Assembly (NCBI GenBank): GCA_001800005.1
Contig: MGUL01000041.1
Span: 31,855 to 74,297, forward strand
Source of the DNA: Elusimicrobia bacterium RBG_16_66_12
GTDB lineage: Bacteria > Elusimicrobiota > Elusimicrobia > UBA1565 > UBA9628
DNA length: 42,443 nucleotides
Direction of reading: 5' to 3'
Part shown: one piece after another, positions 1 to 42,443 of the stretch
How the letters are laid out: the number at the start of each line of letters is the position of its first letter
How positions within the stretch are numbered: the first letter of the stretch is position 1
Translations under genes and position numbers: made by a program
The notes under the pieces: generated by a model
The model's input: the letters and a program-made list of their open reading frames with translations, nothing else
What the model was told of the DNA's origin: nothing
Database searches by the model: none

Positions 1-1797
1 CGCGTCGGCGGCGTCGCGCCGCCGCAGCTCGTCGAGCAGGTCCCGCGCCCGCTCCGCGTCCTTCTTCGTCCAGGCCACGGCCGCGAGGTAATAGAGCTTG
101 CGGACGTAGATGCGGTCCTTGGGGCTCAGGCGCGAAGCTGCCGCGTAGTCGCGCCGCGCCGCGTCCAGGGCTTGCGACGCTGCCGCATCGTCCGGGTAGG
201 AACGCGCGAGCGAGAACGCCGCGAGCAGCGCACGGCCGAGTTCCCCGGACTTGCGGGCGCCTTTGAGGACCCCTTCGAGTCGAGCGCGGTGCTCTTTAGA
301 GGATCGGGCCGTCTCGATCCTCAGTATGCGCGCGGCGGCTACCGCCTGGGTGCTCGCCGCCACGGATTCGAGCCATTCCACGTCGAGCGCGGCCTCCGCG
401 TCGAGGCCGCGGGCCAGGGCCGCGCGGACATCTTCCGTACCGGCGGAGACGATCTCCGCCGAGACGGCCTTGCGGGCCTCGGGGTCGAGCTTCCCGGCGA
501 TGCGCCGCGCCAGGTCGAGAAGGTATTCGTGGTCCGGGGTCTCGTAGCGCAGAAGCATGGCGAGCATGCGGTAGGTCTCCGCCGTATCTCCGGCCATCGC
601 CTGTTTGTCGAGCTGCGCCCGCAACCGCCGGATGTCCTCGCGCCGGCTCACTTCCAGCGAGCGGCGGTGCAGTTCGCGCGCTTCCTGGTCCTCCGGCTTA
701 AGCAAAGCGGCCGAGGCCAGGCTCTCGACGGCCTCTTCATAATGCTGGTCCTTGAACAGCTCCCGGCCGCGCGCGAAGGCCTCGCCGCCGAGCGCCTCGG
801 AGCGCCCCTTGGCGCGGGCGTATTCATCGTCCTGGATCTCCGCCGCCGGCACGGCGGGCGCGCTCGCGGCCTTGAGGAAGCGGTAGGTGAGCGTGAAACG
901 GTGGTTCTTGGCGAGGGGCCGGTCCTCGAGAGCGTAGTCCACTCCGAAGCGGCCGTCGGCGGTCTTGAAGCCCACGCCGACGGCGAAGCCCTCGTCGAGA
1001 CCGAAACGCAAGGTCAGCACATCCTGCAGCGTATAGGAGGCTCCGAGACCCATGCGCAGCTCGGTCTCGCCGACGAGCTTGCTCAGGCCCACGCCCAGCA
1101 TCGCCCGGTCCTTGCGGATCGAACCCGCGGTGAGGGACACGCGCGAGAAGCCGTCGAAGGAGACGCTCACCCCGCCGCGCAGCTCGCGCGGCAGGACCTC
1201 GGGGTCTGAAGCGAGCTTGAGGCGAGGCGTCAGGAGGTTCTTGATGACCGCGCCCGCCGACCACAGGGGCCGTCCCAGCCACCACGCGTCGTCGCTCGAG
1301 GACTCGAAGCGCGCTCCCGCGTCCGCGCCGAAGCCGCGGTCCTTGTGGCCCGCGAGGTTCGAGCTGAGCATGTTGAAGGTCCCCCCCGCCGCCCAATGGT
1401 CGCCGAAATTCCTGGCGAAGCCGGCCATGTATTGGGCCTGAGAGGCCGCGACCTCGTAGCCGGGATCGTCAACGGCGGCGCGCGCCGTGATCTCGCCGCG
1501 GTAGAGCTGGAGAGCGCCCATGCCGAAGGTCCCCATGCGCGAAGGGACGGTCAAGCCGATGAAGTCGTAGCGCGCCCCGTCATAAAGGAACTGGTGCTCG
1601 CCGGTCACCGCCCCGCCCGCGCCGGCCAGGCCCGCCGGGTTCCAGTGGAGCGCGGTCGGATCTTGAATCACGGACACGGCGGCGCGGCCGAGGGCCGCGC
1701 CCTGCGCGCCGGGACTCTGGCTCATGATCGTGGGCGCGGCGTACAGCGGCAAGGCGCCGAGGTAGATCATCAAGAACTTGTAGAGGAGGCTCGTCAT
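1..1797 (-). CDS. Partial CDS (C-terminus lies beyond the left edge): signal peptide plus PorV/PorQ-like outer-membrane beta-barrel region, followed by a helical TPR-like region
   Basis: Absent from the supplied ORF track because it has no stop inside the window. Hand translation of the minus strand from ATG 1797-1795 gives MTSLLYKFLMIYLGALPLYAAPTIMSQSPGAQGAALGRAAVSVIQDPTALHWNPAGLAGAGGAVTGEHQFLYDGARYDFIGL... It stayed open in my hand translation through all 599 codons to nt 1. It is not Arg-rich like the listed shadow ORFs. The start overlaps the upstream stop (TGATG). The ALGRAA...DPTALHWNPAGLA stretch resembles the N-terminal signature I associate with PorV/PorQ-family barrels. The product call is motif-level only. 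Confidence 0.6.
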   Translation of the reverse strand, partial: MTSLLYKFLMIYLGALPLYAAPTIMSQSPGAQGAALGRAAVSVIQDPTALHWNPAGLAGAGGAVTGEHQFLYDGARYDFIGLTVPSRMGTFGMGALQLYRGEITARAAVDDPGYEVAASQAQYMAGFARNFGDHWAAGGTFNMLSSNLAGHKDRGFGADAGARFESSSDDAWWLGRPLWSAGAVIKNLLTPRLKLASDPEVLPRELRGGVSVSFDGFSRVSLTAGSIRKDRAMLGVGLSKLVGETELRMGLGASYTLQDVLTLRFGLDEGFAVGVGFKTADGRFGVDYALEDRPLAKNHRFTLTYRFLKAASAPAVPAAEIQDDEYARAKGRSEALGGEAFARGRELFKDQHYEEAVESLASAALLKPEDQEARELHRRSLEVSRREDIRRLRAQLDKQAMAGDTAETYRMLAMLLRYETPDHEYLLDLARRIAGKLDPEARKAVSAEIVSAGTEDVRAALARGLDAEAALDVEWLESVAASTQAVAAARILRIETARSSKEHRARLEGVLKGARKSGELGRALLAAFSLARSYPDDAAASQALDAARRDYAAASRLSPKDRIYVRKLYYLAAVAWTKKDAERARDLLDELRRRDAADA

Positions 1798-4325
1798 CAT
1801 TTCACCACCAGGAGGAAGAAGATCGCCGTCTCGGAAGGCCCGTCGAAGCGCACGCGGCCGACATAGCTGCCGTTCATGAGGGCGCGGCCGTGCCGGTCGC
1901 GGCCGTCGAAGCGGACCTCGCTGATGCCGGGCGGCACGCGGCCGTAGTCGCGCTCGTCGAGCGTCGTGCCGAACTCGGAGTAGATCGTGAGCACGGCGCG
2001 CTGGTAGCCGGAGGAAGGCGCATTGAAGACGACGTTCGTCCCCCCTCGGGCCGGGTTGAACGGGTTGGGGTAGTTATAGACGCGCGGGAAGCTGTCCGCC
2101 GCGGCCAAGGTGAAGAGCTGCAGCGGCGTCTGGCTGGCCGCCCCATAAGGGTTCTCGGCCGTGACCTTGAAGTAGTAGCTGCGGTAGTAGTCGAGGCCGG
2201 TGAGGCGCAGGCGCACCGTATTCCCGTCCTCCAGCGCCTCGGCCTGGGGTTTGGCCGCCAGGGCCACGACGTGCAGCGCGCTCGCGCCGGCGGCCTGCTC
2301 GACGCGGGCGACGGCCGACAGCTCAAGCGGCGAGCCGCCCAGGTAGGCCGTGTAGGAGATGGGATCGCCCTGCGGGTTCGTCACGCGCTCCCAGGAGACC
2401 TCGACGCCGTCGCGCATGGTCTTGACCGTCGGCGCCGCCATGAAGGGCGCGCTCAGGCGCAGGGGGTCGGGCGGGTCGTTAAGGAAGGTCGCGGTGAAGG
2501 TCCGGGTCCCCGCGTCGGACACGCCGCCCACTCCGTCGACTGCGACGACGCGCCAGTAGAGGGTCGTGCCGTAGCTGAGGTCGAGCGGGTAGGAGGTGAA
2601 CACGCCTTCTTGGACCAACGCCGGGGCGGCGGGATCGGTCGAGAAATAGAGCCGGTAGCTCACCGGGTCCTCATCGGCATCCTCCGATTCGAGCCAGCGG
2701 AGGTCATAGCGGCTCGCGCGCGTCGAGATCGCGCCGGTCGAGAGATAGAGCGGCATAGTGGGCGGCGTGTTGCGAAACAGCGGGGCGTAGCTCTGCTCAG
2801 CGCCGCCGTCCATGAGGCTCTCGGCTTGATAGTCGTCCCGGGCGCGGACCGACCAATAATAGGTCGAACCGAAGGCGAGGCCGGCCACGGTCATGGCGTA
2901 CGCTGTCGTGGTCGCGATCGCGGGCTGGGCCTGATCGTGGCGCCGCCAAGACACTTCGTAGACCGGCACATCGCCGTCCGGGTCCGTCGCCCGGGTCCAG
3001 GAGAGGACCACGGAGGCGTCTCGCGTCACCACGGTACCCGTGCCTTTCAAGACGGTGAACGGTCCGGGCGGGGCATTCGTGAGCCCGAGGACGAAGTTCT
3101 CGACCGAGGAGGCGCGGCTCTGAAGAGGCAGTCCTAGATACGAGTCCCGCGCGGTCACGCGCCAGTAGTAGGTCGTGCCGAAGGCGAGCGGCGCCGTCAC
3201 GAAGTCCGGAGTCTCGGAGGTCCCCATGCTGCGGAGCACGAAGGGCACGGTGCCGAGCTCAAGAGTGTAAAGGAGCGGGTCGCCCTCGTTGTCCGAGGAA
3301 GACTGCCAGCGCAGCCACGCCGCCGAGGAGTGCTGGACCACCAGCCCCAATGGCGCGGACGGCACCGGAGCGGTGGGCGCCTCGTTGAGGACGAGCCGGC
3401 GAAGAGGCGCTCGACCGGCGGAGCTGAGATAAAGGATGCGCCCGTCCCATGCGGAGCCGATCGCGGAATCCGCCGTGGTCGCTGCCTGGAGGCCGCCGTC
3501 CGAAGTGACCTTGACCACGCTCTGGGGGCAGCCGCCGGGGCCGCAAACCTGCTGGCTCAGATACAGCGAGGAGTCGGCGTCCAGCCACGCTCCTCTCGGG
3601 TTCACAAAACCGCCGAAGCGCGAGGCGGGAGTCTCGCTCTCCAGCGTTCCTGCATCGGAGTAGCGCAGGACCTGCTGGCAGGAAACATCGACCACGACGA
3701 GCTCGCGCTGGACGCCGACCGCGATCTTCGAGGGCGTATAGCAGCTGGTCGGGGTGGCGCTTATGCCGGGCAGTTCGACTTGGCTCAGCAAGCTGCCCGA
3801 GAAATCGTAGGCATTGACGTACCCCTTGATCCCGCTTGCGGGACAGGGACAGCCCAAGCATTGGACGCAGTAGTAGCTCTTCTGATTCTGGAAGCTCAGG
3901 TGGAGACGGGCTCCGATCTTGTCGATGGCTGCCGAGAGCAGGCTCGTCGTGCTGATATAGGGCCCCAAAGAGTACGTGGACCGGCCGAGGAAGTAGCCGG
4001 TATTGAGGAAGCGCTTGAGCGTGATGCCGTCGCCCCCCTCCAGGACATCCACGACGCCCGAGGGCTCCACGGCGAAGGCCAGCGGCGCGCGAACACCCGC
4101 GTCGAAGCTGAACAGCGCTTCGAGACTCGGCGTCCGGAAGGCCGTCACCGAATAGCTCGTCGCTCCAGGGGCCAGCATGAGGGCGTAGAGATTGCCCACC
4201 GAGTCGCGGTCGAGGCCGGCGATGGTGGAGCCGGCCACGCTGAAGGTCGCCTGTTCCACGTACGAGGCCGCGTAAGCGGGCCGCGCCGCGGCGAGCAGCG
4301 CCAGGATCATCAAGGTCGGCTTCAT
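1797..4325 (-). CDS. Secreted multidomain protein: N-terminal beta-propeller-like region, several fibronectin type III-like repeats, and a C-terminal FlgD-Ig / T9SS-type sorting-like domain
   Basis: I trimmed ORF 1797..4472. ATG 4325-4323 is preceded by AGGAGAGGAA (reverse complement of 4331-4340) and opens a signal peptide, MKPTLMILALLAAARPAYA. The upstream 49 codons are Arg-rich and overlap the preceding gene. Repeated FN3-like strand motifs are YYWRVTARD, YYWSVRARD, LYWRVVAVD and YYFKVTAENPYG. The C-terminus reads YNYPNPFNPARGGTNVVF...IYSEFG...RFDGRDRHGRALMNGSYVGRV...FFLLVVK, typical of FlgD-Ig/T9SS C-terminal domains. Confidence 0.85.
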   Translation of the reverse strand: MKPTLMILALLAAARPAYAASYVEQATFSVAGSTIAGLDRDSVGNLYALMLAPGATSYSVTAFRTPSLEALFSFDAGVRAPLAFAVEPSGVVDVLEGGDGITLKRFLNTGYFLGRSTYSLGPYISTTSLLSAAIDKIGARLHLSFQNQKSYYCVQCLGCPCPASGIKGYVNAYDFSGSLLSQVELPGISATPTSCYTPSKIAVGVQRELVVVDVSCQQVLRYSDAGTLESETPASRFGGFVNPRGAWLDADSSLYLSQQVCGPGGCPQSVVKVTSDGGLQAATTADSAIGSAWDGRILYLSSAGRAPLRRLVLNEAPTAPVPSAPLGLVVQHSSAAWLRWQSSSDNEGDPLLYTLELGTVPFVLRSMGTSETPDFVTAPLAFGTTYYWRVTARDSYLGLPLQSRASSVENFVLGLTNAPPGPFTVLKGTGTVVTRDASVVLSWTRATDPDGDVPVYEVSWRRHDQAQPAIATTTAYAMTVAGLAFGSTYYWSVRARDDYQAESLMDGGAEQSYAPLFRNTPPTMPLYLSTGAISTRASRYDLRWLESEDADEDPVSYRLYFSTDPAAPALVQEGVFTSYPLDLSYGTTLYWRVVAVDGVGGVSDAGTRTFTATFLNDPPDPLRLSAPFMAAPTVKTMRDGVEVSWERVTNPQGDPISYTAYLGGSPLELSAVARVEQAAGASALHVVALAAKPQAEALEDGNTVRLRLTGLDYYRSYYFKVTAENPYGAASQTPLQLFTLAAADSFPRVYNYPNPFNPARGGTNVVFNAPSSGYQRAVLTIYSEFGTTLDERDYGRVPPGISEVRFDGRDRHGRALMNGSYVGRVRFDGPSETAIFFLLVVK

Positions 4326-6067
4326 TTCGTTTCCTCTCCTGTAGCGGTCAGCTTCTTCGTGAAGTTCTTGACGGCGGACCGCAGGTCGAGCGGCTCCTCG
4401 CCGACGACCGCCAGCTCCGGCAGGGCGACGTCCTTGATCAGCCCGTGGACGCGAGCCGTGCGGATCAGGCACGTCTCGCGGCCCGGGGCCACCACGAGCG
4501 CCACGCCCGGCGGCAGGCTCTTGATCCTGTTGGGGTGGATCTTGAACTGCTCCACCTCGCGGCGCGACCGATCACCCGTGTGCTCGTCGCCGAGCAGGCC
4601 GCTCTTCACTCGCTCCGTGTCGCTGACGGACGACTCGGTGCCCAAGGTCGCGGCCCAAAACTCCGCGTCCTCCGGGTCCGGCGCGCGGAAGCACACCTTG
4701 CAGCCGGAGGTGTTGTTGAAGACGACGGAGTTGAAGGCGTCCGCGTCCATCCCCTGGATGCGCTTGAGCTGGCCCAAATCCTGGTGCGAGAGAATCGTGC
4801 GCATCTTGGCCGAGCCCACGGTCGCCACGAAGGAGGCGAAGACCGGCGTCGCGAACTCGGCGAACTCATCCATGATCACGGTCGCCGGCTTGGGCTTGAT
4901 CGCGGCGCGCTGACGCGAGGCCGCGACCGACAAGAGCCCCGAGATCACCATGCGGCCGAGCGGGTTGGCGAGGACCTGGAGATGCCCCACGGGGACGGCG
5001 AAATAGACGGCCTGGCCGCGCGCGAACGCCTCCTCCAAGCGGATCTGCGGCGCGTAGCTGTTGAGGAGCGCGCCCAAAGTCCCCGTCGTCCACGGGCGCA
5101 GCGCCGAGGTAAGCGAGCTCGTGTCCTCGTTGGACTTGAACTCCGAGTTGGCCAAGTCGGAGAGCTTGGTGTCCCCGCACAGCTCGAACGCCTTCTTGCG
5201 CGCCTCCTCGAAGGCGAAGTAGTCGTAGCAGTCGCGCAGGGTGAACGCGCGGCCGGTCGCGCAGAAGACCTCGGCCATGCTCTGGATCTTGGCGTAGTCC
5301 ACTCCGCGGTAGTAGTCCTGCCCCTCTCCGGAGGAGGTGGGTTCGCGGCCGATGGCCCGCGCGACCTGGTTGGCGAGCGCCGTCGGGTCCTGCCCCGATA
5401 CGGGACGGATGGGGTTGAAGGTCATCGAGCGCGAGTCTTGGGGATTGAAGTAGCGCACGTCCCCCACCCGCCCGGCGCGGCCCGCCGTCTTGAGGAACTG
5501 GTCGAAGTCTCCGCGGTCGCCCTTGGCTTCCATAAAGAAGACCGGGAAGCCGTCGGCCATGTCCTGGGCCGCGAGCGCGAGCAGGAGCTGAGACTTGCCC
5601 GAGCGGGTAGGCCCCACGATCTGCATGTGCCCCTCGCGCTCGACCGGCAGGACGGACACGGCCCGGCCGGTCCGCGTGACGCCGAGGAAGGTCCCGGCCG
5701 CGGGCGTACGGTCCTTCAGCGCGCTCGCGAGCTTCTTGTCCACGGTCTTTCCATCCTCCGGGATATCCCGCTCTGCGGGGGATTTCCCAGCTTTGAGGCG
5801 CGCCGCGCCGAACCCCGCGGCCGCGCCGAACAGCACGGAGGACACGCACCACGCCAGGACTACCCGCTCGCGGCGCGGGAAGAACCACGCCGCGAAGTCG
5901 CGGTTTTCACGGGCCAACTGGAAGACCGCCGGCCAGGGCATAAGGATCAGGAACGCCGCGACCGCGAGCCCCGAGAAGGTCCCACCGAGGACCTTATAGT
6001 CGGCCTTCAGCAGGCCGAAGCCGGCCAACAGAAGCGACAGGACGACGAGGAAGGAGAGGACGCTCAT
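4322..6067 (-). CDS. Type IV secretion coupling protein-like ATPase (TraD/VirD4/TraG family, N-terminal membrane anchor)
   Basis: The N-terminal hydrophobic helices begin MSVLSFLVVLSLLLAGFGLL. Walker A is MQIVGPTRSGKSQLLLALA. Walker B region is ATVIMDEFAEFATP, followed by RTILSHQDLGQLKRI, as in the TraG/TraD C-terminal domain. There are ATGA overlaps at both ends (6064-6067 and 4322-4325). Confidence 0.8.
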   Translation of the reverse strand: MSVLSFLVVLSLLLAGFGLLKADYKVLGGTFSGLAVAAFLILMPWPAVFQLARENRDFAAWFFPRRERVVLAWCVSSVLFGAAAGFGAARLKAGKSPAERDIPEDGKTVDKKLASALKDRTPAAGTFLGVTRTGRAVSVLPVEREGHMQIVGPTRSGKSQLLLALAAQDMADGFPVFFMEAKGDRGDFDQFLKTAGRAGRVGDVRYFNPQDSRSMTFNPIRPVSGQDPTALANQVARAIGREPTSSGEGQDYYRGVDYAKIQSMAEVFCATGRAFTLRDCYDYFAFEEARKKAFELCGDTKLSDLANSEFKSNEDTSSLTSALRPWTTGTLGALLNSYAPQIRLEEAFARGQAVYFAVPVGHLQVLANPLGRMVISGLLSVAASRQRAAIKPKPATVIMDEFAEFATPVFASFVATVGSAKMRTILSHQDLGQLKRIQGMDADAFNSVVFNNTSGCKVCFRAPDPEDAEFWAATLGTESSVSDTERVKSGLLGDEHTGDRSRREVEQFKIHPNRIKSLPPGVALVVAPGRETCLIRTARVHGLIKDVALPELAVVGEEPLDLRSAVKNFTKKLTATGEETK

Positions 6068-6891
6068 CGCGCGGCCAACGCCTCCCGCGCGCCGCGCGGC
6101 GCCAGGATGATCGGACCGTCCTCGACCGTCGCGCTCTCAAAGGGAGCGCGCCCCGCGCTGCCGCGGAAATCCGCCAAGGAACAGGCGTAGATGAACGGCG
6201 CACGGAAGGTCTGGGCGTGCGTCAGGATGCAGCGCACGCCCGAGGGCCAAGCCGTCAGATAGAGGACCGCGCCGCCGTCCGGCATCCTGCGCCGGTAGGC
6301 CTCGAAGATCTCCTCGTAGCGCTTCTCGGACTTCTGGTGCATCTCTACCTCGATCGCCTTCGGCTGGACGTGGTCCACGATCCAGAGGTCCGAGATGCCT
6401 CGCTCCGGCGAGGGACCGCGGCCGCCGCGGCTGCTCCACTGGAAGCGCTCGCGCTCGGTGCGGACCGTCAGATTCAGCAGCTCCGTCATGACGAGCCCCG
6501 TTGCGGCGACGGTCAGCTCATGGTCCACCAGCGACTCCTCGATGGAGTCCCGATAGCCCGGCATCCGGGCCAAGCCCCGTCTCTTGAGGAGCGCGTGGCC
6601 CTTCTCCGCGAGCGTGAACAGCTTGTGGTGGTTGATGAAGAAGTGTCCTCGAATGAGCCCCGCGGCCTCCAGCTTGCACAGCCTCTTGAAGAGTCGAGAG
6701 ATGTAGACTTCGCGGCCCGTCGCGTTGAAAAAGAGCCGGGTCCTCTCCTCGTCCGAGACCGTCCCGGCCGCGAGCCCATGCAGCTGTCCCATGCCGAGGA
6801 CGCCCCATGTCTCCAGCGCCCCCAAGACCCTCAGGTCCCTCGGCGTCAGTGGAATTTCCTTCGATTTGCCGTCCGCGTTCTGTCCGTTCAT
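6064..6891 (-). CDS. Replication-relaxation (Replic_Relax) family-like protein with an N-terminal winged HTH
   Basis: The N-terminus LTPRDLRVLGALETWGVLGMGQLHGL...RLFKRLCKLEAAGLIRG...FTLAEKGHALL has the wHTH pattern of replication-relaxation proteins. It is followed by VDHELTVAATGLVM. The start is ATG at 6891-6889. The gene sits directly upstream of, and is ATGA-coupled to, a T4CP-like gene, which is the usual partner of this family. Confidence 0.6.
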   Translation of the reverse strand: MNGQNADGKSKEIPLTPRDLRVLGALETWGVLGMGQLHGLAAGTVSDEERTRLFFNATGREVYISRLFKRLCKLEAAGLIRGHFFINHHKLFTLAEKGHALLKRRGLARMPGYRDSIEESLVDHELTVAATGLVMTELLNLTVRTERERFQWSSRGGRGPSPERGISDLWIVDHVQPKAIEVEMHQKSEKRYEEIFEAYRRRMPDGGAVLYLTAWPSGVRCILTHAQTFRAPFIYACSLADFRGSAGRAPFESATVEDGPIILAPRGAREALAAR

Positions 6892-7058
6892 CTGTTTCTT
6901 TGCCTTCAGTTTTCCCGTTCCTTGTGTTCAGTTCTTTCCGTCTTTTCCCTTCTGTTTTTCCGTTCCGTTCTCTTTTGTTTTTTCGTTTCTGTTGTTGTTG
7001 CTGTTTTCTTTTTTTCTTACTTTCACTCACCTCAGTTTTTGCTATCTCTGCCTGCCAT
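6892..7058. repeat. Strand-asymmetric, A-poor, T/C-rich low-complexity tract (purine-rich on the coding minus strand) containing two imperfect 20-bp direct repeats
   Basis: By eye the plus strand carries only a handful of A residues across ~165 nt and is far more A+T-rich than the surrounding DNA. The direct repeats are gccttcagttttcccgttcc (6902-6921) and cccttctgtttttccgttcc (6947-6966), matching at 17 of 20 positions and 45 bp apart. The tract lies immediately upstream of the replication-relaxation gene start (6891). Confidence 0.75.
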
Positions 7059-7111
7059 CCTCCCGACCACTCAATCTCAACCCTTATGGTTGGGAGTGAG
7101 TGGTCGGGAGG
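7059..7111. repeat. 53-nt near-perfect hairpin / inverted repeat (oriT- or operator-like)
   Basis: The outer arms cctcccgaccactca (7059-7073) and tgagtggtcgggagg (7097-7111) are perfect 15-nt reverse complements. The inner arms tctcaacc (7075-7082) and ggttggga (7088-7095) pair with one wobble around a 5-nt loop. Confidence 0.85.
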
Positions 7112-7114
7112 CGA

Positions 7115-7229
7115 AATCGGCGCAGCCGATTGAGAGGCAGGCGCTTTCTCCTGCAAAAACCGTCCGATTTCGGCACACCACTTCACGACACCCCTGTCTG
7201 CTACGGCAGACACCCGAGCAGACACCCGG
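7115..7229. repeat. Cluster of small palindromes and a tandem 12-mer
   Basis: aatcggc-gca-gccgatt lies at 7115-7131 and tgtctgc-tacg-gcagaca at 7195-7212. A tandem direct repeat reads gcagacacccga / gcagacacccgg (7206-7217 and 7218-7229). All sit between the RHH gene stop (7235) and the long hairpin. Confidence 0.7.
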
Positions 7230-7234
7230 TTCGA

Positions 7235-7453
7235 TTATTCTCCGGCGCTGAGGCTCTTGGCGTAGTGCTGGATCGCCTCCGAGATCAGCCGGTCGCGAGG
7301 CACGTCCTCGCCCGTCTGTCGCATCCGTTTCATGCCCGCCTTGGCGAGGTTATCGTGGTCCGCCACCGGCAGGTTCACCGTGATCGCCACCGTCTTCGGC
7401 GGCCGTCCGCCGCGCGCGACCGCTCCGGCTTCCGTGGGCTCGTCCATGCTCAT
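7235..7453 (-). CDS. Small ribbon-helix-helix (CopG/MetJ-like) DNA-binding protein
   Basis: I trimmed ORF 7235..7486 to ATG 7453-7451, which is preceded by AGGAGAT. The sequence RPPKTVAITVNLPVADHDNLAKAGMKR fits the beta-strand-helix pattern of RHH proteins. Its position next to the hairpin cluster fits an accessory or repressor role. Confidence 0.55.
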   Translation of the reverse strand: MSMDEPTEAGAVARGGRPPKTVAITVNLPVADHDNLAKAGMKRMRQTGEDVPRDRLISEAIQHYAKSLSAGE

Positions 7454-7586
7454 ATCTCCTTGCTCGCTCTCGATCTCAACGGCCAAACATGCGGGGCAGG
7501 TGGGGAAGCTTGCTCCCCCGTTTGGTTCGGACTGGCTACCCGACTGCCCGCAAATCGACCCGGCACTTACCTATCCCACGAGCCGG

Positions 7587-8315
7587 TCAATTCCGCACAT
7601 TTCCAGACAGCTGCGCGGCCCAATCCCGCCGCTTGATGTAGCGCCAGCGCGGGTCCTCTTTGGCCGCCGCCACCAGCCGCCGACGGGTAGTTTCTTCCTC
7701 GCGGGCGATCAGGAGTTCGAGCGGGTCCTGGTCTTCGAGCCGATGGGAGATGGGCTCGAACGACGGAGCTTCCCCTTCGCCGCCTTCCATGTCCGTGCTT
7801 CCGAAGGTCGGCGTAAAGGCCTCGTCCAACGGCACGCACTTGCCTTGCCGGTAGGACCGCCGGGCCAGATAGTTGCGGCCGTTGGCGACCAAAGCGGCGA
7901 AGAAGCCCGCGAGGGTAATGCTCCCCTCAAGGAGCTCCCGGTAAGTGTCGGAGGCGACGATCTCGGCCGCCGCGGAGTCGCCGGTGATGACCCGCGAGAA
8001 TCGCACGATCTCGCGGTGCTTGGCCTTGTAGAAAGCCTCGGCTTCCTGGTAGCGGCGCAGGCGATCCTGTCGCGCCTGGCGGACGACCCGGGCCAGGAAC
8101 TTCGGGGCATGCTCCTCCCAGTGGTTCAGCCCGCGGAACTCGCGCGCCAGCTTCTCGACCCGCTGCTGCGAGAGCAGCTCATGGACGACCTTTTCCGGAT
8201 CGAGGCTGGGTTTGAGGCGGACCCGGAGCGTCGCGGCGCGGTGGGCGAGCTCGACGTCCCGGCCGATTGAATCAACGGCGGAGGCAACGGCGACGGCATT
8301 GTGCGTGTGGGCCAT
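7587..8315 (-). CDS. Hypothetical protein (242 aa), no confident domain
   Basis: ATG at 8315-8313 has GAAGGGA upstream. The composition is protein-like (helical, charged). The opposite-strand ORF 7332..8270 is Arg/Gly/Pro-rich and looks spurious. Confidence 0.55.
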   Translation of the reverse strand: MAHTHNAVAVASAVDSIGRDVELAHRAATLRVRLKPSLDPEKVVHELLSQQRVEKLAREFRGLNHWEEHAPKFLARVVRQARQDRLRRYQEAEAFYKAKHREIVRFSRVITGDSAAAEIVASDTYRELLEGSITLAGFFAALVANGRNYLARRSYRQGKCVPLDEAFTPTFGSTDMEGGEGEAPSFEPISHRLEDQDPLELLIAREEETTRRRLVAAAKEDPRWRYIKRRDWAAQLSGNVRN

Positions 8316-8544
8316 GAAGGCACCATCCCTTCACCAGCCTCCGGTTCTCGGCGGGTCGGCGATTCTATTAAGGCGTCGGGCTTTGCCCGTCCGCCTATTC
8401 AGGGCGCGCTTGCGGCCTACTCGCCAAGGCCGGACGTGAGTCCGGCGGGCGAGCGGGCGACTCTCTATGCGAGAGCCGGAGGGCTTTACCTCCGCTCTGA
8501 TCGGGCGAATGCCCAAGGCGTCGCGCCTGGAAAACGTTGGAGCG

Positions 8545-8961
8545 TCAGCTCATGGGCGAGGGCTCCGCAGCGGCTGGGACCTTAACAACGAGGCGGCGGA
8601 ATCGGCGCCCGCCCGCGTTCATCCGGGCGCTGACGGGTCGTCCCCGGCTGAAACGGATCTCGGCGAGACGACCCGAGCCGAGCTTGGCGCACAGCGCGCG
8701 CAGGGACTTCCAATGAGCGTCAAACGCGGGCTCGACCGCCGACGCTGCGGCGTCCGCGTCGCCGAAGACGAAGCTGCTCTGGATGCCTTCGCAGGCGACG
8801 ATGCAGCCCTCCACGACATGGACCCCGCTCATCGTGCAGTACGGGTATTCCGAAGCGATGAGCCTCAATACCCCCGACCACCGATCGTCTCCAGCCGCAA
8901 TCCCGGCGGCGACCATTTCCCACTGTGTACTGCGTCCTTCCAGTCTAAATGCGCGTTCCAT
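8545..8961 (-). CDS. Hypothetical protein (138 aa)
   Basis: ATG at 8961-8959 is preceded by GAGAGG. The N-terminal ~110 aa look protein-like (MERAFRLEGRSTQWEMVAAGIAAGDDRWSGVLRLIASEYPYC...). The competing plus-strand ORF 8467..9153 looks like noise. This is the last gene before the G+C drop. Confidence 0.45.
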   Translation of the reverse strand: MERAFRLEGRSTQWEMVAAGIAAGDDRWSGVLRLIASEYPYCTMSGVHVVEGCIVACEGIQSSFVFGDADAAASAVEPAFDAHWKSLRALCAKLGSGRLAEIRFSRGRPVSARMNAGGRRFRRLVVKVPAAAEPSPMS

Positions 8962-9049
8962 CGCTACCTCTCTGACCGTCGTTATTTCGGGTCAATAACG
9001 ATGCCAGCGGGTCAACGGCGAACACGGGCGAGGGGCAATATTGAGCCCT

Positions 9050-9221
9050 GCCGACCGAATCAACGACGCTCCCGAGGAGGGATATCTGAATTAGGCCGAC
9101 CCAATCCGCGGTCTTTCACGGTCAAGCCCAAATCCCATATCCATAGCAATTAGCTGGTTTTCGCACTATAATTCAAAATCATGCTATTGCGGTCTCCCGC
9201 ATTAGGCCGACCGAGCGAATC
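9050..9221. repeat. Three dispersed copies of a gccgacc(N)aatc-type motif, two embedded in an exact 12-mer attaggccgacc
   Basis: The copies are gccgaccgaatc at 9050-9061, gccgacccaatc at 9095-9106 and gccgaccgagcgaatc at 9206-9221. The exact repeat attaggccgacc occurs at 9090-9101 and 9201-9212. The repeats flank a perfect TATAAT. Confidence 0.5.
9144..9172 (+). promoter_or_regulatory. Candidate sigma-70-type promoter for the CoiA-like gene
   Basis: A perfect -10 TATAAT lies at 9167-9172. A weak -35 TAGCAA lies at 9144-9149 with a 17-nt spacer. The -10 is 77 nt upstream of ATG 9249. Hexamer match only. Confidence 0.3.
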
Positions 9222-9248
9222 CAGAGTTAGAAGCTTCAGGCTTTAGAG

Positions 9249-10124
9249 ATGCAAAAGAAACTCCTCTACACTGCTGCGTTGAACGCTCAAGGTGCGCTCA
9301 TAAGAGTAGCCGACGCCATAAAGGGAAGTGTTTTCACCTGTCCTGTCTGTAGCGAACGGCTCATTCTGAAGAAGAGCGAAAGGACAGGGAAAGGTACGCG
9401 GCGGCCGCACTTCTCTCATTTGCAATTGACGTCAAACTGCACACCCGAGGGCGTTCTTCACTACTCTTTCAAGAAGCTGCTGGTCGCCCACCTAGAAAAG
9501 CATCTGACGGAGAATCGCCCCCTTGAATTCGCTTGGGCATGCAGCGGCTGCAAATCAAAGATGTCTGGCAACCTTCTCCAGCATGCAGCAAAGGTCAAGG
9601 AAGAATTCGACTTATCGTCCTGTAGACCGGACATTGCACTTCTCGATCGAAATGAGAATGTGATTGCTGCCATCGAGGTAGTCGTTACTCACGCACCAGA
9701 GGAAACGGCAATTCACTTTTATAAGGAACGAGGTATCGTACTTTTGCAGATAAACCTGTCTTCCGATAACGATCTGAATGAAGTCGAAGCCAGGGTTAGT
9801 AGACCGGATTCGGTTGACTATTGCATGAACAGGGTCTGCTCTAGCTATAGTGCTTCAACAATCAAAAGAGCCGTTCAGGCGGCCCGCACATCTTGTGGAA
9901 GATGCCACTCGCCTCTCGAAAGTTACAGGGTATTGGTGAGAAGTCTATTCGGGGAACATTCTTCCCTCAGCTTCAGCAACGACGAGATTGATGCGGTGAA
10001 AGCAAGATCAAACAGGATAGCCGTCATTAAGGATTCGGGCACCCATGAACCGCGCCCTGTTTTCACATGCGAGAATTGCAAAAGATTGGCCTACATGTAT
10101 GGGAGACGTTCTCCTCGGCTTTGA
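9249..10124 (+). CDS. CoiA-like competence-family nuclease (zinc ribbon plus PD-(D/E)xK-like core)
   Basis: The N-terminus VFTCPVCSERLILKKSERTGKGTRRPHFSHL is the CoiA-type pattern (CPxC ... HFxH). The nuclease-like core is RPDIALLDRNENVIAAIEVVVTH. Extra Cys pairs are present (CSGC, CGRC, CENC). G+C is lower than in the flanks. Confidence 0.7.
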   Translation: MQKKLLYTAALNAQGALIRVADAIKGSVFTCPVCSERLILKKSERTGKGTRRPHFSHLQLTSNCTPEGVLHYSFKKLLVAHLEKHLTENRPLEFAWACSGCKSKMSGNLLQHAAKVKEEFDLSSCRPDIALLDRNENVIAAIEVVVTHAPEETAIHFYKERGIVLLQINLSSDNDLNEVEARVSRPDSVDYCMNRVCSSYSASTIKRAVQAARTSCGRCHSPLESYRVLVRSLFGEHSSLSFSNDEIDAVKARSNRIAVIKDSGTHEPRPVFTCENCKRLAYMYGRRSPRL

Positions 10125-10272
10125 TGGGACTGTACCTTCTAGATGATCGGACGTTCTAGTGCCATCTAACATCGGCTTGAACGGACGGGCGCCTCAATCA
10201 GGCTGAATACGGGGGAGTCGCCGCACTTCAGCCAAGCGTTAGCCGCATCCATCACAGTTCGGGAGAATAGCA

Positions 10273-10914
10273 ATGGCACTTCTTGTAGGGATAGCAGTCG
10301 GCGGCTGCGTAGCACTTGGCCTGCTCATTTTTTTCTCTATAACCCTAAATCGGCAGATGCTGGTAAAGCATCCGGACCGGAAGCCCTATGCCTGGGGGTA
10401 TTTTCTCGCACTGTTCACGATGACTGCCGGAGTCATTTCAATTATCTTGGGGCTCATAGACTACAGCCACGATGGCTGGGCTGTCTATACAGGCGTTGCT
10501 ACCATCTGGCTTGGCGCTCTGCTGTACAGGCGAAATCGCTGGGCGTGGTTTCTCTTTGTGCTCCTTCAGTTCAATCCTGGAGGATGGATTATTAACGGGA
10601 CGTACTTGTGGCGGCGCTGGAGTGAGATGGACGGAATGGATAAGGTGCCTGGCGGAAGCACCTCGACATCGCGTTCTGGGGGATTTATCTCTCCGACTCG
10701 GCTAACTGCCTGGTGGCGCAATCAAAGCGCACAAGTTCGCGGATGGATTTTTTTATCTGGGGTCTGGATAGCTCTAGTCTGGATAGTAGTGATGATTTTT
10801 GAGCCATTTGGATCGGAGCTGTATTCGGAGGAATACATCAAACTGATTTTCATCATGTCCGTTCCGCTTCTCGGTGGTGGAATCAAATTTACTTACGACC
10901 GAGTAGTTAAATGA
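10273..10914 (+). CDS. Polytopic membrane protein, unknown function
   Basis: ATG 10273 is preceded by GGGAGA. There are several hydrophobic helices (LLVGIAVGGCVALGLLIFF, YFLALFTMTAGVISIILGLI, WAVYTGVATIWLGALLY, WAWFLFVLLQF, IFLSGVWIALVWIVVMIF, LIFIMSVPLLGGGI). Confidence 0.7.
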   Translation: MALLVGIAVGGCVALGLLIFFSITLNRQMLVKHPDRKPYAWGYFLALFTMTAGVISIILGLIDYSHDGWAVYTGVATIWLGALLYRRNRWAWFLFVLLQFNPGGWIINGTYLWRRWSEMDGMDKVPGGSTSTSRSGGFISPTRLTAWWRNQSAQVRGWIFLSGVWIALVWIVVMIFEPFGSELYSEEYIKLIFIMSVPLLGGGIKFTYDRVVK

Positions 10915-11123
10915 ACGGCCAACATTGGGAACTACCAATATATTCGCACGTATTTCCGTGGGTCTCGAACAACTCGAGGCAAAATATCTCGAGCACTATC
11001 TCCAGATTAAGCCAAACGACTCTAAGGCGATGGAGAGATATTCCATCGTAAAGACGGCACTCAAGGGATCTGCAGCAAGCGCCGGGTTTGCGGACTAATC
11101 GCCCCGACCAGCTGCTCCAATAT

Positions 11124-11981
11124 ATGGGAAGCCACTATCTTCCACAACAATATCTAAGGGGATTTGAGGTGCCGAGCGATCCCGGCACGATATGGGTGTA
11201 TGACAAGAAGCTTAGCCGGTTCAAGCATCTCCCAATTAAAGTTGTTGCACAGGAACCGGGCTTCTATGATCCATCTACAGAGAAAGCTCTCAGCGAAAAC
11301 ATTGAAGGTCCCGCCAACACCGTATTGGCCGCGCTCAGAAAGGAGAAGTCCCTCGACCGAAACCACCGATTGAAATTGGCTCTATATATTTCCGCGATGA
11401 TAATGCGCGTTCCCCGGCGCAGGAGGAAGGCCCGCGAAATGGTGCCATCAGCTATACAAAGCACCGTTGATAGAACGCGGAATGCAGTGGAATCCTTGGC
11501 CCGGAGAAAAGGCACCGACAGACTACAAGTGCAGCGCATGTTGAATGAAATTGAACGTGTAAGGAAAATGTTCCAATTGGAACCACCCCCTAATCTAGTC
11601 CATCAAATTCGATCGCCATGGCCGAGTGAAAAAATGGTGCGCACGGTATACGACATGGTTTGGCGAATCGTCAGGGCTCCTGCTAATGCACAATTTCTCA
11701 CCGGAGACAACCCCGCATTTTTCTTTGAAGGCTTCGGCTTGGGTACACCTCGAGCGGAGCTGACATTCCCCATCGCTTCTGATCTTGCCCTGTTCGGATG
11801 TTGGCAAGGGCATAAGGCGGATCTAATTCACATTCAGGCACGACCCGTACTCGTCCGAGAGCTTAATCGTAGAGTTGCGTCAGGCTCGGAGCGCTTCGTT
11901 TTCTTCCACTCCGAACAAGCGTGGGTCGCGACCGTGGCCGACAAGCAGGATCCACATCTCAGCGAAATTCGATGGCAATAG
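11124..11981 (+). CDS. DUF4238 family protein
   Basis: I trimmed ORF 11088..11981, which opens at a TTG, to ATG 11124. The N-terminus is then MGSHYLPQQYLRGF, the hallmark HY(V/L)PQxYLxxF start of DUF4238 proteins. Confidence 0.7.
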   Translation: MGSHYLPQQYLRGFEVPSDPGTIWVYDKKLSRFKHLPIKVVAQEPGFYDPSTEKALSENIEGPANTVLAALRKEKSLDRNHRLKLALYISAMIMRVPRRRRKAREMVPSAIQSTVDRTRNAVESLARRKGTDRLQVQRMLNEIERVRKMFQLEPPPNLVHQIRSPWPSEKMVRTVYDMVWRIVRAPANAQFLTGDNPAFFFEGFGLGTPRAELTFPIASDLALFGCWQGHKADLIHIQARPVLVRELNRRVASGSERFVFFHSEQAWVATVADKQDPHLSEIRWQ

Positions 11982-12047
11982 CGCCGTCTTACCAAGCACT
12001 TGTGCCGACGCGCGCTTTCTTCGGCAGGTCTGAAATCGATTAGCTGA

Positions 12048-14654
12048 TCAGGTCCAGGGAGGTTCTTTGCCGACGATGCGCTTGATATAAGCCGTCTGCG
12101 GAAAGGACTCCGGGGCGTGGCCGGTCGCTAGGTAAAGCTCAGAGAAGCCGAGGACGTGTAGCTCTTCGGCGACGCCCATTCCGTGAACTCCGTCGCCGAG
12201 CTCGGAGTCAAGATAGATGGGGGTGTTCTTCGGCAGCTGTTCGGCGTTGGCGAGGAGTTCCTCGCGGCTCTTGAGCGATAAGAAGCGCAGGCCCCTGGAT
12301 TCCGCGGCGATCTCCCAGGCCATGTGCACCAAGAGGTCGTCGTCCAGAAGGACGGCATCCGGCGTCGCGGGCACAGCGATGGGAACGAAGCCCGCCAATC
12401 CCTTGGGGATCATTCGGGCCTTCAGCCGCAGGCATTCATCGAGGATGGCCTTCTCTTCAAACCGGCTCGTGACCAGGATCGTCTGGCTCCCCAGGCCGAA
12501 CTCGGCGATCAGCGCGAGCCCGGTCTGCGCGTGTCCCAGCAGTTCGTAGTCGGTCAAGTAGAGGGCTTTCCGGGAGGCGTCCGGGTTCCCGTTGCGCCAT
12601 GCGCGCAGCTCGTTCGGGCGCGAAAAATGAAGGACTACGACGCCCTTCTCTTCCAAGCGCAGCGCGTTAAAGCGGCTGCGCCATACCTGATGGATGCTCG
12701 CGTCGTCGTCTAGCACGGCCACGACGCCGCCGGGGAGGATATCCAGCTTGGCCACGAACCACGCCGGAGGCTTGGCGCGAGGCAGCCGCAAGGCCACCGT
12801 CGTCCCCCCTCCGGCCTCGGACGTGATCTCGAGCGACCCGCCCCATGCCACGGCGTTCGCCTTCGCTCGGTGGATGCCGAGCCCGTGCCCGCCGGGCTTC
12901 CCGTGCGTCACACCCCTTTCCCCCAGGCGCGCCAGCACCTCGGGAGGGACGCCTTTGCCGTCGTCTTGGATGAGGATCACCACTTCGCCGTCGCCGCCGC
13001 TCAAATCGATGGTGACGCGGCCCTTCTCGCCGACCGCCTCCACGGCGTTGTTGATGAGGTTCGAGAGGTCGCGCTTGAACTCGGCCGGGTTGATCCGCGC
13101 GAAGAGGCCGTAGGAGTCCGCTCCTTGGTTCGCCTCGATCTCGACGCCGATCATGGAGCGGAACTGGAGCCGCTTCTCGGTGAGCAAGGCGTCGATGTGG
13201 CTGGACAGCAGCTCGACAGCGGCCGAGTCGGCGGCCCCCGCGGCGATGGCTGCCTTGGCGCCCCGGTCTTTCTCGACGAGGCTGTTCGCGATGTCTCGGA
13301 TGCGGCCGATGGCGCTGCGCACCATGATCCTCCTCCCCTCCGCGAGCTGCGTGAGGTCCTTCTCCACGACAGCGAGCGCCGCCAAGGGCGACTTGATGTC
13401 GTGAGCGACCTGAGCGGCGAATGCCGAAATGGCGAGTTGGCGATCGAGGTCCTCCCTGAGAGTCTTGATGCGGGCGGCCAGACCCAGCGAGAGGAACAGC
13501 ATCTCCGCCGCCGAGCCCAGGTAGGGCCCGTTCGCCGTGACGAAGTTCTGCGGCAGCCACCCCAAGTCCCTTGCCGCGTGCGTGCCCGAGCCGATGAAGA
13601 AGCAGCTGAAGGCGACGAGATAGTAGACCGCGGGACGGGAGCCGAGCTGAGCGCAACGTGCCGAGACCGGGATGACGATTAGCGGCACGATCGAGATGAA
13701 GAGGCTCGTGAAGCGGTTGACGAAGAGGCCGTAGCTGAAGAGGCCGCCGATGATCAAAAAGAGCGCGCCCGCGATCACGACGTTGAGCCCCACGTCGAAC
13801 CGGGGCGTCAGGCGCTTGGTCTCGAGAAAGGACTTGGTGAAGAGCGCCAGGAACAGGTAGCTGATCCCGACGAGCACGGGCACGCTCACCTTGTTCCACG
13901 CCGGCCAATCGGGCCACAGGTATTGGTAGCTCATCCCGTTGAGCGACGTGAGCAGCAGGCAGAACGTCGCGGCGTAGACGACGTAGTAAAGGTAGTTGCG
14001 GTCTCGGAACGCGAACAGGAGGAAGAGGTTGTAAAGCGCCATCGCCAGGATGATGCCGACGTAGATCCCGACGGCTGTGCTCGTCCTGATGCTCTTTGTC
14101 ATCAGCGCCTCTTGAGTGGCGATGGACAAGGGAGCAAAGACCGTGCCGTTGCTCTCCACCATCAGATAGAGCTCCGTGCTGGCCCCCCCGGGAACGGCGA
14201 ACTCGAACAAGAAGTTGTGGTGGCCGATCGGGCGGCTGCTGAACGGCAGAAGGCGCCCCGTCTTGTAGCCGGCGACCTCTCGGCCTTCCAGATATTGGTA
14301 GAACTCGACCTTCTGGATCATCGGATAACCGAGTTCGAGCAGCCAATTGCCGGAGCGGGCGCCGCGGTTGGAGACAACGACCTTGAGCCAGCGGCGGGCG
14401 GGCGAATATCCGAAATTGAAGCGGCGGGTCGTGGACCAGGCATTGGCTTTTCCCTCAAGACGCCGGACCTGCTCGACGGAGAGCAGCCTCTCCTGGTCGA
14501 CGAGCATGCGGGCCTCGGTCACGGGATAGTAGGACCGGCCATCGGTCAACTCGAGCTGTGCCGGAGCCGGCGACGGGGTTGAGTGGGCGGTCGCGAGCGC
14601 GGGAGAGAGCGCGGCAAGCTGGACGACGAGGGCCAGTACGCCGCGGAGGCTCAT
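12048..14654 (-). CDS. Hybrid sensor histidine kinase: 7TMR-DISM extracellular domain, 7 TM helices, HisKA/HATPase core, two C-terminal receiver domains
   Basis: I trimmed ORF 12048..15248 to ATG 14654-14652 (MSLRGVLALVVQLAALSPALATA signal peptide). The upstream 198 codons are Arg-rich and overlap the methyltransferase gene. There are seven hydrophobic helices. The H-box is FAAQVAHDIKSPLAAL, the N-box LSNLINNAVEAV, G1 IQDDGKGVP and G2 GGHGLGIH. Two REC-like domains are present (VLDDD...YLTDYEL...LVTS...IPKG and LLDDD...IYLDSEL...LATG...VGKE). Confidence 0.9.
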   Translation of the reverse strand: MSLRGVLALVVQLAALSPALATAHSTPSPAPAQLELTDGRSYYPVTEARMLVDQERLLSVEQVRRLEGKANAWSTTRRFNFGYSPARRWLKVVVSNRGARSGNWLLELGYPMIQKVEFYQYLEGREVAGYKTGRLLPFSSRPIGHHNFLFEFAVPGGASTELYLMVESNGTVFAPLSIATQEALMTKSIRTSTAVGIYVGIILAMALYNLFLLFAFRDRNYLYYVVYAATFCLLLTSLNGMSYQYLWPDWPAWNKVSVPVLVGISYLFLALFTKSFLETKRLTPRFDVGLNVVIAGALFLIIGGLFSYGLFVNRFTSLFISIVPLIVIPVSARCAQLGSRPAVYYLVAFSCFFIGSGTHAARDLGWLPQNFVTANGPYLGSAAEMLFLSLGLAARIKTLREDLDRQLAISAFAAQVAHDIKSPLAALAVVEKDLTQLAEGRRIMVRSAIGRIRDIANSLVEKDRGAKAAIAAGAADSAAVELLSSHIDALLTEKRLQFRSMIGVEIEANQGADSYGLFARINPAEFKRDLSNLINNAVEAVGEKGRVTIDLSGGDGEVVILIQDDGKGVPPEVLARLGERGVTHGKPGGHGLGIHRAKANAVAWGGSLEITSEAGGGTTVALRLPRAKPPAWFVAKLDILPGGVVAVLDDDASIHQVWRSRFNALRLEEKGVVVLHFSRPNELRAWRNGNPDASRKALYLTDYELLGHAQTGLALIAEFGLGSQTILVTSRFEEKAILDECLRLKARMIPKGLAGFVPIAVPATPDAVLLDDDLLVHMAWEIAAESRGLRFLSLKSREELLANAEQLPKNTPIYLDSELGDGVHGMGVAEELHVLGFSELYLATGHAPESFPQTAYIKRIVGKEPPWT

Positions 14655-15394
14655 TTGCGCGCGATGAGGCCGACGCTCTCGCGGCCGTCGAGCTGGATGT
14701 CGGGCGGGAACTCGGGACGCGCGAAAGTCCCCAGCTTCTCGATCGTAAAGCCCGCCCCGCTGAAGACGCGCTTCAGCGTCGCCTCGTCGAGCAGGTGCAT
14801 CCGGCTCGGCAGGTTCCCGGCCCTTCCGGGATCGTGGGCGGCCACGTTTTCGACGATGCCGGGCCACAGGTCTCCCGCCTTGACTCGGGCCTCGTAGGTC
14901 GGGAAGAAGGCCTTGGCCGTTCCGATGAAGGGCGTCTCGCCCACGACGAAGACCTTCCCTCCGGGCGCGAGCCAGCTCATGACCTTTGCGGCCGCCCGCT
15001 CGATCGTGGGCCCGTCGAAGAAGTGCATGACGCGGCAGACGAGGACCGCGCCCAGGGTCCCGGGAGCGAACGTGATGCCGTCCGGGAAGCTCCCCGGCAT
15101 GAGCGTCAACCGCTCCCTGAGCCGCTCCAGCGCGCGGGCGCGCAGTATCTCCAGATGCCTCTCGTCGATGTCGTTGGCGATGACCTTCGCGCCGTTGCTC
15201 AGCGCGTTGAGGCTCGCCACGCCGTAGGCCGCGCCGACGTCCAGGCACGGCCCGGGCGCGCCCGGAGCGAAGTCGACGAAGGCCTGGGAGTAGGGGTCCA
15301 GGCCGGATGTCATGTAGCCCATATTGTTGAGCGTGCGGACGAAGCCGTTGGGCTCAGGCTTCGGCATTATATTCGGATTGTCGGATGGATTCAT
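14651..15394 (-). CDS. Class I SAM-dependent methyltransferase (small-molecule/protein type)
   Basis: Motif I is PCLDVGAAYGVASLNAL. It is followed by VIANDIDERH and APGGKVFVV. The gene is ATGA-coupled to the kinase gene (14651-14654). Confidence 0.85.
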   Translation of the reverse strand: MNPSDNPNIMPKPEPNGFVRTLNNMGYMTSGLDPYSQAFVDFAPGAPGPCLDVGAAYGVASLNALSNGAKVIANDIDERHLEILRARALERLRERLTLMPGSFPDGITFAPGTLGAVLVCRVMHFFDGPTIERAAAKVMSWLAPGGKVFVVGETPFIGTAKAFFPTYEARVKAGDLWPGIVENVAAHDPGRAGNLPSRMHLLDEATLKRVFSGAGFTIEKLGTFARPEFPPDIQLDGRESVGLIARK

Positions 15395-15398
15395 AATT

Positions 15399-16502
15399 TC
15401 AGGGCGCGGCGACCGTGATTATATTTCTTTGCATTGAACCGGGACGGTGAACGGCGACGCCTTGTCTTCGGTCCATGCTGCCCAGGCCGAGCTCCTTGCG
15501 GTACTGGGCCACGGAGCGGCGAGAGAGCCGAGCGCCCAGGCGGCGGGCGATCTCCCCCCGCAGCCGCTCGTCCGAGAACGTCGGATGGGACACGGCAACC
15601 TCGTCGAATCGGTCCAGGAGGAGACGCTTGGCGCTCGGCATCAGGACCTTCAGCGGCGCCTCGAAGCCCCATGGGAGGCGGATAGCCTTGTTCGAGACCA
15701 GGCGATTGAGGACGCTGGGCGAGACATCCAGCTGTTTGGCGACGGACAGCTGCGTCAGCGGCCGGCGCGTGGAAGGGTCGCCGGAGGTCAAGAATTCCTT
15801 CTGGAGAGCCAACAGCGCCTCCAGCACGCGATAAAGCGTGGATTTGCGCCGGTCCAGCAGTTCGAGCTGGCATACGAGCCTGTCCAGGCGCCTGGCCTCC
15901 GCGAGCGAAACGGACTGCCGAAGGCCGGCGAGCCTGGATCCGTCGAGACGATAGCGGCCTTTCCAGATCTCGCGGTTGAAGAAGGCGATGACCGGTCTCC
16001 CGCCGTCCAGTTCCACGCCGGCGACGGAACTGAAGACCTTGGCGGGGACGCCGGCCGCGGACGGCGTTTCGAGTTCCCCCTGGATGTAGACGCGATCTAC
16101 GAGCTCACGCAGCTGCCGGACCTCCTCGAGGGAGACGGCGCAAGCCTCGGCGCGGCGTTCATCGGGAAGGCTCGCGTCCCCGAGAAAGAACTCTTCGAAC
16201 CGGTCCTGGCCGATGCGCCGGATGAGGTCGACCAAGCTCGCCCGACCGTCGAGCAGCCCCGACAGACCCTCGCCGGACATGGACAGCTCGCGGCCGTCCG
16301 GCTTGCGCGCGGCGAAACGAGCGCCGTAGGGCTCGATCCTGACCGCCCGCGCCTCGAGCAGCCGGGGAAAGAGCGGGTTCGCCTCCAGTTGGCGGACGCG
16401 AGCCTCGAACTCGCGCTCGGGCATCTCGAGCAGCCGCGCGAGCTTCATTGCGCCGCCTAAGGAAGGCCGCGCCGCCGCCCGCGCGCCGAGGGCGGCGCTC
16501 AC
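15399..16502 (-). CDS. Sigma-54 (RpoN)-like protein with DNA-binding domain and RpoN box, but a short N-terminus
   Basis: The HTH region is RKSTLYRVLEALLALQKEFLTSGDPSTRRPLTQLSVAKQLDVSPSVLNRLVSNKAIRLPWG. The RpoN-box-like sequence is RLSRRSVAQYRKELGL. The N-terminus LARLLEMPEREFEARVRQLEANPLF resembles only the end of region I. Two starts are possible: GTG 16502 (GTGA overlap with the upstream stop) or ATG 16448. Confidence 0.65.
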   Translation of the reverse strand: MSAALGARAAARPSLGGAMKLARLLEMPEREFEARVRQLEANPLFPRLLEARAVRIEPYGARFAARKPDGRELSMSGEGLSGLLDGRASLVDLIRRIGQDRFEEFFLGDASLPDERRAEACAVSLEEVRQLRELVDRVYIQGELETPSAAGVPAKVFSSVAGVELDGGRPVIAFFNREIWKGRYRLDGSRLAGLRQSVSLAEARRLDRLVCQLELLDRRKSTLYRVLEALLALQKEFLTSGDPSTRRPLTQLSVAKQLDVSPSVLNRLVSNKAIRLPWGFEAPLKVLMPSAKRLLLDRFDEVAVSHPTFSDERLRGEIARRLGARLSRRSVAQYRKELGLGSMDRRQGVAVHRPGSMQRNIITVAAP

Positions 16503-17836
16503 GCGGCCCTCACGCGCTCAAGGGCGGCGATGGCGGCGGCCAGCTTGCCCGTCTGGGCCGTCATCATCGCCAGCAGCGTCCGGGCCTTCTCCGGCGGCGC
16601 CGCTCTGAGGAGGGAGGCCGCCCCTGTGAGGCTGCCTGCCTTGGAGCTGATGTCGTGGATGAGCTTATCGAGCGTCTTGTCCGGGAGCGAGCTCCCCGCG
16701 GCCTTTTCCGGCCGGGCGGCGCCGCCGACGAGCGCGGCGAGCACCTGTTCGCTCACGCGCCCGTCTTCCCCCGCCACGAGCAGGTCCACGAGGCGCTTGA
16801 GCTCGCGAACGTTGCCGGGCCAGTCGTACGCCAGCAGCCGCACCTTGGCCTCAGGGGTGAAGCTAAGGCGCTTGCCACCTTGCGTGAAGCGGGCGATCAT
16901 CGGGAAGATGTCGTCCTTGCGCCGCGCGAGAGGCTTGATCTGCACGGCGAAGCCGTGAACGCGCTGGAGGAAGTCGAAGCGCAATCGACCCGCCGCCACG
17001 AGGTCCTGGACGTTCTCGAGCGTCGCGCTGATGACCCGGAAATTGGAGGACTCCGGTCGTTCGGCGCCGAGAGGATAGAAGCAATGCTCCTCGATCGCCT
17101 TGAGGAGCTTGGTCTGCATCGCGAGGCTCATCGAGCCGATCTCATCGAGGAACAGCGTGCCGCCGTCGGCAAGTAGGAGCTTCCCCTTCCTGGATTCCGC
17201 GGCCCCGGTGAAGGCGCCGCGCTTGAAGCCGAACAGCTCCGCCTCGAGAAGGTCCTCGGTGTAGGCGGCGCAGTTGATCGCGACGAACTCTCCGGCCCTG
17301 CCCGAGTGGTCGTGGATGATGCGCGCCAGGCTCGTCTTGCCGACGCCGGACGGCCCCAATATGAGGATGGGAAGATCCGAAGTCGCGTATTTGAGGGCGG
17401 AACCGACGGCGGCGCGCGTCTCCTCGTCCTCGGTGATGAACTCCTCGGAAAAGAGCGCGCCGCCCGCGGCCTTCTCGCGGAGCGACAGGAAGCGGGACAG
17501 CACCAGGTCGACGTTGGCCGCCTCGTTGCCTTTAGCGCAGAAATCCCGGCAGCCCAGCTCGTAGGCGCGATCCACGAACCGGTCGGAGTCGTGGCCCGAC
17601 ATGACCGCAGCGTAGGCGCCCATTGAGATGGCGACTGGGATCAGTTCCAGACCCGAGCACTCCTTCCCGTCGCCCAGGTCCAAGTCGATAAAGCAGATAT
17701 CCGGCCTCGTCTCGAGCCGAGCGCGCGCCTCATCGACGTTGGCCGCAAACTCGACGGCGTGATCGACGAGCCTATCCCTCATGACTGTTTGAGCCAGCGG
17801 ATCGTCCTCGACGACTAGAATCTTGAGCTTAGACAT
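16499..17836 (-). CDS. Sigma-54-dependent response regulator (REC + AAA+ bEBP) without a recognisable C-terminal HTH
   Basis: The REC domain reads KILVVEDDPLAQ...ICFIDLDLGDG. AAA+ Walker A is ILILGPSGVGKTSLARIIH. The GAFTGA loop is FGFKRGAFTGA. Walker B is GTLFLDEIGSMS. The C-terminal ~70 aa lack a Fis-type HTH pattern. I prefer ATG 17836 (MSKLKILVV) over GTG 17845. Confidence 0.9.
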   Translation of the reverse strand: MSKLKILVVEDDPLAQTVMRDRLVDHAVEFAANVDEARARLETRPDICFIDLDLGDGKECSGLELIPVAISMGAYAAVMSGHDSDRFVDRAYELGCRDFCAKGNEAANVDLVLSRFLSLREKAAGGALFSEEFITEDEETRAAVGSALKYATSDLPILILGPSGVGKTSLARIIHDHSGRAGEFVAINCAAYTEDLLEAELFGFKRGAFTGAAESRKGKLLLADGGTLFLDEIGSMSLAMQTKLLKAIEEHCFYPLGAERPESSNFRVISATLENVQDLVAAGRLRFDFLQRVHGFAVQIKPLARRKDDIFPMIARFTQGGKRLSFTPEAKVRLLAYDWPGNVRELKRLVDLLVAGEDGRVSEQVLAALVGGAARPEKAAGSSLPDKTLDKLIHDISSKAGSLTGAASLLRAAPPEKARTLLAMMTAQTGKLAAAIAALERVRAA

Positions 17837-17900
17837 CTGCGCCACATGACCCCCTTGAGCCTCCGCCCCCGTTCTTTACCGCACGGCCTTTCGGCCGGGC

Positions 17901-17937
17901 AATAAAAAACGGGAAACGATTTTTAGTCGTTCCCCGT
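17901..17937 (-). terminator. Rho-independent terminator (minus strand)
   Basis: The minus-strand RNA reads acggggaacga-cuaaaaa-ucguuucccgu followed by uuuuuuauu. That is an 11-bp stem with one G-U (17937-17927 pairing with 17919-17909) and a U-tract encoded by 17908-17901. A GNRA-capped hairpin cggcc-gaaa-ggccg (17897-17884) follows. Confidence 0.7.
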
Positions 17938-18103
17938 GGCGGGACCCCGGTAAGGCGGGATCGTGGATACCCCGGGGCCAATCCCCCAGGCTACACAGGC
18001 TAATGGGACATTCTAAGTGTAGGGTGCCGGGCTTGAAGTCTCCAGGGCCGTTGGTCCCGCCCGGCGTAGGCCTTGGACACAGGACGAAAGGCCTAGGGAA
18101 CGA
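17927..18103 (-). promoter_or_regulatory. Candidate structured RNA element (riboswitch-like leader, 3' UTR, or small RNA) with a three-way junction
   Basis: Complementary segments were verified by hand. P1 pairs 18096-18103 (gggaacga) with 17927-17934 (tcgttccc). The P2 hairpin pairs 18067-18074 (taggcctt) with 18088-18095 (aaggccta). P3 pairs 17938-17946 (ggcgggacc) with 18053-18061 (ggtcccgcc). The 3' strand of P1 is also the 5' arm of the terminator. I recognise no Rfam family. Confidence 0.3.
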
Positions 18104-18140
18104 ATTCGTGGACCGTAGCCCCACGTGAGACCTGTTTAGC

Positions 18141-20903
18141 CTACGGTACGGGTGACAGCACGATTTTCAGACGCTGTCCGAACGCATCAGGCAGAAGCAC
18201 TCCGCCGGCGTCCCCACTGCCGTCATCTTCCCATTCTGGCCGGTGTCCTAGGATGAACTTAAACCAACGCTCCCGATCCCCGACCCGAAGATGCATTCGC
18301 TCATCAATGGTGCCCGGCAGATACCGACGGTAAATCTTCAAGCACGCGTTCGGGTCGCGTACAAGCTCACGCTCCACTTTACTGCCAAGACGGTCGACTC
18401 GTCCTACCCGCTGTTCTAGACGGGCAGGATTCCACGCCAAGTCGTAGTGCACGACTCGCGCGCATTCGCGGTGAAGATCTATCCCCTCCTGCATCACTTC
18501 AGAAGCAACCAAGACATAGGGCCGAAAAGGGGTATTGAAGCCGTAGCGATATCTACGACGATTGGCAATACTCTCGTCGCCGCTGGCGCGAGCCACCATA
18601 TTCTCAGTACGCAGGCCGCGGGCGAAGCTCCGGATCTCCTCCGCGGGAAGGGTGATAATCTCTTCCAAAAACCGCCGGACCATCCGTTGGACGCGCGGGC
18701 CTTGGGCGGCGGCGAGAAGCGCACGCTCGGCCCGGACACCTCCGCGGCCTCCAAGAGACAACGTGGCCGAGCCGAGAATTTCCGGCACAAATAAGGCCCT
18801 GCCGACCGCATCGAGCAATTCTTCGCGGAGAACCAGATCTTGGATTCCTTCAAGTTGCGCGCGATAAGGTTCCCAGACACTTCTGTGTTTAAGGACTCGA
18901 TCCAGCCACGCTACCAGCTGTTCCTTGGTGCAATAGTGGCTTCGAAGAATCGCGCGTTCATGGTCAGGGGTGAGAATTCGGACGATACGTCGCTTTAGGT
19001 CAACTGGATGGACAACCTCCTTTTTCCAAAACTGGTGGAGTGACGCAATGGTTGCCGAAGAGCCAGTTTGTACCTGACGCCCGAATACAATGCACTCGCA
19101 CAGCGACGCAAGGCTATCCCAGTCAGGTCCATGCGCTTTCCCCTTCAAGCCAACTCGGTAGCCGTTGCCGAATCGCGCGAGTTCTCGGATGACTTCTGGA
19201 TAAATGTCGTTCGCTGATGGACGAGCGCGAAGGTATGCGCAATAGTTCTCCTTGAATAACAGACGCAGCGTGTCGCGTTCGGTCGTAACTCTTTTGCGCA
19301 GGTTACGGAGGAGATGATCGACTTCAGCGCGCGATAGAGGCAGAAGCCCTGCATAAACCTGCTTTTCAAGCGCCAAGTTCAGCGTGGCCTGCAGCGCCTT
19401 GACCGACTCTAGGCGGGCAGTGAAGATCAGCACCTTTTCACCCTTGCGGAACTCATCGCTGACGCTCTGAGAGAGTGCCAAGAGTTTGGGATGTTGACTG
19501 CCATTTCGGCTGAGGAGCTTTCGCATGAGGCCGCGATAGAACGCTACCGAACCGGCGCCTCCTGCACGCCCACGCATCACGGCGCTTTCCCGAAAGGCCT
19601 CCCAAGAGCTCGTCAACGAGAGGCTTTGTACCGCCGAGAATGTCGGTTTCTGGCGTTGATACTCATACAGGAGTCTGTGCAAGACTGCGAAGGGGACCCG
19701 CTCCTTGCTACTGATTGGAATTGGAGTCTGGATTGTCTCCCGGTAGGCGCGCTCCTTAACATTCCGAACAACCCATTTACCTAGGATCGCCTGGAGATCC
19801 CGATGGCCCTGGCAAAGGGTCTCAAATGCGTGCTTGAAGGCAGGGTTGACATTGATTCCCCGAAGCTCCTTTTTGCTCACGACCGACTTATCCGTGGGGG
19901 TTAACGTTTGCCACGCATCTTCAAAGGTGCGGACGAGATCCTGATAGCGTTGGGCGCATGCAGTCACTGTCTCGGCTTCACGATCCATCGATCTGGCCGA
20001 ATGTTCAGTCGAATGTCGGAAGAGCCGCAACATGCTTTGAAGTTCATCAGGGCCCAACTGAAACGGCGTGGCCGTGAGGAAAAGCATGTCACGGAAACAT
20101 CGGTGGAAGACCGACTCCAAAGCTGCGTACTGCTTGCTGTCCGGGTTCTTTAGGTGGTGAGCTTCATCGACCACGACCAAACTAAATCGACGCAGCCGAG
20201 TGCGTATCAGCAACCAGCGGATATGGTCAGCTAGCGGTTTGAGCTTATAAGCCGCCACAGAATCGGGATCAAAAGGCCAGAGGTCCAATTCCTTCAGAGT
20301 TTTGCGGATGGTCTTCTTGAGACTCGGAACCCGCTCATCCAGCCAGGAGAGACGCTTTCGCGCCCATGGTGCGCCCCCCCTACCTCCCAGACGTCGCCAT
20401 AATATTATGCGCGCAGGGCGGTTAAGCCTCGCCGCTCGTGACACGAGGTGATAGACAAGCTCGAGAGTCCGCTTCCGTTCACCTGCCCGGCGTGAAGCAA
20501 GAAAGATGGAGGCTGGGAGGATCCAGACCCGGCTTTTAACCCGCGTCTGCAATAGCTTTTCTAGGGGCCAGTCATAGAGATCTTGGGTCAGAGACATCCG
20601 TCTTCCAACCCCAGGGCTAACGTTCTCCCGCCTAAACCGTTCCAAGTCGCGCGTCCACTTTTCAGCCAAGTCCGCTGAAGGAGTCAGCACGAGTACCCGA
20701 CTCCCAGGATAGCGCACCAGATAATCGGCGATTGCTCCTAGCGCCACATACGTCTTGCCCATCCCTACTTCATCGCTTAGAACCACTCCCGGTTGGACCC
20801 GCAGGCGATCCAGGACTCCCCGCATGGTGGCCGCTTGACGACGGGCGTCGGCAGTGGATACCCGGCGCTGCACTCCTTGGAAGTCGACGCGGACGCGGGC
20901 CAT
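18141..20903 (-). CDS. SNF2-family helicase (second copy, 920 aa)
   Basis: Motif I is VVLSDEVGMGKTYVALGAI. Motif II is LVVVDEAHHLKN. Motif III is MLFLTATPFQLGPDEL. Motifs V/VI are VLVASEVMQEGIDLH...VVHYDLAWNPARLEQRVGRVDRLGS. The ATG at 20903-20901 overlaps the PLD gene stop by 1 nt. Confidence 0.9.
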   Translation of the reverse strand: MARVRVDFQGVQRRVSTADARRQAATMRGVLDRLRVQPGVVLSDEVGMGKTYVALGAIADYLVRYPGSRVLVLTPSADLAEKWTRDLERFRRENVSPGVGRRMSLTQDLYDWPLEKLLQTRVKSRVWILPASIFLASRRAGERKRTLELVYHLVSRAARLNRPARIILWRRLGGRGGAPWARKRLSWLDERVPSLKKTIRKTLKELDLWPFDPDSVAAYKLKPLADHIRWLLIRTRLRRFSLVVVDEAHHLKNPDSKQYAALESVFHRCFRDMLFLTATPFQLGPDELQSMLRLFRHSTEHSARSMDREAETVTACAQRYQDLVRTFEDAWQTLTPTDKSVVSKKELRGINVNPAFKHAFETLCQGHRDLQAILGKWVVRNVKERAYRETIQTPIPISSKERVPFAVLHRLLYEYQRQKPTFSAVQSLSLTSSWEAFRESAVMRGRAGGAGSVAFYRGLMRKLLSRNGSQHPKLLALSQSVSDEFRKGEKVLIFTARLESVKALQATLNLALEKQVYAGLLPLSRAEVDHLLRNLRKRVTTERDTLRLLFKENYCAYLRARPSANDIYPEVIRELARFGNGYRVGLKGKAHGPDWDSLASLCECIVFGRQVQTGSSATIASLHQFWKKEVVHPVDLKRRIVRILTPDHERAILRSHYCTKEQLVAWLDRVLKHRSVWEPYRAQLEGIQDLVLREELLDAVGRALFVPEILGSATLSLGGRGGVRAERALLAAAQGPRVQRMVRRFLEEIITLPAEEIRSFARGLRTENMVARASGDESIANRRRYRYGFNTPFRPYVLVASEVMQEGIDLHRECARVVHYDLAWNPARLEQRVGRVDRLGSKVERELVRDPNACLKIYRRYLPGTIDERMHLRVGDRERWFKFILGHRPEWEDDGSGDAGGVLLPDAFGQRLKIVLSPVP

Positions 20904-22789
20904 CAGCGCATCCAGGCCTTGCGGCCGCGGCTCAGGTAATGGGAGCGGATATTGGACATGCCTCGACTATTGCGGCTGATAAACTGATGCAACCGAGCAG
21001 CCTGCCGGCGGGCCTGGGTGAGCGCCTCCGGCTTGCCGCACCACCGAACAGATGCCACCATGGCACCTAGCTCGAGAAGAGCGAAGCGTCTGAACCCATC
21101 ATCAAGACTGCGGTCGGTGCGGATGCCCTCCGCCAGTCTTGTCACCCCGAGGTCACCAAGGAATACCGCCGTCGCTTCCCCAGTTGAGCCCAAGCGGGCT
21201 GATAGGCGCTTGCGCATCCCCTCTAAGCCTCGAGTAAGTCGCGAGAGTTGCTCCATGTAAGGCACGTCGTCCACGGAAGCATTGCCCATGCGCGAATTTC
21301 TCTTTGCGATCACCCGATCACGGAAACGGGCAAGATTCGCCGCCCCACTAGCGAGATAATCGAGGATATCGGTGTAATGAAGATCGGCCATGCCCGGCAC
21401 TAGAGGCAAGAGTTCTTTGTTCATTACAGCTATTGGAAACTTCGCCTTATTGCTTCCCTCTTGAACGACAAGCCATGCGGTCTTCCCGAGTTTAAATCTG
21501 ATTCGACGTTCATGCGGGAATTGATCCCGGCCACCGTTCGGCCTAGCGATCACCTTGTCCTCATACGCGACTGACCACTTCGCTATCGGCTTGCGGCTTT
21601 CGTACACAATGGTCATTGAACCGGTGAGCGCGTCGTATTCCGCCCCCTGGAGAAACGGTGTCCACAATCTGCCGGTCTGCTCGTCGTCGTTGGGAACAGA
21701 CGACACTTTTGTCCAATCTACGACTCCCTCTGTCGGCGGCAGATGTTTCCGAATGTCGCCCCACGAACCAGTCAAGGCGACAGCGACTTCGGAGTTTGCC
21801 CCAAGCAACCCTGGGCCCGTGAAGTTTGGAGAACCCAGCATAGCCCAGCCCCTACTGCCTGCCCGTGCGACAAAGAGCTTGGCATGAAGCACGCGCGATC
21901 CGGCACGTTCCCCACTTTCCGTGCTTCCTGTGGTCAGGCTTTGATGAATCACGGGACAGGTCGGCTTGGCGAAAGCCAACGCTTCGGCCGACATGCCGGA
22001 CCTATAAACGGGCCCTGTATCGCCGGCATCCTTTCGTACGTACACATGGACAGCTCGAGCTTTCAGGTGGGTCAACGGTTTCGAGCGAGCCCCCCCATCG
22101 AAGAAGGGTGAGACGACGTGTAATTCGTCGAGATCGTCCCGGCCATCCATCAGACGCTTCCATTGATGCAAAATGGGTTGGGCCGACTCGCTATGCAACA
22201 GATTTGTATCTCCTCCAGTAGAGGGCATACGTCGCCGCAGCTCCGTTAAGGCGGCGCTAAGCACGCGCGAGGTAGGCCACTCTTTTCGGCCGATCCTGTT
22301 CAGGTACTCCAGGCTGGAACGTGCCGTCGCGCCGAACTTGTCGCCTCTCTCCGTTGAGGCCACCCAAGCAAGTTCGAGGTTTCTGTGGAAGCCGGCCTCG
22401 GTTAAATTAGCGGACGAGACGATCAAACGAGTGGCTCGATCAAACGCTAACAGGTGCAGCTTGGGGTGGAACGCCGGAAACCTATGGGAAAAGAGCAGGT
22501 CGTAGGAGTCGACGCCCTTCTCGCTCTCGAAGTTAAACCTGTGCTTGTCAGCGAGTACAGCCACCTTTGCCTGACGCAGTCGGCTACGTAACGTCAGAAG
22601 AAACGGGGAGTCATCGCTCTTTTTCCCCGCAGTTCGGTCTGGAGCATCGGCGTCCAGACCAACCAGCATCGGGAGCACGGTCTGCTCTAGATATGAAAGA
22701 TCGAGGTCAAAGGTCGTCAGGACCGCAGCACGAAGCGATTGGCCATCCGGCGGCGTGAAAGCCTCAAGCATCGGCATAACTCGCGTCAT
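20903..22789 (-). CDS. Phospholipase D-family nuclease with two HKD motifs plus a ~280-aa C-terminal region of unknown function
   Basis: HKD-1 is FPAFHPKLHLLAFDRATRLIVSSANLTEAG. HKD-2 is SRVLHAKLFVARAGSRGWAMLGSPNFTGPG. There is an ATGA overlap with the upstream gene (22786-22789). Confidence 0.85.
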   Translation of the reverse strand: MTRVMPMLEAFTPPDGQSLRAAVLTTFDLDLSYLEQTVLPMLVGLDADAPDRTAGKKSDDSPFLLTLRSRLRQAKVAVLADKHRFNFESEKGVDSYDLLFSHRFPAFHPKLHLLAFDRATRLIVSSANLTEAGFHRNLELAWVASTERGDKFGATARSSLEYLNRIGRKEWPTSRVLSAALTELRRRMPSTGGDTNLLHSESAQPILHQWKRLMDGRDDLDELHVVSPFFDGGARSKPLTHLKARAVHVYVRKDAGDTGPVYRSGMSAEALAFAKPTCPVIHQSLTTGSTESGERAGSRVLHAKLFVARAGSRGWAMLGSPNFTGPGLLGANSEVAVALTGSWGDIRKHLPPTEGVVDWTKVSSVPNDDEQTGRLWTPFLQGAEYDALTGSMTIVYESRKPIAKWSVAYEDKVIARPNGGRDQFPHERRIRFKLGKTAWLVVQEGSNKAKFPIAVMNKELLPLVPGMADLHYTDILDYLASGAANLARFRDRVIAKRNSRMGNASVDDVPYMEQLSRLTRGLEGMRKRLSARLGSTGEATAVFLGDLGVTRLAEGIRTDRSLDDGFRRFALLELGAMVASVRWCGKPEALTQARRQAARLHQFISRNSRGMSNIRSHYLSRGRKAWMR

Positions 22790-24096
22790 AGGCGCCGTCC
22801 CGATTCACGGGCCATGCTGATGAGATTGGGTGTGCGATAAGAATAAGTCCCCAAAGCGCCATCCCGTGACGAAGGATAGGCGACGCTGGGATCTAATTCC
22901 CATTTATCCTTACTGTGCGGGTGGAACCAGCGAGGCGTCTGGCGGCGCACCATCTCAGTCTGATGTGTTTCAAGAAGCGCTCGCAGGAGAGAGACGCCAT
23001 CCTCCATGTCCAGCTCCTTTCCCATGGCGAAGTCAGAAAAGACCGGCAGGAAGTTCGCCATGCCAAGAAACGGAAGAAGACGTGCGCGCGTCTTGCGAGC
23101 CAGTTTAAGGGCCTTCTTGAGCGCATTTGAACGTGCGAGCGCGGTCGGAGAACTCGTCCCTCCGCGGCTCACGAGATCGTCCCGGAAAAGATTGAACGCC
23201 TGCATCAACGCTGCGCGATACTCCTCGAGAGCGATGATCGCGGCGGCGCGTCGCTCAAGTTCCTGGCCGCCATCTCCGCGTCCGGCACCGCGGGCGGTTC
23301 TCTTGAGGATTTCGATCTCGTCTCGATCGGCAAGGTTCCTGCGGCGCAGGAAATCAAGGACCATGGTTCGTCGGGCTGGAAGCCCCGACGTCGGCAGGAG
23401 ACGTGTTCGAAGGAGCAACAACTCTTCCGTCAAGGCGTCCTGATCCCGGTGGGTTCCACTCCGCAACTGAAGCCCGAGCCGTGTCCCAATCGCGGCGAGC
23501 CGGCCGCGGCTGCGATTAAATAGGACGCGGCCAGACCGAATGGAATTCGCGCAGGCCCCCTTGTTGCGGCCACCGGCGTCCTGGCTCCAGAATAAGTTCG
23601 CTAGACGGTTCCCAGCTACAGTCAGCTCCGTCACTCCTTCTCTGAGGAGACCAAAGGATTCGAGAGACGTCCGGTATGAACCAAGCGCTCCCAGATCGGG
23701 TTGGCGTTGAATGAACGGGTAGTCTAGCGACGCACTTGAGAAATGCCAATTGCGAAAGAGCGGTTCCACCTTGGTCCGTCCGATGAGACCTCGCGAATTC
23801 TGATCCTCGACCGCGACGTTCCAGGCGACCCAAAGTCTTTCCCAGCGCATAAAGAGCCGCAATCGCTCAATGTCGCGATCGATAGCTTGGCGAACCAGGC
23901 CGCCGAGCTCCTCTTCAATGAGCTGCAGACCGCCGCAGATCATTGAGTAGTAGCGTATCCGCCTCGTCCGTGTGGTGATGCCCGGCAGCCATTCCTCCGC
24001 GAGCCGCATGGCGTACGCATAGAATCCGAGCGGGTCCTCGTTGGTAGCGCCTTTTTCGAGAGGGGCATAGGCAGTCCAACGAACGAGCCCGCTCAT
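22786..24096 (-). CDS. Hypothetical alpha-helical protein (436 aa), no confidently recognised domain
   Basis: This is a long ORF with protein-like composition, embedded in the operon and ATGA-coupled to the PLD gene. The conspicuous N-terminal motif is EDPLGFYAYAMRLAEEWLPGITTRTRRIRYYS. Confidence 0.8.
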   Translation of the reverse strand: MSGLVRWTAYAPLEKGATNEDPLGFYAYAMRLAEEWLPGITTRTRRIRYYSMICGGLQLIEEELGGLVRQAIDRDIERLRLFMRWERLWVAWNVAVEDQNSRGLIGRTKVEPLFRNWHFSSASLDYPFIQRQPDLGALGSYRTSLESFGLLREGVTELTVAGNRLANLFWSQDAGGRNKGACANSIRSGRVLFNRSRGRLAAIGTRLGLQLRSGTHRDQDALTEELLLLRTRLLPTSGLPARRTMVLDFLRRRNLADRDEIEILKRTARGAGRGDGGQELERRAAAIIALEEYRAALMQAFNLFRDDLVSRGGTSSPTALARSNALKKALKLARKTRARLLPFLGMANFLPVFSDFAMGKELDMEDGVSLLRALLETHQTEMVRRQTPRWFHPHSKDKWELDPSVAYPSSRDGALGTYSYRTPNLISMARESGRRL

Positions 24097-24106
24097 GCGT
24101 AGCCCT

Positions 24107-25597
24107 TCAACATGAACCCCGAATCTTCTGGAGCTTGGCGAGAATCTTTACCATAGCGAACGTATCTTGACCGCAGTAAATCTTGAGATTCCTCACAGTC
24201 TTCTTCCGCTCTGCCGCCGGGAGATTACCGCTCATCAGCGCAAGAAACGCCAACTGCGCTTGCTCTCCATTGCCGACAGGGAGGTTTTTATAGGTCATGC
24301 TGGGCACCAAGACTGGGAGAACGGCCTTGATCGACCAGCTGCCCTTAAAGGCGGGATCGACATAGAACGACTTCCGAAACGGATCGCCCAGGTCCCATAA
24401 CCGATTGGCCGCAGACAACAACGCTTTGGCCCGCTTAGGGTAAGCTCCCGCCAAACTTCGTAGGCACTGCCCCTCAAATCCAGCGTTGTACGCTATCACC
24501 GTCCCCCGACCTGAGATCGAGGAAGCTAAGCACTCGACCAAACCCGGGCGTGGATCCGACCGCCCGTCTCCCAGATACTCAACGTGCTTGATAGGTGCCC
24601 CCTCGGTTTCCTGGACGTGGATCGAGGCTTGAAATGGCATCTGCTGGAACGGCCGCAGGCCGTCGTAAGGAGGAATGGCAGGATTTAGAGTTTCAAAATC
24701 AAGGTAGTGGAGCGGATACACAAGGGTATCCAGTAATTCGCCGATTGCGACTTTCTCGATATGAGCCTTCTTCGTCTTCTCGCAGAGGACTTGGATTTCC
24801 TGCGCTCTTGAAAGTGGAAAGTCCTCCGGTACCTCTGCGATCTTGAGAACCCCTCGGCCTTTGAGTTGAATAATCTTCCCTTCACGAATGCGAACCAAGT
24901 CGTAAATGGAGTAGTCTGGAAGACGGCGCCAGCAATGCTCCTGAAAGCTGCATTCATACGGCGAACTACAGTGAGGCCCGATATCGATCTTCGGAGAAGC
25001 GGACGACGATAAGACTCTATGCAACCGGCGAACCTCCGCAGGGACCGCTTTTATGAACGGCTTCAATTTCACGGTGAGGTTGACCAGCGTAAAAAACGAC
25101 TTCGGATTAATAGGGCCACGACGGACGTATTGATTGTTGACATGCATGAGGATGGCCCGGCGCAGCCGGAATCCGGCCCCCTCCAGAATGTAGGCCTGTA
25201 TCGCTAAATCCTGAAGATATACATCGTTGACGTCCGTCGCTCCTTTGACCTCTACAAGATCCCAGGTGCCGTCCGCATTCCGATTGAGGATATCGGAACG
25301 AACCAATGTCTTATCGAATAGCGCGGCAGCCTCATAAATCGTTCGCGCGCCTGAATTGACTGCAGCAGCTGTCGAATCGAGCGCGTGTTGCTGATGCAAG
25401 TAGTCGGCCGTAATATCGACACCACCGGGGAAGCGCGCCCGCGCGAGTCGCCCAATAGCATGCCCTTGATCGAAATTGCGTTGAAGTCCAGGTGGACTCG
25501 GCGGGATGAGATCTTTTCTGTTGCGGTAAAGCCAAAGGGACTTCGGGCATTGCAGGCCGCGGACGTACTGCGACTTCGATAGGACGCCGGACCCCAT
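24107..25597 (-). CDS. DUF2779-family protein (N-terminal RecB/Cas4-like PD-(D/E)xK nuclease plus C-terminal RNase H-fold exonuclease-like domain)
   Basis: The N-terminus is LSKSQYVRGLQCPKSLWLY. The nuclease core is WDLVEVKGATDV...YLQDLAIQAYIL. The DUF2779 hallmark is LHYLDFETLNPAIPPYDGLRPFQQMPFQASIH. The start overlaps the DUF429 stop (TAATG at 25595-25599). Confidence 0.8.
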   Translation of the reverse strand: MGSGVLSKSQYVRGLQCPKSLWLYRNRKDLIPPSPPGLQRNFDQGHAIGRLARARFPGGVDITADYLHQQHALDSTAAAVNSGARTIYEAAALFDKTLVRSDILNRNADGTWDLVEVKGATDVNDVYLQDLAIQAYILEGAGFRLRRAILMHVNNQYVRRGPINPKSFFTLVNLTVKLKPFIKAVPAEVRRLHRVLSSSASPKIDIGPHCSSPYECSFQEHCWRRLPDYSIYDLVRIREGKIIQLKGRGVLKIAEVPEDFPLSRAQEIQVLCEKTKKAHIEKVAIGELLDTLVYPLHYLDFETLNPAIPPYDGLRPFQQMPFQASIHVQETEGAPIKHVEYLGDGRSDPRPGLVECLASSISGRGTVIAYNAGFEGQCLRSLAGAYPKRAKALLSAANRLWDLGDPFRKSFYVDPAFKGSWSIKAVLPVLVPSMTYKNLPVGNGEQAQLAFLALMSGNLPAAERKKTVRNLKIYCGQDTFAMVKILAKLQKIRGSC

Positions 25598-26442
25598 TAT
25601 TCTGTCCTCAGTAGCCCGGCTCCAGCCTTCGGCAGCCAGATAGCTGAATGGTGATCTCCGAATGCGATCGCTCGATCGCTCGCAAACTCAACGCCTACCC
25701 ATGCGCATACGACAGCATCCAATACGTCTTCGATCGCTTTGAGGCCCGGGGCCATACCCGGCTTCTCGAGGATTGTTAATGGGTCTGGGACCAACGCTGA
25801 GACACCGTGAATCCGCTGGCCCAAGGCAGCCCGGAGTTCGCCAAGTTTCTCTGCGACGAACCGGAACCGATCTATCGACATGAGCCCAACGTGATCCTTC
25901 GTGTACGCCCACCTACGCGCGACCTTGTACGGCAAACGATAATCAAGGCCGATCAGCTCGATGATGGCTGGGTGCGGATATGTCTCCAAGAAACATCCAG
26001 TGCGGACTGTGGCCCCAGCGGCCGCAAAGCTAAGTCCCAGCGCTCTAAGGGCATCAAAAACGATAGCCGCCTGCTTGCCCGGACGGTCCGGACTCGGCGA
26101 ATGTGTTCCCGCGCCACGCCCTGAGTATTGTCTTGAGATAGCATCGTCGGATGGCCGACGCCTAACAATACGCTTAGCGGATAGCGGCATATCAACAACA
26201 GCTATATCGACGCGCCCAATCCGAGCGAGCATACCAGCTGAACCTAAATGGGCCTTCGCCGACCAAACAGGAGTCTGGCCAATCTCTGCAAAGGAGCGTC
26301 CCACCCAAACCAACGTCGGCCGCCGGCCTTTGACATAATCAACCAAGGCAAGCCCCGAAGGGTTCTTCGTTGTCCACGCCGCGTCAAAGCCAAGAATCCT
26401 TAGACAGGCCATGGGCTTGCCGGCCTCTGAGACATCCCTCAT
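25597..26442 (-). CDS. DUF429-family protein (predicted RNase H-fold nuclease)
   Basis: The motifs RILGFDAAWTT, AVVDMPLS, LETYPHPAIIELIG...YK and IEDVLDAVVCAWVG follow the DUF429 pattern (GxD...DxP...ExxPh...DxxDA). An alternative start at ATG 26412 (MACLRILGFD) is possible. Confidence 0.75.
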   Translation of the reverse strand: MRDVSEAGKPMACLRILGFDAAWTTKNPSGLALVDYVKGRRPTLVWVGRSFAEIGQTPVWSAKAHLGSAGMLARIGRVDIAVVDMPLSAKRIVRRRPSDDAISRQYSGRGAGTHSPSPDRPGKQAAIVFDALRALGLSFAAAGATVRTGCFLETYPHPAIIELIGLDYRLPYKVARRWAYTKDHVGLMSIDRFRFVAEKLGELRAALGQRIHGVSALVPDPLTILEKPGMAPGLKAIEDVLDAVVCAWVGVEFASDRAIAFGDHHSAIWLPKAGAGLLRTE

Positions 26443-29400
26443 CAGTGTCCTGACCGAGGGCTTCGACGCGGGGTGCTCACTTCCACGGACTTGCGTTCAG
26501 GATGGCAGCATTTCGGATCTGCCGGAGATGGATCAAGTCGAGTTTGAAAAGGGTTGCCGGCACGAATAGATTTGTGCAAGTCATCGTAAATCTCAAGTAT
26601 GACACGCTTGGTCCGATAATCGCCGCCGAACTTCTCTTCATCCTTCCGCCTTACGAGTGGGAAAGTATCCATTATGTGCTCGATAGCGTGGCGCGGCGTC
26701 GGAAACACCTGTGTGAGGTTATCGGGTTGACGCCGCCACTCGTCTTCGGTGCCGAGGTATAGATGGAAGAACGCGGCGTCAAGTTCACATCGAAGCAAGA
26801 ATCGACGTTCGGCATCCCACTTAAAAGGTGGCCCGCTCCATCCGCAATCAGCGGCAAATGGCTCCAGATCCCACGCGGTATAGGTCAACTCTAACGCGCG
26901 GGGAAGAAGCCAATCTTTAGTAAGCAACTTCTTCTTCTGTGGTTTCCCACTTATACTCCACGGGCATATCGAGTCGAAGATTGCAGGAGAGAGGACGGGG
27001 AGTTGCCTGAAAACGTTGTATTTCAAATGCGTTCCGCCTACCTTCTGTCGCGCCGCAAAATCCGACACGAATGAGTCAAGGCAGGCTGGAAGCAACGCTA
27101 CATTTTCTGCAGACGCCGCCGCGGGGAACATCAGGAGAAAAGTGTCGCCACAGGCCGACAGCGGAATAACAGCGGAGATGAGGGTTCTTTCGTTCGTGCT
27201 ATTAGTGATGTCTCTCCACCCAAGGAGCCACTTCCTCTTCCATGAATCAGGAATTGTGGACGATACTTCTTTGCCGGGCACCCAGTCATGTGGCTGAATG
27301 CAGAACATGGGATCTTGCAGCTTCGATATATCCGGCTGCGGAAGTATCCCGACATTCAGCTGCGCCTGAGTCGCCCCATCGTAAGTCGAAAACCTGTGAT
27401 TAAACTGGTGTAGCATCTTAGCCTCATAAAGGGGCAAGTAAGCTAAACCATCTTTCTCAAATTTATTTCCCACAAGCTCCCAACCGTCCGAGGCTAGCTG
27501 CGCACGGGTTCGGAACAGGTGCGAATCGTTCGCCATATGAAACATCGCGCTAAAGGTCAGCCCCCACTGGTTGTCTTGGGGTGCTTCTTCTCGAATCAGC
27601 ACCGGATTTCGCCGATGTAGGGCTTTGCAAATTTCCGCGTCCCGGCCCGATCGGAATACCGGGCAGTTCTTGGCATTGGGATTCAAAAGCAATATTTCAT
27701 CTGCCGTAAGTGAAAACTTCCTCTCACTGTTCTGCACTTCATCTGGATGTCTCGCATAGAAAATGAATTCCGCGACGTCGGATGGTGCAAGGCGCCCACC
27801 AAAAATTAAGAGGCAGAATTTCATGGCGTGGTGAACGCCCGGAAATAAGAGATCTTCGTTTTCAAAACTCCAAAGGCTTGCAAGCGATTTATGTGACACG
27901 ATGTCTTGAAAGAAGAACTTCGTTGTCTCGTCCGTTGCGATTCCTGTAGGCAACACACAGCCGACGCGCCCTTTCGGACCTACATGGTTCTTCATTCCTT
28001 CCGCAAAAATGGCGTAAAGGTTAATGTCACCTCGTCCGCAAAGCGGATAGCGGCCACTATCGCGCATGAAGTGGCTTTCGCCTTCTGACCGGCGGACCGC
28101 AATCTGGAACTGTTCGCGCAGGGCCCGGTCCCCTGGCTCCGCGGAGTCGCTCAGCCGATTGATCAGGCGTTTTCTTTCAGCCGCATTCGGTGCATTTGCG
28201 ATGTCGGGACGTCGCTGGGCAAACCATTCCTTCTCTTGAAGTTTGACCCGTTCCCAAGGCGGGTTACCCAAAATTGCATCGAACCCTCCGCGAACAAAGA
28301 CCTCCGGAAACGCAAGATGCCAATGAAAGAAGTGATGACTTTCCGCGAGGCGCTGGACTTCGTCGAGTAGCGGCTGGTCGTGCTTGGATACCTGGCCATC
28401 GGCTAAGGAGTTAATCAATCCCTGAGTGATCCCGATTACACTCCGCTCATTATCCGGTTCACCGAAATATTTGCGCATGACGAAGGCGGAACACCATACA
28501 TCCGCAAGTCTCTTTTTCTGCCGGAATTCTTCGGTCCGCTCACTCTCTAGAAAGGCTCTTTCTTTACGGTGAACATCCTCTGGGCGGTCGTCGGGCAATT
28601 CGTCAAGTGCGGCGGCGGCTTGCTGCAGGCGTTCTTGGGTTTTAACATCCTGCGTGGCGAACAGATCACCAAAGCCACTGCGCTCGGCCTTATTCCGCTT
28701 CCTCAGAAGCGTGCAAGCCTTCTTGTCGTCCCCCTCGATCGCAGTAAAAGCATCGTCGGGCAAACCGGCGGAAATCAATTCTGGCGTGGTCCCAAGCAAG
28801 CTATTGCCCACACGAATGTGATGGTCGAGGAATGAAAGTGGCTTGCCAGGTTCAACTGCCTCAAGCCAGAGAGCGACACGGCAGAGCTCTACCGACATCG
28901 GATTGATGTCAACGGCGTATATGCAATGGCTAATAACCTGCCGCAGAGCGTGGCGCAGCTGGTCAGGCGCCGGTTCGTCGTCGCCGGCACGCACAAGCGC
29001 CAGACGACGGGCGATTCGTTGAGCCGCCGCAATGAGAAAGTGACCGCTCCCACAAGCTGGGTCGCAGACTTTCAGTGACAAGATGGCCGCCTCGGCGCTA
29101 GGAAATCCGAGGGTTTTGTAGTTGCGCAAGCGATTACTCAGAACGGGATTGAGGGCGCTGTCTAGCAGACAGTCCACCAGACTAGCAGGCGTGTAGTAGC
29201 TCCCGGAGGTCTTTCTATCGTTACCGGCAGCCTGCTTGAAGCTGAAACGGGGTACAGGCGAGGTCAGGACTATAGGATGCAGCTCTAAAAGGCTCTCATA
29301 GACTGCCCCGAATTCCTCCGTCGCAAGAGCTCCAAAATTCACTGGGAGCCTTTGCTTGGTTTTGGGGTCGTCAAACGAACATAGCCGGTCAAGAGCATGG

Positions 29401-30566
29401 AGAAGCGCGGAGTTACTCAGAAGGCATGTGCTTAGCGGTCCAAGGCTCTGAGGATCGAACAACTGTCCCCCGAACGCTGTTGTACCAAGCCGAGCCCCTT
29501 GTTCGGGATGTTCAAACAGCTCAAAAGTAGACAGGAGGGACAGCCAGGCATCACAGTGTCTCTCAGTCTTGAGGCCTCGCGTTCGCGCCAAACGACGCAG
29601 CCGTTGCACGCTATAGTAATCAAAGTAGGTGCGCAACTTCGCGACTGGCGTTTCCTTGGTGAAAATCAGGCCGCGATCCTCTACTACATTTAGAAATAGC
29701 AGGCGGTAGATCAGGCGCAATAAGAAGCCGAAGAATACTGTGTGTTCTAAAGTTCCAGCATCTATCTGCCCGCGGAGGGCCTTGTTTTCTGGATGTGCGA
29801 TAAATCCGGTGCCAAGGATTTCCAGCGCCTCGGTCACGGCCGTGCGTAATCCAGCACGAATGCGAGTCCCCTGCTCAATTGTGTCCTGATGATATCGCTC
29901 GATCAGGCTCTCAGCCGCGGTGCTATTCGTAACCGGAAGCCGACTAGCGTGCAACAATCGAAAGAGAATCGCAAAATCAGAAAAAAGGCCGTCAGTGAAG
30001 ATCCGATCGAGATCGAACTCCAGGTAGCTCAGTTTAATGAGACGTGAACTGTTGCGCAGCAAGCGCAATACGCGACCATTGGTGGCAAGGCCGTAGAGTT
30101 GTTCGCTCAAGTTGAGATATTCCTGAACTAGGCCGTGAGCCGACATGCGCAGCGTGGCGTTGACAGGCTTGCGGTCGAGCGCAGAGGGTTCGCGATAGCC
30201 GACAATCTGCACAGGTATTTGAGCTCGGTTCGAAGCGCGATGTGAAATATTGTAATTCTTGCCGTTTAGTTCGGTTCCCTTGGGTTGATACTCGAGCTGA
30301 TAGCCCAGCAGCCCTAAGAGGGGCATCATCCACTGCTGGCGCGTCTCAGTCGTGGCAGGCGAGTCAGCCTTGAGCGTGTCGAGTTTGCGCTGGAAGATAC
30401 GCCAATAGTCCTGAGCGTCGGCCCAGGCGCGGGCAATCTCGTCCTTAACCTTGGCGTCTGAATCTAGATTGAAATCTACGGGACGTTGCCCCGGCGCCTC
30501 CTCGATCCGTTCGAAGATATCAGATGAAAGAATCGCTCCTTCGATGCGGATACTAGGATAGTTCAC
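26442..30566 (-). CDS. Large N6-adenine DNA methyltransferase (Eco57I/PglX/DrmMI-like gamma-class, 1374 aa)
   Basis: Motif I is LKVCDPACGSGHFLIAAAQRI. Motif IV is FDAILGNPPWERVKLQEKEWF. Long N- and C-terminal extensions are present. The GTG start at 30566 forms a GTGA overlap with the upstream SNF2 stop. Confidence 0.9.
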   Translation of the reverse strand: MNYPSIRIEGAILSSDIFERIEEAPGQRPVDFNLDSDAKVKDEIARAWADAQDYWRIFQRKLDTLKADSPATTETRQQWMMPLLGLLGYQLEYQPKGTELNGKNYNISHRASNRAQIPVQIVGYREPSALDRKPVNATLRMSAHGLVQEYLNLSEQLYGLATNGRVLRLLRNSSRLIKLSYLEFDLDRIFTDGLFSDFAILFRLLHASRLPVTNSTAAESLIERYHQDTIEQGTRIRAGLRTAVTEALEILGTGFIAHPENKALRGQIDAGTLEHTVFFGFLLRLIYRLLFLNVVEDRGLIFTKETPVAKLRTYFDYYSVQRLRRLARTRGLKTERHCDAWLSLLSTFELFEHPEQGARLGTTAFGGQLFDPQSLGPLSTCLLSNSALLHALDRLCSFDDPKTKQRLPVNFGALATEEFGAVYESLLELHPIVLTSPVPRFSFKQAAGNDRKTSGSYYTPASLVDCLLDSALNPVLSNRLRNYKTLGFPSAEAAILSLKVCDPACGSGHFLIAAAQRIARRLALVRAGDDEPAPDQLRHALRQVISHCIYAVDINPMSVELCRVALWLEAVEPGKPLSFLDHHIRVGNSLLGTTPELISAGLPDDAFTAIEGDDKKACTLLRKRNKAERSGFGDLFATQDVKTQERLQQAAAALDELPDDRPEDVHRKERAFLESERTEEFRQKKRLADVWCSAFVMRKYFGEPDNERSVIGITQGLINSLADGQVSKHDQPLLDEVQRLAESHHFFHWHLAFPEVFVRGGFDAILGNPPWERVKLQEKEWFAQRRPDIANAPNAAERKRLINRLSDSAEPGDRALREQFQIAVRRSEGESHFMRDSGRYPLCGRGDINLYAIFAEGMKNHVGPKGRVGCVLPTGIATDETTKFFFQDIVSHKSLASLWSFENEDLLFPGVHHAMKFCLLIFGGRLAPSDVAEFIFYARHPDEVQNSERKFSLTADEILLLNPNAKNCPVFRSGRDAEICKALHRRNPVLIREEAPQDNQWGLTFSAMFHMANDSHLFRTRAQLASDGWELVGNKFEKDGLAYLPLYEAKMLHQFNHRFSTYDGATQAQLNVGILPQPDISKLQDPMFCIQPHDWVPGKEVSSTIPDSWKRKWLLGWRDITNSTNERTLISAVIPLSACGDTFLLMFPAAASAENVALLPACLDSFVSDFAARQKVGGTHLKYNVFRQLPVLSPAIFDSICPWSISGKPQKKKLLTKDWLLPRALELTYTAWDLEPFAADCGWSGPPFKWDAERRFLLRCELDAAFFHLYLGTEDEWRRQPDNLTQVFPTPRHAIEHIMDTFPLVRRKDEEKFGGDYRTKRVILEIYDDLHKSIRAGNPFQTRLDPSPADPKCCHPERKSVEVSTPRRSPRSGH

Positions 30567-33436
30567 GCTCCATCCTCCGGAAGAAGGATGTAAATGCCGA
30601 GCTGATCCATCGGCAGTACGGGATAAACCACCTGAAAGCGCTGCTTATCCATCAAGGCACTAAACCGCTCGTGTGCCGCAACCAGGCGCTTGGATTGTTT
30701 TTCCGCAATCCCATCGAACTCAGCACCGAGCTTATCAAGCAATTTTAGTTCATTGACTAGAAAGCTTGCGCGGGCCTGTGGGGACAGATCGCTAGATGCA
30801 CGAGCAACGGCCAGGATATCTTTGGCCTCCGCGTGATCAAGGAACTCTTTCTGATCAGGAGCTCCGCGCCAACCCCAAAGCAACATTTCTTCGGCGACAA
30901 TCTGAGGCCCCCCTTTGCCTTGTTCGATTACGTTTCGGCACCGAAAGAGCAACAACGTCGTCTTCTTGGCGACTTGCTTAGTGCGGATGACTGCAGCACG
31001 CGCAGCGCGCTTGTCCTGCCGGCCGAGGGTATTCGCCATCACAAGCTGACAAAGCTGTTCCACGAAGCGATGGTTGCGGCCAAGATAGTGATAGCCCTCT
31101 GCCGTCGGAGACTCAAAGCTCACCTTCACGATTCTGCCTGCCGGCAACAGATCGACAAGCTGCGCGGGAAGGTTCCCCATAACAAGTCCGTAGCCGTCCT
31201 TCTCTTTCGCAATCTGGACGCCGAACAGGCCCGAAAGAGCGGCAGTAACGAACTCCTCGACAGCCTTTACATTGCCGATGGCCTCATCGACCGCATGCAA
31301 ATCTTCCGCAATCTCCTGCGCCTTGATTGCATTTTGGGCGAAGATGCTGCGGGATGCTTTTTCTCGCTCGGCAGCCTCGTCGATTTTTCGACTGACATTA
31401 GCTTTGGCTAGAGCCGCCTCGCCGAACTCGGTGAAGTCGAACAGCATTCGTTGGTCTGGGCCGCGCTTTCGTTCGATGCGTCGGTCAGGATTAAGAAGTA
31501 GCGCTTTGGTAATAGTGTCGATGATGCTCTGCGAATCTTCTGGAAATGGCACGTTGATGCCCGTCGCCCGTTTAATCTCTCGCACTTTACGCAAGAGCAC
31601 ATCCAGCACGATCCCATCGATGGGGTTATCTGTGCCATAAAGCAGGCACGCCTTAACTTCAGGTGCCTTCTGGCCGAAGCGGTCAACGCGGCCTTCACGC
31701 TGCTCCAGACGGTTGGGGTTCCAAGGAAGATCGTAGTGCAGAACGCCCGTGAAGGAATCCTGAAGGTTAATACCCTCGCTAAGGCAGTCGGTTGCAATTA
31801 GAACGCGCGGCCTGTCGCCTGCCATTTCGGCAATCCGATGCTTCCGAACATCATCGGGAAGTTCGCTCGTCACTACACGCAGATCGAGCTTCGGGTATTT
31901 CTTCCGGAGAACGGGTTCCAAATGCTTACCAAGGTAGTTCGCCGTTTCAATATAACGGCAGAAAACAACCGGCCTGAACCCTTTTTCAATCCAGTCTTCA
32001 AGAACGATCGCAGCCGCAAAAAGCTTCTGATCGTTCTTTATGTCCCCCAATTTCTCTAGGCGCTCAGCAAACTGACGCAGCTGTCTGCGCTGATGATCAC
32101 TCCATTCAGCATAATCCACGACCTGACTAAGCGCGTTGTCGCTCTCGAAGCCGAAGTCGGGGTCACGAACAGGGTTTTCCGCCTCTGGATCGGATTCCGT
32201 CAAAGCGTCCTCAGCGCCGGCCTCTACCGCGGTTCCGAGCTTCCCAGAACGCGCGTTGAGCATTTTTACACCGGCAGCCGGACTAGACATCACCCCACGC
32301 AGCAAAGCCAATGCAGTCCAATATTGGACTCGCTTCGTTCTCTGGCTAGATCCGTCGGGCACGACCATCTTTTGTGCGAAAGCTAATATCTCTTCGAAAA
32401 AAGCTGCATATTGACGGGATAGGTCGTAAGGCCACTCGAATGCTTCACGCGTAGGGAATGGAGTATCCTCACCCATCCACTTCTCTACGTCGGCACGCTT
32501 ACGTTGGACAAAGTGCTGGGCGAGCTCGCGCCGCTCCGCCTGGGAGGAGTTTGGCAGATCGAGAGTCTCGAATTGAGGTTTGAGTAGTCCTAATAGAGAC
32601 TGGAACTCGTCGGGCTTGCCGCTGTGTGGAGTAGCCGTAAGAAGAACTAAGTGCTGGCCGGGCTTTGCGGCGATTTTGCTTATCAGATGGAAGCGTTGCT
32701 GCTGAGCAGAAGAGGCGCCAGCGGGTCGCGCGCAGGTGTGCGTTTCGTCAACAATCACGAGTTCCGGGCACTGCTCGATAAAGACATCTCTGCGATTGTC
32801 GGATTTGATGAAGTCGATGCTGATGATCTGATAGGGGTAGTAGTCATAAACACTGGCATCGCCTTGAATCTGACGATCCAGCCGAGCTTGAGTATTAGAA
32901 CGAATGATCACCGCTTCAATGTCGAGTTTAGACCGGATTTCCTCTTGCCACTGCTCGCAGAGATGAGGCAAACAAACGACCGCAAAGCGCTTGATCTTCC
33001 GTCGCTCAAGAAGCTCCCGCACGATGAGCAACGCTTCAATCGTCTTACCGACACCGACGTCATCAGCGATAAGTAGCCGCACAACGTCCTGCCGTAGCGC
33101 CATGATCAATGGAACGATTTGGTATGCGCGAGGACGGAATGAAAGCTTGGCGAGCGCACGGAACGGTCCCGCGCCGTTGCGGAACGCCAGACGAGCAGAG
33201 TCGTATAGGAGCCGGGCAGTACTTACGTCCCCAAGATCGCTCGGTTCCGGCGCATTGAATCGGGCGTCCACGGGCTGGTCGCGCTCTATCTTGAGTGGCA
33301 GGTAGATGCCGGCAATCTCTTCGTCAGACCCGCCCAGAGGCTTGACGATGAGCATATCCGGGTCGTTCGACGGCATGACCACCCACTCGCGGCCCCGAAG
33401 CGAGACGAGCTCACCCGGTTGTCGGAGAGCTTTCAA
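30563..33436 (-). CDS. SNF2-family helicase (first copy, 957 aa; DrmD-like)
   Basis: Motif I is LLIADDVGVGKTIEALLIV. Motif II is LVIVDETHTC. Motif III is LVLLTATPHSGKPDEF. Motifs V/VI are VLIATDCLSEGINLQ...VLHYDLPWNPNRLEQREGRVDRFGQ. The TTG start at 33436 forms a TTGA overlap with the helicase stop. Confidence 0.9.
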   Translation of the reverse strand: MKALRQPGELVSLRGREWVVMPSNDPDMLIVKPLGGSDEEIAGIYLPLKIERDQPVDARFNAPEPSDLGDVSTARLLYDSARLAFRNGAGPFRALAKLSFRPRAYQIVPLIMALRQDVVRLLIADDVGVGKTIEALLIVRELLERRKIKRFAVVCLPHLCEQWQEEIRSKLDIEAVIIRSNTQARLDRQIQGDASVYDYYPYQIISIDFIKSDNRRDVFIEQCPELVIVDETHTCARPAGASSAQQQRFHLISKIAAKPGQHLVLLTATPHSGKPDEFQSLLGLLKPQFETLDLPNSSQAERRELAQHFVQRKRADVEKWMGEDTPFPTREAFEWPYDLSRQYAAFFEEILAFAQKMVVPDGSSQRTKRVQYWTALALLRGVMSSPAAGVKMLNARSGKLGTAVEAGAEDALTESDPEAENPVRDPDFGFESDNALSQVVDYAEWSDHQRRQLRQFAERLEKLGDIKNDQKLFAAAIVLEDWIEKGFRPVVFCRYIETANYLGKHLEPVLRKKYPKLDLRVVTSELPDDVRKHRIAEMAGDRPRVLIATDCLSEGINLQDSFTGVLHYDLPWNPNRLEQREGRVDRFGQKAPEVKACLLYGTDNPIDGIVLDVLLRKVREIKRATGINVPFPEDSQSIIDTITKALLLNPDRRIERKRGPDQRMLFDFTEFGEAALAKANVSRKIDEAAEREKASRSIFAQNAIKAQEIAEDLHAVDEAIGNVKAVEEFVTAALSGLFGVQIAKEKDGYGLVMGNLPAQLVDLLPAGRIVKVSFESPTAEGYHYLGRNHRFVEQLCQLVMANTLGRQDKRAARAAVIRTKQVAKKTTLLLFRCRNVIEQGKGGPQIVAEEMLLWGWRGAPDQKEFLDHAEAKDILAVARASSDLSPQARASFLVNELKLLDKLGAEFDGIAEKQSKRLVAAHERFSALMDKQRFQVVYPVLPMDQLGIYILLPEDGA

Positions 33437-36400
33437 CGGACCTTCCGGAAAATATCCGGCCGCTGGGCGATCCTAGCCCCTAGATTCTCTCGATAATGCC
33501 AGACCCACACTTCGCCCCCTTGAGCGATAATTGCTTGGCGCTGGCTCTCGTCGCGGGCCTGGACCTCGGGAGTGTCATGTGGCGATCCATCACAGAAGAC
33601 CCAAAATCGCGGCTCGTAATAGAAGTCAGGCTGGCAGTAAATCCCTTCGATTCTTTTTTGCGCCGCATCAGGGAGGCGAAAGCCGCCGTCGTAGAGGTGC
33701 TTGATGAATGCGCGCTCGGTCGACGAGTTGGGGTCGAGATGCCGCAACATCGCTTGATGCTGCTCTTCGTAATCCCGAAACCCGGTATTCGTCTGAATCT
33801 CGATGTCGCACAGCGCAAGTTTATCCAGCGCCTCGCGAATTGCAAAGCGATCGATAACGTGATGGTCGCGCTGGTTATAGTAACTGAGCAGATCGTCGTA
33901 GGATGCCGGCGCCAGGTACTTCGGGTCGTCATAGCGGCAGATCTTCTTCGCCGCTTCGATTACTTTGCGGAATGTTTGAACGTTTTCAACGAATTGCGAA
34001 AGAATCCCGAGGCTTCCTTCGGAAGCTTCGTAGAGAAGAATGTTAGGCGCCTCGGCATCACCAACGGAAACCACTCCGATCTCACTCGGTTCCACCTGAA
34101 AGACCGTCTCTATCGCCCTCTTGAGCGCGTGCTGGAGCGTAATGACCCCCGCCCACGCCAACCCAAGCGGCTGTATAGGCTCGATATACATCGCATCAGC
34201 TACATTCGAGGTGAAGAGTTTGACCAGCCGGAACTCTTCACGCATTGTGTCATCGGGTTCGGGCATCGAACTCTGCCAATTACCGGAGGTCAGGCCTATC
34301 GGGAAACCCTCCACTTTTTGCGTGCGCCACTTCATGTTCACGTGGATGAGCCGCGCCGCGGGTATATAACGCAGGTTTAGAAGAGCGGTCCCGCTCGATC
34401 GGGCGATCGCCTTGCGGACCCGATCTAATGGCCCGCCATCAACCGCGAAATAAGTCTGGATATCAAAGCCTCGGGAGACACGCTCCTCCTCCTCACATGA
34501 AATCCGATCGACCTCCTCTGCGCGAGACTCGGACATTTCCAGCAGATCATGAAGATGCTCTTTGTTCGCATTGTCGGCGAGATTCACTCCGGAGAAGGGA
34601 CAAATCTCCAAGTCCTTCTGTTCACCGGTCAGGTAGTATCCCGCCTTGGTGCTGATCTTCGCTTCAGTCAGCGAGGACTCTGCATCCTGCAACACCATCT
34701 GATCCACCTTATACTTCCGGCCGTTGTGATAAATGACGTTAAGTGGACCGAATTCACGCAGTGCGATCGCGCGGGGGCGAGAGATGAACTCACCAGATGA
34801 GCCGCCGGTCGGCACGAAAATGCGAATCGGTAGCCGCGTGAAGTTATACCCAGGAAGGAATCCCTCGGAGGCGAGGTAACGATACGGGTAAAATTCTGAC
34901 AGGGTGGCAGATCCGGAGGTGTCGTTTCGCAGGAGATTGAGCTGACGATTGGCCTGATCCTGGTGGCGCTTGTACTTCTTGTATTCGTCACTGCTCACGC
35001 TGAGTCGTCCACTGTCGATCGGCTGAGTGGCCCGCGTAAGCAGCGACCGCGCGGAGCGATATAGGCGACGCCAGCGTTTCATCGCATCATCGAGCTTATC
35101 GTCGAGTTTGCTCAGGTTCTGATCAAGCCAGGCATCTGAATACCACGAATTCGCTCGCGTATCGAGATCCGTCTCAAAGTCTTTGATTACGCGCCGAAAT
35201 GTTGCCTTGATTGCGGTATAAGCCGCTGGAGAAATCTTCAGCCCTTCACGAACACCCGGCGCGAGAGGCATGTCGGCATTGTCATCGCTGACAAAGCGCA
35301 TCAGCGACGGCCGGTCGCCGCCTTCTGAGTCCAAACCAGGCAACCCGATCTCACTGATTGCCAGCGCATTCAGGTGCGTAACGAGAAGCTCTTGATTGCA
35401 CAAGTCCAGTCTGGGCGCCTGTACGGCGCCGGCGACCAGCTCCGCTTGCTGCTGGAAGTAGTGGCGATCATGAGCAGAGTAGCTCGAGCAATAGGTGAAC
35501 ACTAGAGCCCCTTGGCCGCTTCTTCCTGCGCGTCCCGAGCGCTGCGTATAATTCGCAGCGTTGGGCGGAGCGTTTCGCATATGGACCACACTCAAGCCGC
35601 CGATATCGATACCAAGTTCCATCGTTGGCGAGCAGAAAAGCGCGCTAATCGATCCACTGCGGATACGCGCCTCGTCGAGTTGCGTCTTCGCCTCGTCGAC
35701 ATACCAATCCGCGCGGAATCGGTCTTCCCGCTCTTGTCGGGCTTCCGTATTGAGTTGGCCCGTGTGATCCTCTGCCCGGAGCCTTTTGCCCTGCGAGACA
35801 TCCCGGCGATACATATCGCGAAAGAAAACATTCGGCTTCGGTTTCTGATCTTTGTAGGAACGGCGTTTGATGACATCCGGTTTTACCGCTTCACCATCAC
35901 CGAGCTTCCATTGGATCTTCTCGATCCGAAGACGGAATACCGGAACCTCGACATTCTTTTCGCTTCGCGCGCTCTGCTGAGATAAATAGTCAGCTTCTTT
36001 GAGCTTACCCATCAGCTTCATGATGAAGTCGCGGTAAAGGTCGCCTTTGAGATCGAGCTCGATCCCCTTATAGTTAGCGAAGTGCTTTATGTACTTCCCG
36101 AGAGCGCTGGCCCGTCCCATGCTTTTTGAGGCCAGACGCGCGGACTTGTGGAGCGGCTCAAGGCGGATGACACAAGGCTCACGAAGATCTTCTTTCGGAT
36201 CGAGCGTCCACGGTGCTTTAAGCTGCTCGCGGAAGTGCTTTTCAAATTCCTTCAAGCGCACGGCCGTCAGGAAGTTCTCGCTGTGGAGCGCATACTCCAA
36301 GCGGAAGAAGTCGAGGATCGTGGAGAGGAAATCCTTCCTATCCGCGTGAGACAGGTTGGAAACCAAGGGCATATCCGCCCAGAATTTATCCTCGGCGACG

Positions 36401-38604
36401 ATCTCGCCAAGATTTACGTAGTCAATATTCAATAGGCCGCACTGTTCTAAGTTCGGGAGCACAATACGCCAACTGCGCCGAAGATCAGAAACCGCCCGAT
36501 AAAAGAGATATGCCTGGAACGTCTGCTCGTAATCTCGACGAACCGTCGCGAGCGCAGGCTCCTGATCCCGGTTGCCAAAGTCGAGAAACGGCAGGGCGAG
36601 CGCCTTAAATACGGCCTCGCCGATATTGGCATAGGTCAATGTCTCGTTGGGTGCGCTTGCAAGCGCCTTGCGTATGCCCGCGCGAAGCTGAACAACTTGC
36701 ACGAAATCGTTGAAGTGTCCGGCCTGAAGCGCGGCGTCCTGTCGGTTATCTGTGAAGCTTAGGAGCTTCTGGTCCCGGGTTTGATACCCGGCGTCGTTCA
36801 GCTGATTTAGAATCGAGAAGGCCGTGATCGTGGTCGAGGTACTACGACCTTCGCTGCCGAGCTTCGTGAGCTTGGTCCCCTCCCGCATCTTGGCGTCGAA
36901 GAACACGCCCCCCGTAGGATCGAAAAGGAGCGGCGCCTCCATGAACCAGCCCCAGAACTTCATTGGTTTAGAATCTGAGCAGTTTCCAAATTCATCGAAG
37001 TGGATTTTTTTCGGGAAAAACGCAGCCTTTTTCGAATCGGGGACTGGGCCGCTCTTCGTTTGCCTAAACCACGCCTCGGGCAAATAATCGGAATCGACAG
37101 CGGGGTCCCACACCTCCTCTCCAACGATCAAATACCCGTCCGTCGTCTCTCCCTCCTCATCCTCGCTACTCTCACGGAACTCACGCGGTTCCAGTTGATC
37201 ACCGGCGCGAGACACGCAGATGAAAGGGAACCCAGTCGCGCGACTAAAGACATTCGGGAAGATCGGCTTTTTATTCTTGTCGTCTTGCTTGTAAATTCCC
37301 GGCTCGAGCGTGATGAAGCGGTTCTCATCCTGATCAAGCGTCGTGTAGACAGCACCCGTCTGGGCAATGAACTGGTGCAGTCGGAAAGGCAGCAGCGTGT
37401 AGCGAGATCCGCTGTTCTGAACTTCCTTGTTGATCGAACTAATCCACAGCAGCATGCTCTCTAGGCATTTTCGGCAGGCGTCCTCAGTTAGACCGGAGTC
37501 CTCAACGAGACGGGCGATTACAGTGCTGATGCGATGTGGCCGCTGACGCACCAACTTGCCTTCTCGTTCTTCGAGGGCTATCCGATTCTCGAGCCATATC
37601 GCGACGGGGTGCACTTTAAGTTTTGCCGCGTCGTATTTGGGGTTTAGGCCCGCGTTGATCGCTGCGGCGAGCGCCGAGCGTGTCGGGAGAGCGCCCGAAG
37701 GCTCAAGTGAGCGACTGAGCGTCTCTGTTATGACCTGATCGGGGGTGAATGGGCGTCCGAACATCGTTGTGGCAACCCGCGCGACCTGTTCTCGCTGAGA
37801 GACGAGGCTGCCAACAGAGACCATGGTCGCGGATGTGCCAATGCACGCGACCGGCTGCTTGCATTGCGCTCGAATTCTTCGGATGAGCATTGCAACGTCC
37901 GCGCCCTGGCGACCGCGGTAAGTATGCAGCTCATCAAATACTAGATAACGGAGATTTTCATAAATTGCATCACGGATCGGACGCTCCTGCACTCGCGTGA
38001 GCAGGAGTTCCAACATCATATAGTTCGTCAGAAGAATCTGGGGCGGATTCTCCCGCATTGCTATGCGGCGCTCTTCCTTTTCCTGGCCTGTATACTGGCC
38101 GAAGCTGATCGGGAAAGCCTTGCCCGTGCTCTTCTCGTAATTCTCTTTATATGTCTTGAATTCGTTGGTCTGAGAATTGATCAGGGCGTTCATTGGATAG
38201 ACAACAACCGCCGTACCACCCTTAGAACCTGGTTCAGTAAGAAGGCGATGGAAAATCGAAGCGATGTAGGTAAGCGATTTACCGGAGCCTGTTCCAGACG
38301 TCACAACGAAATCCTGGCCTGCAGTGCCGAGCTTGATCGCCTCCAGCTGGTGGCGATATAGCGAATAGCCTTTGAAAATGTCAGCCGTAGCGCCGTGCAA
38401 CACGCCGCCGGCGGCAACGGTACCAATGCCGCCAACCGTCTCGTAGGACGGATTGAATTGGAGCAGCGGCTGGGGCCAGAGTTTTCCTTCATCAAGCGCA
38501 GCCTCAACCGCTTCACGGATTGCCGGATCGGCGATGTTTATGAAGCTGCGGATGTAGCTGGCGTAGTCGCCAACAATCTTGGAATGAGTTTCGAAGACGT
38601 TCAT
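33433..38604 (-). CDS. 1723-aa SF2 (Lhr/YprA-type DEAD/DEAH) helicase fused to DUF1998 and a C-terminal Vsr/DUF559-like PD-(D/E)xK domain (DrmA+DrmB-like or DruE-like)
   Basis: Walker A is FVVTSGTGSGKSLTYI. Motif II is LVFDELHTYRGRQGADVAMLIRRI. Motif III is GTSATM. Motifs V/VI are SPTMELGIDIGGL...YTQRSGRAGRSGQGALVFTY. The DUF1998-type region is YRYLASEGFLPGYNFTRLP...ILLYEASEGSLGILSQF. The last ~98 aa (33436-33729) read STERAFIKHL...YCQPDFYYEPRFWVFCDGSPHD...RDESQRQAIIAQGGEVWVW. Confidence 0.9.
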   Translation of the reverse strand: MNVFETHSKIVGDYASYIRSFINIADPAIREAVEAALDEGKLWPQPLLQFNPSYETVGGIGTVAAGGVLHGATADIFKGYSLYRHQLEAIKLGTAGQDFVVTSGTGSGKSLTYIASIFHRLLTEPGSKGGTAVVVYPMNALINSQTNEFKTYKENYEKSTGKAFPISFGQYTGQEKEERRIAMRENPPQILLTNYMMLELLLTRVQERPIRDAIYENLRYLVFDELHTYRGRQGADVAMLIRRIRAQCKQPVACIGTSATMVSVGSLVSQREQVARVATTMFGRPFTPDQVITETLSRSLEPSGALPTRSALAAAINAGLNPKYDAAKLKVHPVAIWLENRIALEEREGKLVRQRPHRISTVIARLVEDSGLTEDACRKCLESMLLWISSINKEVQNSGSRYTLLPFRLHQFIAQTGAVYTTLDQDENRFITLEPGIYKQDDKNKKPIFPNVFSRATGFPFICVSRAGDQLEPREFRESSEDEEGETTDGYLIVGEEVWDPAVDSDYLPEAWFRQTKSGPVPDSKKAAFFPKKIHFDEFGNCSDSKPMKFWGWFMEAPLLFDPTGGVFFDAKMREGTKLTKLGSEGRSTSTTITAFSILNQLNDAGYQTRDQKLLSFTDNRQDAALQAGHFNDFVQVVQLRAGIRKALASAPNETLTYANIGEAVFKALALPFLDFGNRDQEPALATVRRDYEQTFQAYLFYRAVSDLRRSWRIVLPNLEQCGLLNIDYVNLGEIVAEDKFWADMPLVSNLSHADRKDFLSTILDFFRLEYALHSENFLTAVRLKEFEKHFREQLKAPWTLDPKEDLREPCVIRLEPLHKSARLASKSMGRASALGKYIKHFANYKGIELDLKGDLYRDFIMKLMGKLKEADYLSQQSARSEKNVEVPVFRLRIEKIQWKLGDGEAVKPDVIKRRSYKDQKPKPNVFFRDMYRRDVSQGKRLRAEDHTGQLNTEARQEREDRFRADWYVDEAKTQLDEARIRSGSISALFCSPTMELGIDIGGLSVVHMRNAPPNAANYTQRSGRAGRSGQGALVFTYCSSYSAHDRHYFQQQAELVAGAVQAPRLDLCNQELLVTHLNALAISEIGLPGLDSEGGDRPSLMRFVSDDNADMPLAPGVREGLKISPAAYTAIKATFRRVIKDFETDLDTRANSWYSDAWLDQNLSKLDDKLDDAMKRWRRLYRSARSLLTRATQPIDSGRLSVSSDEYKKYKRHQDQANRQLNLLRNDTSGSATLSEFYPYRYLASEGFLPGYNFTRLPIRIFVPTGGSSGEFISRPRAIALREFGPLNVIYHNGRKYKVDQMVLQDAESSLTEAKISTKAGYYLTGEQKDLEICPFSGVNLADNANKEHLHDLLEMSESRAEEVDRISCEEEERVSRGFDIQTYFAVDGGPLDRVRKAIARSSGTALLNLRYIPAARLIHVNMKWRTQKVEGFPIGLTSGNWQSSMPEPDDTMREEFRLVKLFTSNVADAMYIEPIQPLGLAWAGVITLQHALKRAIETVFQVEPSEIGVVSVGDAEAPNILLYEASEGSLGILSQFVENVQTFRKVIEAAKKICRYDDPKYLAPASYDDLLSYYNQRDHHVIDRFAIREALDKLALCDIEIQTNTGFRDYEEQHQAMLRHLDPNSSTERAFIKHLYDGGFRLPDAAQKRIEGIYCQPDFYYEPRFWVFCDGSPHDTPEVQARDESQRQAIIAQGGEVWVWHYRENLGARIAQRPDIFRKVR

Positions 38605-40581
38605 TTAAGCTAGCCACTCCGGCGGCACAAGCTTCTTTCCGCTGCGCCACTCTTCTACAAGATGAAGGTCAGGAATTTGGCCCCAGACATCCGAACCTGC
38701 ATGGTCGAGCACAATAATTTGCATCCGGTCACCGCTGTCCCGCACGACCGCGGACATGAGGCTAAACACTTTCCGAACTGCCTCGAGATCTTCGTCCTTA
38801 AGCTTTGGATCCTCGTCCTCTTGTGACGCTTTACCCGCAAGCCGTACAGGGAAGTAGACTTGGCTCGGCTGGTCGTAGACGACAAAGTTTGGCACAGGGC
38901 TGAAGGGAAGCCCGAGGAAAAACTGATGTAGCCCCAAGGACACGGCAACGTGATAGGAGAGCCAGTTTGAACCGCTCCCGATCTCCCATAGGAAGTCTTC
39001 TCTATCGATGCCTTTCACCTTGATCGAAAGGTCCGGGATTGAAAGGGAAATCGGATCGTTGGGCCGTTCAGCATCCAATTTTGGGATTAACTTTCCCGCA
39101 TTGAGGCTCACCGCATCCAGGGCGCGCTTTGTCTTTGCGCGGATCGCGCCCTCCGAAATGGCGAGTTCGAGGGCGGCCACCTGTTCCTCGAGCGACTTGA
39201 CCTCGTTATCAAGATTGCTGTCGTGCCCAATCTGGGAATAGAGTTGGAGCGATTGCTCAAGGTTTCCGATGAAGCGTGAGACTCGAAGGGAATCGTAGTA
39301 GGTCTGCTTTGCTTGAGAGGATCGCTTTTCAACAGCGTCTCGCCTAATCTTTATTCCATCAAGCTGCTCCGTAGTCTGCCGGATCTCAGTCTTCACTCGC
39401 TCCAACTCGCGATCAAAGGCAGCAGGCACGTTGCCGGCCTGCCCCGCGGACTCCTCAACGGTGCGAAGCGCTGTGCAGAGTGTCGCTAACCGCTCTTTCG
39501 CTTCTGTGATAGCATGCCCACATACAGGGCAGTCATTGCCGCCGCTGTGCATTGTGGCGAGCCAGTCCGAGATTTTGAGGCGATCTCGTTGAAGATGCAG
39601 GGCTCCCTCATATTCCTTGCTCGTCTTCCTGAGAGTCTCCATCTCGCCAAGTCGTCGCCTTAGCCCCGAAAGACGCATGGAGACCTGGGATTCCTCGGCC
39701 TGAAGGCCCACGAACTCTTGAACTGCCTCTTCAACCGTCTCTGATGTGACCTTATTGCCTGATCCGGCAGGACGCTCGACTACCTTTGAAAGCAAATCAA
39801 CAAGCTGGGCTTGGCTAGCATTCTGAGGTATTGGTTGATCGACAAGTCCTAATTCCCGTGCTTCTGTGGCCTTGGCCCGAATCTCAGCCATCCATCGTTC
39901 AGAAACCTGGCGCGCCGTCGCCAACTCGCCCTTCTTCCGGCGAAGCTCACGCCTTAATTTCTCAAGCTCATGCTGTTTAGCGAGGAGCTGCGGGGTAACG
40001 GCATTCAGGACATACGGGAAGATAGTTTGAAGTTTCTGCGAGTGCTCAGGCCGATCAGCCTTGTAGAACAAGATGTCGGGGTTCGCGACGACGTTTTGCG
40101 GCTGGAACAGAAACGGGCCGAGGTCCCTGAAACTTGGTCGAGACAGAAAGCTCGCGTCAGAGTCGTTGGGATCGAAATCTAGATTGGTCAAGCCTGCGAG
40201 TTCATCAAGCATTCGCTTTACAGCTCGAACGTTGGAGTTGCTTTGCGTGATCTGCGCGGGGATATCGACCTTGGGCGCCTCAACAACGAACATATCGCCC
40301 GTCGATTTCTGTGAACCAGGCTCTCTACGCGCGAATAACTTCTCGCCGGCCGCAGTCTGAACAACGACACCAAACCATTCACATGCGTTGCGGATGGTTA
40401 ATACCGGAATCGAGCACTTGTCGGATCCAAGACAGTAGTCGATTATTGGAATGATGGCCGATTTGCCCGTACGCGAGGAGCCGCTTATCACGTTTACGCC
40501 GTTGGTCTTAAACGGGAGTCGTCTCGGCAAAATTCCGGACTTCTTCGGCCACAGGACTATCTCTTTGATTTGGAATTGCAT
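38605..40581 (-). CDS. ABC-3C system ABC ATPase (DUF3732; SMC/Rad50-like with coiled coil and CxxC hook)
   Basis: Walker A is VISGSSRTGKSAIIPIIDYCLGS. The coiled coil spans ~aa 200-480 with CPVCGH at its midpoint (aa 351-356). The DUF3732 hallmark is FVVYDQPSQVYFP. The Walker B/D-loop is MQIIVLDHAG. The TAA stop (38605-38607) directly abuts the ATG of the helicase gene. Confidence 0.85.
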   Translation of the reverse strand: MQFQIKEIVLWPKKSGILPRRLPFKTNGVNVISGSSRTGKSAIIPIIDYCLGSDKCSIPVLTIRNACEWFGVVVQTAAGEKLFARREPGSQKSTGDMFVVEAPKVDIPAQITQSNSNVRAVKRMLDELAGLTNLDFDPNDSDASFLSRPSFRDLGPFLFQPQNVVANPDILFYKADRPEHSQKLQTIFPYVLNAVTPQLLAKQHELEKLRRELRRKKGELATARQVSERWMAEIRAKATEARELGLVDQPIPQNASQAQLVDLLSKVVERPAGSGNKVTSETVEEAVQEFVGLQAEESQVSMRLSGLRRRLGEMETLRKTSKEYEGALHLQRDRLKISDWLATMHSGGNDCPVCGHAITEAKERLATLCTALRTVEESAGQAGNVPAAFDRELERVKTEIRQTTEQLDGIKIRRDAVEKRSSQAKQTYYDSLRVSRFIGNLEQSLQLYSQIGHDSNLDNEVKSLEEQVAALELAISEGAIRAKTKRALDAVSLNAGKLIPKLDAERPNDPISLSIPDLSIKVKGIDREDFLWEIGSGSNWLSYHVAVSLGLHQFFLGLPFSPVPNFVVYDQPSQVYFPVRLAGKASQEDEDPKLKDEDLEAVRKVFSLMSAVVRDSGDRMQIIVLDHAGSDVWGQIPDLHLVEEWRSGKKLVPPEWLA

Positions 40582-41087
40582 TAGAAGCTTACCTTGAGGT
40601 TGACCGAGATTTCATGAAGGGACAACTGCCCACACCATCCGCCAAGCTTCTCAACTGCGCGGCTCAGTGGGCGGATGGATTCTGGAATACCAGCCTTGGG
40701 GGCGGTCACGGACGAGGCAAGTACGTTTCCTTTAGCCGCATCCAGCAGGAGCAACTTCGTAGAAAATGCGAGTCGGAGCGCTTCAAGTGAAAGCGGGCGC
40801 ATGGTCGTTGCTCGTCCTTGAATTGCCAGGATCAAATCGTTCTTGGATACGCTCGATTCGCTGAATTTGCCGATGAACGCGCGAAGCCCCGAGGCTAGTC
40901 GAGTGGAATGAAGTTGCTCCATCGTCTCAACGTGAAACGCGATTGGGAGAACTAAAAATAGCAGTGGTAACGGCGGCGGGCTATGAGTGGGGTTTGCTTC
41001 GGTATAGCCGACAACGAACCGCCATAGAAGTAGGGCGCCGAGAGCAGGGTTCTGTACGTTGTTCGCTTCGACGCTGAGGACGCTCAT
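40581..41087 (-). CDS. ABC-3C middle component-like protein (168 aa)
   Basis: The size, the position between effector and ABC ATPase, and the N-terminus NPALGALLLWRFVVGY...LPLLFLVLPIAFH match my recollection of ABC three-component middle components. Both junctions overlap (ATGA at 41084-41087; TAATG at 40579-40583). Confidence 0.65.
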   Translation of the reverse strand: MSVLSVEANNVQNPALGALLLWRFVVGYTEANPTHSPPPLPLLFLVLPIAFHVETMEQLHSTRLASGLRAFIGKFSESSVSKNDLILAIQGRATTMRPLSLEALRLAFSTKLLLLDAAKGNVLASSVTAPKAGIPESIRPLSRAVEKLGGWCGQLSLHEISVNLKVSF

Positions 41088-42343
41088 GGCGCCTTGGTTT
41101 CCTTCAATGGGGCTGCCCGAAGTTGATTTACATAATCAGGATGCCACCCGACTTTCTCGGCGTCCGCCAGAGAATGGAAGCTCCCGGGAGTGAAGTGGCC
41201 CGGCACTGCCATCCCTTGGAGCTGGGCCTGATGCAAAGCGCAGTCCTGATAAAGCAACTTCCCGTGCTCTACTGCGGGCCGATTCTTGTGCTCGATCGCG
41301 CACTTTCGCCGGATATTGTCCCAAGTGCGCTGAAGGTTATCCGCGAATTCGTCGAAACTCTCGGGCTGGACGTCGCCTTTCTCACTCCATTGCGTCCGAT
41401 CTGCGGCTGCGCGAAGAAAGTCGTTTACTGCGCGCAACCGCTCATCGTAATCGGCGTCAATGAGATCGAGTTGGCGGACATAGGTTCGCGTCTCCAAGTC
41501 TCCGGCGATTGCTTCCTTTGAGGGAGTAGGAGCAAAGCTCGTGAGGATGGTTCGGCGGTCGTGTTTTCGCACGAACGACATGATTTCTTTCCGAATCTCA
41601 TCGACAGCTAGGATTGCTGGTCGTTTCTGCTCAATCAACTGGTCGATTTTTTCCTTGACGAGGCCTAGAGCGAATTTCAGGGTGGCATCCCTTAGCTCGG
41701 TCGGCACGAGAGCCATAGCGGGAAGCGCGCGCAGATCATCGTGCGCGCTCCCGGACCCATGTTTGAGGGAAAAGTTGCAGATAATCGCGGCGACCAACCC
41801 TTCGTCTGCACCGAAGACTCGTTCCAACTGTGGAGCAAGGGCTGCAGAGACGCCGGGCTTCTTTGTGTATCCGGGGGAATCGCCCCACAGTATCACCCTC
41901 GCCCTTGTCAGGGCCGCCTTGGCGTCCTGTGCCGTTGCCGCCGCAGAAAACGACTGAGCAATGTCGCCGCTTAGCGGCTTAGAGACAAATAATTCGAAAA
42001 ACGTCGTCGTCGGATCAAGAGTCGCCGATTTTACCGCCTCGATCCAGTTTCCGAAGGTTTTCCACAACTCCGGCGAGCGATCGGCAACTGGATTCCCTAC
42101 CAAGGCGCTCTTATCCTGCTCGGCTATAGTAGTCCCACTTGGGGAACTGACTCCAACGTCATCGAAGACCTCAACGCTGACGGAGGATCCGGGCGGTGCT
42201 CCCAAAACGCGAGCCAAGCAACGAGTCGTCTGAAGGGAAAAGCCCAAATACTGCCCAGGCGCAACCGAGGATTGAGCGGCAGCGGCCCCAGGGGCCCCAG
42301 TCACCTTCGGTCGAACAGTTTGTTTGGAAATCGGAACGCTCAT
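41084..42343 (-). CDS. ABC-3C effector component: N-terminal Cap4/DUF4297-like PD-(D/E)xK dsDNA nuclease plus helical C-terminal domain
   Basis: The nuclease-type pattern is GQYLGFSLQTTRCLARVL...SVSVEVFDDVGV...TIAEQDKSA (Gf.yQ ... E..DD ... Q.K). It is the first gene of the operon. The remaining ~280 aa are helical, as in ABC-3C C-terminal domains. Confidence 0.65.
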   Translation of the reverse strand: MSVPISKQTVRPKVTGAPGAAAAQSSVAPGQYLGFSLQTTRCLARVLGAPPGSSVSVEVFDDVGVSSPSGTTIAEQDKSALVGNPVADRSPELWKTFGNWIEAVKSATLDPTTTFFELFVSKPLSGDIAQSFSAAATAQDAKAALTRARVILWGDSPGYTKKPGVSAALAPQLERVFGADEGLVAAIICNFSLKHGSGSAHDDLRALPAMALVPTELRDATLKFALGLVKEKIDQLIEQKRPAILAVDEIRKEIMSFVRKHDRRTILTSFAPTPSKEAIAGDLETRTYVRQLDLIDADYDERLRAVNDFLRAAADRTQWSEKGDVQPESFDEFADNLQRTWDNIRRKCAIEHKNRPAVEHGKLLYQDCALHQAQLQGMAVPGHFTPGSFHSLADAEKVGWHPDYVNQLRAAPLKETKAP

Positions 42344-42365
42344 AGAGTTGAAATAATTTCAGGAT

Positions 42366-42393
42366 ATTTTAGCATTCTCCACGGCTGACCCAA
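42366..42393 (-). promoter_or_regulatory. Candidate sigma-70-type promoter of the 11-gene operon
   Basis: The minus strand reads TTGGGT (42393-42388), a 16-nt spacer, then TAAAAT (42371-42366). The -10 ends 22 nt upstream of ATG 42343. No Shine-Dalgarno is evident before the first gene. Hexamer match only. Confidence 0.3.
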
Positions 42394-42443
42394 CGACGTC
42401 CAAAAAACCGTTGGACCCGAAGGGTGGAGCGATTGCGGACCGA

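Follow-up and report, generated by a model that had tools for sequence, protein, structure and literature searches.

MOBC is, to our knowledge, the least understood relaxase class, and we know of only a handful of mapped MOBC origins, mostly on Enterococcus plasmids. MOBC relaxases have a restriction-enzyme fold and a binding site that lies far from nic, and we know of no MOBC relaxase for which a covalent attachment to DNA has been seen. In CloDF13, MobB is the MobC relaxase's own coupling protein. Rolling-circle/MOBV origins, such as the pMV158 oriT with MobM, contain overlapping inverted repeats that are extruded from supercoiled DNA, recognized as hairpins, and nicked at or near the loop. 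In pAD1, the MOBC relaxase TraX has an N-terminal winged helix and binds five direct repeats 70–120 bp from nic, and a large inverted repeat in oriT2 is the DNA site reported to hold nic (PMC12857230). The Pfam family Replic_Relax (PF13814) is equated with MOBC (PMC5357655). In the present work, pAD1 was compared through the pAD1-like plasmid pTEF1 (NC_004669) and a review's description (PMC12857230).

The DNA analyzed here, referred to as the window, is a stretch of 42,443 nucleotides from an uncultured Elusimicrobiota bacterium known as a MAG. The sequence suggests that a noncoding gap upstream of a relaxase-like gene is the oriT of an integrative conjugative element, of the pAD1 oriT2 (TraX) type, and we put the probability of this reading at roughly 0.8. 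An earlier note on the window had proposed an oriT and/or a replication origin at this place; the oriT proposal is well supported by a conserved structured core, a match to pTEF1, and a cluster of coupling-protein and type IV secretion genes.

Organization of the locus

All genes around the gap are on the minus strand. Read on that strand, the RHH-like gene comes first, followed by the gap and the relaxase-like gene.

7235–7453, minus strand: RHH-like gene, 72 aa from the ATG at 7453, with AGGAGA at 7455–7460 and an alternative TTG start at 7486 (open reading frame and sequence)
7195–7228, minus strand: repeat cassette with two direct repeats (DR1 and DR2) and an inverted copy; probable binding (specificity) site of the relaxase winged helix
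7032–7163, minus strand: three-way junction of 132 nt (covariance model and ssDNA folding)
7088–7111, minus strand: 5' arm of the P3 hairpin, the most conserved sequence
6892–7031, minus strand: purine-rich tract of 140 nt, noncoding (composition)
6064–6891, minus strand: relaxase-like gene, 275 aa (alignment, AF2 model, and family profile matches)
4322–6067, minus strand: type IV coupling protein gene, VirD4/TraD-like (Pfam and NCBIfam profiles)

The 275-aa protein consists of an N-terminal winged helix and a PD-(D/E)xK nuclease core, and its AF2 model has a pLDDT of 88.4. Residues H124, D168, E181, E183, K187, and Y192 are invariant in 30 homologues (alignment A1). The protein itself falls below every Pfam threshold, a difference from pAD1/pTEF1 in that the relaxase here is too divergent for the Replic_Relax threshold. 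Seven of the 30 family members match PF13814 (best E 1.3e-6) and 12 match a PadR-type winged helix, and the NCBIfam MobC replication-relaxation model (MobC_subf) scores the 275-aa protein at E 0.011. The PDB fold matches are weak (E above 1e-3), and many are restriction-enzyme-like (R.BspD6I small subunit, Can2, PspGI, Hjc). A tblastn search of PLSDB plasmids with the protein returned no match. The profile matches suggest a distant relationship to Replic_Relax/MOBC. The gap had been described as lying between an RHH gene and replication-relaxation and coupling-protein genes; the order stands, on the minus strand, but the replication-relaxation label applies only through relatives.

The coupling-protein start overlaps the relaxase stop, and this synteny is kept among related loci. 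The coupling protein matches Pfam TraG-D_C, T4SS-DNA_transf, and TrwB_AAD_bind as well as NCBIfam TraD models. The same contig encodes a VirB4/TraC-like ATPase, a TrbI-like protein, weak VirB8- and VirB6-like matches, and a tyrosine integrase. Both a VirD4-type coupling protein and mating-channel genes are present, as expected for a MOBC-type oriT.

The 72-aa RHH-like protein is a candidate relaxosome accessory protein. Its AF2 model (mean pLDDT 79, about 90 over residues 21–70) has an extended segment at residues 21–29 and helices at 30–47 and 53–70; searches for a Pfam match and for a significant fold match to this protein found none. The gene is kept upstream of the element in many related loci.

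A covarying three-way junction

The 53-nt hairpin described in the earlier note has perfect 15-bp outer arms at 7059–7073 and 7097–7111, and the palindromes at 7115–7131 and 7195–7212 are present as listed there. The note had missed long-range stems that join the hairpin and the 7115–7131 palindrome into one three-way junction.

7153–7162 with 7033–7042: stem P1a
7136–7142 with 7050–7056: stem P1b
7115–7131: hairpin P2, a palindrome with a 7-bp stem
7059–7111: long hairpin P3, 53 nt, with 24-nt arms at 7059–7082 and 7088–7111 that are 92% complementary

Folded as ssDNA, 7028–7167 reaches −43.0 kcal/mol on the gene strand (z −7.9) and −45.2 kcal/mol on the plus strand (z −9.3). Both strands of the window copy take the same fold, and none of 200 shuffles folded as well. 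The window junction scores 117 bits with the covariance model, and all 19 seed copies share one fold. Across 47 copies, 95.0% of cells are paired compared to 35–48% in a control with slid partners. Two-sided changes outnumber one-sided changes 301 to 21, and 25 of the 33 pairs change on both sides. These data show that the junction fold is more than chance.

The element is associated with the relaxase gene. Among 401 Elusimicrobiota genomes, 46 of 53 relaxase homologues carry it 10–273 nt upstream on the same strand, and the remaining homologues are mostly at contig ends, fragments, or distant homologues. The comparison with regions beside homologues that had been suggested thus finds the structured core upstream of nearly all of them, with compensatory changes. 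The 5' arm of P3 (CCTCCCGACCACTCACTCCCAACC; consensus CYTCCYRACC..C.C.C.CWAC) has invariant columns in alignments A2 and A3.

Comparison with mapped origins

A covariance model built from Elusimicrobiota copies only finds the inner hairpin of pTEF1, on the gene strand in the gap between a T4CP-like gene and the TraX homologue, with 23.9 bits (E 5.7e-7). A MOBC-type oriT is expected to have a large inverted repeat and an adjacent MOBC relaxase gene. The nested repeat at 7032–7163 is present and covarying, its P3 aligns to pTEF1, and the MOBC-like relaxase gene lies next to the site.

The window shares with pAD1/pTEF1 a relaxase of winged-helix plus PD-(D/E)xK type adjoining a VirD4-like coupling protein (the T4CP-like TraW in those plasmids). 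As in pTEF1, the origin lies a short way ahead of the relaxase gene on the gene strand, and short direct repeats are followed by a large nested inverted repeat and then by a purine-rich, low-GC tract. The inner hairpin UCCYGACC...CNCAAC...GGUCRGGA is common to both. The repeats lie about 70–140 bp from the hairpin apex, compared to 70–120 bp between the TraX site and nic in pAD1 (PMC12857230). The candidate nick region is CAAC at 7089–7092, a placement that follows from this TraX distance.

The two designs also differ. The window has two direct and one inverted 11-mer where pAD1 has five tandem 12-mers, and its extra P2 hairpin makes a three-way junction of what is a two-tier hairpin in pTEF1. 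The tract is longer here and abuts the start codon, whereas in pTEF1 the tract adjoins the repeat and about 350 nt plus a small ORF separate tract and repeat from the relaxase start. Here the coupling-protein gene follows the relaxase gene, whereas in pAD1/pTEF1 it is upstream of oriT. Also unlike pAD1/pTEF1, the window has an RHH-like gene ahead of the site and an integrated element in a diderm Elusimicrobiota host.

Two other systems share parts of this layout. CloDF13, likened here by description, also has a MOBC-class, restriction-enzyme-like relaxase (PMC12857230), encoded beside its own coupling protein, but it is a small mobilizable plasmid, and the element in the window is large, integrated, and equipped with secretion genes of its own. 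The cruciform oriT of the pMV158 type resembles the junction in its overlapping inverted repeats. However, its nuclease is of the HUH rather than the PD-(D/E)xK kind, and pMV158/MOBV-type systems have neither a distant repeat cassette nor long-range closing stems.

Repeat cassette and relaxase recognition helix

The tandem repeat reported earlier, GCAGACACCCG, is present at 7206–7216 and 7218–7228. On the gene strand the cassette consists of DR1 CGGGTGTCTGC (7228–7218), DR2 (7216–7206), an inverted GCAGACA (7201–7195), and then GGGG. Most of the related loci inspected for upstream sequence have the direct-direct-inverted layout too, with other sequences, and the cassette of relatives is exemplified by CCGCCAAC. 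The cassette is about 100–140 bp from the conserved CAAC, with a repeat number and arrangement unlike those of pAD1.

When the window is compared with loci L002 and L003, the cassette and relaxase residues 42–93 are replaced together, and the surroundings are 83–97% identical. These loci hardly differ in the junction, in the predicted RHH-like strand KTVAITVNL, or in the relaxase outside residues 42–93. Cassette type tracks the relaxase recognition helix: in seven loci, a tryptophan-bearing helix class pairs with repeats of the CCAAC type (once TAAC), and the relaxases of these loci have only about 37–82% identity to the window's protein. The joint replacement of cassette and recognition helix suggests that the relaxase probably binds at the repeats, a link that comes from a small number of independent swaps and for which shared ancestry is a partial confounder. 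By this co-variation, the repeats probably bind the relaxase winged-helix domain and so set the specificity of the element. The RHH-like protein is an unlikely reader of the 11-mers, since loci whose repeat types are unrelated have the very same KTVAITVNL; it is probably the relaxase that the tandem 11-mers bind.

Purine-rich tract

The plus-strand segment 6892–7058 had been singled out as T/C-rich and almost devoid of A, and the base counts bear this out (A 8, C 44, G 22, T 93 of 167; 82% pyrimidine, GC 0.40). The DNA around it, called otherwise very G+C-rich, is G+C-rich but not "very" so, the whole window having a GC of 0.59. Because the genes are all on the minus strand, the gene strand of the tract is the purine-rich, T-poor one, with 84% A+G, 3.6% T, and a GC of 0.39 in 6892–7031. 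Stretches of N aside, the 3.56-Mb assembly has only one place where 120 nt reach at least 80% purine or pyrimidine, C41:38707–38932, corresponding to 6853–7078 of the window, and the tract lies in it. The composition of the tract is more than chance.

Two imperfect direct repeats of about 20 bp had also been reported in the tract, 45 bp apart. They are present at 6899–6921 and 6944–6966 (87% identity, spacing 45), but they do not rise above chance: repeated k-mers in the tract numbered 53 at k=6 and 3 at k=8, compared to 62.9 ± 18.8 and 12.2 in dinucleotide-preserving shuffles. The repeats are thus a by-product of low complexity, and iterons in the window copy are rejected on the same counts. 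Slippage-like repeats were seen in the tracts of some relatives, for example AACGGAAA and CAACAGCAA.

A coding role for the tract was rejected, as a stop closes the reading frame 36 nt ahead of the ATG. In locus L030 a TAG stands directly before the relaxase ATG, and the open frames upstream of this ATG are inconsistent among homologues. Long ORFs cross the tract (6518–7225 on the minus strand and 6217–7251 on the plus strand) because it is nearly free of stop codons. Being nearly T-free on the gene strand, the tract has no start codons or sigma-70-type hexamers and almost no stop codons. In 6700–7700 no sigma-70 promoter was found, and a single terminator-like site, outside the gap, equals the chance expectation. 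A sigma-54 promoter was rejected by eye on its spacing. For want of such signals, the tract is probably also transcribed, as the leader of the operon of relaxase, coupling-protein, FN3, and PorV-like genes.

A purine-rich 3' flank accompanies the element in 33 of 45 Elusimicrobiota copies, in 16 of 17 listed copies from other phyla, and in pTEF1. The purine composition is conserved across phyla, the tract recurring in four of them. Some clades do without the long tract, their spacer being only 17–41 nt. We propose that the tract is a non-self-complementary unwinding or loading flank of the origin, which is the weakest part of our explanation. The "easily melted segment" of the earlier note is plausible and fits these data, with 39% GC in the tract beside GC-rich inverted repeats and a like flank in other phyla and pTEF1.

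DNA or RNA

A structured RNA is expected to have frequent G-U pairs and a sense strand that folds better, and neither was found. G-T pairs make up 1.6% of 1515 cells, compared to 5.4% in the tRNA stems of the same genome. A-C pairs, which are the wobbles of the opposite strand, make up 0.8%, giving G-T and A-C counts of 24 to 12. With RNA parameters the gene strand was the more stable in 22 of the 47 copies (p 0.95). The near absence of G-T pairs and the lack of a better-folding strand point to a junction that acts as DNA, not RNA, although with DNA parameters the opposite strand was the more stable in 40 of 47.

The alternative is that structure and tract act as RNA, forming a cis-regulatory 5' leader of the relaxase/coupling-protein operon in which the junction is a protein-binding or stabilizing element and the A-rich tract is a ribosome standby site or translation enhancer. 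The element always has the same orientation as the relaxase gene and lies directly upstream of it; its tract reaches the start codon without sigma-70-like hexamers and is probably transcribed from upstream; and its fold is very stable with RNA parameters (−73 kcal/mol). The two-to-one excess of G-T over A-C pairs also makes a mild gene-strand folding preference, hence an RNA role, possible. However, besides the low wobble frequency, the 301 two-sided against 21 one-sided changes, and a sense strand with no stability advantage over the 47 copies, intact orphan copies have no relaxase gene downstream, and in pTEF1 the interval described above stands between the relaxase start on one side and tract and repeat on the other. 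Rfam searches found no family match, only chance microRNA-like hairpin matches that were all far below thresholds, and the homologous pAD1-type repeat is a DNA site (PMC12857230). We consider an RNA leader improbable as the main function of the element. Since the element is very probably inside a transcribed leader, a regulatory RNA function could coexist with the oriT.

Replication origins and other alternatives

The same nuclease might nick the site mainly as a rolling-circle (double-strand) replication origin, with transfer secondary or absent. The name of the family, replication-relaxation, suggests as much. Small Cryobacterium islands contain the element, the nuclease gene, and an integrase with no coupling or secretion genes recognized, and some relaxases of integrative elements double as replication initiators, such as NicK of ICEBs1 (PMC5357655). 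In the window, however, the relaxase gene is translationally coupled to the coupling-protein gene within a type IV secretion cluster, and the homologous pAD1 site is an oriT (PMC12857230). A site used mainly for replication is hence unlikely; this reading is compatible with an oriT because both begin at the same nick. For the replication origin named in the earlier note, no specific sign was seen other than such possible rolling-circle copying driven by the relaxase.

The sso elements of rolling-circle plasmids are large folded single-strand structures whose function is strand-specific. The large folded structure of the window, its strict Watson-Crick pairing, and the adjoining transfer genes would also suit a single-strand origin or priming signal for complementary-strand synthesis in the recipient, as opposed to a nick site. 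We regard this as very improbable, given that both strands fold equally well, that promoter-like boxes were not found in or around the element, and that the sequence core is common to the pAD1 repeat reported to hold nic (PMC12857230). An intramolecular triplex (H-DNA) driving origin opening, which the earlier note had raised from the homopurine/homopyrimidine asymmetry, can be dismissed almost entirely: the asymmetry is strong (84% over 140 nt), but no uninterrupted pyrimidine run exceeds 15 nt, the best approach to a mirror repeat has 10-nt arms with 2 mismatches, and the depleted base differs among related tracts, some being T-poor and others C-poor.

Proposed mechanism

In the oriT reading, the winged-helix domain of the relaxase would bind the cassette at 7195–7228, about 100–140 bp from the presumed nick, as the co-variation suggests. 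The low-GC tract at 6892–7031 cannot self-pair and would probably melt first under negative supercoiling. The melted tract could help the GC-rich junction extrude and could provide an unstructured strand for a helicase or for the neighboring coupling protein. The nested inverted repeat at 7032–7163 would then leave the duplex, or fold in ssDNA, as a three-way junction on either strand, and the restriction-enzyme-like nuclease domain would nick the P3 arm (CYTCCYRACC...CWAC), both nick and strand being presumptive.

Distribution across phyla

The motif UCCYGACC...CNCAAC is common to the window, pTEF1 oriT2, and the listed elements in Actinomycetota, Bdellovibrionota, and Alphaproteobacteria. 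The elements in other phyla came from a scan of genome contigs with a degenerate DNA pattern, which gave many chance matches, and were re-scored with the covariance model. We tentatively raise the possibility, which we hold to be less than even, that MOBC-like relaxases of at least five phyla (Bacillota, Actinomycetota, Bdellovibrionota, Pseudomonadota, and Elusimicrobiota) have one ancient origin design in common, with branched extruded DNA as the substrate. The design would consist of a closing stem, a hairpin with YTCCYRACC...CWAC, and a purine-rich flank. The extruded branched DNA would be the true substrate of a junction-resolvase-like nickase, and in place of a protein pilot the coupling protein might grip the unstructured purine-rich strand and thread it first.

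The locus and its 47 covarying relatives provide an origin definition in sequence and structure that is valid across phyla. With it, transfer origins and mobilizable islands that lack a relaxase can be annotated in uncultured lineages. The joint replacement of cassette and recognition helix hints at how specificity is encoded, and the conserved purine-rich flank raises a question about the opening and loading of such origins. For a large defense-gene island in groundwater Elusimicrobiota, the site marks a route that is probably conjugative. Some of the intact orphan copies, which have no relaxase gene, stand in tandem beside an integrase gene.

A hairpin and a palindrome in the gap are branches of one three-way junction

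The relevant genes are all on the minus strand, and the features are listed in gene-strand order.

Features of the origin region
7453-7235, minus: RHH-like gene, 72 aa (first)
343-nt non-coding gap between the RHH-like gene and the 275-aa gene (second), containing:
7228-7195: repeat cassette, directly after the small gene's stop codon and upstream of the junction; gene strand DR1 CGGGTGTCTGC (7228-7218), DR2 (7216-7206), inverted copy GCAGACA (7201-7195), then GGGG
7153-7162 paired with 7033-7042: outer stem P1a
7136-7142 paired with 7050-7056: second stem P1b
7115-7131: branch P2
7059-7111: branch P3
7031-6892: purine-rich tract
6891-6064, minus: relaxase-like gene, 275 aa (third)
6067-4322, minus: coupling-protein gene (Pfam TraG-D_C, T4SS-DNA_transf; NCBIfam TraD models)

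The segment 7028-7167 folded as single-stranded DNA gives an identical three-way junction on both strands. For the gene strand the folding energy is -43.0 kcal/mol (z -7.9), for the plus strand it is -45.2 kcal/mol (z -9.3), and none of 200 shuffles reached these values. Every element that the earlier note had listed was found in place. Its 7-bp palindrome is P2 and its 53-nt hairpin is P3, both enclosed by the P1 stems, and the separately listed repeats are parts of one larger object.

Homologues have upstream regions with a similar layout. All 19 seed copies fold into the identical junction, and RNAalifold found compensatory changes in 19 of 30 pairs. A covariance model built from the seed copies and run over 401 Elusimicrobiota genomes identified 77 element copies in 35 genomes. 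Forty-six copies are located 10-273 nt upstream of a co-oriented relaxase homologue. The element is present with 46 of the 53 relaxase matches, and those without it are mostly at contig ends, fragments or distant homologues. In an alignment of 47 copies, 95.0% of cells are paired compared to 35-48% with the partners slid, both-sided changes occur in 25 of 33 pairs, changed cells are two-sided in 301 cases versus one-sided in 21, and the covariation score is 0.53 versus 0.07-0.10 in the control. This covariation speaks against the possibility, raised in the earlier note, that homologous loci share no conserved structure here. Tandem arrays of 2-3 copies 400-600 bp apart occur at three loci in other Elusimicrobiota genomes (L063, G345:C133:3859-5063; L064, G292:C35; L065, G190:C6) and could derive from element accretion or from recombination between origins. 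In genome G345, a similar short open frame precedes each of two copies.

The element probably acts as DNA

G-T pairs make up 1.6% of the paired cells and A-C pairs, which are wobbles on the opposite strand, 0.8%; G-U pairs make up 5.4% in tRNA stems of the source genome. Using RNA parameters, only 22 of 47 copies have a gene strand that folds more stably than its complement (p 0.95). The element matched no Rfam family. Intact orphan copies occur without any relaxase gene. The source genome has an orphan tandem pair with a TPR gene on one side and a region carrying an integrase on the other (G000:C59:16146-16643; L061 5147-5644) and a single copy that keeps the RHH-like gene, repeats and junction (G000:C182:10100-10232; L062 5101-5233). 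Similarity of the C182 copy ends directly after GATAGCA of the outer stem, and thus it lacks both tract and relaxase. Based on the scarce wobbles, equal strands, lack of an Rfam family and orphan copies, we favor a DNA element that is required to pair on both strands. It may be transcribed as well. The repeat cassettes of the C59 and C182 orphans are of types unlike that of the resident relaxase. With DNA parameters, the strand opposite the gene is more stable in 40 of the 47 aligned copies (mean 2.7 kcal/mol, p 2e-6), and this difference disappears with RNA parameters; the bias could reflect selection or parameter asymmetry.

The relaxase-like protein and the link to pAD1 oriT2

The earlier note had called the 275-aa gene a replication-relaxation gene. 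This assignment holds only through its relatives: the protein itself has no Pfam match and reaches only E 0.011 against NCBIfam 'MobC family replication-relaxation', but 7 of 30 homologues scanned singly match Pfam Replic_Relax PF13814 (best E 1.3e-6), which is the MOBC relaxase class (PMC5357655). A PadR-type winged helix is matched by 12 of the 30. Database relatives are unnamed proteins from Elusimicrobiota MAGs. Alignment of the 30 homologues from 29 genomes identified the invariant residues E27, Q36, H124, D168, E181, E183, K187, Y192 and Y211, which form a PD-(D/E)xK pattern preceded by an N-terminal winged helix. The AlphaFold model is confident (pLDDT 88.4, pTM 0.87). Fold comparison with the PDB gave weak matches (E above 1e-3), many of them to nucleases of the restriction-enzyme-like type (R.BspD6I small subunit, Can2, PspGI, HincII, Hjc).

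TraX of pAD1, the MOBC prototype, combines a winged helix at its N-terminus with an active site like that of restriction enzymes. A covalent DNA intermediate of TraX has never been seen, and its binding site, a set of five direct repeats, is separated from nic by 70-120 bp (PMC12857230). The pAD1-like Enterococcus faecalis plasmid pTEF1 (NC_004669) has a gap between a T4CP-like gene and a replication-relaxation gene. Like the window, this gap contains direct repeats (five to six of the CCTAAAGGTATG type on the gene strand), a nested inverted repeat in which an 18-bp stem closes off a long inner hairpin (-55.2 kcal/mol as ssDNA, z -12.9), and a purine tract rich in A (80% purine, which places it in the top 0.04% of 80-nt windows). 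A model built from Elusimicrobiota copies alone matches the gene strand of pTEF1 at this inner hairpin with 23.9 bits (E 5.7e-7), and the alignment spans UCCYGACC...CNCAAC...GGUCRGGA. Through this homology to a tested origin type, the window's element is assigned to the same kind as oriT2. Its conserved CAAC (7089-7092) is ~100-140 bp from the window repeats, which fits the published TraX repeat-to-nic distance. The pTEF1 match and the coupling and secretion genes nearby support the oriT proposed in the earlier note. We estimate a probability of roughly 0.8 that this site serves an Elusimicrobiota conjugative element as a transfer origin of the MOBC (pAD1 oriT2) kind.

The conserved gene string begins with an unknown 242-aa protein and the RHH-like protein, continues across the element to the relaxase-like and coupling proteins, and closes with an FN3-repeat protein and a PorV-like barrel. 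Comparison of window 1-8315 with five loci (L068, L069, L070, L073, L074) shows that the string is kept in 5 further genomes, some with a relaxase at only 31-43% identity. Just beyond the window on the same contig are an 812-aa VirB4/TraC-like ATPase, a TrbI/VirB10-like protein, a tyrosine integrase and weak VirB6- and VirB8-like matches. The secretion genes and integrase, then defence genes, occupy G000:C41:12500-32000 (locus L080) to the left of the window. The window is therefore within an integrative conjugative element with defence genes on both flanks. Past the secretion genes and integrase, L080 encodes a Piwi-domain protein (prokaryotic Argonaute), a DpnII-type nuclease and a Schlafen/AlbA_2 protein. 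The FN3 product is a large secreted protein and the barrel is a PorV/PorQ-like outer-membrane protein; a T9SS-style barrel plus cargo is unusual within a conjugation operon.

The repeat cassette and its probable reader

The direct-direct-inverted layout is present in most related loci with upstream sequence examined, and the repeat sequences differ. The RHH-like protein is unlikely to be their reader because its predicted strand KTVAITVNL does not change between the window (GGGTGTCTGC repeats) and the related locus L003 (CCGCCAAC repeats). In the relaxases, a YW/HW...KR(L/M) recognition helix goes with CCAAC repeats (once TAAC) in seven loci whose relaxases are only ~37-82% identical to the window's protein. 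Relaxases with DYKLGV-type helices have CCTCGGGC repeats nearby, and those with EY.GA.YK helices have TCTG-core repeats (TTCTGTCG, GTCTG). The clearest example is the comparison of the window with L002/L003.

Identity between the window and related loci L002/L003
Small-gene end, junction and first ~60 nt of tract: ~97%
Repeat cassette: replaced along its whole length
Relaxase residues 1-41: 83-88%
Relaxase residues 42-93: 50-52%
Relaxase residues 94-275: 90-92%

The cassette and residues 42-93 were swapped together, which argues that the relaxase winged helix binds the cassette, as in TraX. From these sequence comparisons, the cassette is probably the relaxase binding site.

The purine-rich tract

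The plus strand at 6892-7058 contains just 8 A in 167 nt, as the earlier note had described, and the tract is therefore purine-rich and T-poor on the gene strand. The surroundings are richer in G+C, at 59% for the window versus 39-40% for the tract, a milder figure than the note's "very G+C-rich". Two of its other points found no support: direct repeats inside the tract do not exceed the frequency given by dinucleotide-preserving shuffles, and against a triplex, uninterrupted pyrimidine runs reach at most 15 nt and a mirror repeat is absent. Coding was rejected since a stop in the gene's frame lies 36 nt ahead of the ATG, and a relative has TAG abutting the ATG. Long spurious ORFs cross the gap at 6217-7251 (plus, 344 aa) and 6518-7225 (minus, 235 aa) because the gene strand of the tract is almost without stop codons; automated annotation may report them as genes.

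The tract's composition is exceptional: it supplies the sole 120-nt window of at least 80% purine or pyrimidine in all N-free sequence of the 3.56-Mb assembly. Among Elusimicrobiota copies, the 60 nt 3' of the element have a mean purine content of 73% (at least 70% in 33 of 45 copies), and GC content is also lower in this flank. The tract is just 17-41 nt in some clades, so its length is not essential.

Proposed mechanism

We propose that the relaxase would dock via its winged helix onto the repeat cassette, negative supercoiling would drive the junction out of the duplex, and the nuclease domain would nick the conserved arm near CAAC. AT-rich flanks reportedly lower the barrier to cruciform extrusion in ColE1 (Lilley and colleagues). 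The low-GC, non-self-complementary tract might melt first, easing extrusion of the GC-rich repeats, and might give an unstructured single strand to a helicase or coupling protein. This role for the tract is the most tentative step.

The element outside Elusimicrobiota

Other phyla were searched by a pattern scan followed by covariance model re-scoring. Among the matches listed, full-length matches of 40-60 bits are in Cryobacterium species, an uncultured actinomycete, Bdellovibrionota and a Geminicoccaceae MAG. In these copies the closing stem is long, the inner hairpin core is unchanged, and an A-rich purine tract follows; the 60 nt 3' of the element average 82% purine and reach at least 70% in 16 of 17 copies among the matches listed, again with lower GC content. 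A 225-250-aa protein carrying D...E.E...K..RY and matching the family profile (E 1e-10 to 2.5e-6, the space searched being very small) is downstream in 6 of these 17 copies. The recurrence of core plus purine flank across phyla is new, as are the three-way junction and the natural specificity swap. The Cryobacterium loci are L125, L129 and L135 (Cryobacterium algoricola) and L144, L156 and L157 (C. breve NZ_CP075584.1), and the two copies checked, L129 and L157, belong to small islands that also encode a tyrosine integrase. The culturable actinomycetes would be experimentally tractable. Each Cryobacterium genome has at least three copies of a two-tier version with an A-rich tract after each, and a 203-245-aa nuclease gene follows in 4 of the 6 loci.

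Follow-up and report, generated by a model that had tools for sequence, protein, structure and literature searches.

A member of the rare 2′-dG-II riboswitch class very probably acts as an ON switch gating a sigma-54 regulator operon in Elusimicrobia bacterium RBG_16_66_12. Within the 42,443-nt stretch of this genome that we analyzed (the window), the minus-strand region 18001–17931 is, judging by its sequence, a riboswitch aptamer of this already described class, and the RNA family is thus not new. We infer the ligand, the transcription start, the regulated termination and the physiological cue of this switch. The initial annotation had placed a ~200-nt three-way junction here, upstream of the sigma-54 activator gene, and proposed competition between its closing helix and an intrinsic terminator. 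The core of that idea, a riboswitch with a closing helix competing with a terminator, is borne out, but the junction is not: the real element consists of a 71-nt aptamer plus a terminator, ~100 nt together, and the aptamer lies inside the ~106 nt that the previously drawn P3 would enclose (Table 1).

Table 1. Features of the riboswitch leader and the downstream operon (positions in the window)
Feature	Positions	Strand	Basis or remark
2′-dG-II aptamer (71 nt, purine-type three-way junction)	17931..18001	minus	RF03165 match and covariation
P1 CCUGUG / CACGGG	17999–17994 with 17938–17933	minus	RF03165 alignment
P2 CCUGGGG / CCCCGGG	17990–17984 with 17977–17971	minus	RF03165 alignment
L2 GAUUGG	17983–17978	minus	RF03165 alignment
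J2/3 GUAUCCACG	17970–17962	minus	RF03165 alignment
P3 AUCCCG / CGGGGU	17961–17956 with 17949–17944, plus G–C pair 17962/17943	minus	RF03165 alignment
L3 CCUUAC	17955–17950	minus	RF03165 alignment
J3/1 CCGC	17942–17939	minus	RF03165 alignment
Intrinsic terminator	17901..17937	minus	11-pair stem 17937–17909 including one G·U pair, then T6ATT
Terminator 5′ arm ACGGGGAACGA	17937–17927	minus	
Terminator loop	17926–17920	minus	
Terminator 3′ arm	17919–17909	minus	
Terminator tail TTTTTATT	17908–17901	minus	
GGACC (18057–18053), then box GGCCCTGG (18049–18042)	18042..18057	minus	conserved −35-region element of GACCCTSG-N19/20-TAyaCT
Predicted −10 element TACACT	18016..18021	minus	19–20 nt after box in 26 leaders
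Alternative −10 element TAGAAT	18015–18010	minus	
Inverted repeat TAGGCCTT-N13-AAGGCCTA	18067..18095	minus	previously drawn as P2; arms coincide with two TAGG(N)CC boxes
Receiver + AAA+ sigma-54 activator, 448 aa	16499..17845	minus	GTG start 17845, alternative ATG 17836; predicted first regulated gene
Short sigma-54-like protein, 367 aa	15399..16502	minus	only Sigma54_DBD domain detected; start overlaps activator stop
SAM-dependent methyltransferase, 247 aa	14651..15394	minus	
7TMR-DISM sensor histidine kinase	12048..14654	minus	probable start ATG 14654, overlapping methyltransferase stop (ATGA)

The aptamer and its class

A comparison of the whole window with Rfam 15 returned a single match above the gathering threshold, RF03165 (2dG-II), on the minus strand at the aptamer. 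The match is full-length (model positions 1–71) and, at 63.9 bits, exceeds the gathering score of 60 by only 4 bits; its E value over the whole window is 4e-14. In cmscan, RF03165 is also the best match within clan CL00123 for this region. This known, related family supports the riboswitch reading of the initial annotation, although the RNA is not a new one and the fold as drawn there went unmatched. The annotation had named a match to a known but unrelated family as a refutation; a riboswitch family does not count as one.

The residues that define the 2′-dG-II class, which we took from PMC6847200 and PMC12282948, are all found in the aptamer. The first-shell ‘UCC’ residues U22, C51 and C78 (C74 in xpt numbering) lie at 17993, 17965 and 17939 and are invariant in 31/31 copies of alignment A2, which comprises 31 aptamer copies from the same genome and its relatives. 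C50, C51 and A52 occupy 17966–17964, and the A48 of the class is present. The junction-proximal P1 pair is G 17994/C 17938 and is G–C, not A–U, in all 31 copies; likewise, the GG of L2 and the CC of L3 that make the loop–loop contact are invariant across the alignment. J3/1, which follows a seven-pair P3, is 4 nt long, a two-nucleotide insertion relative to the 2-nt form, and its letters deviate from the consensus. A guanine/adenine riboswitch (RF00167) was considered and rejected: that family needs U51, an A–U junction pair and a 2-nt J3/1, whereas position 51 here is C, the junction pair is G–C and J3/1 has 4 nt.

P1 consists of six pairs, its outer two positions being mismatched. The J3/1 context reads C-CCGC, as against GugaC in the Rfam consensus and GAGNC in the lineage consensus, with C and G as the equivalents of env1 U75 and A77; mutants of these two env1 residues have lowered affinity (PMC6847200). 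The conserved pocket residues point to 2′-deoxyguanosine as the ligand, and, given the unusual J3/1 of this copy, selectivity may be somewhat altered.

Covariation across the 31 copies agrees with these helices. Every cell of P2 and P3 is paired (100%), both sides change in 17 of the 21 helix pairs, and none of 500 shuffles reached the observed covariation measures. When the registers were slid, displacing the 3′ partners by 1–3 columns, pairing fell to 24–57%. Conservation of P1 is limited to its inner five pairs. Outside the helices, the nucleotide at J1/2 position 24 appears to change together with the first one of J3/1 (columns 11 and 61: A–U, G–A and, in the window, G–C), and G40/C59 appears to alternate with C40/G59 (columns 40 and 60), which extends P3. 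Such co-varying non-helical positions may reflect the tertiary tiers described for env1.

The family recurs in the lineage. Of 61 related genomes, 41 have RF03165 matches above the gathering threshold, up to 9 per genome; when the phylum Elusimicrobiota was sampled evenly, 24 of 251 genomes passed the cut-off, all of them within the taxonomic class of the window's organism. We found no paper in the searchable open literature that brings Elusimicrobia and the 2′-dG-II riboswitch together. Downstream of 30 copies in relatives, the genes mostly encode secreted proteins that lack Pfam matches, and the others encode family-5 binding proteins, HNH-like secreted proteins, ComEC-type metallo-beta-lactamase proteins, alpha/beta hydrolases and a small conserved protein. 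The same genome holds a second copy, on contig C37 (75.6 bits). The terminator and post-terminator leader of this copy (L003, 12091–12647, minus strand) are near-identical to those of the window, and it precedes the gene for a conserved ~135-aa protein with the motif YCTMYGVNIVDGNI..C.NIQRSL.FGP and no Pfam match; the open reading frame looked spurious, yet it is conserved in L007 and L013. A TPR protein is encoded upstream of the C37 copy, and ATP-grasp, family-5 binding-protein and kinase genes converge on the gene for the ~135-aa protein.

Terminator overlap and predicted promoter region

The terminator had been annotated with an 11-bp stem and a U7 tract; the stem stands, but the tail is T6ATT. 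Its 5′ arm overlaps the 3′ strand of P1 at 17937–17933, which covers five of the six P1 pairs. The initial annotation had rightly identified the strand GGGAACGA (ACGGGG) as common to the closing helix and the terminator, although its true partner is 17999–17994. In the minimum-energy fold of the leader (−45.5 kcal/mol), the terminator is formed and P2 and P3 are retained, whereas enforcing P1 yields −37.4 kcal/mol, a cost of ~8 kcal/mol, and truncates the terminator. Taken alone, before the 3′ arm of the terminator exists, the aptamer folds into the three-way junction at −33.9 kcal/mol. Among the 31 copies from the same genome and its relatives with enough downstream sequence, a terminator immediately follows the aptamer in 29, and in 28 of these its 5′ arm extends into the 3′ strand of P1.

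The pbuE (ydhL) adenine riboswitch of Bacillus subtilis is a transcriptional ON switch in which the 3′ strand of P1 lies in the terminator stem and ligand prevents termination. Because P1 in the window likewise shares nucleotides with the 5′ arm of the terminator, a ligand-stabilized P1 should prevent termination, making this an ON switch. As modeled, the layout follows the logic of a kinetic pbuE-type ON switch and is the rule for the class within this lineage. Between the terminator and the ribosome-binding region, the leader also holds a GAAA-loop hairpin (CGGCC GAAA GGCCG, 17884–17897, minus strand) followed by GGTAAAGAAC, a stretch kept in the sister leaders own_C37 and L013.

Upstream of the aptamer, 26 of 32 riboswitch leaders have a common architecture: TAGG(N)CC boxes at about −25 and −8 from GACCCTSG, a spacer of 19–20 nt, TAyaCT or TATCCT, a further 3–26 nt and then the aptamer. 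In the 26 instances, GGNCC occurs 47 times upstream of the box (box included), with peaks at −25 and −8, against 11.6 ± 3.4 in shuffles. The strict box-plus-hexamer pattern occurs 12 times in the genome of the window and 1–5 times in shuffles. It is seen at ~10 riboswitch-less places in this genome (C102, C39, C80, C117 and C128 among the sites), several of them just before start codons, and the architecture also lies upstream of aptamers in L004–L033. From these elements, transcription is predicted to start at about 18010–18002. The inverted repeat that had been drawn as a P2 hairpin probably acts at the DNA level, as a promoter or operator element, and not as an RNA helix.

A pattern scan of the same genome for canonical sigma-54 promoters gave 8 matches, all away from this locus. 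No terminator was called in the interval from the 18141 stop codon to the aptamer, so read-through transcripts from the upstream defence operon, with other 5′ pairings, are possible. The stretch had no match in metatranscriptomes from the source samples, and the runs that hold the stretch are all DNA metagenomes. Two soil ‘RNA-Seq’ runs contained only pieces at 90–99% identity, derived from relatives or from conserved AAA+ parts, with no usable ends or joints.

The downstream operon and its genomic surroundings

The operon encodes a receiver/AAA+ activator in which no HTH domain was detected, a short sigma-54 paralogue with no detected core-binding or region-I domains, a methyltransferase and a kinase. 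A 1,066-aa open reading frame for the kinase, beginning at 15248, was rejected as an over-extension into the methyltransferase gene; in the relative L034, the kinase frame begins at the methyltransferase stop. The passage of PMC8872408 that cites Weinberg 2017 names ‘signal receiver domain’ among the published gene associations of the 2′-dG-II class, which fits the receiver/AAA+ activator operon.

L034, an Elusimicrobiota MAG, is the closest relative, with an activator 85% identical to that of the window. From 18059 to the start codon the leaders are 95.3% identical, compared with 87.9% for the downstream gene, and the aptamer is identical at 69 of 71 positions. The G·U pair of the terminator becomes A–U in L034. 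Sequence similarity sets in weakly at about 18130 and becomes clear at about 18095, and the boundary between island and core DNA lies at about 18095–18140. Upstream of the leader, L034 encodes an RHS protein and a transposase fragment, not a defence island. Because the same leader and operon adjoin other neighbors there, we assign the riboswitch to the sigma-54 operon and regard its position next to the island as incidental, in agreement with the earlier placement of the element in core DNA.

In the window, the island at 18141–42343 matches PADLOC models for LmuA/LmuB (Lamassu), a DruE-like helicase, a DpdE/DrmD-like SNF2 helicase and a DrmMI-like methylase (DISARM/Druantia-type), as well as DUF429 (PDC-S44), DUF2779/Cas4-like, ZacB-like PLD and ZacC/PDC-M27C-like SNF2 proteins. 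A functional tie between riboswitch and island, in which nucleases would yield deoxynucleosides, was rejected as the primary reading on account of the neighbors in L034.

Across 18 activator loci from other Elusimicrobiota, the riboswitch lies directly upstream only in the 85%-identical orthologue, which suggests that the association is young or patchy. Most homologous activator cassettes lack a riboswitch directly upstream. The genome of the window itself has four paralogous activator/sigma-54-like pairs, and only the pair in the window has the riboswitch; the other three (C59:6601-9145, C125:6971-9515 and C182:6027-8597) are 52–67% identical. AT-rich palindromes such as TTCTCAAATGAGAA precede the start codons of these riboswitch-less paralogues, and C186 carries a more distant, canonical-looking activator/sigma-54-like pair.

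Among 30 homologous cassettes in relatives, a cross-reference made by hand places 12 within 10 kb of a 2′-dG-II riboswitch, against a chance expectation roughly estimated at ~0.6. One of the relatives, G015 (L081, G015:C9), has a second, independent fusion of riboswitch and activator, with an ATG 5 nt after the T tract and a sigma-70-like promoter (TTGAAA-17-TAAGAT) instead of the box architecture of the lineage. In G004 (L083, G004:C7) and G024 (L082, G024:C322), the cassette flanks riboswitch-headed operons. The G004 locus contains B12-radical-SAM, MFS and TPR genes and then a riboswitch with a family-5 binding-protein gene, in a run divergent from the cassette.

The cassette linkage, the direct fusions in two paralogue lineages and the common promoter architecture lead us to a tentative proposal that we hold at low confidence. 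At the top of a lineage-specific cascade, free deoxyguanosine, as a cue of DNA breakdown or cell lysis, would permit synthesis of the module of sigma-54 paralogue, HTH-less activator and 7TMR-DISM kinase; this module would then activate the radical-SAM, peptide, binding-protein and secreted-nuclease cassettes that carry the same riboswitch elsewhere. The TAGG(N)CC/GACCCTSG architecture before most copies might be a target of the sigma-54 module; it may be the signature of a dedicated sigma factor, a site for an activator or the promoter usual in the lineage.

Proposed mechanism, alternatives and relation to known riboswitches

We propose that transcription most likely starts at the riboswitch's own promoter a few nucleotides upstream of the aptamer (box 18049–18042, −10 element 18021–18016) and that the aptamer would fold first. 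Bound 2′-deoxyguanosine, or a very close guanine nucleoside, would lock P1 and so withhold ACGGG from the 5′ arm of the terminator (17937–17927). RNA polymerase would then pass the T tract into the operon of activator, sigma-54-like factor, methyltransferase and 7TMR-DISM kinase. If no ligand is bound, the terminator hairpin, as the more stable fold, would form and transcription would stop at about 17908–17901. Such a transcriptional ON switch would put the whole sigma-54-type module under the control of a DNA-breakdown metabolite.

The same fold and ON platform could respond to guanosine, to both nucleosides or to another guanine derivative as the natural effector. The J3/1 of the window copy, C-CCGC where 23 of 31 aligned copies have GAGNC, is consistent with this, as are the selectivities of published 2′-dG-II members, which range from 2.6-fold to 180-fold for 2′-dG over guanosine, and the altered affinities of J3/1 mutants (PMC6847200). 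We nevertheless consider an altered effector unlikely: every first-shell residue is invariant (U22, C51, C78, G21–C79, C50 and A48), and the covariation of J1/2 position 24 with the first J3/1 position suggests that this tier is kept in another form. It is very unlikely that the terminator serves mainly to end the 24-kb defence-island operon, with the aptamer a decaying or irrelevant relic. The island does abut the element, and no other terminator intervenes between its last stop codon and the aptamer; yet the same leader precedes the same activator in L034, where the island is missing, conservation of the leader exceeds that of the gene, all core aptamer residues are intact and the layout is the norm for the class in this lineage. 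The role of a 3′ UTR or insulator for the island operon, which had been offered as another reading, would be at most a side effect, and an independent small RNA used as the island insertion site found no support.

That the ~200-nt junction drawn earlier (P1 18103/17934, P2 18095/18074, P3 18061/17946) is itself the sensing structure seems to us close to negligible. Its complementary segments do exist: TCGTTCCC at 18103–18096 pairs with GGGAACGA at 17934–17927, TAGGCCTT at 18095–18088 with AAGGCCTA at 18074–18067, and GGCGGGACC at 18061–18053 with GGTCCCGCC at 17946–17938. Complementarities of 8–9 nt are also mildly enriched, with six perfect 8-mer inverted pairs against 1.0 ± 1.4 in dinucleotide shuffles (4 of 300 shuffles reach six); however, the fold of the whole 260-nt stretch is unremarkable (z = −1.87), and no Rfam family matches the drawn helices. 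The drawn helices are not conserved in L034, where the 5′ strand of P1 reads TAGCCGAG instead of TCGTTCCC, the arms of P2 are no longer complementary and P3 gains a mismatch, all without compensating changes. The 5′ helices would moreover lie upstream of the predicted promoter; the two arms of P2 fall on TAGG(N)CC DNA boxes, which recur across unrelated leaders with constant spacing from the promoter box; and the 3′ strand of the drawn P3 belongs to P3 and J3/1 of the true aptamer. We retain the 2′-dG-II ON switch as the preferred reading.

With the env1 2′-dG-II aptamer (PDB 6P2H; Weinberg et al. 2017; Matyjasik and Batey 2019, PMC6847200), the window copy shares the 71-nt three-way junction, the L2–L3 GG/CC contacts, the UCC pocket, the junction-adjacent G–C pair, the 4-nt J3/1 and the A at position 48, and with the class it also shares the reported ‘signal receiver domain’ gene association. 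It differs from the class in a J3/1 of CCGC rather than the consensus and in having only six P1 pairs, and also in that its host is identifiable (an Elusimicrobiota MAG) and its full operon is visible; the 12 members in the 2017 survey were all unassignable metagenome reads (PMC5473149). The scaffold family and platform logic resemble those of pbuE, but pbuE has a U74 adenine pocket and controls an efflux pump, whereas the riboswitch in the window has a C51/C78 nucleoside pocket and would control a regulator operon. The 2′-dG-I (Mesoplasma florum) and 2′-dG-III (Bacillus sp.) riboswitches are likewise purine-family junctions that respond to 2′-deoxyguanosine, and 2′-dG-III is also an ON switch (PMC9295807, PMC12282948). 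Unlike the window copy, both have a 2-nt J3/1 and other J2/3 and pocket residues, and 2′-dG-I has a shortened L3; the genes that they regulate encode ribonucleotide reductase and nucleoside hydrolase.

Biochemical and structural validation of the 2′-dG-II class relied on anonymous metagenome fragments, and the searchable open literature describes its hosts as unassignable and its downstream genes as a handful of fragments. The window copy lies in the assembled genome of an uncultured groundwater Elusimicrobiota bacterium, in which the promoter region can be read together with the ON-type terminator and the whole operon, and the earlier ‘signal receiver domain’ association appears there as a full module of sigma-54 activator, sigma-54-like factor and kinase. 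A riboswitch gating a sigma-type module, rather than an enzyme or transporter, would convert a metabolite signal into a second-tier regulon. Because the class occurs in multiple copies across the lineage, its biology is open to regulon analysis and experiment.

What the first reader, a model, noticed from the sequence alone, without database searches (positions are those of the whole stretch)
18141..42343. Eleven defence-type genes fused into one gap-free, translationally coupled 24.2-kb operon
I read every junction directly from the sequence:
- ATGA at 41084-41087
- TAATG at 40579-40583
- TAA directly followed by ATG at 38602-38607
- TTGA (TTG start) at 33433-33436
- GTGA (GTG start) at 30563-30566
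- TGATG at 26440-26444
- TAATG at 25595-25599
- a single 10-nt gap at 24097-24106
- ATGA at 22786-22789
- TGATG at 20901-20905

The operon holds three helicases (two different SNF2 proteins and one Lhr/YprA-type with DUF1998) and one large adenine methyltransferase. It also holds an SMC-like ABC ATPase and at least five distinct predicted nuclease domains: Cap4-like, Vsr-like, DUF429, DUF2779 and two-HKD PLD.

Defence islands normally consist of separate operons with their own promoters. Here there is no intergenic room for them, which argues for co-expression and possibly functional integration into one composite, methylation-guided system.

Hand-sampled lines give roughly 50-55 percent G+C here against roughly 62-70 percent in the 12-18 kb segment. 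That is consistent with horizontal acquisition. No integrase or att repeat is visible, and the right flank lies outside the window.
Basis: partly seen in the sequence, partly recalled or inferred. Interest (0 to 1): 0.9.

Follow-up and report, generated by a model that had tools for sequence, protein, structure and literature searches.

The report
Four defence systems packed into one operon
A 24-kb foreign island in a groundwater Elusimicrobia genome strings four separately known or catalogued anti-phage modules (Lamassu, ARMADA type I, a DUF429/DUF2779 nuclease pair, an Azaca-like PLD-helicase trio) end to end with no intergenic space, so it is an unusually compact defence island, not a new 11-gene machine.

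Summary

The interpretation as one composite system is not supported. The locus splits into four modules, each found elsewhere without the others:
- **g1-g3:** short Lamassu with a Cap4 nuclease. LmuA and LmuB match the solved complex 9HQU at 1e-98 and 7e-207.
- **g4-g6:** ARMADA type I. It occurs as a stand-alone cassette in about 70 of 80 genomes from more than 10 phyla. A 65%-identical plasmid homologue is listed as an ARMADA type I helicase by the paper that defined the family.
- **g7-g8:** an RNase H-like DUF429 protein and a Cas4-like/DUF2779 nuclease.
- **g9-g11:** an Azaca-like/PDC-M27 trio.

The full gene order occurs only in one Rifle groundwater population.

Tight stop-start joints to unrelated defence genes are common 3' of the ARMADA-I methylase (34 of 54 loci). 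The window's 11-gene run is still the longest seen; the next longest is 7. Co-transcription from one promoter is plausible but untested.

In passing, a 2'-dG-II riboswitch lies just downstream of the island.

The parts
42366..42393 (-). Promoter-like site upstream of g1: -35 TTGGGT, 16-nt spacer, extended -10 TGCTAAAAT, 22 nt before the ATG
   Evidence: Read directly from the sequence. The consensus scan did not list it because the -35 matches only 3 of 6 positions. It is a prediction only.
41084..42343 (-). g1, LmuA: Lamassu effector with an N-terminal Cap4-type nuclease and a C-terminal CTD7 domain (419 aa)
   Evidence: Pfam CTD7 6.5e-19. PADLOC LmuA 1.4e-49. PDB 9HQU_C 1.3e-98 and Vc-Cap4 LmuA 9NXX 2e-40, both full length.
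40581..41087 (-). g2, LmuC: ABC-3C middle component MC3 (168 aa)
   Evidence: Pfam MC3 2.4e-30. PADLOC LmuC 4.6e-8.
38605..40581 (-). g3, LmuB: SMC-like ABC ATPase with DUF3732 (658 aa), Walker A GSSRTGKS at residue 34
   Evidence: Pfam DUF3732 3e-52. PADLOC LmuB 5e-128. PDB 9HQU_A 6.6e-207. Motif.
33433..38604 (-). g4: ARMADA type I YprA-like helicase (1723 aa) with GTGSGKS and DELH motifs, an MZB/DUF1998 domain and a probable Vsr-type C-terminal nuclease
   Evidence: Pfam DEAD, Helicase_C and MZB. PADLOC DruE 1e-77, far better than DrmA 5e-13. PDB DruE-like 9TU7 8e-41 and YprA 6ZNP 2e-20. It is 64.9% identical over its full length to the Caballeronia SBC1 plasmid helicase, whose record CP049160.1 is listed as 'ARMADA Type I helicase' in the supplement of 10.1101/2025.09.15.676423. 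The C-terminal motif is PDFYYEPRFWVFCDGSPHD, with D157, D169, G170 and H173 invariant in 31 homologues.
30563..33436 (-). g5: BrxHII/RapA-like Snf2 helicase of ARMADA (957 aa, TTG start)
   Evidence: Pfam SNF2-rel_dom and Helicase_C. PADLOC DpdE model 7e-191, DrmD 2e-85, BrxHII 3e-45. NCBIfam DrmD 307 bits, below the 610-bit cutoff, and RapA 3e-32. Thousands of homologues, the top 120 at 76-100% identity and 928-979 aa.
26442..30566 (-). g6: PglX/DrmMI-like N6-adenine DNA methyltransferase of ARMADA (1374 aa, GTG start), with DPACGSGHF and NPPW motifs
   Evidence: Pfam Eco57I 3e-16 and N6_Mtase. PADLOC DrmMI 2e-74 and PglX 1e-12. Motifs. The N-terminal 771 aa are about 50% identical across loci and the C-terminal half is variable.
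25597..26442 (-). g7: DUF429, an RNase H-like (RuvC/YqgF clade) predicted nuclease (281 aa); a PDC-S44 candidate
   Evidence: Pfam DUF429 3.8e-14. PADLOC PDC-S44 5.5e-27. Fold assignment from PMC3985635.
24107..25597 (-). g8: Cas4-like PD-(D/E)xK nuclease with a Cys cluster, fused to DUF2779, a predicted 3'-5' exonuclease of the RNase H-like fold (496 aa)
   Evidence: Pfam DUF2779 6e-39. PADLOC Cas4 4.6e-8. Motifs DLVEVK and CSSPYECSFQEHC. Fold assignment from PMC3985635.
22786..24096 (-). g9: all-alpha protein of unknown function (436 aa), first gene of the Azaca-like trio
   Evidence: No Pfam, PADLOC or NCBIfam hit. AF2 model with pLDDT 87.6 has no PDB fold match. It is always followed by PLD and Snf2 genes in L007-L011 and L092.
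20903..22789 (-). g10: two-HxK PLD-family nuclease (628 aa), ZacB/PDC-M27B-like
   Evidence: Pfam PLDc_2 6.7e-8. PADLOC ZacB 1e-25 and PDC-M27B 1.5e-10. HPK at residue 108 and HAK at residue 302, each followed by an (S/G)SxN motif.
18141..20903 (-). g11: Snf2-family helicase (920 aa), ZacC/PDC-M27C-like, with DEVGMGKT and DEAH motifs
   Evidence: Pfam SNF2-rel_dom and Helicase_C. PADLOC PDC-M27C 3e-52 and ZacC 3.4e-32. Motifs.
17903..18001 (-). Boundary element downstream of the island: a 2'-dG-II riboswitch aptamer (18001-17931) whose P1 3' strand overlaps an 11-bp terminator hairpin (17937-17909) followed by a T run. It belongs to the host sigma-54 regulator operon but is also the only strong terminator after g11.
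   Evidence: Rfam RF03165, 63.9 bits against a gathering score of 60, E 4e-14, full model. Terminator from the scan.

Best explanation
The 24.2-kb block is a horizontally acquired defence island in an Elusimicrobia genome (RBG_16_66_12, Rifle groundwater). It was built by joining four independently occurring modules head to tail in one orientation. It is most likely read as one long polycistronic message from a promoter upstream of g1.

The modules, and how each is thought to work on its own:
1. **Short Lamassu, Cap4 type (LmuA-LmuC-LmuB).** By analogy with the solved Vibrio system, LmuB and LmuC sense DNA ends or phage replication intermediates. LmuA is then released, forms a tetramer and degrades DNA, aborting the infection.
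2. **ARMADA type I.** It consists of a YprA-like helicase-nuclease, a RapA/BrxHII-like Snf2 ATPase and a PglX-like N6-adenine methylase. The methylase presumably marks host DNA, and the two motors with the C-terminal nuclease attack unmarked DNA directly.
3. **DUF429 plus Cas4-like/DUF2779.** Two predicted nucleases with no tested role.
4. **An Azaca-like/PDC-M27 trio.** It consists of an alpha-helical protein, a two-HxK PLD nuclease and a Snf2 helicase, inferred to form a helicase-dependent DNA-cleaving complex as ZacABC does in vitro.

What is shown and what is inferred:
- Shown here: gene content, junctions, module boundaries, independence of the modules elsewhere, and foreign composition.
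- Inferred: a single transcript, translational coupling, each module's mechanism (taken from characterised relatives), and layered rather than integrated action.
For: - **Junctions and ORFs:**
- **Lamassu:**. The same subtype stands alone with the same -4/-1 joints on S. meliloti pMl1. Mechanism from PMC12663957.
- **ARMADA type I:**
  - The g4-g5-g6 order and -4 overlaps are conserved in about 70 of 80 loci across more than 10 phyla at 50-85% identity.
  - This matches the published gene order of YprA, then Snf2, then methylase.
  - A 65%-identical plasmid homologue is listed as an ARMADA Type I helicase.
- **Trio g9-g11:** conserved in L007-L011 with different neighbours. ZacABC biochemistry.
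- **g8 and g7:** g8-g9-g10 adjacency is kept at 72-83% identity in L092 without g7 or g6. A DUF2779 gene sits next to a DUF429 gene, in the reverse order, in L096.
- **Restricted distribution:** the full order occurs only in contigs that are 99.6-100% identical to the window.
- **Composition:** uniform GC3 of 0.58-0.65 across all modules against 0.79-0.87 in the host.
- **Transcription signals:** no strong internal terminator or promoter-like excess, one strong hairpin after g11, and an extended -10 site before g1.
- **Generality of tight joints:** 34 of 54 ARMADA-I loci have the next gene within 12 nt of the methylase stop. These neighbours include DRT1a, Dsr1-like SIR2, OloA-like and NERD-helicase genes.
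Against: - There are no expression data. Promoters inside coding sequence cannot be excluded, and the sigma-70 scan may not suit Elusimicrobia.
- g1 has no Shine-Dalgarno sequence, and its true start may lie 13 codons downstream.
- The 11-gene run is an outlier (the next longest is 7), and simple concatenation does not explain why.
- All four modules share the same GC3, so they have travelled together for some time. That is also what a co-adapted unit would show.
- ARMADA type I itself has never been tested experimentally; only type II has.
- The Vsr nuclease of g4 was not confirmed.
- g9 is not detectably ZacA (DUF6361).
Confidence: 0.72

Rival explanations
1. One reading: the eleven proteins form one functionally integrated, methylation-guided machine. 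The single methylase licenses all the nucleases, and the helicases and SMC-like ATPase cooperate physically.
For: - The joints are gap-free and there is only one methyltransferase.
- GC3 is uniform across modules.
- The 11-gene run is longer than in any of 80 related loci.
- ARMADA-I methylases of the long form are nearly always followed by an SMC/LmuB-like DUF2326 ATPase (19 loci). Some ARMADA-SMC partnership therefore exists in nature.
- Synergy between co-located ARMADA II and Druantia III has been shown experimentally (PMC13463889).
Against: - None of 80 ARMADA-I loci carries g1-g3 or g7-g11.
- The trio and Lamassu occur alone.
- Lamassu Vc-Cap4, ARMADA II and ZacABC each work alone when cloned or purified.
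- The window's g6 lacks the C-terminal extension that accompanies the SMC-like partner elsewhere.
- The order is confined to one population.
Confidence: 0.08
2. The island is modular as described, but it is transcribed as several units from promoters buried in the 3' ends of the preceding genes. The stop-start overlaps would then be a by-product of compaction or of recombination at gene ends, not of co-expression.
For: - In other genomes G4 is usually preceded by 100-900 nt of non-coding DNA or by a divergent gene, so the cassette normally has its own promoter.
- The g9 trio has its own upstream gap in L007 and L009.
- One weak promoter-like site lies inside g9 at 23749-23721.
Against: - Promoter-like sites are not enriched (5 found against 8.9 expected), and none sits just upstream of g4, g7 or g9 on the minus strand.
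- No terminator-like hairpin stronger than 7 bp lies inside the island.
- Shine-Dalgarno-like motifs lie inside the upstream genes at most joints, which fits coupled translation.
Confidence: 0.2

Closest known systems
ARMADA type I (disARM-related Antiviral Defense Array; Bell et al. 2025, bioRxiv 10.1101/2025.09.15.676423)
   Same: g4-g5-g6 has the published gene order: a YprA-like helicase first, then a BrxHII/RapA-like Snf2 helicase, then a PglX-like methylase. The helicase is closer to DruE than to DrmA. A 65%-identical homologue is listed as ARMADA type I by the authors.
   Different: - It is flanked without gaps by other defence modules.
- This clade lacks the multiple CxxC zinc motifs described for the family; g4 has only one, at residues 377-380.
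- The Vsr domain was not confirmed here.
- Type I has not been tested experimentally.
Short Lamassu, Cap4 type (V. cholerae DdmABC / Lamassu Vc-Cap4; PDB 9NXX, 9NY5, 9HQU)
   Same: It has the three genes LmuA (Cap4 N-terminal domain plus C-terminal domain), LmuC (MC3) and LmuB (DUF3732) in the same order, with full-length similarity to the solved complexes.
   Different: Here the LmuB stop codon is followed directly by the ARMADA helicase start codon. Characterised Lamassu operons stand alone.
Azaca (ZacABC) and PADLOC candidate PDC-M27
   Same: It has three genes in the same order: a small non-enzymatic protein, a PLD nuclease and a Snf2-type helicase. g10 matches ZacB at 1e-25, and g11 matches PDC-M27C at 3e-52 and ZacC at 3e-32.
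   Different: g9 shows no DUF6361, ZacA or PDC-M27A signal and has no known fold. In its closest relatives the trio is preceded by a DUF2779 nuclease.
[quoted passage not shown]
   Same: Unrelated defence genes sit co-directionally inside or against a methylation-based system. The PDC-S44 and PDC-M27 models come from that study's 'guilt by embedding' screen.
   Different: In the window the extra modules sit before the first and after the last ARMADA gene, not between ARMADA genes. The stack is larger, with four modules and eleven genes.
Class 1 DISARM (DrmD-DrmMI-DrmA-DrmB-DrmC)
   Same: It also has a Snf2 helicase, an N6-adenine methylase and a YprA-type helicase with DUF1998, and a PLD nuclease is present in the locus.
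   Different: - The helicase and DUF1998 are fused in one protein, whereas DISARM splits them into DrmA and DrmB.
- The gene order differs.
- The PLD gene belongs to a separate trio.
- NCBIfam DrmD and DrmC scores are far below their cutoffs.

Membership tests
ARMADA type I | Three-gene cassette in the order YprA-like helicase, BrxHII/RapA-like Snf2 helicase, PglX-like methyltransferase | tested here: met
   The order g4-g5-g6 with -4 overlaps is conserved in about 70 of 80 loci.
ARMADA type I | Helicase belongs to the ARMADA type I clade of the YprA family, nearer to Druantia DruE than to DISARM DrmA | tested here: met
   PADLOC DruE 1e-77 against DrmA 5e-13. PDB DruE-like 9TU7 8e-41. g4 is 64.9% identical over 100% of its length to the only YprA-like gene on Caballeronia SBC1 pSBC1_4. 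The authors' supplement lists that record (CP049160.1) as 'ARMADA Type I helicase'. I built no phylogenetic tree.
ARMADA type I | DUF1998/MZB module fused to the helicase | tested here: met
   Pfam MZB 30.7 bits against a cutoff of 24.2, at residues 1490-1556. The canonical CxxC pairs are absent; single cysteines at 1335, 1370 and 1556 are conserved.
ARMADA type I | Predicted active Vsr-type nuclease at the helicase C-terminus | tested here: inconclusive
   No Pfam hit. No PDB hit with a profile of 31 homologues. The single-sequence AF2 model was unusable at pLDDT 45. Only the invariant PDF...DG..H motif resembles Vsr/DUF559.
ARMADA type I | Anti-phage activity | not testable with these tools
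   Only type II has been tested.
Lamassu (short, Cap4) | SMC-like LmuB with a DUF3732 C-terminal domain | tested here: met
   Pfam 3e-52. PADLOC 5e-128. PDB 9HQU_A 7e-207. Walker A motif present.
Lamassu (short, Cap4) | LmuA with an N-terminal Cap4 nuclease and a C-terminal domain that couples to LmuB and LmuC | tested here: met
   Full-length match to Vc-Cap4 LmuA 9NXX at 2e-40 and to 9HQU_C at 1e-98. CTD7 at 6.5e-19. I did not map the catalytic lysine residue by residue.
Lamassu (short, Cap4) | LmuC middle component encoded between LmuA and LmuB | tested here: met
   Pfam MC3 2.4e-30. PADLOC LmuC.
Azaca (ZacABC) | ZacA with a DUF6361 domain | tested here: not met
   None of 16 g9 family members matched DUF6361 at E up to 5. 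No PADLOC ZacA hit. No known fold.
Azaca (ZacABC) | PLD nuclease ZacB followed by helicase ZacC | tested here: met
   ZacB 1e-25 and ZacC 3.4e-32. Two HxK motifs and helicase motifs I and II are present.
Class 1 DISARM | Separate DrmA helicase and DrmB DUF1998 proteins, plus a DrmC PLD with a four-helix bundle, in one cassette | tested here: not met
   The helicase and MZB are fused in g4. NCBIfam DrmD scores 307 against a cutoff of 610, and DrmC scores 32.5 against 133. The PLD gene travels with g9 and g11 elsewhere.
   The order is absent from 80 genome loci, from five g9-context loci (L007-L011) and from five loci found through g7 or g8 homologues (L092-L096). It is present only in near-identical contigs from one site.

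The most novel reading that the evidence does not exclude
ARMADA type I may act as a carrier operon. The end of its methylase gene (commonly) and the start of its helicase gene (rarely) would be recombination hot spots. Unrelated defence modules would be spliced in there with stop-start overlaps, so that they ride on the ARMADA promoter.

The window would be the extreme case, with four modules in one message. The layers might then talk to each other. For example, Lamassu might sense the DNA ends that the ARMADA and Azaca-like nucleases create, and trigger abortive infection only when direct restriction fails.

A subtype with a long methylase plus a DUF2326 SMC-like ATPase, seen in 19 of the 80 loci and not mentioned in the text of the ARMADA paper, hints that pairing of ARMADA with SMC-like sensors is selected.
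Probability: 0.2. Interest if true: 0.6.

Novelty: new member of a known kind. Interest (0 to 1): 0.38.

Why it matters
The locus is a natural, very compact stack of four defence modules that probably share one promoter. That makes it a convenient construct for testing whether co-transcribed systems act additively, synergistically or as back-ups for each other. It includes an ARMADA type I system, a type that has not been tested experimentally. It also includes two uncharacterised candidates: the DUF429/DUF2779 pair, and an Azaca-like trio whose first protein has no known fold.

The wider comparison shows that the 3' end of ARMADA-I operons is a frequent docking site for other defence genes. 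That site could be mined for new systems in the same way as 'guilt by embedding'. The locus does not reveal a new principle of immunity.

Tried and rejected
- **DISARM class 1 and Dpd labels for g4-g6.** PADLOC and NCBIfam suggested them, but scores fall below the curated cutoffs and the architecture differs. I rejected both in favour of ARMADA type I.
- **Druantia III for g4.** Rejected because there is no DruH, and a Snf2 helicase and a methylase follow g4.
- **Vsr test for the g4 C-terminus.** Pfam at lenient E-values, a profile search of PDB sequences, hhalign and single-sequence AF2 all failed or were uninformative.
- **g9 function.** No family hit and no PDB fold match. The profile search found about 900 representative clusters, all unnamed.
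- **Viral contig scans for g8 and g3.** They found nothing.
- **att repeats.** There is no shared word of 10 nt or more between the two island ends, and no tRNA. Only 100 nt of right flank exists in any public contig.
- **LmuB (g3) against the DUF2326 ATPase found 3' of other ARMADA loci.** They show only weak coiled-coil similarity and are not the same protein.
- **Truncated methylase idea.** I considered that the window's methylase had lost a C-terminal piece. It ends 19 aa after the conserved LDPxPADPxxxHP motif, so the core is complete. It simply lacks the extension seen in L016 and L046.

Full report
**1. Checking the observation**

The window carries eleven minus-strand ORFs with exactly the coordinates given. 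Read on the minus strand, the ten junctions are ATGA, TAATG, TAAATG, TTGA, GTGA, TGATG, TAATG, a 10-nt gap, ATGA and TGATG.

The ORF list uses the longest possible ORFs, which favours overlaps, so I checked the two non-ATG starts.
- For g5 (TTG), one public gene caller chose an ATG 20 codons downstream, which would leave a 57-nt gap. However, homologues are consistently about 957 aa. tblastn matches begin at residue 1 directly at the stop of the upstream gene. The -4 overlap between G4 and G5 recurs in 42 related loci.
- For g6 (GTG), there is a GGAGGA Shine-Dalgarno sequence and no alternative start for 79 codons. The -4 overlap between G5 and G6 recurs in 29 loci.

- G+C is 0.51-0.60 inside the island against 0.64-0.71 in the 12-18 kb segment.
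- GC3 is 0.58-0.65 for all eleven genes against 0.79-0.87 for the neighbouring host genes.
- No tRNA gene is present, and the two island ends share no word of 10 nt or more.

**2. What the genes are**

*g1-g3, Lamassu.*
- g1 has the ABC-3C CTD7 domain, g2 is the MC3 middle component and g3 is a DUF3732 SMC-like ATPase. PADLOC calls them LmuA, LmuC and LmuB.
- g1 and g3 match the solved Lamassu complex 9HQU over their full lengths (1.3e-98 and 6.6e-207). They also match the Vibrio cholerae Vc-Cap4 complex (9NXX 2e-40; 9NY5 2e-143).
- In that system LmuA carries an N-terminal Cap4 nuclease. LmuB and LmuC bind DNA ends, and released LmuA forms a tetramer that degrades DNA (PMC12663957).

*g4-g6, ARMADA type I.*
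- g4 is a 1723-aa DEAD/Helicase_C protein with an MZB (DUF1998) domain. g5 is an Snf2 helicase. g6 is an Eco57I/N6_Mtase-type methylase with DPACGSGHF and NPPW motifs.
- PADLOC matches g4 to Druantia DruE (1e-77) far better than to DrmA (5e-13). It matches g5 to DpdE, DrmD and BrxHII models, and g6 to DrmMI and PglX.
- No NCBIfam DISARM, Dpd or BREX model reaches its curated cutoff.
- A 2025 preprint defines ARMADA type I as a YprA-like helicase first, then a BrxHII/RapA-like helicase, then a PglX-like methylase. Its helicase is closest to Druantia's and carries a C-terminal Vsr nuclease (10.1101/2025.09.15.676423).
- That is the g4-g5-g6 layout.
- More directly, g4 is 64.9% identical over its whole length to the only such gene on Caballeronia sp. 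SBC1 plasmid pSBC1_4. The preprint's supplementary table lists that record (CP049160.1) as 'ARMADA Type I helicase'.

*The Vsr domain of g4.* I could not confirm it.
- Pfam gave no hit, and a profile of 31 homologues found nothing in PDB sequences.
- A single-sequence AF2 model was unusable at pLDDT 45.
- What remains is an invariant motif, PDFYYEPRFWVFCDG.PHD ... RD..R..I...G..VWV. To my eye it resembles the Vsr/DUF559 signature.
- This clade also lacks the multiple CxxC zinc motifs described for the family.

*g7-g8, two predicted nucleases.*
- g7 is a DUF429 protein and matches PADLOC candidate PDC-S44 at 5.5e-27.
- g8 combines a Cas4-like PD-(D/E)xK N-terminus (DLVEVK, plus a cysteine cluster) with DUF2779.
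- Both DUFs were assigned to the RNase H-like superfamily. DUF429 falls in the RuvC/YqgF endonuclease clade and DUF2779 in the 3'-5' exonuclease clade (PMC3985635).

*g9-g11, an Azaca-like trio.*
- g10 is a PLD protein with two HxK motifs and matches ZacB at 1e-25.
- g11 is an Snf2 helicase and matches PDC-M27C at 3e-52 and ZacC at 3.4e-32.
- Zac proteins are the Azaca system. In vitro, all three of ZacA, ZacB and ZacC are needed for DNA cleavage, and ZacA carries DUF6361 (10.1101/2025.07.10.664194).
- g9 has no family hit at all, including DUF6361, across 16 family members.
- A confident AF2 model of g9 (pLDDT 87.6) is all-alpha and has no PDB fold match.
- A profile search finds about 900 representative clusters of proteins of about 440 aa. 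Of the ten clusters checked, the few members that carry a name are only called 'hypothetical protein'.

**3. Are the modules linked elsewhere?**

I used g5 to fetch 80 loci, each with 10 kb of flank, from one genome per species. I then mapped the eleven window proteins onto them and clustered all ORFs.
- G4-G5-G6 is a conserved cassette in about 70 loci. These come from Planctomycetota, Acidobacteriota, Nitrospirota, Verrucomicrobiota, several proteobacterial classes, Chloroflexota and others, at 50-85% identity.
- None has g1-g3 upstream. None has g7, g8 or g9-g11 downstream.
- G4 is usually preceded by 100-900 nt of non-coding DNA or by a divergent gene.

The other modules behave the same way.
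- *The trio:* the g9 family is rare by direct search, with 15 clusters. In three unrelated contexts g9 is followed by PLD and Snf2 genes with -4 overlaps but different neighbours.
- *g8:* homologues are mostly from Elusimicrobia.
  - In L092 (72-83% identity) the order g8, g9, g10 is kept, but a T5orf172 protein precedes g8 instead of g7 and g6.
  - In L093 a DUF2779 gene precedes a divergent PLD-helicase set.
  - In L094 it follows a WYL regulator and nothing else.
- *g7:* the one distant homologue found lies directly after a DUF2779 gene, which is the reverse order.
- *Lamassu:* the same subtype stands alone on S. meliloti pMl1 with the same -4 and -1 joints. It has a 450-nt gap upstream and more than 1.2 kb downstream.

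The complete 11-gene order is seen only in contigs that are 99.6-100% identical to the window, all from the same groundwater site.

**4. How unusual is the packing?**

- In 34 of 54 ARMADA-I loci the next gene lies on the same strand within 12 nt of the methylase stop.
- Those followers include recognised or candidate defence genes: DRT1a, a split Dsr1-like SIR2 protein, an OloA-like protein, a NERD-helicase, PDC-S44-type candidates such as PDC-S71, a PifA/QatA-like ATPase and an LmuB-like DUF2326 ATPase.
- A Schlafen/AlbA_2 ATPase sits next to the cassette in 16 loci, in most of them between G5 and G6.
[quoted passage not shown] There, 96.7% of embedded genes share the host system's orientation, and the PDC models were derived from that screen (10.1101/2024.01.29.577857).
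- The longest run of genes joined by 10 nt or less in the 80 loci is 7 (L027) and usually 3-4. The window has 11. The base rate of such joints is 0.45.
- A zero-gap joint on the 5' side of G4 is uncommon: about 6 of 59 loci have a same-strand gene within 14 nt.

**5. Transcription signals**

- Upstream of g1 there is a -35 TTGGGT, a 16-nt spacer and an extended -10 TGCTAAAAT, 22 nt before the ATG.
- Inside the island, promoter-like sites are not enriched (5 found against 8.9 expected). No terminator-like hairpin exceeds 7 bp.
- Most starts have a Shine-Dalgarno-like motif inside the preceding gene.
- The only strong hairpin lies after g11 at 17937-17909.

A single message is therefore plausible, but it is inferred.

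**6. Mechanism and verdict**

The best reading is a foreign island made by concatenating four autonomous modules that are probably co-transcribed. Each would act by the mechanism of its characterised relatives. Together they would give layered defence: direct restriction by ARMADA and the Azaca-like trio, and abortive infection by Lamassu.

Functional integration into one machine is not excluded by sequence alone, but it has no comparative support. Synergy between neighbouring systems is a realistic possibility, given the experimental precedent for ARMADA II with Druantia III.

The locus is a new and extreme member of a known kind, namely stacked or embedded defence systems. It contains an untested ARMADA type I system and two uncharacterised candidate modules.

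**7. Noticed in passing**

- *Riboswitch:* the hairpin after g11 is the expression platform of a 2'-dG-II riboswitch. The aptamer match (RF03165) covers 18001-17931 at 63.9 bits against a gathering score of 60, over the full model. It precedes a host operon for a sigma-54 regulator and a histidine kinase.
- *A second foreign patch:* a low-GC patch at 9.2-12 kb holds CoiA_N-like and DUF4238 genes.
- *Two methylase forms:* ARMADA-I methylases come in a short form (1238-1296 aa) and a long form (1393 aa or more). The long form has a C-terminal extension and is nearly always followed by a DUF2326 SMC-like ATPase. The preprint's main text does not mention this.

Noticed in passing
window 17931-18001 (minus strand), with hairpin 17909-17937: There is a full-length match to the 2'-dG-II purine riboswitch aptamer (RF03165, 63.9 bits against a gathering score of 60, E 4e-14). 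Its P1 3' strand overlaps the 5' arm of an 11-bp terminator hairpin followed by a T run, which suggests an ON switch. It lies 140 nt after the stop of the nuclease-rich island. It sits just upstream of a host operon encoding a sigma-54 response regulator, a Sigma54_DBD protein, a methyltransferase and a 7TMR-DISM histidine kinase. The papers read here name members of this class only from environmental sequences, apart from that.
   Followed up: partly
window 9249-11981 (plus strand): A second low-GC patch (G+C 0.50-0.52, GC3 about 0.54) sits inside high-GC host DNA. It carries a CoiA_N-like 291-aa protein, an unknown 213-aa protein and a DUF4238 297-aa protein. It is probably another small foreign, possibly defence-related, insert.
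   Followed up: partly
L012-L091 (for example L030:18779-20797, L106:24312-26282, L108:22318-24288): ARMADA type I methylases fall into a short form (1238-1296 aa, 32 loci) and a long form (1393 aa or more, about 22 loci). The long form has an extra C-terminal domain and is nearly always followed, at -56 to +39 nt, by a DUF2326 SMC/LmuB-like ATPase of about 670 aa (PADLOC PDC-M68B 4e-18). The main text of the ARMADA preprint does not mention an ABC or SMC partner.
   Followed up: partly
L015, L020, L029, L030, L032, L034, L037, L041, L042, L046, L054 (for example L041:12866-14425): A protein of about 520 aa with Schlafen AlbA_2, HATPase_c_4 and Fic-like C-terminal domains is inserted between the Snf2 and methylase genes of ARMADA type I in many loci. 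This is a recurrent embedded gene.
   Followed up: no
window 42344-42443 and loci L001-L006: Every public contig that carries g1 ends 59-98 nt upstream of it, and none extends beyond the window end. This points to a repeat or a strain-variable junction at the right border of the island.
   Followed up: partly
window 33433-38604 (g4) and its homologues in L012-L027: This helicase clade has almost no CxxC pairs (g4 has only CRKC at 377-380), although the ARMADA paper describes several CxxC zinc-binding modules. Single cysteines at about 1335, 1370 and 1556 are conserved instead.
   Followed up: partly
L027:4875-22853: This is the closest analogue of the window's packing: a 7-gene run joined by 7 nt or less. 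It consists of the ARMADA helicase, the Snf2 helicase, an embedded 200-aa gene, the methylase, a SIR2 protein and a 940-aa protein that together match Dsr1, and a 550-aa protein.
   Followed up: partly

What the first reader, a model, noticed from the sequence alone, without database searches (positions are those of the whole stretch)
24107..26442. DUF429 + DUF2779 nuclease pair embedded between the methyltransferase and the PLD/SNF2 module
Two proteins of uncharacterised families are translationally coupled to each other (TAATG at 25595-25599) and to the upstream methyltransferase (TGATG at 26440-26444).

DUF429 carries GFDAAW, VDMPL, ETYPHP and DVLDAVVCAW, which points to an RNase H fold. 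DUF2779 carries an N-terminal RecB/Cas4-like LSKSQYVRGLQCPK...DLVEVK module and a C-terminal YLDFET...PFQASIH exonuclease-like module.

I know of no described defence system built on this pair. Their position inside a defence operon makes them candidates for a new two-gene effector or processing module, for example degradation of unmethylated or helicase-unwound DNA.
Basis: partly seen in the sequence, partly recalled or inferred. Interest (0 to 1): 0.75.

Follow-up and report, generated by a model that had tools for sequence, protein, structure and literature searches.

The report
Two nucleases, not a pair
The two predicted nuclease genes are real, but they are not a conserved two-gene defence system: one (DUF2779) travels with the neighbouring Azaca-like anti-phage genes, and the other (DUF429) is a lone insert in a stack of defence systems.

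Summary
Both ORFs, the quoted motifs, the Pfam assignments (DUF429 53 bits, DUF2779 134 bits) and the 1-nt stop/start overlaps are present.

The interpretation as a dedicated pair does not hold.
- No DUF429 gene lies within 10 kb of 105 DUF2779 loci. None of 31 DUF2779 plasmids carries DUF429.
- Only 3 of 92 DUF429 loci have an adjacent DUF2779. These represent two lineages at most, and the gene order is the reverse of the window.
- The closest DUF2779 relative (72% identity) has no DUF429.

What recurs instead is DUF2779 beside a ZacA/PLD/SF2-helicase trio, which is Azaca-like (PADLOC ZacB, ZacC, PDC-M27). This is seen in the window and seven other loci, in three arrangements and with at least four divergent trio types.

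The upstream helicase–SNF2–methyltransferase genes form a DISARM-like core. On plasmids this core recurs with variable cargo after the methyltransferase, never DUF429 or DUF2779.

Tight coupling does not single out the pair. All ten junctions of the 11-gene array span -4 to +10 nt.

DUF2779 as a Cas4-like plus DEDDy exonuclease fusion, and DUF429 as an RNase H-fold protein, are already published. DUF429 is already PADLOC candidate PDC-S44.

The modest new lead is a Cas4–DEDDy accessory nuclease attached to Azaca-like systems.

The parts
25597..26442 (-). DUF429 protein: a single-domain RNase H-fold (RuvC-like) predicted endonuclease of PADLOC type PDC-S44. An alternative start at 26412 (Met11) is possible.
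   Evidence: Pfam PF04250 at 53.4 bits. PADLOC PDC-S44 at E=5.5e-27. Invariant acidic/His residues. AF2 pLDDT 93.8 with top PDB fold hit RuvC 6s16 (prob 0.96, E=0.03).
24107..25597 (-). DUF2779 protein: an N-terminal Cas4-like PD-(D/E)xK nuclease with four conserved Cys (putative Fe-S site), fused to a C-terminal DEDDy-type 3'-5' exonuclease-like RNase H-fold domain.
   Evidence: Pfam PF11074 at 133.6 bits. PADLOC Cas4 at E=4.6e-8. Invariant C17, D102, E116, K118, C210, C216, C222, D300, E302, E375, D402, Y474, D478. AF2 pLDDT 95.6 with Foldseek hits to Cas4 8d3l/4r5q/4ic1, Exo5, AdnAB and ACE1.
22786..24096 (-). ZacA-like first gene of the Azaca-like trio (436 aa). It starts 10 nt after the DUF2779 stop.
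   Evidence: The window protein has no direct Pfam or PADLOC hit. Of a 20-sequence set (its homologues at 38-77% identity plus first genes of more distant trios), 9 hit PADLOC ZacA (best 2e-11), 3 hit PDC-M27A and 1 hits Pfam DUF6361. It is always followed by PLD and helicase genes.
20903..22789 (-). ZacB-like PLD-family nuclease with two HxK...(S/G)SxN motifs (H108/K110 and H302/K304).
   Evidence: Pfam PLDc_2. PADLOC ZacB at E=1e-25 and PDC-M27B at 1.5e-10. Motifs read.
18141..20903 (-). ZacC-like SF2/SNF2 helicase (GMGKT Walker A, DEAH box).
   Evidence: Pfam SNF2-rel_dom, ResIII and Helicase_C. PADLOC PDC-M27C at E=3e-52 and ZacC at 3.4e-32. Motifs read.
26442..30566 (-). DrmMI-like N6-adenine DNA methyltransferase. 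It is the last gene of a DISARM-like three-gene core.
   Evidence: Pfam Eco57I and N6_Mtase. PADLOC DrmMI at E=1.9e-74. The same helicase/SNF2/methyltransferase core appears on 6 of 6 inspected plasmids.
30563..33436 (-). SNF2 helicase of DrmD/DpdE type (DISARM-like core).
   Evidence: PADLOC DpdE model PDLC02853 at E=7e-191 and DrmD at 1.7e-85. NCBIfam DISARM_DrmD at 307 bits, below its cutoff of 610.
33433..38604 (-). Large DEAD/DEAH helicase with a C-terminal MZB (DUF1998) zinc domain. It is DruE-like and equivalent to a DrmA+DrmB fusion (DISARM-like core).
   Evidence: Pfam DEAD, Helicase_C and MZB. PADLOC DruE at E=1e-77.
38605..42343 (-). ABC-3C three-gene system (CTD7-domain protein, MC3, DUF3732 ATPase) at the head of the same array.
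   Evidence: Pfam CTD7, MC3 and DUF3732.
17909..17937 (-). Intrinsic-terminator-like hairpin (11-bp stem followed by a T run) that closes the array.
   Evidence: No comparably strong (11-bp-stem) minus-strand terminator-like site was found between 18.1 and 27.5 kb.

Best explanation
The finding covers two separate things that happen to sit side by side in a horizontally acquired, 24-kb, single-strand stack of defence modules. The stack has about 55% GC in a 64-71% GC genome.

**Modules, in order of transcription.**
1. An ABC-3C system.
2. A DISARM-like core: a DruE/DrmAB-like helicase with an MZB domain, a DrmD-like SNF2 helicase, and a DrmMI-like methyltransferase.
3. A lone DUF429 RuvC-like nuclease.
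4. A four-gene unit: DUF2779 plus a ZacA/ZacB(PLD)/ZacC(helicase) Azaca-like trio.

**Shown here.** DUF2779 recurs with Azaca-like trios. DUF429 does not recur with DUF2779, with the trio, or with the DISARM-like core, beyond rare cases.

**Inferred mechanism.** This rests on analogy with Bacillus Azaca, where ZacA, ZacB and ZacC are all needed for ATP-dependent cleavage of phage DNA (bioRxiv 10.1101/2025.07.10.664194).
- The trio recognises and cuts invading DNA.
- DUF2779 then chews the exposed ends in both directions. Its Cas4-like domain would act 5'->3' or as a ssDNA endonuclease, and its DEDDy domain would act 3'->5'.
- This makes cleavage irreversible. It would play the boosting, accessory role that the Cas4-family protein ACE1 plays for long-A Argonautes (PMC12094033).
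- DUF429 most likely acts independently as a metal-dependent, structure-specific endonuclease. It was inserted in the variable cargo slot that follows the methyltransferase of this DISARM-like core.
For: **Pair not conserved.**
- A DUF429 HMM found nothing in 83 DUF2779 loci at +-10 kb, in 5 further close relatives or in 17 viral-collection loci.
- The 31 DUF2779 plasmids and 9 DUF429 plasmids share no record.
- Only L116, L160 and L121 of 80 DUF429 loci have DUF2779 adjacent. L116 and L160 are orthologous loci with shared flanks.

**DUF2779 with the trio.**
- L164: DUF2779 72% and ZacA-like 77% identical to the window, order DUF2779->ZacA->PLD.
- L001: DUF2779-157aa-A-PLD-helicase.
- L165: A-PLD-SNF2-DUF2779, overlapping.
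- L173: convergent PLD-helicase.
- L025, Parcubacteria: DUF2779-262aa-A-B-C.
- L049: trio 5 kb away. L002/L003: degenerate trio.
- Five of the nine closest DUF2779 relatives (54-72% identity) carry the trio.
- The trios fall into at least four types with 30% identity or less between them, while the DUF2779 proteins of the three Elusimicrobia-type trio groups stay 55-72% identical to one another.
- A Planktothrix plasmid has helicase-ATPase-DUF2779-PLD.

**Trio identity.** PADLOC ZacB, ZacC and PDC-M27B/C hits. Relatives of the ZacA-like protein hit ZacA, PDC-M27A and DUF6361.

**DISARM-like core with variable cargo.** The cargo after the methyltransferase is McrBC, SMC+HNH, AAA+radical SAM, Rpn/PIN, or nothing.

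**DUF429 contexts.** Neighbours are mostly metabolic.

**Single transcription unit.** All junction gaps are 10 nt or less, and there is one strong terminator at 17.9 kb.
Against: - The DUF2779-trio link is partial. The same trio type occurs without DUF2779 in L167, L168, L170 and L172.
- Most DUF2779 genes (about 75 of 80 species representatives) have no trio nearby.
- DUF2779 also sits in an SOS-like LexA/ImuB/SRAP cassette and behind WYL regulators (13 of 83 loci). That fits a general DNA-repair enzyme as well as it fits a defence accessory.
- A weak three-way network exists. DUF2779->DUF429 occurs in L116, L160 and L121, and DUF429 lies divergently next to a PDC-M27 trio in L151/L145. Some functional link of DUF429 to the other genes therefore cannot be excluded.
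- No biochemical activity, interaction or phenotype was tested. Many samples are metagenomic contigs with short flanks (median 3.8 kb of total flank for the DUF429 loci).
Confidence: 0.6

Rival explanations
1. One reading: DUF429 and DUF2779 form a dedicated two-gene nuclease effector or processing module. They are co-translated and act together on DNA that the neighbouring methyltransferase or helicases leave unmethylated or unwound.
For: - A 1-nt stop/start overlap joins the two genes, and both have intact catalytic residues.
- The adjacency recurs in the opposite order, on the same strand with 16-47 nt spacing, in L116, L160 and L121.
- In L116 the pair lies beside Mza and PDC-M61 defence genes.
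- Chance adjacency of two specific families is expected to be far below 3 in about 100 neighbours.
Against: - DUF429 is absent from 105 DUF2779 loci and 31 plasmids, and DUF2779 is adjacent in only 3 of 92 DUF429 loci.
- L116 and L160 are one lineage. Independent events therefore number two or three, counting the window.
- The closest relative of the window's DUF2779 lacks DUF429.
- The best DUF429 relatives are only 43-46% identical and sit among metabolic genes.
- Overlapping junctions characterise the whole 11-gene array.
Confidence: 0.12
2. DUF429 is the nuclease effector of the DISARM-like core and fills the place of DrmC. The methyltransferase marks self DNA, the two helicases scan, and DUF429 cuts unmodified invader DNA. 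DUF2779 belongs to the downstream Azaca-like unit.
For: - DUF429 directly follows the methyltransferase, either by TGATG overlap or within 27 nt.
- The core has no nuclease of its own.
- In homologous cores this slot often holds nucleases: McrBC, HNH or Rpn.
- In L123 a DrmC-like PLD lies immediately upstream of a DUF429 gene.
Against: - None of 6 inspected homologous cores has DUF429, and one (Rhodococcus) has nothing after the methyltransferase.
- None of 80 DUF429 loci contains homologues of the window's methyltransferase or DruE-like helicase; one (L151) has a weak match to the SNF2a helicase, on the helicase of its PDC-M27-type trio.
- DUF429 relatives are mostly in non-defence contexts.
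Confidence: 0.2
3. There is no functional link at all. DUF2779 is a general DNA-repair and end-processing enzyme, and DUF429 is a housekeeping-type nuclease. Both were swept into a defence island by the gene shuffling that builds such islands, and their neighbours carry no information about their function.
For: - DUF2779 lies in an SOS-type cassette in L174 and behind WYL regulators in 13 of 83 loci.
- It is quasi-essential in JCVI-syn3.0 (PMC13621843).
- Neighbours of both families are highly variable.
- Majorek et al. noted that DUF429 context is conserved only among close taxa (PMC3985635).
Against: - The DUF2779-trio adjacency repeats with four divergent trio types in three arrangements, including overlapping reading frames.
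- A DUF2779-PLD adjacency also occurs on a cyanobacterial plasmid.
- That much repetition is hard to get from random island shuffling.
Confidence: 0.2

Closest known systems
Azaca (ZacABC; Millman et al. 2022 by my recollection; biochemistry in bioRxiv 10.1101/2025.07.10.664194) and PADLOC candidate PDC-M27
   Same: - The window has the three-gene order: unknown or DUF6361-type protein, PLD nuclease, SF2 helicase, with overlapping reading frames.
- PADLOC ZacB, ZacC and PDC-M27B/C models hit the window proteins.
- Relatives of the first gene hit ZacA, PDC-M27A and DUF6361.
   Different: - The window's ZacA-like protein itself matches no model.
- A fourth gene, DUF2779 (Cas4-like plus DEDDy nuclease), is attached here and in seven other loci. 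The published three-gene Azaca and PDC-M27 definitions do not include it.
- No phage-defence activity has been shown for this variant.
ACE1, the Argonaute-associated Cas4-family nuclease (PMC12094033), and solo-Cas4 proteins (PMC5704561)
   Same: - A Cas4-family nuclease is encoded outside CRISPR loci, beside a different DNA-targeting defence enzyme.
- ACE1 structures are among the fold matches of the DUF2779 N-terminal domain.
- ACE1 boosts interference rather than being essential, which is the role proposed here.
   Different: - DUF2779 carries an extra DEDDy exonuclease domain.
- Its partner is a PLD-helicase trio, not an Argonaute.
- No interaction or activity data exist for it.
MMSYN1_0389 / UU173-type DUF2779 proteins of mycoplasmas (PMC13621843) and family F.17 of the RNase H-like superfamily survey (PMC3985635)
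   Same: - The domain fusion is the same: Cas4-like plus DEDD(y) exonuclease.
- The same D/E/K and DEDD-Y residues are conserved.
   Different: - The window protein keeps all four Cys of the Cas4 Fe-S site, whereas the mycoplasma protein keeps two.
- The mycoplasma protein is longer. NCBIfam UU173_fam reaches only 40 bits against a cutoff of 225.
DISARM class 1 (DrmD, DrmMI, DrmA, DrmB, DrmC) and the Druantia DruE helicase
   Same: - An SNF2 helicase, a large N6-adenine methyltransferase and a helicase with a DUF1998/MZB domain sit in one operon.
- The core is conserved across phyla on plasmids.
   Different: - DrmA and DrmB equivalents are fused in a DruE-like 1723-aa protein.
- The DrmD match is below the NCBIfam equivalog cutoff.
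- There is no DrmC. The nearby PLD is ZacB-like and belongs to the separate trio.
PADLOC PDC-S44 (single-gene phage-defence candidate)
   Same: The window DUF429 protein matches the PDC-S44 model over nearly its full length (E=5.5e-27), as does the L116 DUF429 protein.
   Different: - PDC-S44 is a computational candidate. I found no experimental test of it.
- Neighbours of this DUF429 subfamily are mostly non-defence genes.

Membership tests
Pfam DUF429 (PF04250), RNase H-like clade D | Profile score above the gathering threshold. | tested here: met
   53.4 bits against 23.
Pfam DUF429 (PF04250), RNase H-like clade D | RNase H-like (RuvC-type) fold with conserved acidic active-site residues. 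| tested here: met
   AF2 pLDDT 93.8. The top PDB fold hit is RuvC 6s16 (prob 0.96), but with a weak E-value of 0.03 and TM 0.35/0.53. Invariant D10, D74, D89, E143, H147, E228 and D232.
Pfam DUF2779 (PF11074) | Profile score above the gathering threshold over the full domain. | tested here: met
   133.6 bits against 23.3, covering profile positions 1-126 of 126.
Pfam DUF2779 (PF11074) | N-terminal Cas4/RecB-like PD-(D/E)xK domain, plus DEDD-type exonuclease motifs. | tested here: met
   D102, E116, K118, four Cys, D300, E302, E375, D478 and Y474 are conserved. Foldseek hits to Cas4 8d3l (E=2.9e-5), 4r5q and 4ic1. The C-terminal domain gives only weak RNase H hits.
CRISPR adaptation Cas4 | Encoded with cas1/cas2 next to a CRISPR array. 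| tested here: not met
   The window has no tandem repeats. Apart from the weak Cas4 match of the DUF2779 protein itself and weak Cas3d matches of the DruE-like helicase, none of the eight array proteins scanned against PADLOC matches a Cas family, and the three ABC-3C proteins have non-Cas Pfam assignments. Pfam Cas_Cas4 reaches 18.2 bits, below its cutoff of 22.7.
   0 of 105 DUF2779 loci and 0 of 31 plasmids; 3 of 92 DUF429 loci.
Azaca (ZacABC) / PDC-M27 | ZacB: PLD-family nuclease with HKD motifs. | tested here: met
   PADLOC ZacB at E=1e-25. Pfam PLDc_2 at 32.9 bits against 27. Two HxK...SxN motifs.
Azaca (ZacABC) / PDC-M27 | ZacC: SF2 helicase with Walker A and DEAH motifs. | tested here: met
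   PADLOC PDC-M27C at 3e-52 and ZacC at 3.4e-32. GMGKT and DEAH motifs are present.
Azaca (ZacABC) / PDC-M27 | ZacA: DUF6361-type first gene. | tested here: inconclusive
   The window protein has no hit. In a 20-sequence set (its homologues plus first genes of more distant trios), 9 hit ZacA, 3 hit PDC-M27A and 1 hits DUF6361.
Azaca (ZacABC) / PDC-M27 | Protects against phage, with all three proteins required for DNA cleavage. | not testable with these tools
   Known only for Bacillus Azaca (bioRxiv 10.1101/2025.07.10.664194).
DISARM class 1 | DrmD equivalog-level match. | tested here: not met
   NCBIfam DISARM_DrmD at 307 bits against a cutoff of 610. The PADLOC DrmD and DpdE models do match.
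DISARM class 1 | DrmMI methyltransferase plus a helicase with a DUF1998 domain in one operon. | tested here: met
   PADLOC DrmMI at 1.9e-74. The MZB (DUF1998) domain lies in the 1723-aa helicase.
DISARM class 1 | DrmC PLD nuclease as part of the operon. | tested here: not met
   The only PLD gene scores far better as ZacB than as DrmC (1e-25 against 1.2e-7). It co-varies with the ZacA- and ZacC-like genes.

The most novel reading that the evidence does not exclude
DUF2779 is a Cas4-like/DEDDy double nuclease with no known function, and one member is quasi-essential in the minimal cell JCVI-syn3.0. In the most novel reading, it is a recurrent fourth component of Azaca-like PLD-helicase defence systems. 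DUF429-type RuvC-like nucleases would be occasional further add-ons. Under this reading, DNA-end-processing nucleases are modular boosters that plug into helicase-nuclease immune systems. This would parallel ACE1 with Argonautes and Cas4 with Cas1-Cas2.
Probability: 0.35. Interest if true: 0.55.

Novelty: new variant of a known kind. Interest (0 to 1): 0.35.

Why it matters
If the DUF2779-Azaca link is functional, it gives the first testable context for a widespread uncharacterised nuclease family. It would also add an end-processing accessory to a defence system whose mechanism is only starting to be studied.

The analysis is also a caution. In tightly packed defence arrays, overlapping stop and start codons do not delimit functional modules. 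Comparative gene neighbourhoods do.

The pair as originally proposed is not a system and needs no further follow-up as such.

Tried and rejected
- **Solved structures by sequence.** Profile searches of both families against PDB sequences found nothing meaningful. Structure prediction plus Foldseek was needed instead.
- **Phage genomes.** Neither protein has a match in INPHARED phages, so a phage or anti-defence origin was dropped. IMG/VR gave 17 DUF2779 and 2 DUF429 loci, with no co-occurrence.
- **CRISPR adaptation role for the Cas4-like domain.** Rejected: the window has no repeats and no adjacent cas genes.
- **Integration-site signature.** The window holds no tRNA gene.
- **WYL regulator in L164.** The 333-aa gene upstream of DUF2779 in L164 is not similar to the WYL regulator of L001/L002. 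A fixed WYL-DUF2779-Azaca layout is therefore not supported.
- **DUF429 as part of the DISARM-like core.** Six homologous cores on plasmids lack it.
- **Direct match of the 436-aa protein to DUF6361, ZacA or PDC-M27A.** None was found. Only transitive evidence through relatives exists.
- **Internal promoters or terminators that would split the array.** The scans gave no more than shuffled sequence does.
- **Limits.** The neighbours of L160, and the distant DUF2779 subfamily that pairs with DUF429, could not be annotated further.


Full report
**What is in the window.** The finding lies on the minus strand, inside an array of eleven co-directional genes from 42343 to 18141. The array has 51-60% GC, against 64-71% in the sequence to its left. 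The contig comes from the MAG 'Elusimicrobia bacterium RBG_16_66_12'. In order of transcription, Pfam, PADLOC and NCBIfam scans give the following.

- An ABC-3C system: CTD7, MC3 and DUF3732 proteins (42343-38605).
- A 1723-aa DEAD/DEAH helicase with an MZB/DUF1998 domain. It is DruE-like (PADLOC E=1e-77).
- A 957-aa SNF2 helicase of DrmD/DpdE type.
- A 1374-aa DrmMI-like N6-adenine methyltransferase (E=1.9e-74).
- DUF429 (281 aa).
- DUF2779 (496 aa).
- A 436-aa protein with no family hit.
- A 628-aa PLD protein (PADLOC ZacB 1e-25, PDC-M27B 1.5e-10).
- A 920-aa SF2 helicase (PDC-M27C 3e-52, ZacC 3.4e-32).

A strong terminator-like hairpin at 17937-17909 closes the array.

**Check of the observation.**
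- Both ORFs and all quoted motifs are present.
- The Pfam assignments are well above threshold.
- TAATG and TGATG are in the sequence.
- The overlaps are not a property of this pair. All ten junctions in the array have gaps of -4 to +10 nt. DUF2779 is only 10 nt from the next gene.
- The DUF429 start is uncertain. NCBI annotates Met11, and that fits the family's short N-terminus better. The upstream ATG has the better AGGA Shine-Dalgarno spacing (read).

**What the two proteins are.**
- DUF429: 46 homologues share invariant D10, D74, D89, E143, H147, E228 and D232, numbered from Met11. The AlphaFold2 model is confident (pLDDT 93.8). Its best solved-structure neighbour is RuvC (prob 0.96). All matches are weak (E at least 0.03), and other RNase H-fold nucleases follow. 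This agrees with Majorek et al. 2014, who placed DUF429 in the RuvC-containing clade D (PMC3985635).
- DUF2779: 40 homologues share C17, D102, E116, K118, Q134, C210, C216 and C222. That is a Cas4-type PD-(D/E)xK site plus a four-Cys cluster. They also share D300, E302, E375, D402, Y474 and D478, a DEDDy-type exonuclease site. The model (pLDDT 95.6) matches Cas4 (8d3l, 4r5q, 4ic1), Exo5, AdnAB and ACE1.
- The DUF2779 fusion is already described: family F.17 in PMC3985635, and MMSYN1_0389 in PMC13621843.
- Neither protein has a sequence-detectable relative of solved structure.

**Test of the pair.**
- I collected 80 species-representative genomic loci around DUF2779 homologues (35-58% identity, +-10 kb) and three metagenomic loci. 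A DUF429 HMM built from 118 homologues found no hit in any of these 83 loci.
- It found none in five further close relatives and none in 17 IMG/VR loci.
- tblastn found DUF2779 on 31 plasmids and DUF429 on 9, with no shared record.
- In the other direction, 3 of 80 metagenomic DUF429 loci have DUF2779 immediately upstream on the same strand. In L116 and L160 the gene is full-length, with 16-47 nt spacing. In L121 only a C-terminal fragment remains at the contig end.
- That order is the reverse of the window. L116 and L160 share flanking genes at 66-84% identity, so they count as one lineage.
- Two IMG/VR DUF429 loci and the locus of the relative P0123 (44% identity) lack DUF2779.
- The adjacency is therefore rare but probably not random. 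It rests on two or three independent events counting the window. It is absent from more than 95% of each family sampled.
- Divergence also differs. DUF2779 has relatives at 72, 66 and 60% identity, whereas the best DUF429 relative is about 44% identical. That is not the pattern of a co-inherited pair.

**What DUF2779 actually travels with.** Neighbourhoods of its closest relatives show an unknown/PLD/helicase trio next to it, in varying layouts.

| Locus | DUF2779 identity to window | Arrangement |
|---|---|---|
| L164 | 72% | DUF2779 -> 436-aa protein (77% identical to the window's) -> PLD; no DUF429 |
| L001 | 60% | DUF2779-157aa-410aa-PLD-helicase |
| L165 | 60% | 423aa (weak DUF6361)-PLD-SNF2-DUF2779, with overlap |
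| L173 | 55% | PLD-helicase convergent on DUF2779 |
| L002/L003 | 57% | degenerate version of the trio |
| L025 (Parcubacteria) | 39% | DUF2779-262aa-A-B-C |
| L049 | 38% | trio 5 kb away |

- Five of the nine nearest relatives (54-72% identity) have the trio.
- The trios are of at least four types that are barely alignable with one another. The DUF2779 proteins of the three Elusimicrobia-type groups stay 55-72% identical to one another; those next to the PDC-M27-type trios (L025, L049) are about 40% identical to them.
- A Planktothrix plasmid carries helicase-ATPase-DUF2779-PLD.
- The link is not obligatory. The window-type trio occurs without DUF2779 in L167, L168, L170 and L172. In some of these loci (L170/L171 and L172) other nucleases lie nearby (REase-ARP, Mrr, HNH).
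- Most DUF2779 genes have no trio nearby.
- Other recurrent contexts are an upstream WYL regulator in 13 of 83 loci and an SOS-like LexA/ImuB/SRAP cassette in L174.

**Identity of the trio.**
- The PLD protein has two HxK...(S/G)SxN motifs. The helicase has GMGKT and DEAH motifs.
- The 436-aa protein has only 15 detectable relatives. Scanned together with the first genes of four more distant trios and the window protein (20 sequences), 9 hit PADLOC ZacA, 3 hit PDC-M27A and 1 hits Pfam DUF6361.
- ZacA (DUF6361), ZacB (PLD) and ZacC (SF2 helicase) make up Azaca. In that system all three proteins and the ZacC Walker A motif are needed to cleave phage T4 DNA (bioRxiv 10.1101/2025.07.10.664194).
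- The window trio is therefore an Azaca-like system, with divergent members.

**The upstream genes.**
- tblastn of the methyltransferase against plasmids found 110 records.
- All six inspected carry the same core: a large DEAD/DEAH helicase, an SNF2-type helicase and the methyltransferase.
- What follows the methyltransferase varies: McrB/McrC (Nocardioides), SMC-like+HNH (Mesorhizobium), AAA+radical SAM (Nostoc), DUF2513/Rpn/PIN (Chroococcidiopsis), the large helicase itself (Thermus), or nothing (Rhodococcus).
- None has DUF429 or DUF2779.
- This is a DISARM-like core with a variable cargo slot, and DUF429 occupies that slot in the window.

**DUF429 contexts.**
- Of 101 immediate neighbours of DUF429 genes, only a handful hit defence models (GajB, DrmC, HmaC and mad2, one each). 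Most are metabolic or housekeeping genes.
- Within a DUF429 subclade about 35% identical to the window protein, some members sit by nucleases or defence genes: DUF2779 (L116, L160, L121), a DrmC-like PLD (L123), and a PDC-M27 trio, divergently oriented (L151/L145).
- This leaves open a loose association between DUF429, DUF2779 and Azaca-like trios. It is too thin to call a system.

**Most likely mechanism.**
- Shown: the array is a stack of separable modules, and DUF2779 belongs with the Azaca-like trio.
- Inferred: the trio recognises and cuts foreign DNA, as Bacillus Azaca does.
- Inferred: DUF2779 resects the resulting ends from both polarities through its two nuclease domains. This blocks repair or replication of the fragments, and parallels the boosting role of ACE1 for Argonautes (PMC12094033).
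- Inferred: DUF429 is a separate metal-dependent endonuclease of RuvC type. It could act alone (as in PADLOC's single-gene candidate PDC-S44) or serve the nuclease-less DISARM-like core.
- I give 0.6 to this overall reading, 0.12 to the two-gene-module reading, and about 0.2 each to 'DUF429 is the DISARM-like effector' and 'no functional links at all'. The DISARM-effector reading is a sub-option of the main one, so these figures overlap and are not meant to sum to 1.

**Novelty and score.** The domain architectures, the RNase H-fold assignment, the PDC-S44 candidate, Azaca and DISARM are all known. What appears new is the repeated attachment of a DUF2779 nuclease to Azaca-like trios. I found no paper linking them. 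That makes this a new variant of a known kind, of moderate interest (0.35). The pair as proposed does not merit its original 0.75.

Noticed in passing
window 26442-38604; loci L194-L199: The large DEAD/DEAH-MZB helicase, SNF2 helicase and 1300-1600-aa N6-methyltransferase form a three-gene core. It is conserved on plasmids of Actinomycetota, Cyanobacteria, Alphaproteobacteria and Deinococcota. A variable cargo slot follows the methyltransferase: McrBC, SMC+HNH, AAA+radical SAM, Rpn/PIN, or nothing.
   Followed up: partly
window 38605-42343: A complete ABC-3C three-component system (CTD7-domain protein, MC3, DUF3732 ATPase) heads the same array. Its last gene abuts the DruE-like helicase with a 0-nt gap.
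   Followed up: no
window 9000-12000: A second low-GC patch (0.505-0.519 against 0.63-0.71 around it) carries four plus-strand ORFs (9249-10124, 10273-10914, 11088-11981, and 8467-9153 at its edge). It is possibly another acquired island and was not annotated.
   Followed up: no
window 17876-18124: The 82-aa ORF after the last helicase has no family hit, and the strong terminator hairpin (17937-17909) lies inside it. It is probably not a gene.
   Followed up: partly
L001 3868-4809, L002 8715-9656 and 11 other DUF2779 loci: An HTH-WYL-WCX regulator lies upstream of DUF2779, mostly on the same strand, in 13 of 83 loci. This suggests that DUF2779 expression responds to DNA damage or nucleic-acid signals.
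   Followed up: partly
L174 728-4777: DUF2779 is the last gene, with overlapping frames, of a LexA-like peptidase S24 / Y-family polymerase (IMS) / SRAP cassette. That is an SOS-mutagenesis-type operon. A Dam-like methyltransferase and a DUF499 protein lie nearby.
   Followed up: no
L116 648-7874: The DUF2779->DUF429 pair of L116 sits next to MzaB/MzaC (E=1e-117 and 1e-241) and PDC-M61A/B genes. These are absent from the orthologous locus L160, so they are a defence-island insertion beside a conserved chromosomal site.
   Followed up: partly
L172 1-15424: An Azaca-like trio is preceded by an Eco57I-type methyltransferase (1537 aa), three unknown genes, an RNase H/zinc-ribbon protein and a REase-ARP nuclease. 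A TIR-domain protein lies a short way downstream, after a 250-aa unknown gene. The layout loosely parallels the window (methyltransferase ... RNase H-fold protein, nuclease, trio).
   Followed up: no
L201 (Planktothrix plasmid NZ_LR882954.1) and L166 11102-14522: A DEAD-box helicase (about 540 aa) and a HATPase/ATP-binding protein (about 600 aa) lie near DUF2779 in both loci. In Planktothrix they lie directly upstream of DUF2779, with a PAPS-reductase-family gene and a PLD gene nearby. In L166 they lie about 5 kb downstream of DUF2779, with DndB nearby. This is possibly another defence system that recruits DUF2779.
   Followed up: no
L203 (Arcobacter plasmid), L116 7933-8355 and L160 7434-8465: A 5'-nucleotidase gene lies next to DUF2779 in unrelated organisms. 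In Arcobacter a PD-(D/E)XK nuclease is on the other side.
   Followed up: no
window 26412-26442: The DUF429 start codon is ambiguous. ATG 26442 overlaps the methyltransferase stop and has an AGGA five nt upstream. ATG 26412 (Met11, the NCBI call) fits the family N-terminus better.
   Followed up: partly

Follow-up and report, generated by a model that had tools for sequence, protein, structure and literature searches.

[quoted passage not shown] 2025). As such, the triad is a standard copy, with minor deviations, of a DISARM-related system named in 2025. The ORFs and the features within them are as follows.

33433–38604, minus strand: gene 1, ArmC-like YprA-family helicase-nuclease, 1723 aa (Pfam DEAD, Helicase_C and MZB)
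38275–38295, minus strand: helicase motif I (Walker A) GTGSGKS, residues 104–110, placed by motif position
37924–37935, minus strand: helicase motif II DELH, residues 224–227, invariant in 63/63 aligned sequences
33937–34137, minus strand: MZB/DUF1998 domain, residues 1490–1556 (Pfam MZB, 5.3e-7)
33436–33735, minus strand: predicted Vsr/DUF559-type PD-(D/E)xK nuclease domain, residues ~1624–1723 (AlphaFold2, Foldseek and Pfam matches of homologues)
30563–33436, minus strand: gene 2, ArmA-like SNF2 ATPase of the RapA/BrxHII/DrmD type, 957 aa (Pfam SNF2-rel_dom and Helicase_C)
33041–33061, minus strand: SNF2 Walker A DVGVGKT, conserved in 73 aligned sequences (the window and 72 relatives)
32738–32749, minus strand: SNF2 DETH motif, conserved as DExH in the same 73 sequences
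26442–30566, minus strand: gene 3, ArmB-like methyltransferase of the Eco57I/PglX/DrmMI type, 1374 aa (Pfam Eco57I and N6_Mtase)
29037–29063, minus strand: methyltransferase motif I DPACGSGHF, residues 502–510, placed by motif position and conserved in relatives
28254–28265, minus strand: methyltransferase motif IV NPPW, residues 768–771, placed by motif position and conserved in relatives
26445–28253, minus strand: hypervariable C-terminal half of the methyltransferase, residues 772–1374, presumed target-recognition part

For the triad, gene content and order, translational coupling and conservation were all established directly. Gene calling repeated independently on the source scaffold recovered the same 11 genes, of which these are three; their ORF lengths and domain E-values, down to 1e-191, place them far beyond chance, and their starts are plausible because homologues align from residue 1. 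The helicase/SNF2 junction, CGTTGAAAG, overlaps a TTG start and a TGA stop by 4 nt, and the SNF2/methyltransferase junction, GCGTGAAC, does the same with a GTG start and a TGA stop. A preliminary description of this DNA had read the same three proteins (a helicase with DUF1998, an SNF2 protein and a large methyltransferase bearing DPACGSGHF and NPPW) in the order helicase > SNF2 > methyltransferase with TTG/GTG starts in 4-nt overlaps, and the ORFs, Pfam domains, motif positions and junction sequences bear it out in full. The –4 overlap is the commonest junction type in related loci (43 and 41 loci), mostly as ATGA. These loci were obtained by scanning one genome for each species; 154 relatives of the SNF2 gene were found and 80 loci from many phyla retained. 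The three genes stand in the same order in the 80 loci wherever the contig allows, and ORF clustering over these loci yielded only three families present in more than 19 of them, those of the triad. Catalytic motifs are intact in all four enzymatic domains.

The assignment to ARMADA Type I begins with the helicase, which is 70% identical over 100% of its length to P0118 (VUZ85671.1/MBZ0168146.1); both accessions are entered as 'ARMADA Type I helicase' in Table S1 of Bell et al. 2025 (PMC12458937). Membership of the window helicase in the Type I clade rests on this identity. In the Methylomirabilis locus that bears P0118, the triad's three genes recur amid housekeeping genes. Type I is defined by the order helicase > SNF2 > methyltransferase (Bell et al. 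2025, bioRxiv 10.1101/2025.09.15.676423; PMC12458937). Pfam domain searches found no ArmD-like UvrD/RelE gene among the locus proteins, which points to Type I and not Type II.

The PADLOC library was the 2023 release, which lacks ARMADA models, so that PADLOC scores given here refer to DISARM, Druantia and other models only. Among these the helicase best matches DruE3 (1e-77) and DruE1 (5.9e-69), with DrmA far behind at ~5e-13 (4.8e-13), and by sequence models it is nearer to Druantia DruE than to DrmA. Its best solved-structure matches in the PDB are two helicases of ~2000 aa (8e-41), which we take to be DruE, followed by YprA/MrfA (2e-20). Of 63 aligned sequences (the window and 62 relatives), 61 have GTGSGKS as Walker A and one more has GTGSGKT; the TSA and QRxGRAGR motifs are likewise conserved.

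The C-terminal domain of the helicase adopts a nuclease fold in its AlphaFold2 model (pLDDT 92.4). The top Foldseek match is 3r3p, the I-Bth0305I catalytic domain, with a probability of 1.00, an E-value of only 0.016 and a TM-score of 0.60 normalised to the target. The domain itself has no Pfam match, and a profile search of PDB sequences gave nothing significant (3r3p, E = 0.53). Among 38 homologous C-termini, Pfam recognised DUF559 in 22 (best E-value 1.9e-5), MTES_1575 in 11 and Vsr in one. The putative active site comprises PDF (1659–1661), CDG (1671–1673) and PHD (1675–1677), the first invariant and the other two nearly invariant in the alignment of relatives. A C-terminal Vsr-type nuclease, predicted to be active, is a feature of ARMADA helicases, and 3r3p is also given for the Vsr-type domains of ARMADA II and Druantia (Bell et al. 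2025, PMC12458937).

The helicase matches would suit a Druantia Type III-like reading, in which a DruE-like helicase-nuclease serves as effector, next to an unrelated restriction-modification or BREX-like pair formed by the SNF2 and methyltransferase genes; some Druantia III-B-like helicases have a Vsr-type nuclease (Bell et al. 2025, PMC12458937). We nevertheless consider this reading highly unlikely. A DruH-like gene is absent and the upstream genes are those of Lamassu, 4-nt overlaps tie the helicase to its two partners in this locus as in the majority of the 80, the window nuclease is of the Vsr type whereas that of Druantia III-A is of the PLD type, and the 70%-identical orthologue is classed as ARMADA Type I.

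The SNF2 protein matches PDLC02853 over its full length (7e-191) and DrmD at 1.7e-85, its best solved-structure match is RapA (1.5e-16), and its EQREGRVDRFG motif is conserved among aligned relatives. The methyltransferase matches Pfam Eco57I (3e-16) and N6_Mtase and the PADLOC models DrmMI (1.9e-74) and type IIG (6.8e-48). Its residues 1–771 align across all loci and the remainder only in L005, L021, L035, L075, L076 and L077; column conservation in the C-terminal half falls to 0.08–0.23. The tails past NPPW form two main types and one outlier (L021), the window enzyme being of the minority type.

The preliminary description had taken the triad for a class 1-like DISARM core, a view that extends to a rearranged class 1 DISARM in which a fused DrmA–DrmB acts jointly with DrmD, DrmMI and the 628-aa PLD protein, taken as a DrmC that is displaced and enlarged. 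The homology of the components stands: besides the DrmD and DrmMI matches there are weak ones to DrmA on the helicase and to DrmC on the PLD protein (1.2e-7), NCBIfam ranks DISARM_DrmD first for the SNF2 protein, and the proposed DrmA–DrmB fusion is sound in that the helicase carries its own DUF1998 domain, the equivalent of such a fusion. Membership does not stand. The NCBIfam scores lie below cut-off for DrmD (307 bits vs 610), DrmA (13.6–13.8 vs 950–999) and DrmC (32.5 vs 133); the helicase fits DruE far better than DrmA and bears its own nuclease domain; and its DEAD domain begins at residue 84, too early to accommodate the EVE-like domain, trigger loop and jelly roll of the DrmA N-terminus. 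The rearranged-DISARM reading is thus already largely refuted, and we hold it to be most improbable. The preliminary description had taken sub-threshold DISARM scores together with grouping in an unrelated named system as grounds for refutation; the scores are sub-threshold and the proteins do group with a named system, but ARMADA is itself related to DISARM.

The PLD protein lies three genes past the methyltransferase, with the length and two motifs ascribed to it earlier (HxK, in HPKLHLLAFD at residue 108 and HAKLFVARAG at 302). As a DrmC it was rejected: the gene is absent from 80/80 triad loci and recurs elsewhere in a three-gene module of its own, without ARMADA genes. It belongs to a co-directional run of 11 ORFs, from 42343 to 18141, with gaps of at most 10 nt and mostly overlaps of 1 or 4 nt, whose eight members outside the triad are as follows.

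38605–42343, minus strand: Lamassu, with LmuA at 41084–42343, LmuC at 40581–41087 and LmuB at 38605–40581
25597–26442, minus strand: 281-aa DUF429 protein with a match to PDC-S44, a single-gene candidate in PADLOC
24107–25597, minus strand: DUF2779/Cas4-like protein, by domain/profile match
22786–24096, minus strand: trio gene, 436-aa protein without a Pfam domain
20903–22789, minus strand: trio gene, 628-aa PLD protein
18141–20903, minus strand: trio gene, 920-aa SNF2-like helicase

The Lamassu genes match the PADLOC models LmuA (1.4e-49), LmuC (4.6e-8) and LmuB (5e-128) and the precomputed Pfam families CTD7, MC3 and LmuB_C. Between 18141 and 25597, PADLOC matches are to ZacB (1e-25), PDC-M27B (1.5e-10), PDC-M27C (3e-52) and ZacC (3.4e-32). 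The trio resembles Azaca. Three unrelated contigs without ARMADA genes carry it with its gene order unchanged; in one locus (L084) a DUF2779 homologue adjoins it. Since the triad is unaccompanied by any of the eight genes in the 80 genomes, the supposed 11-gene locus is a defence island, made up of Lamassu, ARMADA I, the DUF429 gene, the DUF2779 gene and a separate Azaca-like trio.

Alternatively, the 11 genes could form one composite, co-transcribed and interdependent system in which a single methyltransferase shields the host from several effectors. Besides the tight spacing, a Lamassu of the same CTD7/MC3/LmuB_C type adjoins an 83%-identical ARMADA helicase in L086, an LmuB-like ATPase lies 3' of the methyltransferase in 19 of the 80 loci, and ARMADA II has been documented to act in synergy with Druantia III. 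We consider such a system very unlikely, given the absence of all eight flanking genes from the related loci, a triad alone amid housekeeping genes in L088 and the trio alone on three other contigs. The L086 Lamassu genes are, moreover, in the opposite orientation, so that co-transcription with the triad is not conserved. Lamassu and Azaca-type systems are not known to depend on methylation. Domain and profile searches of the 11 proteins found no second methyltransferase domain, as had been noted from the sequence; because several separate systems make up the 11-gene run, the accompanying proposal that this one enzyme self-marks an 11-gene system falls.

By analogy with ARMADA Type II, DISARM, BREX and Druantia III, the ARMADA Type I triad likely works as follows. 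The exchangeable C-terminal half of the methyltransferase would specify a short motif at which the enzyme marks host DNA; together with the SNF2 ATPase, the methyltransferase would work with the helicase as a surveillance complex. The helicase would load at single-stranded regions or ends of unmodified incoming or replicating phage DNA and translocate along it at the expense of ATP, and its C-terminal nuclease would cut the DNA, clearing the infection directly without killing the cell. The eight neighbouring genes belong to separate defence modules within one co-directional gene run. We infer the methylation target, self/non-self discrimination and point of attack on phage DNA from the same systems. 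DruE has been reported as a helicase-nuclease effector on single-stranded DNA intermediates. The published ARMADA experiments concern Type II only; there, protection depends on every gene, on the Walker motifs in ArmA and ArmC, on Walker A in ArmD and on the ArmB NPPW motif, an ArmD Walker B or ArmB GxG mutation causes only partial loss, and defence is direct and non-abortive (Bell et al. 2025; mBio 2026, PMC13463889). Type II armB deletion mutants are obtainable, with protection lost.

Compared with known systems, the triad shares a DruE-like helicase with Druantia Type III (DruH–DruE), ARMADA and Druantia helicases falling in one clade (Bell et al. 2025, PMC12458937), and differs from that system in lacking DruH, in its SNF2 and methyltransferase partners and in a Vsr-type rather than PLD-type nuclease. 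The resemblance to class 1 DISARM (DrmD, DrmMI, DrmA, DrmB, DrmC), for which the family was named disARM-related, covers the DrmD-like SNF2 protein, the DrmMI-like methyltransferase and a helicase-DUF1998 protein related to DrmA/DrmB. In DISARM, however, helicase and DUF1998 are two genes and the nuclease is a separate PLD protein, whereas the ArmC-like window helicase has the OB-CON-DUF1998 region fused on; the window triad has no DrmC, a fused Vsr-type nuclease and no space for the DrmA N-terminal domains. The experimentally validated ARMADA Type II (E. coli ArmABCD) has homologous SNF2, methyltransferase and YprA-helicase-nuclease families, in the order SNF2, methyltransferase, helicase and then ArmD, a GajB-like UvrD helicase fused to RelE, and its helicase additionally bears EEP and Vsr domains that are inactive; a blastn comparison gave no DNA similarity to Type II, which is set apart here by its description. 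From ARMADA Type I itself the window copy departs in three respects. Zinc-binding modules with CxxC motifs are typical of ARMADA helicases (Bell et al. 2025, PMC12458937), whereas the window helicase has one CxxC motif, its lineage is cysteine-poor (0–1) and the canonical zinc-binding cysteines of MZB/DUF1998 are missing in its clade; just after MZB, distant relatives read C..ACY.CLLSY.NQ and the window helicase APASYDDLLSYYNQ. The minority-type C-terminal half of its methyltransferase has no detectable MmeI_TRD domain, which is detected in relatives, and the triad is joined gaplessly to a run of other defence genes. It agrees with Type I in its gene families and their order: a YprA-like helicase with an orthologue listed there by accession, then a RapA/BrxHII-like SNF2 protein, then a PglX-like methyltransferase, with no ArmD-like fourth gene in either.

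The eleven genes of the island form a co-directional run on the minus strand from 42343 to 18141, with every intergenic gap 10 nt or less, and a gene call made independently on the source record, a metagenome scaffold of 59,951 bp, returned the identical 11 genes. We refer to the helicase, the SNF2 protein and the methyltransferase as the triad.

Genes of the island, in reading order
38605-42343, minus strand: Lamassu LmuA, LmuC and LmuB, upstream of the triad (PADLOC 1.4e-49, 4.6e-8 and 5.1e-128; Pfam CTD7, MC3 and LmuB_C)
33433-38604, minus strand: helicase, 1723 aa (Pfam DEAD 2.6e-25, Helicase_C, MZB (DUF1998) 5.3e-7)
30563-33436, minus strand: SNF2 protein, 957 aa (Pfam SNF2-rel_dom, Helicase_C)
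26442-30566, minus strand: methyltransferase, 1374 aa (Pfam Eco57I, N6_Mtase; DPACGSGHF at 502-510, NPPW at 768-771)
25597-26442, minus strand: DUF429 protein, downstream of the triad (PADLOC PDC-S44)
24107-25597, minus strand: DUF2779/Cas4-like protein, 496 aa
18141-24096, minus strand: PLD trio, comprising a 436-aa protein, the 628-aa PLD protein (PLD628) and an SNF2-like helicase of about 920 aa

At both junctions within the triad the start codon of the next gene overlaps the preceding TGA stop by 4 nt, the start being TTG for the SNF2 protein and GTG for the methyltransferase. PLD628 lies three genes beyond the methyltransferase and has HxK motifs at residues 108 and 302. The preliminary description of the three ORFs, which covered their domains, motifs and overlaps and the position of the PLD protein, was borne out in every detail by ORF, Pfam, motif and junction checks.

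To place the triad among related loci, we used the SNF2 protein to scan one genome per species, which gave 154 relatives, and retained 80 loci together with flanks of up to 10 kb on either side. These loci span Planctomycetota, Acidobacteriota, Nitrospirota, Verrucomicrobiota, many Proteobacteria and other phyla, at 59-85% identity. When all 11 window proteins were compared with the 80 loci by tblastn, the order helicase, SNF2 protein, methyltransferase was found wherever the contig permits, in essentially all informative loci, and the other eight genes of the window were found in none of the 80. Clustering of the 813 ORFs of the 80 loci gave the same picture: the families present in more than 19 loci are exactly the three triad families. 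The commonest junction at both triad boundaries among the related loci is again the -4 overlap, and alignments show that helicase motifs I, II, III and VI, the motifs of the SNF2 protein and motifs I and IV of the methyltransferase are kept throughout. Because only the triad genes travel together, we regard the triad as a unit of three genes that stands by itself and is horizontally mobile, and the window as a defence island, in which the genes around the triad are independent modules. The earlier proposal that all 11 genes form one system, with a single methyltransferase marking self for the whole, is not supported by the distribution of the eight flanking genes, several of which also score as other systems. 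With 154 relatives in one-genome-per-species data and members in many phyla, the triad is very widespread as well as mobile. A megablast search of the 12-kb region against plasmids gave no match.

Some of the 80 loci carry additional genes within or beside the triad. In 11 loci (L009:12863-14428, L018, L019, L021, L023, L030, L031, L035, L043, L004 and L013) the SNF2 and methyltransferase genes are separated by an ORF of 460-540 aa with AlbA_2 (Schlafen-like), HATPase_c_4 and Fic-like_C domains, and in three other loci an ORF with the same domains is found upstream of the helicase. In five loci the slot between SNF2 protein and methyltransferase is filled by a separate ORF of ~200 aa that has no Pfam or PADLOC match; it shows no similarity to the DUF429 gene of the window (25597-26442), so a relationship to that gene was rejected.

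[quoted passage not shown] 2025, PMC12458937). The window helicase is 70% identical over 100% of its length to P0118 from Candidatus Methylomirabilis lanthanidiphila (VUZ85671.1/MBZ0168146.1), and Table S1 of that study gives both accessions under the name 'ARMADA Type I helicase' (PMC12458937). Membership of the window helicase in the Type I clade is thus read by proxy, from full-length identity to a listed member. The P0118 locus has the same triad (1704, 956 and 1237 aa) amid purine-biosynthesis and other housekeeping genes. The Type I gene order is shared by the window, loci among the 80 and this listed Methylomirabilis locus.

The individual proteins agree with this placement. The helicase joins a YprA-family helicase and DUF1998 (MZB) in one polypeptide. 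In a ranking of solved structures its closest matches are two helicases of ~2000 aa, which we take to be DruE, followed by YprA/MrfA (6znp, 2e-20); there is no DrmA chain among its solved-structure matches. RapA is the nearest solved structure to the SNF2 protein, which is also matched by DrmD and BrxH models. The methyltransferase, an Eco57I/N6_Mtase protein, is matched by DrmMI, type IIG and PglX models.

In ARMADA Type II, known from the E. coli ArmABCD system, the SNF2 gene comes first, then the methyltransferase and the helicase, and last ArmD, in which a GajB-like helicase is joined to RelE (PMC12458937). No ArmD-like UvrD or RelE protein was detected among the 11 window proteins with PADLOC, Pfam or NCBIfam, and ORF clustering gave no recurring family of this kind in the 80 loci. 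The absence of ArmD leads us to assign the triad to Type I rather than Type II. Judged by its sequence, the window triad is a complete, typical ARMADA Type I locus; it adds one more example to a kind first described in 2025, differs from the description in minor ways specific to its lineage, and raises no new question. Experimental anti-phage tests of ARMADA have been carried out on Type II (PMC12458937; PMC13463889). A sensitive blastn search of 5,426 E. coli genomes, intended as a comparison with the tested ARMADA II, gave no DNA similarity to the SNF2 gene.

The C-terminus of the helicase required a less direct approach. Neither its last 155 nor its last 179 residues gave a Pfam nuclease match at E <= 1 or at E <= 10, and we therefore gathered remote relatives. 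Searching 1.84 billion cluster representatives with a profile returned 892 at E <= 0.001; among the 150 matches listed, the full-length relatives are nearly all 1650-1780 aa. When the C-termini of 38 diverse helicases were compared with Pfam, 22 matched DUF559 (best 1.9e-5), 11 matched REase MTES_1575 and one matched Vsr. Each of the three families falls within the Vsr-like branch of the PD-(D/E)xK superfamily.

An AlphaFold2 model of the nuclease domain built from the 38 diverse sequences reached a pLDDT of 92.4; a model from a shallow alignment of 21 close homologues (pLDDT 56) was discarded. The top Foldseek match of this domain in the PDB is 3r3p, the catalytic domain of I-Bth0305I (probability 1.00, E = 0.016), with a TM-score of 0.60 normalised to the target and an rmsd of 3.1 Å over 78 columns. 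Work on ARMADA II and Druantia reports the same structure for their Vsr-type domains (Bell et al. 2025, PMC12458937). A profile search of PDB sequences with the nuclease domain found nothing with the shallow profile and 3r3p alone (E = 0.53) with the deeper one. An hhalign comparison with an approximate E. coli Vsr sequence aligned PDF and xxHG as expected at a non-significant probability of 0.5%. PDF (1659-1661), CDG (1671-1673) and PHD (1675-1677) vary little or not at all across the window helicase and 62 relatives, consistent with their forming the active site of the predicted nuclease. Together, the model, the Foldseek match, the Pfam matches of homologues and these motifs identify the predicted active Vsr-type PD-(D/E)xK nuclease with which ARMADA helicases end (PMC12458937).

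Zinc-binding CxxC modules and a four-cysteine DUF1998 cluster have been stressed as features of ARMADA helicases (PMC12458937). Among the 17 cysteines of the window helicase there is one CxxC motif. Distant relatives carry C..ACY.CLLSY.NQ where the window helicase has APASYDDLLSYYNQ. When full-length cluster representatives are compared, nearly every one that shares at least ~37.5% identity with the window helicase has 0-1 CxxC, and most of those below ~37.5% have 5-7; the listed Type I member P0118 has none. A large sub-lineage of the Type I helicases, to which the window helicase and P0118 belong, thus appears to be zinc-free, all zinc-binding motifs having been lost, the DUF1998 cysteine cluster among them. 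The split between cysteine-poor and cysteine-rich Type I helicases falls at ~37% identity to the window helicase (representatives P0145-P0291).

Between RecA1 and RecA2, ARMADA helicases have BrxA-like, beta-barrel zinc-binding and MarR-like inserts (PMC12458937). In the window helicase ~690 residues separate motif III (257) from Helicase_C (950), and the DruE3 model is contiguous to residue 425. The CxxC motifs described for the ARMADA beta-barrel are absent.

The two halves of the methyltransferase differ in their conservation. Residues 1-771, ending at NPPW, can be aligned in all loci, the N-terminal 250 residues being the best conserved. The C-terminal half is hypervariable and falls into two main types that can barely be aligned with one another, plus the outlier L021. 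The C-terminal half in the window (coordinates 26445-28253) is of the minority type, together with L005, L035 and L075 and, more distantly, L021. The minority group has DPACGSGHF and NPPW and the majority DIACGSGHI and NPPY, and an MmeI_TRD is detectable in relatives with the majority-type C-terminal half. This is the pattern expected if the variable half were an exchangeable target-recognition module carried on a constant, partner-interacting part; exchange between loci is confined to the C-terminal half, as expected for a specificity module.

We also examined the modules that flank the triad. The preliminary description had set PLD628 beside the much smaller DrmC. The PLD628 family is a rare one: a set of 5.8 billion proteins contains about nine close homologues. 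On three unrelated contigs (L082, L083 and L084) the PLD gene overlaps its neighbours and lies between genes for a 437-449-aa protein and a 921-938-aa SNF2-like helicase. The first protein of these trios is 38-56% identical to the 436-aa protein of the window, which itself has no PADLOC match and no Pfam domain. No ARMADA components were found beside the trio on the three contigs. Because the same trio occurs there without ARMADA, we conclude that PLD628 belongs to an Azaca-like or PDC-M27-like module of its own, with its own partners, and is not DrmC. The trio fits the Azaca and PDC-M27 models in part: PADLOC scores are ZacB 1e-25 (N-terminal half only) and PDC-M27B 1.5e-10 for the PLD protein, and PDC-M27C 3e-52 and ZacC 3.4e-32 for the helicase. 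As a candidate DrmC, PLD628 scores 32.5 bits with the NCBIfam DrmC_I model, against a cut-off of 133. A DUF2779 homologue, 39% identical to that of the window, directly follows the trio helicase at L084:6049-7533, and the DUF2779 protein may be an optional fourth gene of the PLD module rather than a stand-alone gene.

A CTD7/MC3/LmuB_C Lamassu also adjoins an ARMADA helicase, 83% identical to that of the window, on another ARMADA-bearing contig (L086:12900-16071). There it is downstream and convergent, and in the window it is upstream and co-directional; the association recurs but the arrangement differs. Directly after the methyltransferase, 19 of the 80 loci carry a weakly LmuB-like (E ~1e-18), SMC-like ATPase of 650-690 aa.

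Examples of the LmuB-like ATPase
L001:17070-19106
L087:22180-24096, on a further ARMADA-bearing contig

In all 19 the methyltransferase is long, ~1390 aa or more, and these loci may be a four-gene sub-variant of Type I. The gap-free Lamassu run of the window, the Lamassu of L086 and the LmuB-like ATPase in 19/80 loci underlie the reading that ARMADA I is coupled to SMC-type ATPases, and such a functional link is possible; synergy between ARMADA II and Druantia III offers a comparison (PMC12458937; PMC13463889). The joint proposition that zinc-lacking Type I helicases recognise their target in another way than the zinc-rich helicases of ARMADA and Druantia do and that coupling of Lamassu or SMC ATPases to ARMADA I is real seems to us improbable.

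The island (18141-42343) has a GC content of 54-58%, and 1-8000 and 12000-17500 have 65-70%, a contrast consistent with horizontal acquisition. Genes for a 7TMR-DISM histidine kinase and a sigma-54 activator lie in the high-GC surroundings. Neither a tRNA gene nor an integrase that would mark an integration site was found within the window. A TraG/TraD-type type IV secretion coupling protein of 581 aa (4322-6067) hints that the surroundings are part of a conjugative or integrative element. An islet at 8400-12000 (~50% GC) contains four plus-strand ORFs of 213-297 aa, one DUF4238 and one weakly CoiA_N-like; PADLOC gave no credible match in it, the only hit being a borderline one to REase_II (E = 0.0099) on the ORF at 9249-10124.

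How the triad might act can be approached through Type II, in which protection depends on all four genes, on the Walker motifs of both ArmA and ArmC, on Walker A in ArmD and on the NPPW of ArmB; mutation of ArmD Walker B or the ArmB GxG causes only partial loss (PMC12458937; PMC13463889). Type II defence is direct and occurs without loss of viability or metabolic shutdown (PMC12458937). Mutants lacking armB were obtained and had lost protection, and hypermodified phages escape, which suggests unmodified DNA as the target (PMC13463889). In Druantia III, the helicase-nuclease DruE reportedly acts on single-stranded DNA intermediates. We base a proposed mechanism on the Type II results and on DISARM, BREX and Druantia III. 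The window triad has the parts and intact active-site motifs; by analogy, the methyltransferase would mark the DNA of the host at a motif that its C-terminal half determines and would join the SNF2 ATPase in a surveillance complex. The helicase would then load on single-stranded or free-ended unmodified phage DNA and translocate, and its Vsr-type nuclease would cut that DNA.

The preliminary description had seen in the triad a class-1-like DISARM core with fused DrmA and DrmB. Kinship with DISARM holds, but the assignment does not: the curated NCBIfam cut-offs for DISARM class 1 are missed by a wide margin (DrmD 307.2 bits against 610, DrmA 13.6-13.8 against 950-999), and a listed ARMADA Type I orthologue exists. 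The fusion of helicase and DUF1998 in one ORF stands, and the helicase fits DruE models better than DrmA (PADLOC DruE3 1e-77 and DruE1 5.9e-69, against a weak 4.8e-13 for DrmA). PADLOC scores the SNF2 protein at 7e-191 over its full length with a model named 'DpdE' and at 1.7e-85 with DrmD, and the methyltransferase best with DrmMI (1.9e-74), then with type IIG and weakly with PglX. The library used dates from 2023 and has no ARMADA models, so that the triad is split into DruE, DpdE/DrmD and DrmMI fragments, a plausible misannotation that the ARMADA assignment corrects. The 'DpdE' model, PDLC02853, fits the ARMADA SNF2 protein far better than any DrmD model; it was apparently made from sequences of ARMADA type, and under it loci of this kind would be misnamed as fragments of Dpd.

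The architecture of the locus likewise sets it apart from DISARM class 1 and from Druantia Type III. DISARM class 1 has separate DrmA and DrmB (DUF1998) genes, whereas the window has one fused ORF. DrmA begins with an N-terminal EVE-like domain, a trigger loop and a jelly roll, whereas the DEAD domain of the window helicase starts already at residue 84. The DrmC PLD nuclease belongs to the conserved DISARM class 1 operon, in contrast to PLD628, which accompanies none of the 80 triads. Druantia models, which the preliminary description had proposed scoring beside those of DISARM, include the best PADLOC match for the helicase, yet there is no DruH: in Druantia Type III DruH lies beside DruE, whereas the window has no DruH match and the genes upstream are LmuA, LmuC and LmuB. 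Finally, DruE of Druantia Type III-A ends in a PLD-type nuclease, whereas the window helicase has no PLD domain by Pfam and a predicted Vsr/DUF559-type fold in its place.
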